Assembly: GCA_964638765.1 (NCBI GenBank)
Contig: CAZXBK010000002.1
Span: 72-32,071, forward strand
Reading direction: 5' to 3'
Length of the DNA stretch: 32,000 nucleotides
DNA from: an uncultured Synechococcus sp.
GTDB taxonomy: Bacteria > Cyanobacteriota > Cyanobacteriia > Cyanobacteriales > MRBY01
In this document: piece by piece, positions 1 to 32,000 of the stretch
How positions within the stretch are numbered: position 1 is the first letter of the stretch
Layout of the letters: each line of letters starts with the position of its first letter
Notes under the pieces: generated by a model
Database searches by the model: none
Told to the model about the DNA's origin: nothing
The model's input: only the letters and a program-made list of their open reading frames with translations
Made by a program: the position numbers and the translations under genes

Positions 1-47
1 CTATGAACAAAGTTTGTAGGATTCTCTGGGGGCTGGATGAAAGATAA
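1..47 (+). CDS. 3' end of an ILYG-tail family small protein (5' end outside window)
   Basis: Frame 3 reads MNKVCRILWGLDER-stop (stop 45-47). NKVCRILWG matches the family tail. The next start (ATG 37) overlaps it. Confidence 0.45.
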   Translation, partial: MNKVCRILWGLDER

Positions 48-258
48 AACAGGTAAGGAAATTCAAGATGGGGATTTCGGGATATACAGTAATTATTATT
101 GTTTTAGTTTAGATCAAATTGTCAATGGTAAGTACATAACTCTACAAACTTTTGAAGGTGATTTTTATTGGTCGGGTCCATCAAATGAAACCTATAGAGA
201 AAGCTTTACTACTATCGGTAAACCCAAAATCCTGTCAACACTTTTCGGGACAAAATAA
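37..258 (+). CDS. ILYG-tail family small protein
   Basis: 73-aa ORF ending KPKILSTLFGTK. The stop TAA overlaps the next ATG (TAATG). Confidence 0.7.
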   Translation: MKDKTGKEIQDGDFGIYSNYYCFSLDQIVNGKYITLQTFEGDFYWSGPSNETYRESFTTIGKPKILSTLFGTK

Positions 259-371
259 TGAGATTTCTGAGAGAGCTTTACTGCCATTATTTTGGACACA
301 GGTGGATAAAATTCTACTCAACAGATATTTGTGATAGGTGTGGGATAATTAGGAGGAAGGTGAGGAAATGA
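258..371 (+). CDS. Hypothetical 37-aa Cys/His-containing peptide
   Basis: ATG 258 overlaps the upstream stop (TAATG) and its TGA overlaps the next ATG 368 (ATGA). Translation is MRFLRELYCHYFGHRWIKFYSTDICDRCGIIRRKVRK. Support comes only from the coupling geometry. Confidence 0.3.
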   Translation: MRFLRELYCHYFGHRWIKFYSTDICDRCGIIRRKVRK

Positions 372-571
372 ATGTAAAAGTTGGGGATGTGGTAATGTTA
401 ACGCAAGAGAGTCTTTTTACTGGAAGGTCGAAAAAAGGATCTATCTCTGTAGTATTAGAGGTCCATTCTGGTGGCATAATAACTTACTCGAAGGAATTTT
501 GGGTAGGTTCTTTTTTCTGCAAAATCGACACTAAAATAACCAACATCCTATTCGGAGCTCCCAATGCGTAG
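368..571 (+). CDS. ILYG-tail family small protein
   Basis: SD AGGAGGAAGG lies upstream. N-terminus is MNVKVGDVV and the tail is DTKITNILFGAPNA. Confidence 0.8.
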   Translation: MNVKVGDVVMLTQESLFTGRSKKGSISVVLEVHSGGIITYSKEFWVGSFFCKIDTKITNILFGAPNA

Positions 572-953
572 CTCCCTAATCAACACAGACTTTGCAAAAG
601 TCGTCACAGAACTCCGTATCAACAGATACGATTTCCACGTTACCGAAAATCCAATTACCTACGAAATTGACACAATATTTTGTGAACTAACTTTTTCCTT
701 GACAGGGAAACTCCTATCGGTGTATAATAAATTAGAAGAGAAAAGTAAGGTTGGAGCTTCACCTATTATTGACAGCAGACCTGCTATTCTTTTAAAACAG
801 TTACGAGCGTATTCTGCCTTAGCTCGCCTTTTGAGCTCCAACGATGTGAATGGGGCTAGACATTACTTAGATCAAGCTAAGAAGTGTTTAGCCCTATTTC
901 AGAAAGAGCAAGAGGACGTAACAGCAGAGTACCAGATTAAGGAGGTAGCGTGA
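564..953 (+). CDS. Hypothetical protein (129 aa)
   Basis: Long ORF whose ATG sits inside the upstream tail. No motif recognised. Confidence 0.6.
   Translation: MRSSLINTDFAKVVTELRINRYDFHVTENPITYEIDTIFCELTFSLTGKLLSVYNKLEEKSKVGASPIIDSRPAILLKQLRAYSALARLLSSNDVNGARHYLDQAKKCLALFQKEQEDVTAEYQIKEVA
699..728 (+). promoter_or_regulatory. Intragenic sigma70-like promoter
   Basis: TTGACA (699-704), 18-nt spacer, TATAAT (723-728), inside ORF 564..953. Confidence 0.45.
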
Positions 954-1117
954 ATCACGAAGTTAAACTTTTACTGGTTGTTGGATTTCTTTCATTATTG
1001 GTTTTCACCACAGGTGGGGATACCAAGGTTAGAAGAGATCCCAGTACGGTAGAAATGAAAAAGGCTGTTCAGGATCACAAATTGAAGGTCAAGAAACATT
1101 ATTGTAGGGCTGAGTGA
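950..1117 (+). CDS. Hypothetical small membrane protein (55 aa)
   Basis: GTG 950 overlaps the upstream TGA (GTGA), with SD AAGGAGG at 939-945. It has a hydrophobic stretch LLLVVGFLSLLVFTT. Its stop overlaps the next ATG 1117. Confidence 0.45.
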   Translation: MNHEVKLLLVVGFLSLLVFTTGGDTKVRRDPSTVEMKKAVQDHKLKVKKHYCRAE

Positions 1118-1336
1118 TGGATGTGAAAGTTGGGGATATTTGTTGGTGTAGTCAATTTCTTACCATAGTTCGGGTGTTGGGAGTTTTAGGTGATTACGGT
1201 TATCAGTTAGAAGATCTAACTCCAGATGGATTAGGTACTATGAATAAAAACTATTCTCAGTTAGCCGATCCCTGATTTCCCAATAACACCAATAAATAAT
1301 AAAATCCTAAACATCCTAGTCAAGGGGGAGAAATGA
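1117..1336 (+). pseudogene. ILYG-tail family member interrupted by a +1 frameshift (or recoded)
   Basis: Frame 1 reads MDVKVGDICW...SQLADP and stops at CCC TGA (1270-1275). The family-like tail INNKILNILVKGEK-stop (1334-1336, ATGA overlap with the next gene) is in frame 2, open from 1265. Confidence 0.5.
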
Positions 1337-1611
1337 AAGTATTAGTTAGTGCAGCTTTACCGACACTATCGGTAAACCAAAACCACACACTTACAGGCGA
1401 ACTTAGACAGAACCTGATTAACTTAGGTCTGGGTTTCGAGGGATGTATTTACATTACTGAAACTGGTCAAACAGTGGTTGGATTTATCTCAGATTGGGAT
1501 GATGCTCTTGAGGATATTTACACCACTGTCAATCAGAAATTTGAACACATGGAAAGATCTGTAGAAGGAGGAAAGGTGATCTGGAGGGGGCTGAATTATG
1601 AGCTGGTCTAA
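1333..1611 (+). CDS. Hypothetical protein (92 aa)
   Basis: ORF with SD GGGGGAG upstream and an ATGA overlap at its start. No motif recognised. Confidence 0.6.
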   Translation: MKVLVSAALPTLSVNQNHTLTGELRQNLINLGLGFEGCIYITETGQTVVGFISDWDDALEDIYTTVNQKFEHMERSVEGGKVIWRGLNYELV

Positions 1612-1789
1612 GGTAATCATTACTGGAGGCATAGCTGGTAGTGGATCTAACATAAAAGGAAAGGTAGTTCTTATTAGGGAAATTGGAATTTTTTATGATG
1701 TAAAAGGGTATTATCGAGGATTACCTAAGCCTTGGTTAGAATTTACAAAATCAAACAAAATAGCAAATATACTTTTTGGCTTGCAATAG
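1598..1789 (+). CDS. ILYG-tail family small protein
   Basis: 63-aa ORF ending KSNKIANILFGLQ. Confidence 0.7.
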   Translation: MSWSKVIITGGIAGSGSNIKGKVVLIREIGIFYDVKGYYRGLPKPWLEFTKSNKIANILFGLQ

Positions 1790-1809
1790 CAAACCTATTA
1801 TGGTAAAAT
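1781..1809 (+). promoter_or_regulatory. Sigma70-like promoter upstream of the MoxR-like gene
   Basis: TTGCAA (1781-1786), 17 nt, TGg-TAAAAT (-10 at 1804-1809). SD AAAGGAG and ATG 1828 follow. Confidence 0.55.
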
Positions 1810-1827
1810 AATCTAAAGGAGAAGAAA

Positions 1828-3015
1828 ATGAAATTACAAGAAGCAAAAATCGCAGTACCAATTATGGCAAAAGCAGGAATCGTACCACTTTTCTACGGAG
1901 CACAGGGTAAAGGTAAAACTGAATCCATGCGTCAGTTAGCAGAGTCAATGGGTTACAGGTTTGTTTCCCTGAGACTCGGACAACTCACAGACTCCGGTGA
2001 CCTTACAGGTCTTCCAGACTTCTCAACATTAGAGGTGAATGGTCAGGAAGTGAAGGTGACTGATTTTATGCAACCTAAGTTCCTACCAGTTGCTGGCGAG
2101 AAAGTGTTCCTATTCCTCGATGAGGTTAACAGGACACCTAATGATATTATCCAAGCTGTCTTCCAACTGGTTGAGAGAAATGGTGGTATCGGCGAATACA
2201 AACTGGATTTCACAAAAGATCCAGAAACAGGTCTACCTAATACTATTAGGGCAGCAGCATGCAACCCTCCAACGGACGATTTCGTTGTTCAGGATTTCGA
2301 TGACCTAGCTTGGCAAGACCGCTTCGTTCACATCAAATTTGAACCAACGGTAGCAGAATTTCTTGACTATATGGATTCAAAAGGTGTGCATGGATCGATT
2401 ACTCACTTCCTTAGAAGTCAACCAACAATGATCGAAGTTGAGTCTAAGGATTTCAACCTTAACCACGTAAAACCATCTCGAAGAAGTTGGGAGTCGGTGG
2501 CAAAAGTTATTGAACAAGCTGAAGGTGTGGATCGTGCAGTTATTAATGAAATTTGTTGCGGTCTCGTAGGGGTGGAAGCATATACAGCTTACCAATCGTC
2601 AAGAAAGAATTATGATCTTGTGTTGAAAGGAACGGATGTTCTGGATAAATTTGATGAGGTAAAATCCAATATCCCATTTGACAGAACAGACCTAATCTCT
2701 AAGATTAACCTTGAGATCCTAGAAGAACTCAAGCAGGACAATGTTACAAAAGAGCGCGGTCTCAACCTAATCAAGTACCTAAACAAGATCCCAAAAGATA
2801 TGGGTGTGTCTTTCTTCCAAACCACACTAGAAACGATGGTTAAGGTGGTAAAAGATGACAAAGAAGTTGAGGAGCCAGTTGTGTCTCAACCGAATGTTCT
2901 GAAGCACTTCTTTGATTTTGAAGTTGATGCAGCAGACCAACACATCGAAGATGAGTTTGTAAAAATCTACGGTGAAGCACTAAAACCTAACCAGGAAAAG
3001 GAAGATGAGAAATAA
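1828..3015 (+). CDS. MoxR-like AAA+ ATPase
   Basis: Walker A GAQGKGKTE, Walker B FLFLDEVNR and the AAACNP segment typical of AAA_5/MoxR proteins. It overlaps a VWA-domain partner. Confidence 0.88.
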   Translation: MKLQEAKIAVPIMAKAGIVPLFYGAQGKGKTESMRQLAESMGYRFVSLRLGQLTDSGDLTGLPDFSTLEVNGQEVKVTDFMQPKFLPVAGEKVFLFLDEVNRTPNDIIQAVFQLVERNGGIGEYKLDFTKDPETGLPNTIRAAACNPPTDDFVVQDFDDLAWQDRFVHIKFEPTVAEFLDYMDSKGVHGSITHFLRSQPTMIEVESKDFNLNHVKPSRRSWESVAKVIEQAEGVDRAVINEICCGLVGVEAYTAYQSSRKNYDLVLKGTDVLDKFDEVKSNIPFDRTDLISKINLEILEELKQDNVTKERGLNLIKYLNKIPKDMGVSFFQTTLETMVKVVKDDKEVEEPVVSQPNVLKHFFDFEVDAADQHIEDEFVKIYGEALKPNQEKEDEK

Positions 3016-4354
3016 TATTGTTGAAGAAGCAATTATCCGACTAATCAAAAAAGAAAGGTTTTTCGCTAATCTAATCGGTCAATTCAACAGGGTGTACGTA
3101 GGAGACGATCACCCTGTCAAGACCGCAGCAGTTAGCATCACGGACAAAATCAATCTTTACGTTTACGTCCCATTTTTTGAGAACCCTTTTAAAATGGAGA
3201 TGCCGGCTCAGGAAGAGCTTGACAAAATCAAGGAGCAGCTAGGTAAGGATTATGATAAGTGGTATGAGCAGACTCAGGATAGGATTAAAAAAGCTAAGAA
3301 AGTGGAAAACCCAACAACGGAGCAGATCCACAGAGCGCAAGAGGTTATCCTGATTCACGAGTGTTTACACATAATGAATACACACATTACTCGTTTTAAA
3401 AAGCTTAACACAAAAATCGGTGATACCAAATACAGCTTCTCAGCACAGGCAGCAAACATTGCAATGGACTGTGCGATTAACCAGCTCCATGGAGTTGAGG
3501 AAGCAGTGGATCTTTTTGGTGGCATTACTTTAAAATCTTTTAGGGAAATGTTGGAAGACGATACCATCGAAGCTAACCAACACTTTGAGTATTACTTCAA
3601 CAAAATGCACGAAAATGCAGAGAAGTTGATCCAAAAGTACGGTGAATCGATGGAAGGTGTCTCCAATCAGGACAACCACGAAATGTGGGAAGAAGGTGGA
3701 GAAGGCGGTCAAATGGAAGAGGCTATAGCTAAGAATGCTGTGAAGAAAGCGGCAGAAGCTACAGGTCGTGGTAACATCCCTGGGGATCTCTTACTAATGA
3801 TTGACGAGCTCCTAACCTCTAAGGTGAATTGGAAGCAAAAGCTTAGACAATTTATCCAAGCTAGGGTGAGAGCTAACAAAAAGGCTACTAGGTCTAAGCG
3901 TAACCGTAGGTATGGGATTGTGTTCCCTGGCAAGAAAAAGGATTACGTTGCACACATTGCCGTTGCAGTGGATACTTCTGGATCGATGTCAGATCAAGAC
4001 CTTGCTAGGTGTTTCACTGAGATCCACAAAATCGCTACAACAACCAATGTTAGGTTAACCGTAATCGAGGCTGATGCACAGGTTACACAGGTTTATCCGT
4101 TTGACGTAAAAACTCCACCAAGTCCGAAAGGCAGGGGTGGTACGGCTTACCAACCAGCTTTTGACAAAGCTACGGAATTAGATGTTGACGGTGTGTTGTA
4201 CATGGGAGACTTTGACGCGTTCGACACGCCTAAGAAACCTAAGTACCCAGTGCTTTGGGTTGGAATTGGGTGTAACCCAGGTAGACAAACTCCAGGTGAT
4301 TTTGGTAGCGTGGTTTACATTGACACGAAGGATGGTGTTGAAAGTGCAGCTTAG
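3005..4354 (+). CDS. Putative metallopeptidase-like (HExxH) / von Willebrand A domain protein (DUF2201-like)
   Basis: HECLH motif in the N-terminal half and MIDAS motif VAVDTSGSMS in the C-terminal half. The start overlaps the MoxR gene by 11 nt. Confidence 0.82.
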   Translation: MRNNIVEEAIIRLIKKERFFANLIGQFNRVYVGDDHPVKTAAVSITDKINLYVYVPFFENPFKMEMPAQEELDKIKEQLGKDYDKWYEQTQDRIKKAKKVENPTTEQIHRAQEVILIHECLHIMNTHITRFKKLNTKIGDTKYSFSAQAANIAMDCAINQLHGVEEAVDLFGGITLKSFREMLEDDTIEANQHFEYYFNKMHENAEKLIQKYGESMEGVSNQDNHEMWEEGGEGGQMEEAIAKNAVKKAAEATGRGNIPGDLLLMIDELLTSKVNWKQKLRQFIQARVRANKKATRSKRNRRYGIVFPGKKKDYVAHIAVAVDTSGSMSDQDLARCFTEIHKIATTTNVRLTVIEADAQVTQVYPFDVKTPPSPKGRGGTAYQPAFDKATELDVDGVLYMGDFDAFDTPKKPKYPVLWVGIGCNPGRQTPGDFGSVVYIDTKDGVESAA

Positions 4355-4616
4355 ATGGGTAGTAAATTTTTTGAGTAACAAGAATGCTTTCGGTAAGGCT
4401 GAGTGTGGAAAACATTCAGAAGGCGCAAACATTTTAGCTCACGAAAGTTCAAATCTCGGACACCATTTTCAAATCCGACACCTAAAACCCTACGAATGGA
4501 TTTTAGAAAGAGGAAAGTGGCAACCCTGCTCAGAGCAAAGGGTGATCGAAAAGGTCGCCCAACGCTACCCCGTGATAGGATCAAAAATTGTAGGAGTGCT
4601 TTATGGAATTACCTAA
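4355..4616 (+). pseudogene. ILYG-tail family member needing a +1 shift in a T6 run (or a TTG start at 4371)
   Basis: ATG 4355 abuts the upstream stop (TAGATG) and reads MGSKFFE-stop. The +1 frame runs open from the T6 run (4367-4372) to the tail GSKIVGVLYGIT (stop 4614-4616). Confidence 0.45.
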
Positions 4617-4842
4617 GGTGGGAGAGGTTTGGAGATTTTATCATTTTGAAACAGATTCTTCTATGTCTGTTGTTTTTGTTGAGCCTCTTGATTTCGACTT
4701 TCGATACCATTCAATAGAAGATGATATTAGACATTCTTTTAGTAAAGCAACTTTTGAGAGAGACACAAAGCTTCGTACAGCGGTTTGGACTAAAATTGAT
4801 TCTAAAGTAATCCGCTTACTCTATGGTTTGGAGGAAAAATGA
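4603..4842 (+). CDS. ILYG-tail family small protein
   Basis: N-terminus MELPKVGEVW and tail DSKVIRLLYGLEEK. Its ATG is embedded in the upstream TAT GGA codons, 8 nt after AGGAG. Confidence 0.8.
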   Translation: MELPKVGEVWRFYHFETDSSMSVVFVEPLDFDFRYHSIEDDIRHSFSKATFERDTKLRTAVWTKIDSKVIRLLYGLEEK

Positions 4843-5051
4843 GAGAAATACCCAAGGTGGGAGATTGGATAATAGGTGAAGTTTTTTATGCGAACGGTAG
4901 GAGAAAGGTGCTTGCACAAAAAGTAGGATTAGTGTTAGTGAATTGGTTTACAACAAAACCTGAACATTTTTCTTACAGCTCTTATTGGAGTAGTCCCTAT
5001 TGGTGTAACACTAACAAAGTAGTTAAAATCCTATATGGAATCGAGGAGTGA
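4839..5051 (+). CDS. ILYG-tail family small protein
   Basis: N-terminus MREIPKVGDW and tail NTNKVVKILYGIEE, with an ATGA overlap at its start. Confidence 0.8.
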   Translation: MREIPKVGDWIIGEVFYANGRRKVLAQKVGLVLVNWFTTKPEHFSYSSYWSSPYWCNTNKVVKILYGIEE

Positions 5052-5425
5052 ATATGATAAAATTACTCTACATCCTAACTTCCCTATTCGCTTCAGACAT
5101 CGAGCTGAAACACCTGTCTCTGGAATACGAGTATGCTGTGGGAACCAACCGACCTCCCTACTTTTTTGAAGGGTACGGTCGAAAAGTTGGTGAGCTAAAT
5201 CTAAACATGCGTACAGAAATAGACAACATTTACAGCATTATCCGAGTTGAGTCGATAATTGCTGAGAGACAGTTTAGCAATGTTGCACTGGACACCGAAC
5301 TTGGGATTAAGTGGGAAAGGTTTGATTTTTACACCCAACACCGGAGTGAGCATATTCTAGATCAAACCATGCCTCAGAAATACCCTAATGAGAACTCAGT
5401 TGGGGTAAGGGTGAACCTAAAGTGA
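5048..5425 (+). CDS. Hypothetical protein with hydrophobic N-terminus (possible signal peptide)
   Basis: GTG start overlapping the upstream stop. N-terminus is MNMIKLLYILTSLFASD. Confidence 0.55.
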   Translation: MNMIKLLYILTSLFASDIELKHLSLEYEYAVGTNRPPYFFEGYGRKVGELNLNMRTEIDNIYSIIRVESIIAERQFSNVALDTELGIKWERFDFYTQHRSEHILDQTMPQKYPNENSVGVRVNLK

Positions 5426-5628
5426 AAGAACAGGTTTACCTAACCAAATTAAATGAACCTGTGATCCTACAACCATTGGAAATGGGAGGTAAACTGATTA
5501 TGTCAGGATTCTGGTTAGTTGATATAATAAATCAACATAATGGTTTGGTGTCCTCTGAGAGCTCTGAGGAATTTATAGTTGCTCCTAAAGTCTTTCAGAT
5601 ACTGTGGGGTTACCATGAAACAGTATGA
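5422..5628 (+). CDS. ILYG-tail family small protein (Trp variant)
   Basis: GTGA overlap start. The tail is APKVFQILWGYHETV. Confidence 0.65.
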   Translation: MKEQVYLTKLNEPVILQPLEMGGKLIMSGFWLVDIINQHNGLVSSESSEEFIVAPKVFQILWGYHETV

Positions 5629-5794
5629 CCTATTTTCAGGTAAACTTGAGGAGAAAATTCAGGAAGATAAAATTTACTGCTCCTGTAAAAACCCAAAGAC
5701 TAAGCGGAGCCATGCCTGTGTCAACCAAAAACCTAAGGAAGAAGACATGTTTTACATTTGTGTTTTTTGTAAGAAGGAGTGGAAGCGTGGATAA
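5615..5794 (+). CDS. Small Cys-rich (zinc-ribbon-like) protein
   Basis: ATG 5615 lies inside the upstream tail. The two Cys pairs are CSC...CVFC in MKQYDLFSGKLEEKIQEDKIYCSCKNPKTKRSHACVNQKPKEEDMFYICVFCKKEWKRG. Confidence 0.5.
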   Translation: MKQYDLFSGKLEEKIQEDKIYCSCKNPKTKRSHACVNQKPKEEDMFYICVFCKKEWKRG

Positions 5795-6020
5795 GTTTAT
5801 AGTGGGGATGCCTGTACGGTATATTTATAAATCCAATAAATGGCTTACAAAAGATAAAATTTACACTTGCACATACGTTGACAACGTTAGAACAAATATT
5901 CCTTATGTTGGAGTGTTTGCTGATAACACAGGAAGTAAAAATGCCTGGCTTAGGGAATATTTCCAACCCCTCCGCACAAAAGTGACTGACCTCCTATACG
6001 GAGTAACCGATGAGAGTTAG
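5787..6020 (+). CDS. ILYG-tail family small protein
   Basis: GTG 5787 lies 9 nt after SD AAGGAG. The tail is LRTKVTDLLYGVTDES. The longer 5625 start would overlap the zinc-ribbon ORF. Confidence 0.7.
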   Translation: MDKFIVGMPVRYIYKSNKWLTKDKIYTCTYVDNVRTNIPYVGVFADNTGSKNAWLREYFQPLRTKVTDLLYGVTDES

Positions 6021-6220
6021 ACCGGGGCAGATATGGGCGTGGGATAGTAATTATCACAACCAATTGTACCAAATTATAGGGATTTACGTTGGTGGGTGTT
6101 GGATAATCCCCATTAAATACCAATTTTGAAATAAAAAGATACCCCTTAGGTTATTTTGAAGATGACATTTGGACAATTAAACATGATTCTAAAATAACCC
6201 GAATCCTATTTGGAGAATAA
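6010..6220 (+). pseudogene. ILYG-tail family member interrupted by a +1 frameshift at TTT TGA (or recoded)
   Basis: ATG 6010 (gATGA inside the upstream tail) reads MRVRPGQIWAWDSNYHNQLYQIIGIYVGGCWIIPIKYQF and stops at 6127-6129. The +1 frame, open from 6107, reads ...EIKRYPLGYFEDDIWTIKHDSKITRILFGE-stop (6218-6220). Confidence 0.5.
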
Positions 6221-6221
6221 C

Positions 6222-7217
6222 ATGCAATTTTCACACTCAGCTATAGAAAAATACAAGGAATGTCCTAGGAAGTACCACCTGTACTACCAACAAAAGTTAA
6301 GACCTGTCCTAATGCGATCCCCCCTATTCTTTGGTAGTCTGGTGGACGATGTGGTAGGACGAATGCTTATGGAAAAAAAGGAAGCCCCCACAGACGAGGA
6401 ACTGGACCTAATCTTATCCAAAAGCTGTGATGAAATAATCCAAGATGCGGTAGAGCTTTGGAAAGAGGATGAAAAACTTCGATTCTCACAGGCAGATTTG
6501 GACCTCTCGCTGTTCTCAGAGGAAGACCTTACCGATTGCTTTACCCGATGCTCAGAATTGAATTTAGAGGTATCTGAGGACTCCTATCAGGCTTTCCTAG
6601 ATGCTTGTAAAACTCAACTGAAGAGTGACAATTTTGCTCTAGATCGTGAGGTGCAGTTAGGATACAACTATTTCTTCATTAGGTCTCTAGTGCTGAAATT
6701 AGGAATGATACTTCCTAAGGTGCAGGATTGGATTGATGGGAGTGTGGACGCTGTTTTGGATATTCAAAAAAAGATCGAATTACAGGATGGCGACGATATC
6801 ATAATTGGATACATAGATTTCACTGCCAGGATGAAAGATGGTACTGTCCGAATTTGGGACTTAAAAACCTCCTCGAAGGCGTACAAAGAAAATGAAGCAA
6901 ACGAATCGCAACAGTTGACAATTTACTCAGAATATGCTACAATATTAGACGTAGGTTTTCTGGTTGTCCAAAAATCTATCAGAAAAAGGGAACCTAGGGT
7001 GCGATTACAGGAAGTTATCGGCAAAATCACCCAAGAACAGGCAGATAAGGTGTTTGCAGAGATTACCGAGATTGTCAATAAAATTGTAGAATCAGGTAGA
7101 GAAACTTCCCTTTATCCAAAAAATTTGAATAGCTGTCACAACTTCGGCGGGTGTGACTATCGCGACTACTGCAAGTGGGGCAGTGAGAAAGGGTTGGAGC
7201 GTAAAGGTGAAAGCTAA
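6222..7217 (+). CDS. Cas4-like / RecB-family PD-(D/E)XK exonuclease with Cys cluster
   Basis: N-terminal Cys (YKECPRKY), core IDFTARMKDGTVRIWDLKTS, the QQLTIY motif, and C-terminal CHNFGGCDYRDYC. ATG 6222 is preferred over TTG 6210. Confidence 0.82.
   Translation: MQFSHSAIEKYKECPRKYHLYYQQKLRPVLMRSPLFFGSLVDDVVGRMLMEKKEAPTDEELDLILSKSCDEIIQDAVELWKEDEKLRFSQADLDLSLFSEEDLTDCFTRCSELNLEVSEDSYQAFLDACKTQLKSDNFALDREVQLGYNYFFIRSLVLKLGMILPKVQDWIDGSVDAVLDIQKKIELQDGDDIIIGYIDFTARMKDGTVRIWDLKTSSKAYKENEANESQQLTIYSEYATILDVGFLVVQKSIRKREPRVRLQEVIGKITQEQADKVFAEITEIVNKIVESGRETSLYPKNLNSCHNFGGCDYRDYCKWGSEKGLERKGES
6915..6943 (+). promoter_or_regulatory. Intragenic sigma70-like promoter inside the nuclease gene
   Basis: TTGACA (6915-6920), 17 nt, TGc-TACAAT (-10 at 6938-6943). 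Confidence 0.4.
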
Positions 7218-7443
7218 GGATTTGTTGAAGTATGTTACGAAAGAGGAATTTGGTAGTGGAATAGGACCATATGTTAGAGTGTATCTTGAAGATCTTAAGT
7301 ACGAAAGGCAAGAAATTATTGCTGGTTTTTCTAATCCCGGAAAGAGTCCAAAAAAGTTTACCCGAGACCAGTTCGTAACTGAGACACTCAAACGTAATCC
7401 TTGGATTAACACAAAGATGTCAAGGATTTTATATGGCGACTGA
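7207..7443 (+). CDS. ILYG-tail family small protein
   Basis: GTG 7207 follows AAAGG. The tail is NTKMSRILYGD. The upstream part of track ORF 7153 overlaps the nuclease gene. Confidence 0.7.
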   Translation: MKAKDLLKYVTKEEFGSGIGPYVRVYLEDLKYERQEIIAGFSNPGKSPKKFTRDQFVTETLKRNPWINTKMSRILYGD

Positions 7444-7687
7444 GTTGGAAAGGTTTAAGAATATTTTTTCTAAAAATATTTACGAAACCGGTAGAACAGC
7501 CTATTCTCTCTGTGGAAATTTCTGTGTGAGAAATTATGAATTTCATTATCCTGATATTAGCTGCGAATTTGGTAGTGATTGGTTTGAGGAAGTAGATTTA
7601 GAAACCCTAGCAAAAACATTTTTTAAGAAATACCCCTACGTGGAAACAAAAATATATAGGACACTTTATGGAAAAAAAGACAACTAA
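7433..7687 (+). CDS. ILYG-tail family small protein
   Basis: Its ATG is embedded in the upstream TAT GGC codons. The tail is ETKIYRTLYGKKDN. Confidence 0.75.
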   Translation: MATELERFKNIFSKNIYETGRTAYSLCGNFCVRNYEFHYPDISCEFGSDWFEEVDLETLAKTFFKKYPYVETKIYRTLYGKKDN

Positions 7688-8009
7688 GAAAAAGAAACCT
7701 ACCACAATTAAACAGAAGGATGCAGAAATTAAATCCCTAAAAGAGAAACTAGCTAACCTAGCTTCCTACGTCAGGGAGATAGAGAAAATCAAGGAAGGTG
7801 GAGAACACACTCACCTAGCTATCGGTTGCTCTAAGAAGGAAAATGGAGACTTCTGCTTGGATTTTATTAAATACAATCCAGAAACCAAACAGGCAATTGT
7901 GGAGAAATCTGAGGAAGTAAAACCTAATCCGAAACAGTTCCATGCACTCTCACTGAATTTAGGTAAGATTGCTGAGCTGGAAGTGATTAAAAATGTGGAG
8001 GGGGAATGA
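7668..8009 (+). CDS. Hypothetical protein (113 aa), Lys-rich N-terminus
   Basis: Its ATG is embedded in the upstream TAT GGA codons. No motif recognised. Confidence 0.6.
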   Translation: MEKKTTKKKKPTTIKQKDAEIKSLKEKLANLASYVREIEKIKEGGEHTHLAIGCSKKENGDFCLDFIKYNPETKQAIVEKSEEVKPNPKQFHALSLNLGKIAELEVIKNVEGE

Positions 8010-8251
8010 TTGTACTTTTCTGGGCTTTGTTTGTTGTTTACTTTGCGGTTAACCTTATATCTATGATTACTATTGCTAATACGAATAAAGGATTCGATAG
8101 ATATGAAAAGGAGCTAACTAACAAAGAAGAACTTACTATAGGTGCAATTTTAGTATTCATATTATTCGGTTTTCCTACACTATTCGTCCTAATTAGAATT
8201 AAAATCAGACCTATCCTTAACTACAAACCATTTGGAGACAAAAATGAATAA
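8006..8251 (+). CDS. Hypothetical membrane protein (2 predicted TM segments)
   Basis: ATGA overlap start. Hydrophobic stretches are VLFWALFVVYFAVNLISMITI and IGAILVFILFGFPTLFVLI. Confidence 0.6.
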   Translation: MIVLFWALFVVYFAVNLISMITIANTNKGFDRYEKELTNKEELTIGAILVFILFGFPTLFVLIRIKIRPILNYKPFGDKNE

Positions 8252-8414
8252 GGAAAAAATTATTTCAAATGTTGCAGCAGGTATTGCTCTATTCGTCATC
8301 GGAGGCATTGCCCAACATTTCCTAAATGAGTACACACCGTTAATCTTTTTCTCTCTCGGCTTAGCTCACCCAAAAGCACAGCAGGGAGTCGAACAGTTAA
8401 TGTTTAAAAAATAA
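8244..8414 (+). CDS. Hypothetical small membrane protein
   Basis: ATG 8244 lies 6 nt after GGAG. It has the hydrophobic stretch AAGIALFVIGGIA. Confidence 0.5.
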   Translation: MNKEKIISNVAAGIALFVIGGIAQHFLNEYTPLIFFSLGLAHPKAQQGVEQLMFKK

Positions 8415-8423
8415 GGAGAAAAA

Positions 8424-8666
8424 ATGAAGAAAGAAGACCTATTTAAACTTGACAGCTACGAGCTCAAGTTTGGAAACGGAGCCACAATTACAGACAAAAA
8501 ATCAGGTGAGGTTACCTACACAGGATTCTGTGCTGTCAGGATTCTGGATTTAGAACAGAAGGTTACCAAAAAACTGGTAGAGAACGTAATGGCAACAGCC
8601 GACACCCAAGAAAAAGCACATGATGCTGCGCTAGAAAAAGCGTGTGAACTTTTAGGAGCAAAATAA
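8424..8666 (+). CDS. Hypothetical protein (80 aa)
   Basis: Strong SD TAAGGAG lies upstream of ATG 8424. Confidence 0.6.
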   Translation: MKKEDLFKLDSYELKFGNGATITDKKSGEVTYTGFCAVRILDLEQKVTKKLVENVMATADTQEKAHDAALEKACELLGAK

Positions 8667-9217
8667 TGTTAGTAACAAATGAATCCACCCCAATCAATTT
8701 TATGTCTGAAGAAAGTATGTCTAAGGACATTGCGGATATTGCAACAGCTCTATCCAAAGCTCAGTCAGAATTGGACTCAGCAAAAAAAGATTCGTCAGGA
8801 TACGGATATAATTACTCAGACCTAGCTTCAGTAATTAACACATCCAAACCAATCCTAGCGAAACACAATCTTGCAATTGTTCAACTAATTGGTGAACAGA
8901 GTAAAGAGCAGGTTAGTCTAACAACTATCCTAACTCACAGCTCAGGTCAGTTTTTTAAATCAAAAGCTACCCTACCAGTTATTGAAATGAAAGGTTGCAA
9001 TGCTGCCCAAGGAGCAGGAGCTTCACTCAGTTACCTGAGACGCTACGCTTACCAAGCAATTATCGGACAACCTTCTGAAGATAATGATGCGAGTAGCAAG
9101 GGTGCTGCTAAAAAAGCAGATGATTTCAAAGCAAAACCTGCTGTTAAAAAAGAGACCACCAAAAAAGCTCAAACTAAAAATAGATTTCAGGGAGCTAAAA
9201 AGGCAGGGACACTCTAA
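8666..9217 (+). CDS. erf: ERF-family single-strand annealing protein
   Basis: YGYNYSDLASVINTSKPILAKHNLAIVQ and SYLRRYAYQAIIG resemble the conserved ERF core. The C-terminus is Lys/Ala-rich. Confidence 0.75.
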   Translation: MLVTNESTPINFMSEESMSKDIADIATALSKAQSELDSAKKDSSGYGYNYSDLASVINTSKPILAKHNLAIVQLIGEQSKEQVSLTTILTHSSGQFFKSKATLPVIEMKGCNAAQGAGASLSYLRRYAYQAIIGQPSEDNDASSKGAAKKADDFKAKPAVKKETTKKAQTKNRFQGAKKAGTL

Positions 9218-9480
9218 TGGACAAGCTGATCCAACAGGAAATGGATAAAGTTATCCTAAGGCAGGAGAAAGACCTGAAAACCCGTATCAACGTTTTTGGT
9301 AAAGGTTCCCTAATCCGAATCCTAAAAGTAATTAATGGAGGTTTAGGTAAGGGAATCAAACTGAACGAGCAGGAGCAACAATTTATTGATGACCTCCACG
9401 GGTATCAGGATAACTACCTTGCTAACCTAAAACTAACAGATGAATTTATTCAAGCCGAACAAGGAGAAATTGATGGCTAA
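9217..9480 (+). CDS. Hypothetical protein (87 aa)
   Basis: ORF with a TAATG overlap at its start. Confidence 0.55.
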   Translation: MDKLIQQEMDKVILRQEKDLKTRINVFGKGSLIRILKVINGGLGKGIKLNEQEQQFIDDLHGYQDNYLANLKLTDEFIQAEQGEIDG

Positions 9481-9733
9481 GTACGTTAACAACGCATTAC
9501 AGATCCTCCAATCTAAGAAAGGAAACCTGTACATCCAAGTTACAAATGACAACGGTGTGCTTCAGGATTTCATTTCTAATCTAAAGCCTGGTATGCCAAT
9601 CTACCTCAACAACAAAGAGGAAGAGAGGGCGCAGGCAGTAGCTGATGGGAAGATTACAGAAGAAAGAGCTCAGGAATTAGCTGACAAGATCGGGTTTATT
9701 AAATATGACACATCTTTCAAAGTTGAAGAGTAA
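9473..9733 (+). CDS. Hypothetical protein (86 aa)
   Basis: ATG 9473 lies 6 nt after SD AAGGAG (9461-9466). Confidence 0.55.
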   Translation: MAKYVNNALQILQSKKGNLYIQVTNDNGVLQDFISNLKPGMPIYLNNKEEERAQAVADGKITEERAQELADKIGFIKYDTSFKVEE

Positions 9734-9998
9734 GGATAACCCTCCTCACGAAAGTGAGGAGGTATACTTCCCAAAGTGCCAAGTTTTTGGTAAAATTATT
9801 CTTACTGAGGTTGGATACCTATGTTTGTTTAGAGAATTTTACCCAGGACTAGAAATCTCGCCTATTAACTGGAGACTTTTTAGTGAGTACGGAGATTTTA
9901 ATGAAGAACGCTATAAATCATTTTATTGGGTTTCTGAAAAATTTACCAGCATACCCCTTTCTAAAATAACAAAGATACTCTATGGCTATCAAGATTAA
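9705..9998 (+). CDS. ILYG-tail family small protein (start uncertain)
   Basis: The tail is LSKITKILYGYQD. ATG 9705 overlaps the upstream gene by 29 nt, and the ORF contains the 9741-9762 hairpin. Confidence 0.6.
   Translation: MTHLSKLKSKDNPPHESEEVYFPKCQVFGKIILTEVGYLCLFREFYPGLEISPINWRLFSEYGDFNEERYKSFYWVSEKFTSIPLSKITKILYGYQD
9741..9762 (+). other. Perfect 9-bp stem-loop with GAAA tetraloop
   Basis: CCTCCTCAC (9741-9749), GAAA, GTGAGGAGG (9754-9762). It starts 8 nt after the stop at 9731-9733. The 3' arm contains GGAGG. No U-tract follows. Confidence 0.6.
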
Positions 9999-10200
9999 AG
10001 ATTGGCTCTTCCGAAAAGAGGAGATTCTAAAAATATACAGAGAGAATGGGTTTGAGAAAGCTAGGGAATTTTATATCACCTCAGGTGTGAATTTAATGGC
10101 AGCTTACTATTTAATAAAAGAAGAATATCCAGAGTCCGGTTTAGAAAAAGAACTTGACAGGCTACTGGATTGGTATGGAGAAACAATTGATACTGTTTGA
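9982..10200 (+). CDS. Hypothetical protein (72 aa)
   Basis: Its ATG is embedded in the upstream TAT GGC codons. Confidence 0.6.
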   Translation: MAIKIKDWLFRKEEILKIYRENGFEKAREFYITSGVNLMAAYYLIKEEYPESGLEKELDRLLDWYGETIDTV

Positions 10201-10330
10201 AGGGAAATTCTACAAGTCGTCCTATTTCGGTAAGTCAATTGTTTCTGAGATGGGATGGCAGGATAGATTCGAGGAGGGAGTTGTGTTGGTTTTCGATACT
10301 AAGGTTACGAGGGTGTTGTATGGAAATTAG
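10190..10330 (+). pseudogene. Truncated ILYG-tail family remnant
   Basis: Frame 2, open from 10190, reads ...EGKFYKSSYFGKSIVSEMGWQDRFEEGVVLVFDTKVTRVLYGN-stop. The only ATG (10250) would give 26 aa. Confidence 0.35.
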
Positions 10331-10583
10331 TAAGGGTGTTGTAATTAGGAATGGTGATGTTGTGACTTTTGTTTATAACAATCACCCTAATCGTATATAT
10401 GTATCTCCAATTATAGTAATAGATGACTACTACGGTCAGTGGCTCATTGATGAAGAAGAAATTATATTATATCCATTCTTAAAAGATTTTGAAGGGCGTT
10501 GGGCAACTTTTGAATATTTACATAATTTTTGTCCTCTAAACAAAATAACCTCCATCCTTTACGGAGTTAAAAATGAAGATTGA
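10320..10583 (+). CDS. ILYG-tail family small protein
   Basis: ATG 10320 is embedded in the remnant's TAT GGA codons. The tail is LNKITSILYGVKNED. Confidence 0.75.
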   Translation: MEISKGVVIRNGDVVTFVYNNHPNRIYVSPIIVIDDYYGQWLIDEEEIILYPFLKDFEGRWATFEYLHNFCPLNKITSILYGVKNED

Positions 10584-10827
10584 AAAGATACCAATGGGCA
10601 AGAGTGCTTACGAAACCAAACTCTCCCCTACAGATAAGAAAAGACTACTCACTGATTGGGAGTGGGGTGACGACCAGTACGGTAAAGACATTGTAAGAAA
10701 TCGCATTGTCTCAGCATGCGACTGTGTAGGCAAACTACAGCGTGTCGAGACAGAGGGTGACCAATGTGTTTTGTGTGGACACTATGCTGTTTCGGTAGAT
10801 CTGGATAAAACGAGTAAGAAGCTGTGA
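10573..10827 (+). CDS. Hypothetical Cys-containing protein (84 aa)
   Basis: ATGA overlap start. Contains CDCVGK...CVLCGH. Confidence 0.6.
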   Translation: MKIEKIPMGKSAYETKLSPTDKKRLLTDWEWGDDQYGKDIVRNRIVSACDCVGKLQRVETEGDQCVLCGHYAVSVDLDKTSKKL

Positions 10828-11069
10828 AAGTGGAACGGGTGTGGTTAAAAAGATCTCTTTTTACTAGTACAATTCTTAGTGGATTACATCCTGCGGTTGA
10901 AATGGGAAAATTACATTTAAGATTATTAAGTCATGATCGCAGATTATTCCACAATGTCAAAGAACTGGCTGAAGTTACGGGCTACTGTTTTGGGGTTACA
11001 GTTTTAAAAAATGAAGTAGTAAAAACTAACAAAATATTGGATATATTATATGGATACCAAGGAGAATAA
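10824..11069 (+). CDS. ILYG-tail family small protein
   Basis: GTGA overlap start. The tail is KTNKILDILYGYQGE. Confidence 0.7.
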   Translation: MKVERVWLKRSLFTSTILSGLHPAVEMGKLHLRLLSHDRRLFHNVKELAEVTGYCFGVTVLKNEVVKTNKILDILYGYQGE

Positions 11070-13041
11070 ATTGTTTGTCAGAGTTTGTGAGACTATCTCG
11101 GATTACGGTAAATACGTACCAAAAAATGAAAATATCCTCAATTCGGTGAAAACCGACAAGGATTACTATGCGAGTATTTACTACTACAATCCAGAGCAGG
11201 TCGAAAAAGCTAGAGAATTAGTTGAGATCGGTAATAAAAAGCGACCAAGAGGTATTGGCGGAATTACTGATGTCTTCACAGACAAACTGGTTTGGGACTT
11301 TGATAGTGATAATCTAGTGGACTCCCAACGCGACACCATCTCTTTGGTTTTACGTTTGAAAGCTCTCGGTCTCCAAGAAGAACAGATTCAGATTTGTTTT
11401 TCTGGAGCCAAGGGTTTTCACGTTGAGGTGCAGACCGACCAGAAGTTTACTCCACCAGAGTTTACAGAAATCACTAAGGATTTAGCTAAGAACCTGAAGA
11501 CTAGGGACTCACGAATTGTGAACCCAGCTAGATTTTTGAGAGTAATTGGAACAAAACATCCTAAGTCCGGTCTTTACAAAATTCCATTATTTTTTGAAGA
11601 GCTTAGGGATCTCTCACCAGAAAAGATTAAGCAAGCTGCTAAAAATAAGCCCAAAAAGGATGATGAGGTGATGGCTACATGGGTAAAAGCTACCCATATC
11701 TTTACCGTACCTGAGAGACCCGTTGAGAAGCCCAAAAAGGAGGCTAAGAGTGATTCTAATGTTAATTATCGTGTGGATTACAGTAGAAATCCTTATCGGC
11801 TTATACCATGGAAATTAGCCCTCTCACAAGGTATCTTTCCTGCCGGTACGAGAAACGATGCTCTGATGATTTTGGGGGCAACTCTAAAGGCTAAGGGGCT
11901 AGATCAGGATGACTGTTACTATGCACTGAAGTCAGCTTCACAGAAGCAAGCTAAGCTGTTTGGTCAGGATAAGTACGATAAGGGTGAGATTTGGAAAAAT
12001 ATTATTAATCCAATTTACTCAGCTCTTTGGAATGGAGCTACCTACTCAACAGCTAACTTCCCTGAGAAGCTTAGGAACTTTTTTATTGAAAGCGGAATAC
12101 CTGAGATTACGGAGGCAGGAGCTGGTGGAACTCTTGTAGGGATTGACGACATCTTCGCAAAATTCTCACGCTATGCCGAGAATATGGAAGAGAATACGAT
12201 TAAAACAGGTATCACAGAACTGGATAGCTTTTGTAGAATTATGACCGGAATGCTGGTAGGCTGGCTAGGATGTCCAGGGTCTGGTAAAACTGCGAGTATG
12301 TTACAAATCCTAAGTGATGTTTCTGAGCGTGGTGAGGAATCGGTATTCTTTTCTTTGGATATGTCAGATAATCAGGTTTACGAGAAGCTTGCGAGAAAGT
12401 GTACAGATTACTCTGAAGAAGAGATTATCAGAGCATTTGAGAATCAACAGGAACACGTAAAAAAAGACATCCGAAATAAAGTGAGTGCTGCATACCAAAA
12501 CGTTCAATTCAATTTCCAATCAGGTGCTACTGTGGAAGATATGAAAAGTTACGTTAGGGATCACGAGCAAAAGTCAGGTAAGAAAGTTCGCCTAGTAGTT
12601 GTAGATTACCTTGAAAAAATTAAAGGCGGAAACTCTGACCCTAGCGTTGCGGCAGGAGAGCAAGCATCCAAACTTCAGGATTTAGCAAAAGAATTAGAAG
12701 TGGCAGTGATCGTTTTACTCCAACCTCAGAAAATGACAGGTGAGCCTGACAGTCCAATTAAGAGTTATCGTAGAATTAAAGGTGCCTCTCGGATCGAACA
12801 AGATTGTAGAGTTATCGTGTCTCAGTGGAGATACGGATATAGTGCTGAGAATTTTGACAATGATCGTTACGTTACCTTCGCTGTTTTGAAAAACTCAATG
12901 GGTTCTCTCGGAACCGTGGACTGTTACTGGAATGGAGCTAAAGGTAGGATACGGGATATTGACGAGCAGGGTAGGATGGATTTGAAAGACTTTGTCAAAC
13001 AAAAAGAGGTGTTGGATAAATTGAATAAGGGTGAACTGTGA
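11050..13041 (+). CDS. Bifunctional primase-helicase (AEP-type primase-polymerase N-terminal domain, DnaB/SF4-like helicase C-terminal domain)
   Basis: AEP motifs WDFDSD and SGAKGFHVEV. Helicase Walker A GCPGSGKTA and Walker B LVVVDYLE. Its ATG is embedded in the upstream TAT GGA codons. Confidence 0.88.
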   Translation: MDTKENKLFVRVCETISDYGKYVPKNENILNSVKTDKDYYASIYYYNPEQVEKARELVEIGNKKRPRGIGGITDVFTDKLVWDFDSDNLVDSQRDTISLVLRLKALGLQEEQIQICFSGAKGFHVEVQTDQKFTPPEFTEITKDLAKNLKTRDSRIVNPARFLRVIGTKHPKSGLYKIPLFFEELRDLSPEKIKQAAKNKPKKDDEVMATWVKATHIFTVPERPVEKPKKEAKSDSNVNYRVDYSRNPYRLIPWKLALSQGIFPAGTRNDALMILGATLKAKGLDQDDCYYALKSASQKQAKLFGQDKYDKGEIWKNIINPIYSALWNGATYSTANFPEKLRNFFIESGIPEITEAGAGGTLVGIDDIFAKFSRYAENMEENTIKTGITELDSFCRIMTGMLVGWLGCPGSGKTASMLQILSDVSERGEESVFFSLDMSDNQVYEKLARKCTDYSEEEIIRAFENQQEHVKKDIRNKVSAAYQNVQFNFQSGATVEDMKSYVRDHEQKSGKKVRLVVVDYLEKIKGGNSDPSVAAGEQASKLQDLAKELEVAVIVLLQPQKMTGEPDSPIKSYRRIKGASRIEQDCRVIVSQWRYGYSAENFDNDRYVTFAVLKNSMGSLGTVDCYWNGAKGRIRDIDEQGRMDLKDFVKQKEVLDKLNKGEL

Positions 13042-13250
13042 AATTTAAAGAAGGGGAATATCTATACGATACAAGTTGGAATAATATAATAGAAGTAGTT
13101 TCGGTAGGAGAAGACGGAATTTATTCTACTAGAGATGTAACTCCGGACAAGGATGTTTTTCTTGTGTCAAATTCTTTTACAACCACTTACACCAAAGCGA
13201 TTCCCCTAAATAAAATATTAACAATCCTAACAGGGTACAAAAATGATTGA
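13038..13250 (+). CDS. ILYG-tail family small protein (Thr variant)
   Basis: N-terminus MKFKEGEYLYD and tail LNKILTILTGYKND. Confidence 0.78.
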   Translation: MKFKEGEYLYDTSWNNIIEVVSVGEDGIYSTRDVTPDKDVFLVSNSFTTTYTKAIPLNKILTILTGYKND

Positions 13251-13527
13251 GCAATTCCAAACATTCCTAGCTAACCCTACATGGATAGATTTCATGGGAA
13301 TCCTAGGTTCCCTCCTCCTAGCCATCTGCGCTCTACCTGAGTTTTTCTACACAATTAGAAACAAAATTTGTAGAGTTCCCTCAGGTCTGCTTTACATTTG
13401 GTTTGCAGGAGAGGTATCAGCTTTTGTCTATGTGGTGGGCAAGGGGGATTTTATCTTGACAGCGAACTACTTTTGTAATATAATGTTATTAACGCCTTGC
13501 GTTTATTACAATATCAAAGGGAAGTAG
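13243..13527 (+). CDS. PQ-loop / SemiSWEET-like 3-TM membrane protein
   Basis: 94 aa with three hydrophobic segments. LPEFFYTIRNK lies after TM1 in the PQ-motif position, followed by a WFAGE...FVYVVGKGD...ANY pattern. Confidence 0.55.
   Translation: MIEQFQTFLANPTWIDFMGILGSLLLAICALPEFFYTIRNKICRVPSGLLYIWFAGEVSAFVYVVGKGDFILTANYFCNIMLLTPCVYYNIKGK
13456..13484 (+). promoter_or_regulatory. Sigma70-like promoter (inside the 3' end of the PQ-loop gene)
   Basis: TTGACA (13456-13461), 17 nt, TATAAT (13479-13484). Confidence 0.5.
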
Positions 13528-13835
13528 TGGAACTAATCCAAGATAAATTTGACACACAGGTGGACGCTCTTGTTTCTACAGAGACTGAGCTGTTAAACCT
13601 GAAAAACATGGAGGACGATGCGCTAGTCGAGGAAATCGAACACCTGTTAGCACTGGTAGCTGAGAACCCACACAACACACCGTATGAATTTGAAATTTGG
13701 GATATTGTAGAATTGTTTCACGAACAGAATTACTTATCTAAATTTGATAGAAAGCTCCTAGAGGGAAGCTACGTTTTAGGACACGTAAATATGGCTATTG
13801 GTACAGATGGATATATTGTGAGGATGAGGGTGTGA
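13527..13835 (+). CDS. Hypothetical acidic protein (102 aa)
   Basis: GTG 13527 overlaps the upstream TAG by 1 nt, with AAAGGGAAG upstream. The TTG 13497 alternative is less likely. Confidence 0.55.
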   Translation: MELIQDKFDTQVDALVSTETELLNLKNMEDDALVEEIEHLLALVAENPHNTPYEFEIWDIVELFHEQNYLSKFDRKLLEGSYVLGHVNMAIGTDGYIVRMRV

Positions 13836-14044
13836 AAATTGAAGTAGGGAATTATTACTACGACTCTCACCATTTGAACGTTGTCCAAGTTAATCATATT
13901 AACAACAATTGGGTAGATTTTGATGATGTTACTGTTGATAAAAACGGAGATATCCTCTACAACAATTCATACAGCTCTTTGGAAGCGCGTGTGCGCCTAA
14001 AACCTCTATCTAAAATCCTAAACATCCTATACGGAGTCAAATGA
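13832..14044 (+). CDS. ILYG-tail family small protein
   Basis: N-terminus MKIEVGNYYYD and tail LSKILNILYGVK. Confidence 0.8.
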   Translation: MKIEVGNYYYDSHHLNVVQVNHINNNWVDFDDVTVDKNGDILYNNSYSSLEARVRLKPLSKILNILYGVK

Positions 14045-14517
14045 AAAGATTAATTTTTTACCCCCTATTTTTCACATTACTAATTTCCTGTACAGATCTG
14101 GTTACCCTCAGACCTCAGTACGATTCTGTAGATCCGGTTTTGCAACCTTACGTAAAACAGATTCCATTTAAAATTAAATCCAACGCAGGGTTTAGTGAAC
14201 TAGACGGGTGGTTGGATAATATTAGAAAAAAATTTGATAAAGGGAACGTGATCGGTTTCTGCTCCACCACCTTACTACCACCTGGGTACGAGGTAAACAT
14301 TTCTCCTGAATTCTGGGCTAGAGCCACTGATTTACAGAAGGTAGCTCTGGTGGTTCACGAATACTTTCACTGCGAACACGATTTTAAACACGACCACAGG
14401 CTTAGGTCAGATGGGTGCGCTTACTCAATTATGTATCCGAGTTTAGAGAGTGATTGGTGTTTGAGAAGGTATTGGGTAGATTACATGCGTGAAATTAAAG
14501 TAAAGGCAGGGGAGTAG
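14041..14517 (+). CDS. Putative lipoprotein zinc metallopeptidase
   Basis: Signal peptide with lipobox LLISC, and an HEYFHCEH (HExxH) motif. Confidence 0.62.
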   Translation: MKRLIFYPLFFTLLISCTDLVTLRPQYDSVDPVLQPYVKQIPFKIKSNAGFSELDGWLDNIRKKFDKGNVIGFCSTTLLPPGYEVNISPEFWARATDLQKVALVVHEYFHCEHDFKHDHRLRSDGCAYSIMYPSLESDWCLRRYWVDYMREIKVKAGE

Positions 14518-14518
14518 G

Positions 14519-14737
14519 ATGTATACAGGTACTGTTAGTAAATGGAAGTTAAAAGAAGGTACTAACTTACTGTGTGTCTACTCAAACAGTAGTATCTATG
14601 ATTTAGGTAAAATTTACACAGTAAAAGATCGTAATTACTTGACTTGTAATAGAGTTTGTTGTAGTCGAGTAGGCTCAAAATTCATCCTTCCCAACAAAGT
14701 AGTCAAAATTTTATACGGAGTTAAAAATGAGTATTGA
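14519..14737 (+). CDS. ILYG-tail family small protein
   Basis: The tail is PNKVVKILYGVKNEY. Its 3' DNA TACGGAGTTAAAAATGA is identical to that of 10320..10583. Confidence 0.75.
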   Translation: MYTGTVSKWKLKEGTNLLCVYSNSSIYDLGKIYTVKDRNYLTCNRVCCSRVGSKFILPNKVVKILYGVKNEY

Positions 14738-14951
14738 GATTGGTGATATATTTTTTGACACACATTGTAAAAATTACGTTAAAGTTTTAAAAACTGACAC
14801 TAAAGTGAGAACTAAGGATTTAACTTTTACTGAGGAAGGTACTAAAACTTTAAAACCCTTTAACTGGACAATAGATACCTTTCGTTCTAATCGATTTCTA
14901 CCAGCATCTAAAATAGAAAAAATTCTTCTAGGAGAGCAATGCAATCCCTAA
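14727..14951 (+). CDS. ILYG-tail family small protein (Leu variant)
   Basis: N-terminus MSIEIGDIFFD and tail ASKIEKILLGEQCNP. Confidence 0.7.
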   Translation: MSIEIGDIFFDTHCKNYVKVLKTDTKVRTKDLTFTEEGTKTLKPFNWTIDTFRSNRFLPASKIEKILLGEQCNP

Positions 14952-17386
14952 TTATCGACACGAAAGAACTTTACCAAGAGCTCCAAGAATACCTATCTGA
15001 GAATCCAACAATTCTAGAGCAAAGGTCTGACTACCTGAGAACGGATGAGTATGAATTTTTTATCCAGTACCAACAGGACAGTCTGGATAATCTTATTTTT
15101 GGTAAGGACTCCCGAACTCACATCACAGCAATTGAAGTTGAAAATAATGAAGACATCCTATTTTACGCCGATGGGAGTGTTACTCGCGAACCTCACGTCT
15201 ACTGGCTACTTGCTGAATACAAATTAGACGATCACTTTGAGAAATTAGAGGGCAACCAGACCTACAAGTGGATTCGTAGGTTTAGCAACAAAGACGAATA
15301 TTACAAATTCAGAGGACTATTATCCAAAAAACGTATTGACTATTACTGTGTCTGGAACGAAAAAGAATCTGCAATGATTTACAAAGGCATCACCCTATTT
15401 AATGAAATGAAAGTTGAGGATGTCCCAGTTTTATCATTTGACATCGAAGCAGATGGTCTGGTAGAACATAAAAGATCGCAGGTATTTCTGATTACCAACA
15501 CCTTCAAGAAAAACGGTGCTATCCTAAAGAAACACTTTCGCTTAGACCACTATGGTGACGACTGCGGAGCTATGATCTCAGATTGGTGTGATTGGGTGAG
15601 AACTGTCGATCCTACAGTAATCACAGGACATCATATTTTCGGATATGATTTTCTTTACCTAGCTCACGTTGCTAAACTTTATAACACAACCTTGGATTTA
15701 GGTAAGGACGGGTCTCCGGTGAAATTCGGAAAGAAGCCTAAGAAGTATAGGGTGGATGGTTCGCAAACTTGGGATTACAAAAATGCAGAGATATTTGGTC
15801 GTCACGTAATTGACGGGATGTTTTTGGCAGTGAAATACGATATTGGTAGAAATTATCCTAGCTGGGGTCTGAAACCTATTGCTGAGTACGAAGGGTTTGT
15901 TTCTGAGGATAGACAGTTTTACGATGCAAGCAAGATCTCTGAGAACTGGTCTGATCCGGTTGAAAGGGAGAAAATTGTAGCTTACGGTATTGACGATTCT
16001 GACGACTCACTGGCGATTTACGAGCTAATGATTCCAAGTTTTTTCTATACCGCACAGAGCATACCTAAGCCTTTACAAGTGGTAATTAATTCAGCCTCTG
16101 GATCTTGGTTAAATACGATTATGGTGAGAGCTTACCTACAAGATAATCACTCTATCCCTAAAACGAGTGAGTCACAGAGGGTAGCTGGTGGGATGAGTTA
16201 CGGTATACCTGGGATTTATTCTAATGTTTCTAAATGGGATGCAGCATCATATTATCCAAGCACAGTCCTTGCATTTAAAATACATGATAAAAAGAAAGAT
16301 CCTAAGGCGTACTATTACGAAATGGTGAAATATTTTACAGAGAAAAGGTTTGAACAGAAAGCAGAATACAAAAGAACCGGTGACGAGTACTTTAATGATT
16401 TACAATCATCGAGCAAGACCTTTATCAATTCCGCATATGGACTGTTAGGAACCCCTGGTTTAAATTTCAATTCATTCGAGAATGCTTCCTTAATTACAAA
16501 ATGCTGCCGCAAAGGTTTACAAAAATGTATCATCTGGGCAACAGGAAAAGATGCTAACTATTGGTGGGAGGATTACTCTGAGGAACAGGATTTTTCGGAC
16601 TACGATTTTATTGACAAGAAATCCCAGCTATCGGTTGACGAAATGCCTAAACATAATTGGAAGTTGGTGAATATTGACACAGACTCGCTATCCTTCGCCA
16701 AACAGGATGACTCAGAGTGGACCGATGCTGAGCAGGAAATGATTTTTGAACAGATTAATCAGATAATGTACTCCCCTTGGGAGGATGATGGTTTGTTTGA
16801 CAGATTTGTGGTTCTGAAAGCAAAAAACTATGCTATGCGTGAACTAGGAAAGGATAAAATTAAGATTAAGGGGAGCTCACTAATTGATGCTAAAAAGGAG
16901 CCGGCTCTCAGAGAGATGATGAAAAAACTTGTGACCAATTTTATTAACAAGGATTTGGATTATGTCTCAGTTTACCACCAATACCTGAGAGAAGCCCTAG
17001 ACATTACAGACATCTCTCGTTGGGCTGTCAAAAAATCTATCACAGAAAAGCTGATAGAAGGCAACGACACCGCCAAGAAGAAAGTGTTAGCTGCCTTAGG
17101 TGACCGACCTTACCAAGTTGGTGACAAGGTTTACCTATACAACTGCATAGATGGGATGATCCAGAAGATTGAGAAAGGAGAGCCTAAATTCCTAAAATCT
17201 GGTGAACCTAAAATGATTGAGAACAAAATTGTGAGGTTGTCGGAGAATTTTGATGGAGATTACGACAAAATTCACTATGTTAAGCGAGTATTTAAAACGA
17301 TGGAGATATTTAAGAATATTATTGACATGGATCAAATTTTAAATTATAGTTTAAAAAAGAATATCCCCAAGTTGGAGGAAATATGA
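14939..17386 (+). CDS. Family B DNA polymerase with 3'-5' exonuclease domain
   Basis: Exo I FDIEADG, Exo II FGYDFLYL, Exo III YGIDDSDDSLAIY. Pol motif A DAASYYPS, motif B KTFINSAYG, motif C NIDTDS. Confidence 0.95.
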   Translation: MQSLIIDTKELYQELQEYLSENPTILEQRSDYLRTDEYEFFIQYQQDSLDNLIFGKDSRTHITAIEVENNEDILFYADGSVTREPHVYWLLAEYKLDDHFEKLEGNQTYKWIRRFSNKDEYYKFRGLLSKKRIDYYCVWNEKESAMIYKGITLFNEMKVEDVPVLSFDIEADGLVEHKRSQVFLITNTFKKNGAILKKHFRLDHYGDDCGAMISDWCDWVRTVDPTVITGHHIFGYDFLYLAHVAKLYNTTLDLGKDGSPVKFGKKPKKYRVDGSQTWDYKNAEIFGRHVIDGMFLAVKYDIGRNYPSWGLKPIAEYEGFVSEDRQFYDASKISENWSDPVEREKIVAYGIDDSDDSLAIYELMIPSFFYTAQSIPKPLQVVINSASGSWLNTIMVRAYLQDNHSIPKTSESQRVAGGMSYGIPGIYSNVSKWDAASYYPSTVLAFKIHDKKKDPKAYYYEMVKYFTEKRFEQKAEYKRTGDEYFNDLQSSSKTFINSAYGLLGTPGLNFNSFENASLITKCCRKGLQKCIIWATGKDANYWWEDYSEEQDFSDYDFIDKKSQLSVDEMPKHNWKLVNIDTDSLSFAKQDDSEWTDAEQEMIFEQINQIMYSPWEDDGLFDRFVVLKAKNYAMRELGKDKIKIKGSSLIDAKKEPALREMMKKLVTNFINKDLDYVSVYHQYLREALDITDISRWAVKKSITEKLIEGNDTAKKKVLAALGDRPYQVGDKVYLYNCIDGMIQKIEKGEPKFLKSGEPKMIENKIVRLSENFDGDYDKIHYVKRVFKTMEIFKNIIDMDQILNYSLKKNIPKLEEI
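17322..17350 (+). promoter_or_regulatory. Sigma70-like promoter inside the 3' end of the polymerase gene
   Basis: TTGACA (17322-17327), 17 nt, TATAGT (17345-17350). Confidence 0.4.
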
Positions 17387-17466
17387 TTACTATGACAGTC
17401 GGCGAAGCCCTTTTTGTTCTTTTAATTATTTTATTAGGATTTATTTTGCTTACGATATTAGATTAA
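17383..17466 (+). CDS. Hypothetical 27-aa hydrophobic peptide
   Basis: ATGA overlap with the polymerase stop. Translation is MITMTVGEALFVLLIILLGFILLTILD. Confidence 0.3.
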   Translation: MITMTVGEALFVLLIILLGFILLTILD

Positions 17467-17468
17467 TC

Positions 17469-17498
17469 TTGACACCCACCCACTTTCTATGATATAAT
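17469..17498 (+). promoter_or_regulatory. Sigma70-like promoter upstream of the methyltransferase gene
   Basis: TTGACA (17469-17474), 18 nt, TGa-TATAAT (-10 at 17493-17498). A roughly 65-nt leader with the C-rich tract CCCCCTCCCTCC follows. Confidence 0.6.
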
Positions 17499-17568
17499 TA
17501 TAGTAAGCAAACCCCCTCCCTCCTGTAGTCCTGAGTATGACTTTAAAAGGCTCACTTTTAGGAGAAAT

Positions 17569-18474
17569 ATGAACGTATTATCATTATTTGACGGAATGAG
17601 CTGTGGACAGATTGCACTCAATCGTCTAGGGGTTAACTACAACAATTATTACGCCTCTGAGATAGATAAATATGCCATTCAAATTACACAGAAAAACTAC
17701 CCAAGTACTTATCAACTAGGAGACATCCTCAATTGGAGAGAGTGGGATCTTGATTGGTCCAGTATTTCTTTGGTTACTGGTGGATTTCCCTGTCAAGCCT
17801 GGTCTATAGCCGGTAAACAGTTGGGAGACCGAGACGAGAGAGGTAAACTATTTTGGGTGATGTTAGATGTAATTTCCCATGTCAAAAAGTATAATCCTGA
17901 GGTTAAGTTTTTAATTGAGAATGTAAAAATGAAGAGGGAATTCGAGGAATACATTACCCATCATACAGAGGAAGCTCTGGGTAAAGTTGAGAAAATCCAA
18001 ATAAACAGTAATCTAGTTTCTGCACATAATAGACCTAGGTTTTATTGGACAAATATAAACAACTTAAAACAACCAAAGGATCTTAATATAAATTTAGGTT
18101 CTATTTTAGAAGATAAAGTTGATGAGAAGTATTATTTATCTGAAAAGATTTTAAATGGATCTATGGTCGGTAAAGGGTCATTTAATGGTAGATTTAAACC
18201 ACTAACCAAAGATAGCCCGAAGAGTTATTGTTTAACCGCAAGATATTTTAAAATGGGAAAAACCGATCCCTATATCCAAGAAGTTGAAGGACCCATTAAT
18301 TCAGTTAGTTCTAAAATTAGAAGACTTACACCAATCGAGTGCGAACGCCTCCAAACAGTTCCAGACAATTACACAGAAGGGGTCAGCAACACCCAAAGAT
18401 ATAAAATGTTAGGTAACGGATGGACGGTAGACGTAATTTGTCACATCCTAGGACACGAATATGGAAACAATTAA
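17569..18474 (+). CDS. DNA (cytosine-5) methyltransferase
   Basis: Motif I LFDGMSCG, motif IV GGFPCQAWS, motif VI ENV, motif IX RRLTPIECERLQTVPDNY, motif X LGNGWTV. Confidence 0.9.
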   Translation: MNVLSLFDGMSCGQIALNRLGVNYNNYYASEIDKYAIQITQKNYPSTYQLGDILNWREWDLDWSSISLVTGGFPCQAWSIAGKQLGDRDERGKLFWVMLDVISHVKKYNPEVKFLIENVKMKREFEEYITHHTEEALGKVEKIQINSNLVSAHNRPRFYWTNINNLKQPKDLNINLGSILEDKVDEKYYLSEKILNGSMVGKGSFNGRFKPLTKDSPKSYCLTARYFKMGKTDPYIQEVEGPINSVSSKIRRLTPIECERLQTVPDNYTEGVSNTQRYKMLGNGWTVDVICHILGHEYGNN

Positions 18475-18706
18475 ATCAATTCTCAAATACCTATTTGGCA
18501 TCCTAGTCTCTGTATTAGGTTACCTTGCTCTTACCAAAAAGGATACCTCTGAGGAGGAGAAAGAGTTACAGGAACACAAAGAGGAAATCTTGGAAAAGAT
18601 TGACGAAATCGAAAAGCAGGAAGTTGAGTTAGAAAAAAAGAAGGAAGAAGGATACTCTGAAGAGGAGATCCTAGATTACTGGGAGAATCGAGATGAGTCA
18701 AGATAG
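18461..18706 (+). CDS. Hypothetical protein with N-terminal TM segment and acidic coiled-coil tail
   Basis: Its ATG is embedded in the TAT GGA codons of the methyltransferase C-terminus (HEYGNN). Contains LFGILVSVLGYLAL followed by a Glu/Lys-rich region. Confidence 0.55.
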   Translation: METIKSILKYLFGILVSVLGYLALTKKDTSEEEKELQEHKEEILEKIDEIEKQEVELEKKKEEGYSEEEILDYWENRDESR

Positions 18707-18875
18707 CTTAGCCGTCATTAGACTAAAACTACACGAAGCTCTTAAGAAAAATGAAGAGCTTAGGTCAGAAAAGTATAAAATCCTGAAGTCGGTAAAATCC
18801 GCACAGGAATTTTGTGATCAAAACAGAGCTTTCAGTGCTAAGGAAGTTTTGGATAAAATTTTGGAGAAAAAATGA
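18693..18875 (+). CDS. Hypothetical protein (60 aa)
   Basis: ORF with ATGA-type overlaps at both ends. Confidence 0.5.
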   Translation: MSQDSLAVIRLKLHEALKKNEELRSEKYKILKSVKSAQEFCDQNRAFSAKEVLDKILEKK

Positions 18876-19102
18876 AAGAACACGAAAAAGAATTACTCTC
18901 ACGCTGTGCTGCTTACGAATTAGCGAATAATTTTGATTATGTACCAAATTTTGAGGAAGAGGAGACCGATGATTTCTTCCAAGAGTTTGTTTCAGAATAC
19001 GGAGAAGATGTAGTTAAGTCTGCTTGTGAGCGGGAAGGGTGTAGATCTGACGAAGTAACTAATTCTCTAATTAATTACGTAAAGGGAATCTTTAAAAAAT
19101 GA
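18872..19102 (+). CDS. Hypothetical acidic protein (76 aa)
   Basis: ORF with ATGA overlaps at both ends. Confidence 0.55.
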   Translation: MKEHEKELLSRCAAYELANNFDYVPNFEEEETDDFFQEFVSEYGEDVVKSACEREGCRSDEVTNSLINYVKGIFKK

Positions 19103-19401
19103 AATATTATATCTTATTTTTGATTTTTTTAACATGCTGTACTCCAAAAGTTGATCAAGAGGAAGCTGTACAAGAAGCTCAAAGGAGATTAGAGAATAAA
19201 AATTACGTTCTAGATCAATGTGATTGGTTAGCTAAAAGATATAATTTATACATAGTAACTTATAGATATGATAAGAAAGATTGGCTACTTACAAATGAGT
19301 GTTATTTTGTAAGTAAAAAGAGTCCTCAATTTAGAGTATTTATTTCGCCTAGAGGGATTTATGGATTTAGAAAAATTTTAACCTTAGGAAAAAATAAATG
19401 A
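19099..19401 (+). CDS. Putative lipoprotein (100 aa)
   Basis: N-terminus MKYYILFLIFLTCCTPK: hydrophobic signal followed by Cys. The lipobox is non-canonical. Confidence 0.5.
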   Translation: MKYYILFLIFLTCCTPKVDQEEAVQEAQRRLENKNYVLDQCDWLAKRYNLYIVTYRYDKKDWLLTNECYFVSKKSPQFRVFISPRGIYGFRKILTLGKNK

Positions 19402-19739
19402 AATTGATACTAGCTATTCTCATATCCCTGAACATCTGCTTCGCTCAGACAATCCAACCCATTACAAAGGGAGAATCTGCTCCTAAATCTGGCTATCTGG
19501 TTGACAAGAAGTTTGCTGAGCTTGCTACCTCAAATGACAAAGAAGTACGTCTTCTAAGGGCTAAAACAGCCTCTCTAAAGGATTTACAGGTCACACAAGA
19601 GGAACAGGTAAGCCTATACAAGAAAAGGGCTGAGAAGGCAGAAACAAGGGGTGATTTGAAGGGTATTGGTGGATTTTTACTAGGTGTGCTGGCTACAGGG
19701 TTAGCTAGTTACGTTGCAATAAAGGTGAGTGAGAGATGA
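19398..19739 (+). CDS. Hypothetical envelope protein: N-terminal signal, coiled-coil middle, C-terminal TM
   Basis: N-terminus MKLILAILISLNICFAQ and C-terminal GIGGFLLGVLATGLASYVAI. Confidence 0.55.
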   Translation: MKLILAILISLNICFAQTIQPITKGESAPKSGYLVDKKFAELATSNDKEVRLLRAKTASLKDLQVTQEEQVSLYKKRAEKAETRGDLKGIGGFLLGVLATGLASYVAIKVSER

Positions 19740-19909
19740 TTATTTTATTAGAAGCTTTTTTCTTTTTTATACTTATATGCCTTCTTCTGATATTTTTAGG
19801 AATGATTTTTTATGCTTTTTGTTTAATTATGGACATTGAGCCTAGAAAAACCAAACCTGTGGTGAAGCTTAGGAATATGGTTAAGAAATTGCTAGTGGAA
19901 GAAGAGTGA
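19736..19909 (+). CDS. Hypothetical small membrane protein (57 aa, holin-sized)
   Basis: ATGA overlap start. Long hydrophobic stretch ILLEAFFFFILICLLLIFLGMIFYAFCLI followed by a charged tail. Confidence 0.45.
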   Translation: MIILLEAFFFFILICLLLIFLGMIFYAFCLIMDIEPRKTKPVVKLRNMVKKLLVEEE

Positions 19910-20163
19910 TCTACGGAGAAGTATTAAAATATATTCTAAGCTACCAAAACACCGGAGTAATGTATAAATGGAATGGGGACGATTCTTGGGAAGAGTTGCC
20001 TCCCAGTAAATCAGGATATGATGCTAACTTAGCTTCTTTTATCCTCGAATTTCATTTCGAGATTAAACAAAAAACCAAAAACCTACCTCGGAAACAAAAG
20101 AAAAGGTTAAAGCACCACTTTAACAAAAAAGTAAAAAGGCTCAGAAAAGAGTTTAAAAAGTAG
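19906..20163 (+). CDS. Hypothetical protein with very basic C-terminus
   Basis: GTGA overlap start. The C-terminus is KQKKRLKHHFNKKVKRLRKEFKK. Confidence 0.5.
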   Translation: MIYGEVLKYILSYQNTGVMYKWNGDDSWEELPPSKSGYDANLASFILEFHFEIKQKTKNLPRKQKKRLKHHFNKKVKRLRKEFKK

Positions 20164-20187
20164 ACACCACCTTCTACCGAGTGTCTA
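20161..20187 (+). terminator. Weak terminator-like hairpin
   Basis: TAGACAC (20161-20167) pairs with GTGTCTA (20181-20187) around a 13-nt loop, followed by TTTACTT. The stem is short and the U-tract poor. Confidence 0.25.
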
Positions 20188-20192
20188 TTTAC

Positions 20193-20221
20193 TTGACAAA
20201 AGTCAAATTCATCTATATAAT
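20193..20221 (+). promoter_or_regulatory. Sigma70-like promoter upstream of the exonuclease gene
   Basis: TTGACA (20193-20198), 17 nt, TATAAT (20216-20221). The -35 lies within the palindrome TTGAC-AAAA-GTCAA (20193-20206). Confidence 0.6.
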
Positions 20222-20251
20222 AGAAAGTCGGAAATTAACTAAGGAAACCGA

Positions 20252-21277
20252 ATGAGCAAGAAAGGAAAGCTCAGAACGTTAAAAGATCGTTTTGAGGAAA
20301 CATTATTGGAAGCTGAGAAGATTAGCGGTGTGAAAGCTGGAAGTCTGAGTCGAGATGAGTATGTCAGGATTACTGTGGATAACAAGGTAAAGGGTAGGCT
20401 CAACAAAGAAGAGCTTAACTTTATTGGTGGGTACGCTTCTATGCGTAAGCAGTTAATTGATGAAGGGAAAGTGGATGTTACAATCCAAGTACCAAAAATA
20501 CTAGTTCTGGATATTGAGACTTTTCCGATGGAAGCTTACGTTTGGGGATTATTTGACCAGAACATAGGATTAAATCAGATTAAAAAGGATTGGTCTATTA
20601 TGAGTTGGTCAGCTAGATGGTTAGATCAGCCTGAGGATACAGTAATGTATATGGATGTTAGGGGTCAGAGAAATCTGAGAGATGACAAAAAAATCCTAAA
20701 ACCCTTACTGAAACTTATGGATGAAGCTGACATCGTTTGCGGTCAAAACAGTAAAAGTTTTGATGTAAAAAAGATCAACGCTAGGGCTAAGATTAATGGT
20801 TACAAACCACCATCGTCTTTTAGGCAATATGATACTAAAATTATGGCTAAGAGGTACTTCTCTTTTACATCCAACAAACTTGAATATCTGACACACAAAC
20901 TGTGTACAGATTCTAAAAAGTTAAGTCACGCTAACTTTCCTGGGTTTTCTCTTTGGAGTGCCTGTTTAGAGGATAATTTGGAAGCTTGGGAAGAGTGTGA
21001 AGCCTACAACAAAGCTGACGTAAATTCTACTGCTGAGTTACTTCTCCAACTCCTACCTTGGGATAACACAATAAATTGGGAAGTTTACAGAGACAATCTT
21101 ACATTTCACGCATGTACTTGCGGATCTACTGAATTTAAAAAGAACGGGTTTAGGACAACCAATACTGGTAAATTTCAGAGATTCGTTTGTAAGCAGTGCG
21201 GAAAAGAGAGTAGCAGCAAGGAAAATCTAAAGTCTACTAATTTCAGAAAAAAGCTTAGAAAAAAGTGTGATAGGTAA
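20252..21277 (+). CDS. DEDD-family (RNase H-like fold) 3'-5' exonuclease with C-terminal zinc ribbon
   Basis: Exo I LVLDIETFP, Exo II GQNSKSFDV, Exo III YNKADV. The C-terminal Cys pairs are CTCGS...CKQCG. Confidence 0.75.
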   Translation: MSKKGKLRTLKDRFEETLLEAEKISGVKAGSLSRDEYVRITVDNKVKGRLNKEELNFIGGYASMRKQLIDEGKVDVTIQVPKILVLDIETFPMEAYVWGLFDQNIGLNQIKKDWSIMSWSARWLDQPEDTVMYMDVRGQRNLRDDKKILKPLLKLMDEADIVCGQNSKSFDVKKINARAKINGYKPPSSFRQYDTKIMAKRYFSFTSNKLEYLTHKLCTDSKKLSHANFPGFSLWSACLEDNLEAWEECEAYNKADVNSTAELLLQLLPWDNTINWEVYRDNLTFHACTCGSTEFKKNGFRTTNTGKFQRFVCKQCGKESSSKENLKSTNFRKKLRKKCDR

Positions 21278-21280
21278 TTA

Positions 21281-21847
21281 ATGAAAATTAACAACTTCTC
21301 CGACCAAGCACACACAACAGGTCTTTACCTCCCAACTAGGACAATGTTCCTAACTGGTGAGGTGGGGATCGAAATGTACGAGAACGTGATTACCAATCTT
21401 CACATTTTGGATACCCAACCAGGGACAGTCAAAATTTACATCAACTCAGGTGGTGGAGACGTTACCCAAGCTTGGGCAATATACGATGCTATCCGAGCTA
21501 TGAAATGTATGGTTAGGTGTGTCGTTTTTGGTGAAGCAAGTTCTGCTGCATCCCTAATCCTACAGGCTGGTGACGATAGGATTCTCACTCCCAATTCTGA
21601 GATGATGATTCACGTTGGTGAGGAGGGTTACGAGCAAAACCACCCTAAAAATGTTGAGAATTGGTTTATGCGAAGCAGGGAAGTTGAGGAAAAAATGAAA
21701 GATGTTTACCTTAAAAGGATCAAAGAGAAAAAACCTAGATTTACTAAGAAAAAGTTTGAAGAGCTCTGGATGTTCGATAAGATTTTGAAACCTAAAGAGT
21801 CAGTAGCTCTAGGTTTAGCTGACAAAATTCTAGAAGGTTCCCTGTGA
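21281..21847 (+). CDS. ClpP-like serine protease (no signal peptide)
   Basis: INSGGGDVTQAWAIYDAI, catalytic-Ser region GEASSAASLILQAG, and His region NSEMMIHVG. Confidence 0.78.
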   Translation: MKINNFSDQAHTTGLYLPTRTMFLTGEVGIEMYENVITNLHILDTQPGTVKIYINSGGGDVTQAWAIYDAIRAMKCMVRCVVFGEASSAASLILQAGDDRILTPNSEMMIHVGEEGYEQNHPKNVENWFMRSREVEEKMKDVYLKRIKEKKPRFTKKKFEELWMFDKILKPKESVALGLADKILEGSL

Positions 21848-21894
21848 TTACAGTCAGTTGGGTTGCTATTACAGTTGTCCTGCTCCGATTGTTC

Positions 21895-21923
21895 TTGACA
21901 AAGTGCTTAAAATTTGTTAGAAT
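21895..21923 (+). promoter_or_regulatory. Sigma70-like promoter
   Basis: TTGACA (21895-21900), 17 nt, TGt-TAGAAT (-10 at 21918-21923). Confidence 0.5.
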
Positions 21924-22016
21924 TAAGGTAGATCTTTCTAGTTTTAAGAAATATCTAATCCGGTATGTTCGTTGGAGAGCTACAAGTAGGTTGTGGCGAC
22001 TTTTAGGAGGTTTTTA

Positions 22017-22571
22017 GTGTTCAAAATGTGTATGTGTAAATGTGGAGGGTTAATTCATGCAAAGAACAAAGCCTACGGATACACAGGTAAGGTTTGTTTT
22101 TGTGAAAAACCTGAACCTCGGGAGAATGATTTGATCGGTTACGAAAAAACTTTGACAGAAAAAATATTAGATGAGCAGGGACACGCTCACACAAAAGAAG
22201 ATAAAGAGAATCCAGAAGTTTCACAAGGGGGTTCCTTACGCTACAATAAGGGTAAGCCTCAGTTTTCCAACCTATCCCCGCATTTTATCTTGGAAATGAT
22301 GAAGGGAATGACTGCTGCCAATGACAAATACCCATATCTTAATTATACGAAAAAGATGGACGTTCGTACAGCCTCTGACAGCCTGATGAGACACTTTCTA
22401 AAGTTTCAACAAGGGCATGATATAGACGAAGAGTTAGGAACTCACCATATGGCTCTGGTGGCTATAAACGCTATGATAATTTACCAGAACCTCCTAGATT
22501 TTGGAGATAAGGTGGATAGCAGATATCAAAAAGAGAAAGAGAGAGTGCAGGGTGAGAAGGGGGAAGAGTGA
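22017..22571 (+). CDS. Cys-rich N-terminus plus DUF5664-like (dATP/dGTP diphosphohydrolase N-terminal-like) domain protein
   Basis: GTG 22017 lies 6 nt after SD AGGAGG. LRYNKGKPQFSNLSP...AANDKYPYLNY...SLMRHFLKFQQGHDIDEELGTHHMALVAINAMI resembles that domain from memory; no search was run. Confidence 0.6.
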   Translation: MFKMCMCKCGGLIHAKNKAYGYTGKVCFCEKPEPRENDLIGYEKTLTEKILDEQGHAHTKEDKENPEVSQGGSLRYNKGKPQFSNLSPHFILEMMKGMTAANDKYPYLNYTKKMDVRTASDSLMRHFLKFQQGHDIDEELGTHHMALVAINAMIIYQNLLDFGDKVDSRYQKEKERVQGEKGEE

Positions 22572-22819
22572 GCAATTGGCGAAAGGAGTTGAAAGTTGGA
22601 GATTGGATTTTAGTAGATGATATGAGCAGGCAAAGAGTTGTTTTAGTTAGAGTAAAAGAAGTTGAACCTCTTAATAGTGGAGCGGCTGGAGTTTTCGTAC
22701 ATAGTAAACATAATTCTTACTCTTGGTATCCCTATAGATTAAATACTAGTGCTGCTAATATTCTAGCCCCTCTCAATACAAAAATAACAAAAATATTAAT
22801 AGGAGAACCCAATGCTTAA
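22568..22819 (+). CDS. ILYG-tail family small protein (Ile variant)
   Basis: Contains ELKVGDWILVD near the N-terminus. The tail is NTKITKILIGEPNA; compare 368..571, which ends ILFGAPNA. Confidence 0.8.
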   Translation: MSNWRKELKVGDWILVDDMSRQRVVLVRVKEVEPLNSGAAGVFVHSKHNSYSWYPYRLNTSAANILAPLNTKITKILIGEPNA

Positions 22820-23007
22820 ATTAATTCTACCCCTACTCTTACTAACATCCTGCTCAAGTTTCAGGACCATTTTCAAAATCAGATAATCCAGAAGACGGTT
22901 ACAGTCGTCCAGAAAAGATTGAGTCCTGTATGCGCAGATTTAGGAAGCAAGGATTTTCAGAGAATTTTATTAAAGACGTTTGTCCAAACCTATACAAGGA
23001 ATACTAA
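22812..23007 (+). pseudogene. Small lipoprotein gene interrupted by a +1 frameshift (or recoded)
   Basis: ATG 22812 reads MLKLILPLLLLTSCSSFRTIFKIR-stop (22884-22886). The +1 frame, open from 22846, reads ...SGPFSKSDNPEDGYSRPEKIESCMRRFRKQGFSENFIKDVCPNLYKEY. Its TAA overlaps the next ATG (TAATG at 23005-23009). Confidence 0.4.
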
Positions 23008-23309
23008 TGGAAAAGATTAAATTTATGAATATGAAAGAAGGTATCGTTTACGAGAGAGAATCGGATGGTAAGCTCTTCAAAAAAATAGGAGAAAGGTTAC
23101 TATCTGCTGATCCAGAGGGTACGTTTAAGGAGACTGAGGATGTTTCCCTAGCTGACCTATTCTCAAAAACACACAAGAATGCGAATGACTCCCTAATGGA
23201 TATTTACAATCTAATGGTTTCAGGAAACATTTCTGAACAGAAAAATGCACACAACAGGCTGTTGAGAGAGATTATTCAGAAGATTGATAAGTTGGAGAGT
23301 AGGGAATGA
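23007..23309 (+). CDS. Hypothetical protein (100 aa)
   Basis: ATG 23007 lies 8 nt after AAGGA and is preferred over TTG 22980. Confidence 0.55.
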   Translation: MEKIKFMNMKEGIVYERESDGKLFKKIGERLLSADPEGTFKETEDVSLADLFSKTHKNANDSLMDIYNLMVSGNISEQKNAHNRLLREIIQKIDKLESRE

Positions 23310-23515
23310 AAGTTGGAGATTTTTTCTGGAATACTCAATATAACTATCTTAGTAAAATATCATACATTTCATTTGACTACGGTAAACCCTTTTATAGTTA
23401 TAATGATTTAATAGGGGCTCACGGAGGAGGGTGTACGGGCGACGCTTTTAGAGAAATACACACACCTCTAAACAAAATCCTAAAAATCTTAACAGGAATT
23501 AAACATGAAAGTTAA
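23306..23515 (+). CDS. ILYG-tail family small protein (Thr variant)
   Basis: N-terminus MKVGDFFWN and tail LNKILKILTGIKHES. Confidence 0.8.
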   Translation: MKVGDFFWNTQYNYLSKISYISFDYGKPFYSYNDLIGAHGGGCTGDAFREIHTPLNKILKILTGIKHES

Positions 23516-23930
23516 ATTAAACGGTAACGCAACTTTACCTAAAAAAGCTCACCCAAGTGATGCAGGTTACGATCTGGTTGCAACGGGCAGAACTAGAATA
23601 GGCAATATCCTAACTTACGAAACAGATATTGCTGTAGAGATTCCTAAGGGTCATGTTGGATTACTCTTTCCTAGGTCTTCAGTTTATAAGTATGACCTAG
23701 AGCTATGTAACTCTGTGGGAGTTATTGATGAGAATTTCAGAGGAACAATAAAAGCTAAATTCAGGGAAATCCCAACAAAGGATCTAATTGCTAAACCTAA
23801 AATCTACGATATCGGCGACCGCGTGTGTCAACTGGTAATTGTACCGATCTATTCTGAAGAGTTGGAAGTTGTGGATAGTTTGGATAAAAGTTATAGGGGG
23901 TCAGATGGCTTCGGCAGTTCAGGAGTTTAG
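23505..23930 (+). CDS. dut: dUTP diphosphatase (trimeric dUTPase)
   Basis: The five dUTPase motifs: AGYDL, PRSS, GVIDENFRG, GDRVCQLV, RGSDGFGSSG. Confidence 0.92.
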   Translation: MKVKLNGNATLPKKAHPSDAGYDLVATGRTRIGNILTYETDIAVEIPKGHVGLLFPRSSVYKYDLELCNSVGVIDENFRGTIKAKFREIPTKDLIAKPKIYDIGDRVCQLVIVPIYSEELEVVDSLDKSYRGSDGFGSSGV

Positions 23931-24147
23931 TCCAGGGGATTTAGCTCTGTGTATTGGCGAATGTGACGATTTTTTTACGCCAGGTAAAATATACGTAGTA
24001 AATTACACTAAAATCGATCATTGTGGTGATATCGAATTATGGGCTTACGACAATTACGGAATAGAAGATTGGTGGTATGTTGAAGCATTCACCAAACTCC
24101 CAAAATCCAAGGTACTAAATGCTCTCTACGGTATTGACAAAACCTAA
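23905..24147 (+). CDS. ILYG-tail family small protein
   Basis: ATG 23905 follows AGGGGG, inside the dUTPase 3' end. The tail is KSKVLNALYGIDKT. Confidence 0.75.
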   Translation: MASAVQEFSPGDLALCIGECDDFFTPGKIYVVNYTKIDHCGDIELWAYDNYGIEDWWYVEAFTKLPKSKVLNALYGIDKT

Positions 24148-24162
24148 ATCTTATGATATAAT
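24134..24162 (+). promoter_or_regulatory. Sigma70-like promoter overlapping a family tail
   Basis: TTGACA (24134-24139), 17 nt, TGa-TATAAT (-10 at 24157-24162). The next ORF start (GTG 24168) is only 6 nt downstream. Confidence 0.55.
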
Positions 24163-24167
24163 CCTAT

Positions 24168-24398
24168 GTGACCTTATCAGAAGTTAGAAAATTTTTAGAA
24201 GATCTGGAAGAAGGGGAACCGTTTATTGTGTTCCCCGACGACTACTACCCAGTTGAGATAGCTTTCGGATATACAATTTTTCACGACGATTGGGTAGAAA
24301 TCGAAACCCCCACATTAATTCATGACGGAATGGAATTTGAAAACATCCGTTTAGTAAAATGTCCCAAACTATTAGGAGTTCTGGTTGGATATAAATGA
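24168..24398 (+). CDS. ILYG-tail family small protein (Val variant); start uncertain, possibly leaderless
   Basis: The tail is CPKLLGVLVGYK. GTG 24168 is the only upstream start candidate and has no SD. Confidence 0.55.
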   Translation: MTLSEVRKFLEDLEEGEPFIVFPDDYYPVEIAFGYTIFHDDWVEIETPTLIHDGMEFENIRLVKCPKLLGVLVGYK

Positions 24399-24576
24399 TT
24401 TATACAAAGGAAGTTATTACAAAAGAGTCAAACAAATTGCCTCAGGGTATAAGTTTATGTACTGGACAAGTGTCCGACCTACCAACAAAATAATCCAAAT
24501 CCTAATGGGAATCCCACCAAACACAGAATACGTAATGAAAAATGGTTCGATAGTCTGGAGAAAGGTGAAGAAGTAA
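24385..24576 (+). CDS. ILYG-tail-like small protein with internal tail motif and C-terminal extension
   Basis: TTG 24385 is embedded in the upstream GTT GGA codons. TNKIIQILMG is followed by 22 more residues. Confidence 0.5.
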   Translation: MDINDLYKGSYYKRVKQIASGYKFMYWTSVRPTNKIIQILMGIPPNTEYVMKNGSIVWRKVKK

Positions 24577-24909
24577 GTGGTCAAGGAAAAAATTGTGAAC
24601 TTTGGCAAAGAAAAAGATAGTGCACAGGAACTTAAATCCACCATTAGGAAACTAAAGGCTAAAGTGAGACGACAGGAGAAAGAGATTGCTAGACTGAAAT
24701 CAGAACTTAAAACCTCAGACAAAGGGTTTAAAAAATCTCAGAAGCACGTTGAGGAATTAACTGATACTCTGAGTTTGGAAGAAGCGATTGATACAGCTAA
24801 CAAGTTGAGTAAGCAGAAACCTAAGCTGTTAAACAAATCTGAGAAGCAAAAACTTGTAGACGATTTAGTTAAAAGTTATAGTAGGAGAAAAAATGATAAA
24901 GAGAAGTGA
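24577..24909 (+). CDS. Hypothetical basic coiled-coil protein (110 aa)
   Basis: GTG follows directly after the upstream TAA. Lys/Glu-rich heptad-like sequence. Confidence 0.5.
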   Translation: MVKEKIVNFGKEKDSAQELKSTIRKLKAKVRRQEKEIARLKSELKTSDKGFKKSQKHVEELTDTLSLEEAIDTANKLSKQKPKLLNKSEKQKLVDDLVKSYSRRKNDKEK

Positions 24910-25198
24910 GTTAAAAGAGATATCCGACAGCTACCATGCTGAGAAACAGAAAGAAGTAGACAAACATATTGATGGTTTGTTGGCTCACACAGAGAAGGTT
25001 ACTAAGAGGATTGCTAAGTACGGTGGGTATCGAGTTCATTTGGATGTTATTGTTCAGGAATACATGGCTGATAATTACCTTTTTGACAACCTAACTCCTA
25101 GTGAAAAGGTAAGAGATGCTCTCAAACTAAAGCTTATCGAGGATGGGTGGATTGAAAAAGAAAAAATAGCAGAAACCAATGAAATAATGTGGGAGTAA
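24893..25198 (+). CDS. Hypothetical protein (101 aa)
   Basis: ORF with a 17-nt overlap at its start. Confidence 0.55.
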   Translation: MIKRSELKEISDSYHAEKQKEVDKHIDGLLAHTEKVTKRIAKYGGYRVHLDVIVQEYMADNYLFDNLTPSEKVRDALKLKLIEDGWIEKEKIAETNEIMWE

Positions 25199-25199
25199 A

Positions 25200-25496
25200 A
25201 TGAAAGTTGGAGATTTAGTTTTAATTTACAAGGATATTACCCCAATGTGTCTAGATGGTGGGGTTGCTCAAATTATTGATACATCCGGTGACGATCCTAA
25301 TACCATTCTGGTAGCTAACCTAGAAGATATTGGTGAAGTTACCTACAAAAATAGACATGATCCAGATGTTGTGAAGTGGGTTCTCCTAGCTGAGAATTCA
25401 TTTTGGGTTAATAAAGTTGATTGCAAAAGATTGAGCTTGGACAAGCCTAGTTTTTTAGACAAAGTTAAGGATTTTTTTAGTGGGATCTTAAAATGA
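25200..25496 (+). CDS. Small protein with the family N-terminal module (MKVGD) but no ILYG tail
   Basis: Its 5' DNA ATGAAAGTTGGAGATTT is shared with 23306..23515. The C-terminus FFSGILK lacks the tail. Confidence 0.6.
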   Translation: MKVGDLVLIYKDITPMCLDGGVAQIIDTSGDDPNTILVANLEDIGEVTYKNRHDPDVVKWVLLAENSFWVNKVDCKRLSLDKPSFLDKVKDFFSGILK

Positions 25497-25603
25497 TGAA
25501 GTTATTTTTGGGTCTAATTTTAGGTTTAATCCTTTACCCTTTTATCATGCCCTATCTTTACACTCTTTACTTTTTTATATTTATTTACCCTTCAATTCAA
25601 TAA
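25493..25603 (+). CDS. Hypothetical 36-aa hydrophobic peptide
   Basis: ATGA overlap start. Translation is MMKLFLGLILGLILYPFIMPYLYTLYFFIFIYPSIQ. It is flanked by TTTTTTAGTGGGAT direct repeats. Confidence 0.35.
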   Translation: MMKLFLGLILGLILYPFIMPYLYTLYFFIFIYPSIQ

Positions 25604-25614
25604 GGAGTTTTTTA

Positions 25615-25842
25615 GTGGGATTTTTTAGTAACAATTCAGGGAAAACCTTTCAATTAATTGGTCACAAAAGAAGATTACCTAACTCACAAAAATTTGATGA
25701 GGTGGAGTTTGAAGTAATATCCGACAGCTACCAAAATGCAGTTAAAGCAACCCTTTTAACTAATTTAGTTATTTGCAAGAAAACGAAGAGAGCTTATCCA
25801 GCTAACTCTTTCGATTATTTTACAGAAAAAGAGGAGTCGTAG
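25615..25842 (+). CDS. Hypothetical protein (75 aa)
   Basis: GTG 25615 lies 7 nt after SD TAAGGAG. Confidence 0.5.
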   Translation: MGFFSNNSGKTFQLIGHKRRLPNSQKFDEVEFEVISDSYQNAVKATLLTNLVICKKTKRAYPANSFDYFTEKEES

Positions 25843-26228
25843 TGGAATTTTTTAAAAGCATTCATTTTTTCCTGTGTGAAACAGCACTTAAATTTATTCT
25901 ATTAATTTCACCAACAACTCTACAAACTAGATTTGTGGAAATGAGCAATATGTACTCTCAGGTTCTGGAAGCTCTGGAGCAAGGGGCAGATGTAGTTATT
26001 ACTCAGGATATGTACTATTCTCAGCAAGAAAAGAAACCTAAGAGAGACTCTAGCCATTTGTCCCTAATGGACGGTGGTAACGAGCAGGAATTTGATTTAC
26101 ACAAATATGGAGCAGATAGTGGCGAAAAAGAAGAAAAAGAAGTTCAATCTAAAGGGGAGGATAATCAATCTTCTGAGGGATCTGTCGATCAAACATCCTC
26201 AGAGGAAAGCAGTGGAGGATCGGACTAA
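25842..26228 (+). CDS. Hypothetical protein with acidic Ser/Glu-rich C-terminus
   Basis: GTG start overlapping the upstream TAG. The C-terminus is GEDNQSSEGSVDQTSSEESSGGSD. Confidence 0.5.
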   Translation: MEFFKSIHFFLCETALKFILLISPTTLQTRFVEMSNMYSQVLEALEQGADVVITQDMYYSQQEKKPKRDSSHLSLMDGGNEQEFDLHKYGADSGEKEEKEVQSKGEDNQSSEGSVDQTSSEESSGGSD

Positions 26229-26529
26229 AGTTGAAATTGCTTGTCACGAATGTGAGTCATGCGGTAAATGGCTTTACAAGGGAACTTCCCAAAAAAACTA
26301 TGAAGCACTCTGTGAGAAATACCCTGATAAAAATATTGAGAGAGGTAGATTGGATATTGACCATGTTCACACAGTTATACCCATAGAGAAAGGGTGGAAG
26401 TTTACCTACGACGAGTACATCGAGAGGTTATTCTGCGGGTCCGAACTTTTACAGGGTCTCTGTAAAGAATGTCATAAAGAAAAGTCAGAAAAAGAAAATA
26501 TTTTAAGAAGAAGCTTGACAGAAAGCTAG
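26212..26529 (+). CDS. HNH endonuclease (zinc-finger type)
   Basis: CHECESC...DIDHVHTV...CKECHKEK. GTG 26212 follows GAGGAAAG and is preferred over ATG 26074, which would overlap the upstream ORF by 155 nt. Confidence 0.72.
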   Translation: MEDRTKVEIACHECESCGKWLYKGTSQKNYEALCEKYPDKNIERGRLDIDHVHTVIPIEKGWKFTYDEYIERLFCGSELLQGLCKECHKEKSEKENILRRSLTES

Positions 26530-26543
26530 TGTTATGCTATAAT
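26515..26543 (+). promoter_or_regulatory. Sigma70-like promoter upstream of the secreted protease gene
   Basis: TTGACA (26515-26520), 17 nt, TGc-TATAAT (-10 at 26538-26543). SD AGAGGAG and ATG 26569 follow. Confidence 0.6.
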
Positions 26544-26568
26544 ATTCCGTCACTTACAGAGGAGAAAC

Positions 26569-27342
26569 ATGAAATTTTTACTAACATTACTATTATCCGT
26601 GGTATCGGTATTTACTTTTGCTGAACCCCTAAAAGAAATTACCCTTACATCTAAAAATACCGTGGTGATGCGAAGCAAGTTCAGTTCTTCCTCCGTAGCT
26701 AAGGTGCAGGGTGAACTATTTAACCTGTCATCCAGACTAGATGTAGATGATGACATTTACCTAGTCTTAGATTCCCCAGGTGGTTCAGTTATTGCTGGTA
26801 TGCACTTAATTGATACGGTTAAGACCTTACCTCAAAATGTTCACACAATTACACTTTTCGCGGCTTCTATGGGCTACCAGACTGTCCAGAACCTAGGTAA
26901 GCGATACATCGTACCCTCAGGAATCCTAATGTCTCACAGAGCCTTTATTGGCGGTCTGAGTGGACAATTAGATGGCGAACTAGAATCCAGACTATCATTT
27001 TACAAAGAGATTACCACTTCCCTAGATCAAGTAGCAGCTAAACGTGTGGGTGTACCCCTTTCTGATTACAAAAATCTAATTATTAACGAATATTGGGCAG
27101 GATCTCTAAAAGCTGTCGCTCAGAACCATGCAGATGAGATTGTTTCAGTGAAATGTTCTAAAAGTCTAATGGGAACCTACAGACAGAGGATTGCTACGTT
27201 TTTCGGAGCATTCACCCTAACCTATTCAAAATGTCCGTTAATCAGAGGACCAATTGCTTTCGTTAGAGGAAGTAGGGAAGCTTTTGATAAATTTGAGCAA
27301 CAATACATGCTTGACAGAAGACTACCATTTGAAATGAGGTAA
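26569..27342 (+). CDS. ClpP/SppA-like serine protease with N-terminal signal peptide
   Basis: Signal-like MKFLLTLLLSVVSVFTFA-EP. Contains LDSPGGSVIAGMHLIDTV, Ser region FAASMGYQ and His region ILMSHRAFIGG. Confidence 0.75.
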   Translation: MKFLLTLLLSVVSVFTFAEPLKEITLTSKNTVVMRSKFSSSSVAKVQGELFNLSSRLDVDDDIYLVLDSPGGSVIAGMHLIDTVKTLPQNVHTITLFAASMGYQTVQNLGKRYIVPSGILMSHRAFIGGLSGQLDGELESRLSFYKEITTSLDQVAAKRVGVPLSDYKNLIINEYWAGSLKAVAQNHADEIVSVKCSKSLMGTYRQRIATFFGAFTLTYSKCPLIRGPIAFVRGSREAFDKFEQQYMLDRRLPFEMR

Positions 27343-27344
27343 TA

Positions 27345-27716
27345 ATGTCTACACAAGATATCCAAGATTTATTAAAAGAAATCGAAGAAGCTGAGAAAAG
27401 GGCTGACCCAGAAATGGAGGTCAGTCAAACTAAGAGAACAGTTGAAAGAGGACTTTCTCGAAGCCTAAAAACATTTATCCAAGGTAAAAATATCATTGCT
27501 GGAACAGACAAAATTCCCAACTATTTTATCTATAGAATGTATTTGGATTTTGAGCCATGGACACCTAAGGTATCTAAGATAGAATTCTTTAGACAGTTTA
27601 AAAAGGCTTTCACTGGTAAGCGTACAGGTAAAGGTCGATATTATCTTCTGGATGGAAGTAAGTTCGAGATGACCGAAGAGATGCTTGCTCAGGCAAAAGA
27701 GCTGGATAAAAAGTGA
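27345..27716 (+). CDS. Hypothetical protein (123 aa)
   Basis: ORF. No motif recognised. Confidence 0.6.
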   Translation: MSTQDIQDLLKEIEEAEKRADPEMEVSQTKRTVERGLSRSLKTFIQGKNIIAGTDKIPNYFIYRMYLDFEPWTPKVSKIEFFRQFKKAFTGKRTGKGRYYLLDGSKFEMTEEMLAQAKELDKK

Positions 27717-28327
27717 GTAAAAATAAAAGACGCAAACACTCAGGCTTAAAGAAGAGCCACAACACCAAAGCTAGAAGGCACGTTATCGAAGCAGATTACG
27801 TTGACGGTGTTTACAATTCCAAAGGTGAGAGGGTAATTCGTCCTCTCACTGAGGAAGAGAAAGATTGGCTAAACAAGTTTTACGAAGAAACTGTGGTTAC
27901 CAATTTCCTACATGGCAAAGGGATGAAAGAAAAAAATAAGGAAATTAAATCACTACTCCATTGTGAAGAATACAAAAAGCTCTCACAGGAACAAAAGGAA
28001 GCAACAACCAAACAGGAAAAAGAGCGTTTTAAGGAGCTAAAAAAGTTAATTAAAGAACAGAATATGGACGACTATGGTGAGGAAATTGAGGAGCTTAGAG
28101 AGGAACTCCAAGATTTGCGAGACCAACATCTACTCTACCCTGATCCAGAAGACCATAAGATCTTTTTTACAGAAAACAACCATAGAAATAACGATGTCCT
28201 AAACAAGGCTAGGCTAGAAGAATTCAAACCAGAGATCATGGATAAATTACAAGCTGAGGTATTAAAGGATTTGGATTACGAAGAGTATTTAATCGACTTA
28301 ATTGAGGGTGAAGATGAAGACGGGTGA
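27713..28327 (+). CDS. Hypothetical protein, basic N-terminus and acidic C-terminus (204 aa)
   Basis: GTGA overlap start. No motif recognised. Confidence 0.6.
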   Translation: MSKNKRRKHSGLKKSHNTKARRHVIEADYVDGVYNSKGERVIRPLTEEEKDWLNKFYEETVVTNFLHGKGMKEKNKEIKSLLHCEEYKKLSQEQKEATTKQEKERFKELKKLIKEQNMDDYGEEIEELREELQDLRDQHLLYPDPEDHKIFFTENNHRNNDVLNKARLEEFKPEIMDKLQAEVLKDLDYEEYLIDLIEGEDEDG

Positions 28328-28508
28328 TTGGGTGATATGCATTAAAAATGCTTTTATGATTTTTGATTCTGGAAGAATGTACAAAGTTGAATACTCTAAC
28401 GATCTGCATTTTAAAATAAAAGACAATATTGGTGAATATAGATTTACTTTTAAATCTAATTTTACCCCCTCTACCAAAATAACCAAAATTCTTTACGGAA
28501 TAAAATGA
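28314..28508 (+). CDS. ILYG-tail family small protein
   Basis: N-terminus MKTGDWVICIK and tail STKITKILYGIK. Confidence 0.8.
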   Translation: MKTGDWVICIKNAFMIFDSGRMYKVEYSNDLHFKIKDNIGEYRFTFKSNFTPSTKITKILYGIK

Positions 28509-28852
28509 CGAAACGATTTACTTTTGAAAACAGAATTAAATACATGAAGGTGAGAGATGGTGTTTACGACACCAAAATTTTCACCTCTGCTACCCGTGGA
28601 GCCAAATATAAAATCCGTCTAGACAGAAATGAGAAGCTTATCAAGATAATTAATCTAGGTAACCGAAACATTATCTGGAAGATGGAGAATAAGTTTGAAA
28701 AATATATGAAGAAAAAAGCTCGCGAAAAGCTAGAAAAGCTTGGAGTTAAGCTTGAAAAATCCATAGTCTATCATGAGAAATCTTTAGAACGGATAACCGA
28801 AGATTTTGACGTATCCAACACCAATACCGACGATAGTACCGACAATCCCTAA
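28505..28852 (+). CDS. Hypothetical protein (115 aa), last + strand gene
   Basis: ATGA overlap start. Its 3' end overlaps the convergent minus-strand ORF by 69 nt. Confidence 0.5.
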   Translation: MTKRFTFENRIKYMKVRDGVYDTKIFTSATRGAKYKIRLDRNEKLIKIINLGNRNIIWKMENKFEKYMKKKAREKLEKLGVKLEKSIVYHEKSLERITEDFDVSNTNTDDSTDNP

Positions 28853-29155
28853 ATAGGTTGAGAACTTCTTAGCCTTCTCGTATTTCCTAGTCTTATTCTC
28901 TTTTTTGAATGAATAGTCTTTCACCATTTCTGTGAGTTCTGGTAGGATGCTTACCAATGGCTCGATCTCTGCTGCAATCTTTTTATCACTGGAAACGTGG
29001 TCTTTTACCTGGGAGGTGAATACCTTTAGATCCCCTTTCAATTCAGTAGTACGTTCAAGCATATCCGCATGCACTTTGTCTACTTTTTCGTGTAACTTTT
29101 CCTGACCTAGCTCTAGCTTTTCAAACCGCTTGTCATTGTACTCATTTTTGTCCAT
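28784..29155 (-). CDS. Hypothetical coiled-coil protein with C-terminal TM anchor
   Basis: SD GAGG lies 6 nt upstream of the ATG. The C-terminus is FSTYLGIVGTIVGIGVGYVKIF. Confidence 0.6.
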   Translation of the reverse strand: MDKNEYNDKRFEKLELGQEKLHEKVDKVHADMLERTTELKGDLKVFTSQVKDHVSSDKKIAAEIEPLVSILPELTEMVKDYSFKKENKTRKYEKAKKFSTYLGIVGTIVGIGVGYVKIFGYPF

Positions 29156-29168
29156 TCTAACCTCAACA

Positions 29169-31142
29169 CTACTTCTTATCCTGCACTTTCTCTAACAACT
29201 TCCTAAAAGCTGGTTGTTGCTGCAACGTGAATAATATCGCTTTTCTTTTATCTTCGTTTTGATTTGCTTGATCCAACACCCTAGCAAACTCTTCCCCTGA
29301 TCTACCTTGCTGTCTGAAAGCCTCAGCAAGCTCTGTGAGCTGTTCTGGTTGCGCTTCCTCTAGCCTAGCCATGTTAACTTTAGAACGAGTCTCAGGGTCG
29401 TTTTTGACGTCCTCAGGAGCTTCTGCTCCGCTAATAGCTGCAATTCTGGTAGCAAGCTTAGGATTCTTCTCCATAGCTTTTGGGATTACGTTTACAAGGT
29501 TGTCTGCCTTAGCGGCAGTTCTACTAACAATTGATGGATCTTTTAGTACCTTGGATGAAATGTAAGGCGCTGCTGCCGCTCCACCAAGAGCTGTTGCGAT
29601 AACAGGGTTACCCATTGAAAGAGAGAATCCTGCCGACCCTAGGATAGCTTTCGCTGTGGTGATAGCACGAGTTGAGTATCCCTGCTTATCAGCCCACTTT
29701 TGGAATTCTCTTAACTCAACCTCATTAGCCAAATCTTCACCAATGTTTAAGAATTTCTGAGCTTCATCGTTTAATAAGAGATCGCGAAGATCCGCTTTGT
29801 CCTCTTTAGCGAGACTTTTTAGTTTATTAGCTACCGAGTCTACATTTTTAAATTTTAGACCTCTTTCAGCAGAAACTATATCACCAAACTCGTCGTATGC
29901 TTTTACAAAGTCATCCTGAACTCCTAACCTTTTGGTAAGTTTACTTAGGTAATCCATTCTTTGGGCGGACTCTGCCATATCTTTTTTATAAGCAGGATTG
30001 TTAGCTTTCAGTTCATTTGAAAAACTCTTTCTGAGATCACCAAATGCCTTAGCTACACCGGAAGTTTTTCTATCTCCACTTTCCTTAAAAGCAAGATCAC
30101 TCATATCGTCAATAATTTCTTGCCAATCTTTTTGCGAAACTCCGTCAATATAATCTCTTTCTATTTTACCAGCATACTCTCTAAGAGCTTTCTTTGCACT
30201 ATCGTCAGTTCTTCTGAGCTCATTAGCTTTATCTTTGATTAGATCGGTAAAATACTGAACTCCAATTTCTTTTTCTTCTCCAAGAGTCTGTCTAGCTGAA
30301 GAAGATAAACTTCTAGCCTCTTCACCTAAACGATTAACTCTACCCTCAACATCTTTTGCTATGTCAGTTAAACTTCTAGCAACACCAGAGAACTTCTCAG
30401 GGTTTGCAAATATTTCATCAACTTTATCAGCAGGTAATCCTGAAGTAAATTTTACAGCAGCTTTTGCGGCTTTACCGCCTAGACTTCTCAGACCCTGAGA
30501 AACGGTAGATCCAACAACAGGTATGGCAGTTGAAAGTAATGCAGCATCTTTAGCTGATTCCAATACAGCTTCTGGAACTTGTTCTAATTCTTCCGCTTGA
30601 CCTGCACCATAAATACCAGCTTCAGTAATTGCTCTAGGGGCAGTTTTTAATCCTGTTTTTAGTGCAGCTTTACCGACACCAGAAAGAGTTCTAGGTACAG
30701 CTTTTGCGACAGTACTAGCAGCTTTACCAGTAGCGCCAACACTACCGGCAGGCAAAACCATAGAAGCACCTATTTCCCCAGCAAGGTACGCGTTAGGATT
30801 AGCTTCTTCAGCAGCTTTTAGTTCAGCTCTCTCCTCGTCACGTAGATCTTCGTACAGGCTACCACCAATATCGCCCGTGAAGCCTTGCTCAGCTAATTGC
30901 TCGTCTACAGAGGAAACGCTATCTCCACCGAGAAGACCTTTTAATCTATCAAAAGCAGAGTAGGCACCAGCTCCCAATTCATCACCAAATCCAAGGGTTA
31001 CACCTTGAGAAGCTCCGCGAAGAGCCGATTCAGTCATGGTGGGAGTTTCAACCGGAGTTTCTTCCTCAATAGTGTCATCACTATCAAAGAAATCCTCTGG
31101 TGACTCTACTGTGTCTTCTGCATCAAAAAAATTATCAGCCAT
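29169..31142 (-). CDS. Large uncharacterised protein (657 aa): acidic N-terminus, Gly/Ala-rich hydrophobic segments
   Basis: Long ORF with no shadow-free alternative. Contains segments such as GEIGASMVLPAGSVGATGKAAS and AILGSAGFSLSMGNPVIATALGGAAAAP. A virion or internal protein is only a guess. Confidence 0.7.
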   Translation of the reverse strand: MADNFFDAEDTVESPEDFFDSDDTIEEETPVETPTMTESALRGASQGVTLGFGDELGAGAYSAFDRLKGLLGGDSVSSVDEQLAEQGFTGDIGGSLYEDLRDEERAELKAAEEANPNAYLAGEIGASMVLPAGSVGATGKAASTVAKAVPRTLSGVGKAALKTGLKTAPRAITEAGIYGAGQAEELEQVPEAVLESAKDAALLSTAIPVVGSTVSQGLRSLGGKAAKAAVKFTSGLPADKVDEIFANPEKFSGVARSLTDIAKDVEGRVNRLGEEARSLSSSARQTLGEEKEIGVQYFTDLIKDKANELRRTDDSAKKALREYAGKIERDYIDGVSQKDWQEIIDDMSDLAFKESGDRKTSGVAKAFGDLRKSFSNELKANNPAYKKDMAESAQRMDYLSKLTKRLGVQDDFVKAYDEFGDIVSAERGLKFKNVDSVANKLKSLAKEDKADLRDLLLNDEAQKFLNIGEDLANEVELREFQKWADKQGYSTRAITTAKAILGSAGFSLSMGNPVIATALGGAAAAPYISSKVLKDPSIVSRTAAKADNLVNVIPKAMEKNPKLATRIAAISGAEAPEDVKNDPETRSKVNMARLEEAQPEQLTELAEAFRQQGRSGEEFARVLDQANQNEDKRKAILFTLQQQPAFRKLLEKVQDKK

Positions 31143-31146
31143 AATA

Positions 31147-32000
31147 TTACCTTACTATCTTCCCGCCCTTATCAATATATTTTTGGGCAGCAGATTTTTT
31201 TACACGTTTTCTTTGTCCATTGGGAGCTTCAATTATGACGCTATCTTCAATAACGGTATCTTTTGGAGTGTATCCCCTCAATGTTCTATTATCTCTAAAG
31301 TATTTTGCTTGGTCTTTAAATCCCTTAACTCTAAGATCGAGTTTTCTAATCTCATCTTTCAAAGCTCTAATGTTTTCTTCAGTACTTCTTCTTGGATCAA
31401 AAGCGGTGTTAATAATGTTTTCACCTTCAATAGCAGCAAACTGACCACCAAGAATAGGTCTTAGCATCCCTTGGATTGCAGATCTTACTTGAGTCTTTGC
31501 TTCAGCTTCTTCAGTTAGAATACCCGCCCTTTCAGCAGCAGCAGTTTTGATTCCAGCTAATGCTCCAGTGTCTAAATCGCCCTTTTCTAGTTTTTTAACA
31601 ATATCATTGAGCTTTCCACGATTAATTTTAATATCGCCTTCAGTCTTTAAAAAATCTTGGTATTGTTTAGCAAACTCTCTATCTTGAACTTTTTCACCTT
31701 CAGTGGGAGCAGCATCTTTAGCTTCTTGCTTAGCCTTTCTTTCTGTTACTTTAGCTTTTAAAGCTTTATCTGCTCTCAGATTCTGAGCATCAATCATGTC
31801 TTGACGATACTTCCTTTGTTCCTGAGCTTGCTCTAACTGAGCTGTAGATCTAAGCTGATCCATAAGCTCACCACGCTTTTGTTCGTATTGACTCATTCCA
31901 ATATTTGTAGGCATTTTCGTTTCGATAACTCTATTTTTGTCTGAGTAAGGGTTAGCTGCTGAAAATTGAGCTGAAGCATCTAAAAGACCCTTAGCTAAGG
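31147..32000 (-). CDS. Coiled-coil protein, possibly 5'-truncated by the window edge
   Basis: The track ORF starts at ATG 31914, but the same frame stays open to 32000 (...LAKGLLDASAQFSAANPYSDKNRVIETK-MPTNIG...) and there is no SD before 31914. Confidence 0.6.
   Translation of the reverse strand, partial: LAKGLLDASAQFSAANPYSDKNRVIETKMPTNIGMSQYEQKRGELMDQLRSTAQLEQAQEQRKYRQDMIDAQNLRADKALKAKVTERKAKQEAKDAAPTEGEKVQDREFAKQYQDFLKTEGDIKINRGKLNDIVKKLEKGDLDTGALAGIKTAAAERAGILTEEAEAKTQVRSAIQGMLRPILGGQFAAIEGENIINTAFDPRRSTEENIRALKDEIRKLDLRVKGFKDQAKYFRDNRTLRGYTPKDTVIEDSVIIEAPNGQRKRVKKSAAQKYIDKGGKIVR

What the first reader, a model, noticed from the sequence alone, without database searches (positions are those of the whole stretch)
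1..28508. About 27 paralogous mini-genes with a conserved C-terminal '(S/T/N)K(I/V)xxILYG' tail occupy the gaps between nearly all core genes
Seen directly: 27 ORFs of mostly 60-100 aa end in the same roughly 10-residue tail, followed by 1-5 residues and a stop. Examples are TKITNILFG, SNKIANILFG, DSKVIRLLYG, TNKVVKILYG, TKVTDLLYG, SKITRILFG, TKMSRILYG, LSKITKILYG, LNKITSILYG, TNKILDILYG, LNKILTILTG, LSKILNILYG, PNKVVKILYG, TKITKILIG, LNKILKILTG, SKVLNALYG and STKITKILYG. The aromatic position is Y in 14, F in 4, W in 2 and T/I/L/V/M or an irregular residue in the remaining 7. About ten also share an N-terminal (M)KVGD/PKVGD/EVGN/EIGD motif, while the middles look highly divergent. The tail is encoded with many synonymous codon choices (CTA TAT GGA, TTA TAC GGA, CTT TAC GGA, CTC TAT GGC, CTC TAC GGT), so the constraint appears to act on the peptide rather than on a DNA repeat. 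Members sit singly or in tandem runs at almost every junction between core genes and cover roughly one fifth of the window: after VWA; around the nuclease; before and after the primase-helicase; before the polymerase; and around dUTPase. Inference only: conserved termini and a variable core suggest a small scaffold (possibly an SH3-like beta-barrel) diversified for binding, for example a host-takeover or anti-defence set. The common tail could be a docking, degradation or packaging tag, possibly linked to the two phage ClpP-like proteases. I do not recognise this tail as a described family, but I could not search databases.
Basis: partly seen in the sequence, partly recalled or inferred. Interest (0 to 1): 0.92.

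Follow-up and report, generated by a model that had tools for sequence, protein, structure and literature searches.

The report
Phage mini-protein family with shared tail
An uncultured phage fills a fifth of its replication region with about 26 tiny, fast-diverging proteins that all end in the same short helix, and each related phage uses its own version of that helix across all its copies, which suggests one shared, still unknown binding partner.

Summary
The tail K-[IVLM]-x-x-[ILVAT]-L-[YFW..]-G occurs 26 times on the + strand, against about 0.8 expected and at most 2 loose matches on the - strand, almost always 1-5 residues before a stop. Third codon positions are nearly uninformative, so selection acts on the peptide. 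Members cover 19.5% of positions 1-28508. No Pfam, NCBIfam or named PHROGs family matches, and 50,697 cultured phages, IMG/VR and GTDB genomes hold no relatives.

New here: five syntenic relatives (59-73% helicase identity) carry the same family, each with its own tail version. These are W S/T/N-K-I-x-K-I-L-Y-G, L007 T-N-L-H-K-I-L-Y-G, L008/9 T-N-L-T-K-L-L-Y-L-G-E, L056 x-K-F-x-K-Y-L-Y-G and L057 S-P-A-L-K-I-L-Y-G. All 17 cross-phage pairs with homologous cores carry their own genome's version, so the tails changed in concert. AlphaFold models of two members show a five-stranded SH3/Tudor-like barrel ending in a short helix made by the tail. About half the window's cores show no similarity to that barrel.

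Best reading (inferred): an array of early accessory mini-proteins whose tail is a shared interaction helix for one co-evolving partner. The partner and function are unknown. The proposed ClpP link is not supported.

The parts
3..47 (+). C-terminal end of a member cut off by the window start (..NKVCRILWGLDER*)
37..258 (+). member, 73 aa, tail PKILSTLFGTK; barrel-type core (core HMM E 0.006)
368..571 (+). member, 67 aa, MNVKVGD.. / TKITNILFGAPNA; barrel-type core
1598..1789 (+). member, 63 aa, tail SNKIANILFGLQ
4371..4616 (+). member after the VWA/DUF2201 gene (start uncertain: TTG 4371 or GTG 4344), tail GSKIVGVLYGIT; the next gene's ATG lies inside its Tyr-Gly codons
4603..4842 (+). member, 79 aa, MELPKVGE.. 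/ DSKVIRLLYGLEEK
4839..5051 (+). member, 70 aa, ..IPKVGD.. / TNKVVKILYGIEE
5422..5628 (+). member, 68 aa, tail APKVFQILWGYHETV; core not detected by the barrel HMM
5808..6020 (+). member, 70 aa (a metagenome variant is called from 5787, 77 aa), tail RTKVTDLLYGVTDES
6010..6220 (+). member split by a +1 frameshift at the C4 run 6108-6111: N-half 6010-6129 (MRVRPGQIWAWD..), C-half 6107-6220 (..DSKITRILFGE*)
7207..7443 (+). member after the PD-(D/E)XK nuclease (start uncertain: GTG 7207 or 7153), tail NTKMSRILYGD; core unrelated to the barrel profile (hhalign prob 0.1%)
7433..7687 (+). member, 84 aa, tail ETKIYRTLYGKKDN; core unrelated to the barrel profile (hhalign prob 0.2%)
9705..9998 (+). member, 97 aa, tail LSKITKILYGYQD
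10175..10330 (+). short member, 51 aa, tail DTKVTRVLYGN
10320..10583 (+). member, 87 aa, tail LNKITSILYGVKNED; its GGAG is the SD of the next gene
10824..11069 (+). member in the slot just upstream of the primase-helicase, tail TNKILDILYGYQGE; core unrelated to the barrel profile; the helicase ATG lies inside its Tyr-Gly codons
13038..13250 (+). member just downstream of the primase-helicase, 70 aa; AF2 model pLDDT 78: four strands plus helix 59-65 (NKILTIL)
13832..14044 (+). member, 70 aa, MKIEVGN.. / LSKILNILYGVK; full-length paralogue of 13038-13250 (E 4e-8)
14519..14737 (+). member, 72 aa, tail PNKVVKILYGVKNEY; core 43% identical to L009 12014-12229, whose tail is AVSLAKLLYG
14727..14951 (+). 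member just upstream of PolB, 74 aa, MSIEIGD.. / ASKIEKILLGEQCNP
22568..22819 (+). member, 83 aa, ..LKVGD.. / NTKITKILIGEPNA
23306..23515 (+). member just upstream of dUTPase, 69 aa, MKVGD.. / LNKILKILTGIKHES
23905..24147 (+). member just downstream of dUTPase, 80 aa, tail KSKVLNALYGIDKT; barrel-type core (core HMM E 2e-7)
24168..24398 (+). member, 76 aa, irregular tail CPKLLGVLVGYK
24385..24576 (+). member with an internal tail (TNKIIQILMG) followed by 21 more residues
28314..28508 (+). member, 64 aa, MKTGD.. / STKITKILYGIK; AF2 model pLDDT 86.5, pTM 0.71: five strands plus helix 55-60 (KITKIL)
1828..4354 (+). AAA_5 (MoxR-type) ATPase 1828-3015 and DUF2201 VWA/metallopeptidase-like protein 3005-4354: the only gene pair seen whose presence tracks the family; a candidate partner and a lead only

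Best explanation
The window is the early/replication module of an uncultured phage from marine or aquaculture metagenomes. Wedged between nearly all its core genes are about 26 translationally coupled mini-genes (51-97 aa). SHOWN: they are held together by one peptide element, a helix N-cap (S/T/N, usually preceded by Pro) followed by K-[IV]-x-[KRN]-I-L-[YF]-G. At least half have a hypervariable five-stranded SH3/Tudor-like barrel in front of it, and the others have cores with no detectable relationship to that barrel. In the models the tail is the last structural element, a two-turn helix directly after strand 5. The few residues that follow are the overlap with the next gene, whose ATG or SD is often written into the Tyr-Gly codons. 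Related phages carry the same family in the same slots, but all copies in a genome share a genome-specific version of helix positions 0-2. Members whose cores are homologous between phages still carry their own genome's version. INFERRED: the tail is a common interaction surface, and every mini-protein uses it to dock onto the same partner. That partner has drifted between phage lineages and pulled all the tails along. The variable bodies supply different specificities or activities. The array then works like a set of interchangeable adaptors or effectors plugged into one hub, expressed with the replication genes. The partner is more likely phage-encoded than a conserved host hub, because the versions differ between close relatives. 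The only phyletic lead is the AAA_5 + DUF2201 (VWA/metallopeptidase-like) pair. Partner identity and biological role (host takeover, anti-defence, delivery into the virion) are not established.
For: The motif is enriched about 30-fold, is strand-specific and sits at ORF ends. Selection is on the peptide, with synonymous sites scrambled. Coding is supported: dN/dS is about 0.5 between L008 and L009 orthologues against 0.33 for the helicase, and 20 of 25 member stops overlap the next start. Five tail versions occur in six phages: W has K at position 0 in 24/24 and I/V/M at position 1 in 23/24; L007 has N 21/24, L 24/24 and H 22/24; L008/9 have N-L-T/A..L-L-Y-L-G-E; L056 has K-F-x-K-Y-L-Y-G; L057 has [SC]-P-A-[LIM]-K-I-[LM]-[YFW]-G. 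All 17 cross-lineage pairs with homologous tail-less cores (E<1e-3) carry tails in their own genome's version, and only 12 within-genome pairs reach that threshold, so the subfamilies predate the phage splits. The best case is W 14519-14737 and L009 12014-12229, with 43% core identity and tails NKVVKILYG and VSLAKLLYG. Varied synonymous codons within a genome argue against recent gene conversion. A tail-less HMM trained on the other phages finds 7/24 window cores at E<0.01 and 0/31 controls (p=3e-4), but about half of the cores are undetectable, and three outlier cores give hhalign probabilities of 0.1-0.2% against the family profile, so the tail is shared by dissimilar bodies. The slot just upstream of the helicase holds a tail-bearing gene in all six phages despite unalignable cores. 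pI ranges from 4.3 to 10.1 and aromatic content is 12-14%, indicating heterogeneous surfaces. AF2 places the tail in a helix after strand 5 with pLDDT 83-92. Precedent for one docking peptide shared by several phage proteins: the interchangeable C-terminal clamp-binding motifs of T4 gp43, gp55 and gp33 (PMC2988020).
Against: No partner has been identified and no binding has been tested. In the AF2 models the tail is a confident helix contiguous with the barrel. Chromo/Tudor-like barrels are typically capped by a structural C-terminal helix (PMC5906684), so part or all of the conservation could be structural. I could not inspect model coordinates to see which helix face is exposed. The inference of concerted change rests on six genomes that are not independent, on short cores, and on E-values computed against a very small database. 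The co-occurrence with AAA_5/DUF2201 rests on +/-10 kb windows of nine contigs. 'Unrelated' cores could simply be barrels diverged beyond detection. No expression data exist.
Confidence: 0.45

Rival explanations
1. Purely structural tail. The helix is the hydrophobic cap of a small SH3/chromo-like barrel, and it is conserved because it is the one element the fold cannot lose. The genome-specific versions reflect each phage having re-expanded the family from one founder copy, or old gene conversion followed by synonymous drift. There is no common partner, and each mini-protein acts on its own.
For: AF2 places the tail in a confident helix directly after strand 5. Chromo-like SH3-fold barrels are often capped by a C-terminal helix (PMC5906684). 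The hydrophobic i, i+3, i+4 pattern and helical hydrophobic moment of 0.4-0.6 fit a packing helix. The N-cap, Leu, aromatic and Gly positions are common to all versions. Small SH3-like barrels are very common among uncharacterized phage proteins.
Against: Barrels within one genome cannot be aligned with each other, yet their tails are uniform; a helix co-adapting to each barrel should vary by paralogue, not by genome. The invariant polar residues (K in W, N and H in L007) are hard to explain by packing. Cross-phage core homologues are at least as close as within-genome ones (17 against 12 pairs), which argues against one founder per genome. The tail also occurs on cores with no similarity to the barrel. 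Synonymous diversity argues against recent conversion.
Confidence: 0.25
2. Mutual association. The tails bind each other, so the roughly 25 paralogues form homo- or hetero-oligomers. Compatibility among co-expressed copies then forces all tails in a genome to change together.
For: This explains genome-wide uniformity and lineage-specific drift without an external partner. The tail is an amphipathic two-turn helix. The genes are co-oriented and translationally coupled, so the proteins are made together.
Against: An 8-residue helix is short for a stable oligomer interface. Neither model needed a partner to reach pLDDT 78-86 as a monomer. There is no direct evidence.
Confidence: 0.12
3. Degradation or packaging tag. 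The tail is a degron or adaptor motif for the phage ClpP-like proteases or host ClpX/ClpA, or a signal that loads the mini-proteins into the capsid for co-injection.
For: Two ClpP-family genes lie in the window (21281-21847, 26569-27342). A shared terminal signal on diverse small proteins is how T4 internal proteins are targeted to the capsid (own knowledge; that signal is N-terminal). A capsid or scaffold partner would be phage-encoded and could co-evolve with the tails.
Against: ClpP-like genes are equally present in relatives that lack the family (L010, L059). The tail is not at the free C-terminus: 1-21 residues follow it, and they are dictated by the overlap with the next gene. The tail is predicted to be folded, not a disordered tag. 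The genes lie in the replication module, not among the structural genes.
Confidence: 0.1
4. Translation-level element. The conserved end of each ORF is there mainly for the downstream gene, providing its start codon and SD or acting as a nascent peptide that pauses the ribosome to promote re-initiation, and the peptide itself has no function.
For: In 15 of 24 window members the aromatic-Gly codons contain the next gene's start (TATGG) or SD (GGAG); the figures are 14/24, 9/14 and 9/20 in L007, L008 and L057. Overlaps of 11 nt are typical after members.
Against: Only the last two codons are involved. K, I/V, I and L lie 12-24 nt further upstream with free third positions. Gly is kept with non-SD codons (GGG, GGC, GGT) where no gene follows. 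The distance from the tail to the stop varies from 1 to 21 codons, which does not fit a position-specific arrest peptide.
Confidence: 0.05

Closest known systems
Chromo/Tudor-like SH3-fold barrels capped by a C-terminal helix (Pfam clan CL0049; PMC5906684)
   Same: The predicted architecture matches: five short strands forming an SH3-like barrel, then a C-terminal helix. The best fold matches include PHF1/PHF19/PHF20 and SGF29 Tudor domains, the Spt5 KOW domain and Src-family SH3 domains (TM 0.6-0.73). The only PDB sequence-profile hit is the SPF30 Tudor domain, aligned over KVGD..G.xY (E 1.8, not significant).
   Different: There is no significant sequence or profile match to any family of that clan. 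The proteins are single-domain, phage-encoded and present at about 25 copies per genome. The helix, not the barrel, is the conserved part. There is no evidence for an aromatic cage.
T4 gp43/gp55/gp33 C-terminal sliding-clamp-binding peptides
   Same: Several different proteins of one phage end in a near-identical short hydrophobic motif that docks them onto a single hub, and the motifs are interchangeable (PMC2988020).
   Different: The T4 motif is hydrophobic-acidic and sits on a flexible linker. Here the motif is hydrophobic-basic and is predicted to be a helix contiguous with the domain. There are about 25 carriers, not 3. No clamp gene was found in the window. L008 and L009 share one tail version but have different polymerase families, so the polymerase machinery does not track the tail.
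Poxvirus ankyrin/PRANC (F-box-like) multigene families (own knowledge, not tested here)
   Same: These are large paralogous viral families with a variable target-binding body and a conserved C-terminal motif that plugs every member into one machine.
   Different: The virus type, host and fold are different and there is no sequence relationship. The hub is known for poxviruses (Skp1/cullin) and unknown here.
Small uncharacterized SH3-like phage proteins (B. subtilis SPbeta YorP, PDB 2heq; phrog_4927; BFVD entries)
   Same: The size and barrel fold are similar (YorP TMq 0.62; BFVD hits at E 4e-4 to 1e-2, TM 0.6-0.76). phrog_4927 aligns to the barrel of 3 of 48 members (best 1.2e-5).
   Different: The matches cover the barrel only, not the tail. 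None of these has a known function or is known to occur as a multi-copy array with a shared tail. No tblastn match was found in 50,697 cultured phage genomes.

Membership tests
SH3-fold / chromo-Tudor-like barrels (CL0049) | Five-stranded SH3-like beta-barrel | tested here: met
   AF2 models of 28314-28508 (pLDDT 86.5, five strands) and 13038-13250 (pLDDT 78, four strands); Foldseek top hits are SH3, Tudor and KOW domains with TM 0.6-0.73. Predicted for two members only.
SH3-fold / chromo-Tudor-like barrels (CL0049) | C-terminal helix capping the barrel | tested here: inconclusive
   A helix is predicted at residues 55-60 / 59-65, formed by the tail.
SH3-fold / chromo-Tudor-like barrels (CL0049) | Significant sequence or profile match to a member family | tested here: not met
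   Pfam scan of 10 and then 48 members found no recurrent family and nothing above the gathering score. The PDB profile search found only the SPF30 Tudor domain at E 1.8.
SH3-fold / chromo-Tudor-like barrels (CL0049) | Aromatic cage binding methylated Lys/Arg | not tested
T4-type clamp-binding C-terminal peptide | Short hydrophobic-acidic motif at the C-terminus, shared by several phage proteins | tested here: inconclusive
   A shared hydrophobic motif is present in 26 proteins, but it is basic (K/R at positions 0 and 3). Acidic residues appear only in the variable overlap after the Gly.
T4-type clamp-binding C-terminal peptide | Motif tethered by a flexible linker | tested here: not met
   The tail follows strand 5 within 2-3 residues and has pLDDT 83-92.
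T4-type clamp-binding C-terminal peptide | Phage-encoded sliding clamp as the hub | tested here: inconclusive
   No clamp family was found among the window's ORFs in Pfam or PHROGs. The rest of the 88 kb genome was not examined.
Ubiquitin-like precursors (C-terminal Gly exposed by processing) | Beta-grasp fold and an invariant terminal Gly(-Gly) before a short removable extension | tested here: not met
   The fold is SH3-like, not beta-grasp. Gly is invariant only in the window; relatives end in ..ILYT*..LLYLD*..VLFDE*.
ClpXP/ClpAP C-terminal degrons or SspB-type adaptor tails | Motif at the free C-terminus, disordered; function tied to Clp | tested here: not met
   1-21 variable residues follow the tail. 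The tail is predicted to be helical. ClpP genes also occur in relatives that lack the family.
phrog_4927 (unknown function) | Significant HMM match over the family's length | tested here: inconclusive
   3 of 48 members match (best 1.2e-5), over the barrel only (profile positions 3-62 of 73). Window member 28314-28508 reaches only E 0.15.
DNA repeat or regulatory element (not a gene family) | Conservation at the nucleotide level regardless of codon position | tested here: not met
   Third-position information is 0.07-0.35 bits against 1.4-2.2 at positions 1/2, and synonymous codon families are mixed.

The most novel reading that the evidence does not exclude
The mini-proteins form a phage-encoded plug-in adaptor array. 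About 25 hypervariable small binders each recognise a different host (or defence) protein and use the common tail helix to deliver it to one phage-encoded machine. The best lead for that machine is the co-occurring MoxR-type AAA+ ATPase and DUF2201 VWA/metallopeptidase-like pair at 1828-4354. This would be a bacterial-virus counterpart of the F-box/PRANC logic of poxviruses, with tail and hub co-evolving fast enough to give each phage lineage a private version.
Probability: 0.12. Interest if true: 0.9.

Novelty: new variant of a known kind. Interest (0 to 1): 0.66.

Why it matters
Small early phage genes are the largest pool of unknown function in phage genomes and the main source of anti-defence and host-takeover factors. 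Here a fifth of a replication module is one family organised by a single short peptide that is kept uniform within each genome and replaced as a set between close relatives. If the tail is a docking helix, it gives a direct experimental handle: one bait peptide per phage should pull down the hub, and about 25 natural variable bodies per genome give a ready-made library of specificities. It would also be a clear bacterial-virus example of motif-hub co-evolution across a multigene family. Even if the tail proves to be structural, the family is an extreme case of barrel hypervariability with a conserved clasp, and of gene junctions in which the last two codons of one gene encode the start signal of the next.

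Tried and rejected
- Known families: Pfam, PHROGs and NCBIfam scans of 10 and then 48 members found no named family.
- Profile searches: the exhaustive HMMER search of 1.84 billion representatives with the window-only profile returned only this phage's own proteins, so the profile was too lineage-specific. The word-indexed searches with A1 and A3 returned only self or close relatives.
- IMG/VR: the polymerase query found nothing. The family alignment was not conserved enough to seed a search. The tail-only alignment gave 121 pattern hits that could not be confirmed by tblastn. Back-translated TNLHKILY and NLTKLLYLG gave 40 and 4 hits, all single chance matches in AT-rich contigs and none at ORF ends.
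- Other collections: the GTDB genome scan with the helicase found no relative. tblastn of three members against cultured phages found nothing.
- DNA repeat, promoter or RBS explanation for the whole tail: rejected on codon-position information. Only the Tyr-Gly codons double as start or SD.
- Ubiquitin-like processing at the Gly: rejected, because Gly is not universal in relatives and the fold is not beta-grasp.
- ClpP link: rejected on phyletic grounds.
- Polymerase as the co-evolving partner: rejected, because L008 (PolA) and L009 (PolB) share one tail version.
- Bacteroidota host: I first guessed this from the marine source and the distant Salinibacter-phage polymerase match. It is made unlikely by clear SD usage.
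- Uniform nucleic-acid binding: unlikely, given pI 4.3-10.1.

Full report
**1. What is there**

The window has about 38% GC and is co-oriented on the + strand up to about 28.8 kb. It is a phage early/replication module. Pfam identifies the following:
- an AAA_5 ATPase (1828-3015)
- a DUF2201 VWA/metallopeptidase-like protein (3005-4354)
- a PD-(D/E)XK nuclease (6210-7217)
- an ERF recombinase (8666-9217)
- a DnaB-type primase-helicase (11050-13041)
- a phage metallopeptidase-like protein (14041-14517)
- a family-B polymerase (14939-17386)
- a C5 methyltransferase (17569-18474)
- an RNase H-like protein (20252-21277)
- two ClpP-family proteins (21281-21847, 26569-27342)
- a dATP/dGTP diphosphohydrolase-like protein (21993-22571)
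- a dUTPase (23505-23930)

The polymerase is only about 30% identical to those of Salinibacter phages, the nearest cultured relatives. The same phage recurs in several metagenome assemblies and as an 87.9 kb contig. One relative comes from an aquaculture metagenome from Shandong (PMC9710629). Genes use Shine-Dalgarno sites: 68% have one against a 20% background.

**2.

The tail pattern occurs 25 times (loose) or 18 times (strict) in the + frames, once or never in the - frames, and 0.8 or 0.03 times in shuffles. Including two irregular copies, 26 tails align in register. All lie at ORF ends except one with a 21-residue extension.

Conservation per codon position shows that the peptide is what is selected. 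Positions 1 and 2 of the K, I/V, I, L and G codons carry 1.4-2.2 bits, while third positions carry 0.07-0.35. Leu is spelled with six different codons.

After choosing starts, there are 24 intact genes of 51-97 aa. One further member is split by a +1 frameshift at a C4 run (6010-6129 plus 6107-6220), and one is truncated by the window edge. Together they cover 19.5% of positions 1-28508.

**3. The family is not in any library**

Pfam, NCBIfam and PHROGs give no named family. A few members touch unknown-function PHROGs through the barrel only. There is no tblastn match in 50,697 cultured phage genomes. An exhaustive HMMER search of 1.84 billion representative proteins with the window profile finds only this phage's own proteins. 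IMG/VR and the GTDB genomes yielded no relatives.

**4. Relatives carry the family with genome-specific tails**

The primase-helicase has a graded series of relatives in public assemblies. I fetched nine neighbourhoods. The five with 59-73% helicase identity are syntenic with the window, and their inter-gene slots hold the same kind of mini-genes. The four with 38-47% identity (L010, L011, L058, L059) do not.

My window-derived regex nearly missed the family in the relatives, because each genome uses its own version of the tail:

| Genome | Tail version |
|---|---|
| Window | [STN]-K-[IV]-x-[KRN]-I-L-Y-G |
| L056 | [PNST]-K-F-x-[KR]-Y-[LIV]-Y-G |
| L007 | T-N-L-H-[KR]-I-L-Y-(G or L-G-E) |
| L008/L009 | [TSN]-N-L-[TA]-K-L-L-Y-L-G-E |
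| L057 | [SCP]-[PE]-A-[LIM]-[KR]-I-[LM]-[YFW]-G |

Common to all are an S/T/N-type helix N-cap (usually preceded by Pro), a basic residue at position 3, hydrophobic residues at positions 4 and 5, an aromatic at position 6 and usually a Gly. The genome-specific part is positions 0-2, and it is nearly invariant within a genome. The window has K in 24/24. L007 has N in 21/24, L in 24/24 and H in 22/24.

**5. Concerted change, not independent expansion**

With the tails removed, the cores are extremely divergent. Most cannot be aligned even between phages whose helicases are about 70% identical. Where core homology is detectable, it crosses genomes as readily as it stays within them: 17 cross-lineage pairs against 12 within-genome pairs at E<1e-3. 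In all 17 cross-lineage pairs each partner carries its own genome's tail version.

The clearest pair is W 14519-14737 and L009 12014-12229, with 43% core identity (E 2e-9) and tails NKVVKILYG and VSLAKLLYG. So the subfamilies are older than the phage splits, and the tails were later changed across the whole set. Synonymous sites within a genome are scrambled, which argues against recent gene conversion. The mini-genes are under purifying selection, though relaxed: pooled dN/dS is 0.51 between L008 and L009, against 0.33 for the helicase.

**6. Fold**

AlphaFold2 with paralogue alignments gives two models:
- 28314-28508 has pLDDT 86.5 and pTM 0.71, with five strands and then a helix at residues 55-60 (KITKIL).
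- 13038-13250 has pLDDT 78, with four strands and then a helix at residues 59-65.

Foldseek against the PDB returns SH3, Tudor, KOW and PWWP domains, YorP and the N-terminal domain of Hpy99I, with TM 0.6-0.73 but weak E-values (0.02 or higher) and 7-21% identity. BFVD returns many uncharacterized small phage proteins. The only PDB sequence-profile hit is the SPF30 Tudor domain at E 1.8. The architecture, an SH3-fold barrel capped by a C-terminal helix, is that of chromo/Tudor-like domains (PMC5906684). Membership of any such family is not supported by sequence.

**7. Not all cores are barrels**

I trained a tail-less HMM on the other five phages. It recognises 7 of 24 window cores at E<0.01, three of them at about 1e-7, and none of 31 other small window proteins (Mann-Whitney p = 3e-4). 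About half of the members score like background. Three such cores (10824-11069, 7433-7687, 7207-7443) give hhalign probabilities of 0.1-0.2% against the family profile.

The slot just upstream of the helicase holds a tail-bearing gene in all six phages, but the cores there are unalignable and range from 77 to 103 aa. The tail therefore behaves like a module shared by dissimilar bodies.

**8. The end of the tail also starts the next gene**

20 of 25 member stops overlap the next gene's start, most often by 11 nt. In 7 of 24 window members the next start codon is embedded in the aromatic-Gly codons (six as T-ATG-G, one as G-TTG-G). In 8 of 24 the Gly codon supplies the SD core GGAG. L007, L008 and L057 behave similarly.

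This explains why a stop follows within 1-5 codons, and probably why relatives often end in -L-G-E. It does not explain the tail as a whole. Only the last two codons are involved, and Gly is retained with GGG, GGC or GGT where no gene follows.

**9. Interpretation**

Shown: a peptide-level, genome-uniform, lineage-variable tail helix on about 25 hypervariable, co-expressed mini-proteins per genome. Part of them have SH3-like barrels.

Inferred: the tail is a common interaction surface for one partner that co-evolves with it, and the bodies provide diverse specificities (pI 4.3-10.1, 12-14% aromatic residues).

A purely structural cap is the main rival. It fits the models, but it does not explain why tails are uniform across unalignable barrels, why polar positions are invariant within a genome, or why the tail appears on non-barrel cores. 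Mutual association of the tails is a second rival.

Some partners can be set aside:
- The ClpP idea is not supported, because ClpP genes occur in relatives without the family.
- A free C-terminal degron is excluded by the variable extensions.
- The polymerase is not the partner, because L008 (PolA) and L009 (PolB) share one tail version.

The only phyletic lead is the AAA_5 + DUF2201 pair. It is present in all five assessable family-positive phages and is not seen in the fetched parts of the four negatives. This is weak, non-independent evidence.

T4 provides the precedent for one docking peptide shared by several phage proteins (PMC2988020). Poxvirus ANK/PRANC families are the closest analogy in logic (own knowledge).

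**10. Verdict**

The finding is real, is not an artefact and has not been described. Function and partner remain unknown. I file it as a new variant of a known kind, namely viral multigene families of small accessory proteins with a shared docking motif, with moderately high interest.

Noticed in passing
window 14939-17386; L007 15677-18130; L008 13752-16214; L009 13761-16211; L056 14054-17026; L057 15236-17698: The DNA polymerase in the same syntenic slot is family B in the window, L009 and L056 but family A in L007, L008 and L057. This is a polymerase-type swap among phages whose helicases are 59-73% identical. The L056 PolB appears split into three ORFs (560+182+250 aa).
   Followed up: partly
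window 6010-6220: A family member is split by a +1 frameshift at a C4 run (6108-6111). The N-terminal half is MRVRPGQIWAWD.. in one frame, and the tail-bearing half has no start codon in the next frame. It could be a pseudogene, an assembly error or a recoding site.
   Followed up: partly
window, ends of members (e.g. 4596-4605, 7426-7435, 11043-11052, 10560-10575): The Tyr-Gly codons of the tail double as the next gene's start codon (TATGG, 7/24) or SD (GGAG, 8/24). Overlaps of 11 nt are much more common after members than after other genes, where the 4 nt ATGA overlap dominates.
   Followed up: yes
window 1828-4354: The AAA_5 (MoxR-type) ATPase and DUF2201 VWA/metallopeptidase-like pair is present in all assessable family-positive relatives and not seen in the fetched parts of the four family-negative relatives. 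In L056 a 139-aa tail-bearing gene sits between the two.
   Followed up: partly
window 21993-22571, 23505-23930, 17569-18474: A dATP/dGTP diphosphohydrolase-like (PF18909, MazZ-type) gene lies close to a dUTPase and a C5 cytosine methyltransferase. This may indicate nucleotide-pool editing or DNA base modification. No PurZ-like gene was seen in the window.
   Followed up: no
window 9982-10200; L007 9007-9237; L008/L009 9035-9244; L057 8426-8647: A different small conserved family (about 70 aa, ending ..LDRLLDWYGETIDTV or ..LLEWYGEELV) superficially resembles the tail, but it is a separate family that is well conserved across the phages.
   Followed up: partly
L007 12034-12810; L008 16215-16892 and 19998-20726; L057 13092-13649: HNH and GIY-YIG homing-endonuclease genes are inserted next to the helicase and polymerase genes in relatives but are absent from the window.
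   Followed up: no
window ~28.8 kb: There is a strand switch, with genes on the - strand from 28784 onward (29169-31142 encodes 657 aa and matches phrog_5880 of unknown function). The GC and AT skew change sign at the same point.
   Followed up: no
window, upstream of 69 gene starts: There is a clear SD signal (a G-rich peak at -10 to -7; 68% of genes against a 20% background). This argues against a Bacteroidota host, despite the marine or aquaculture source and the distant polymerase similarity to Salinibacter phages.
   Followed up: partly
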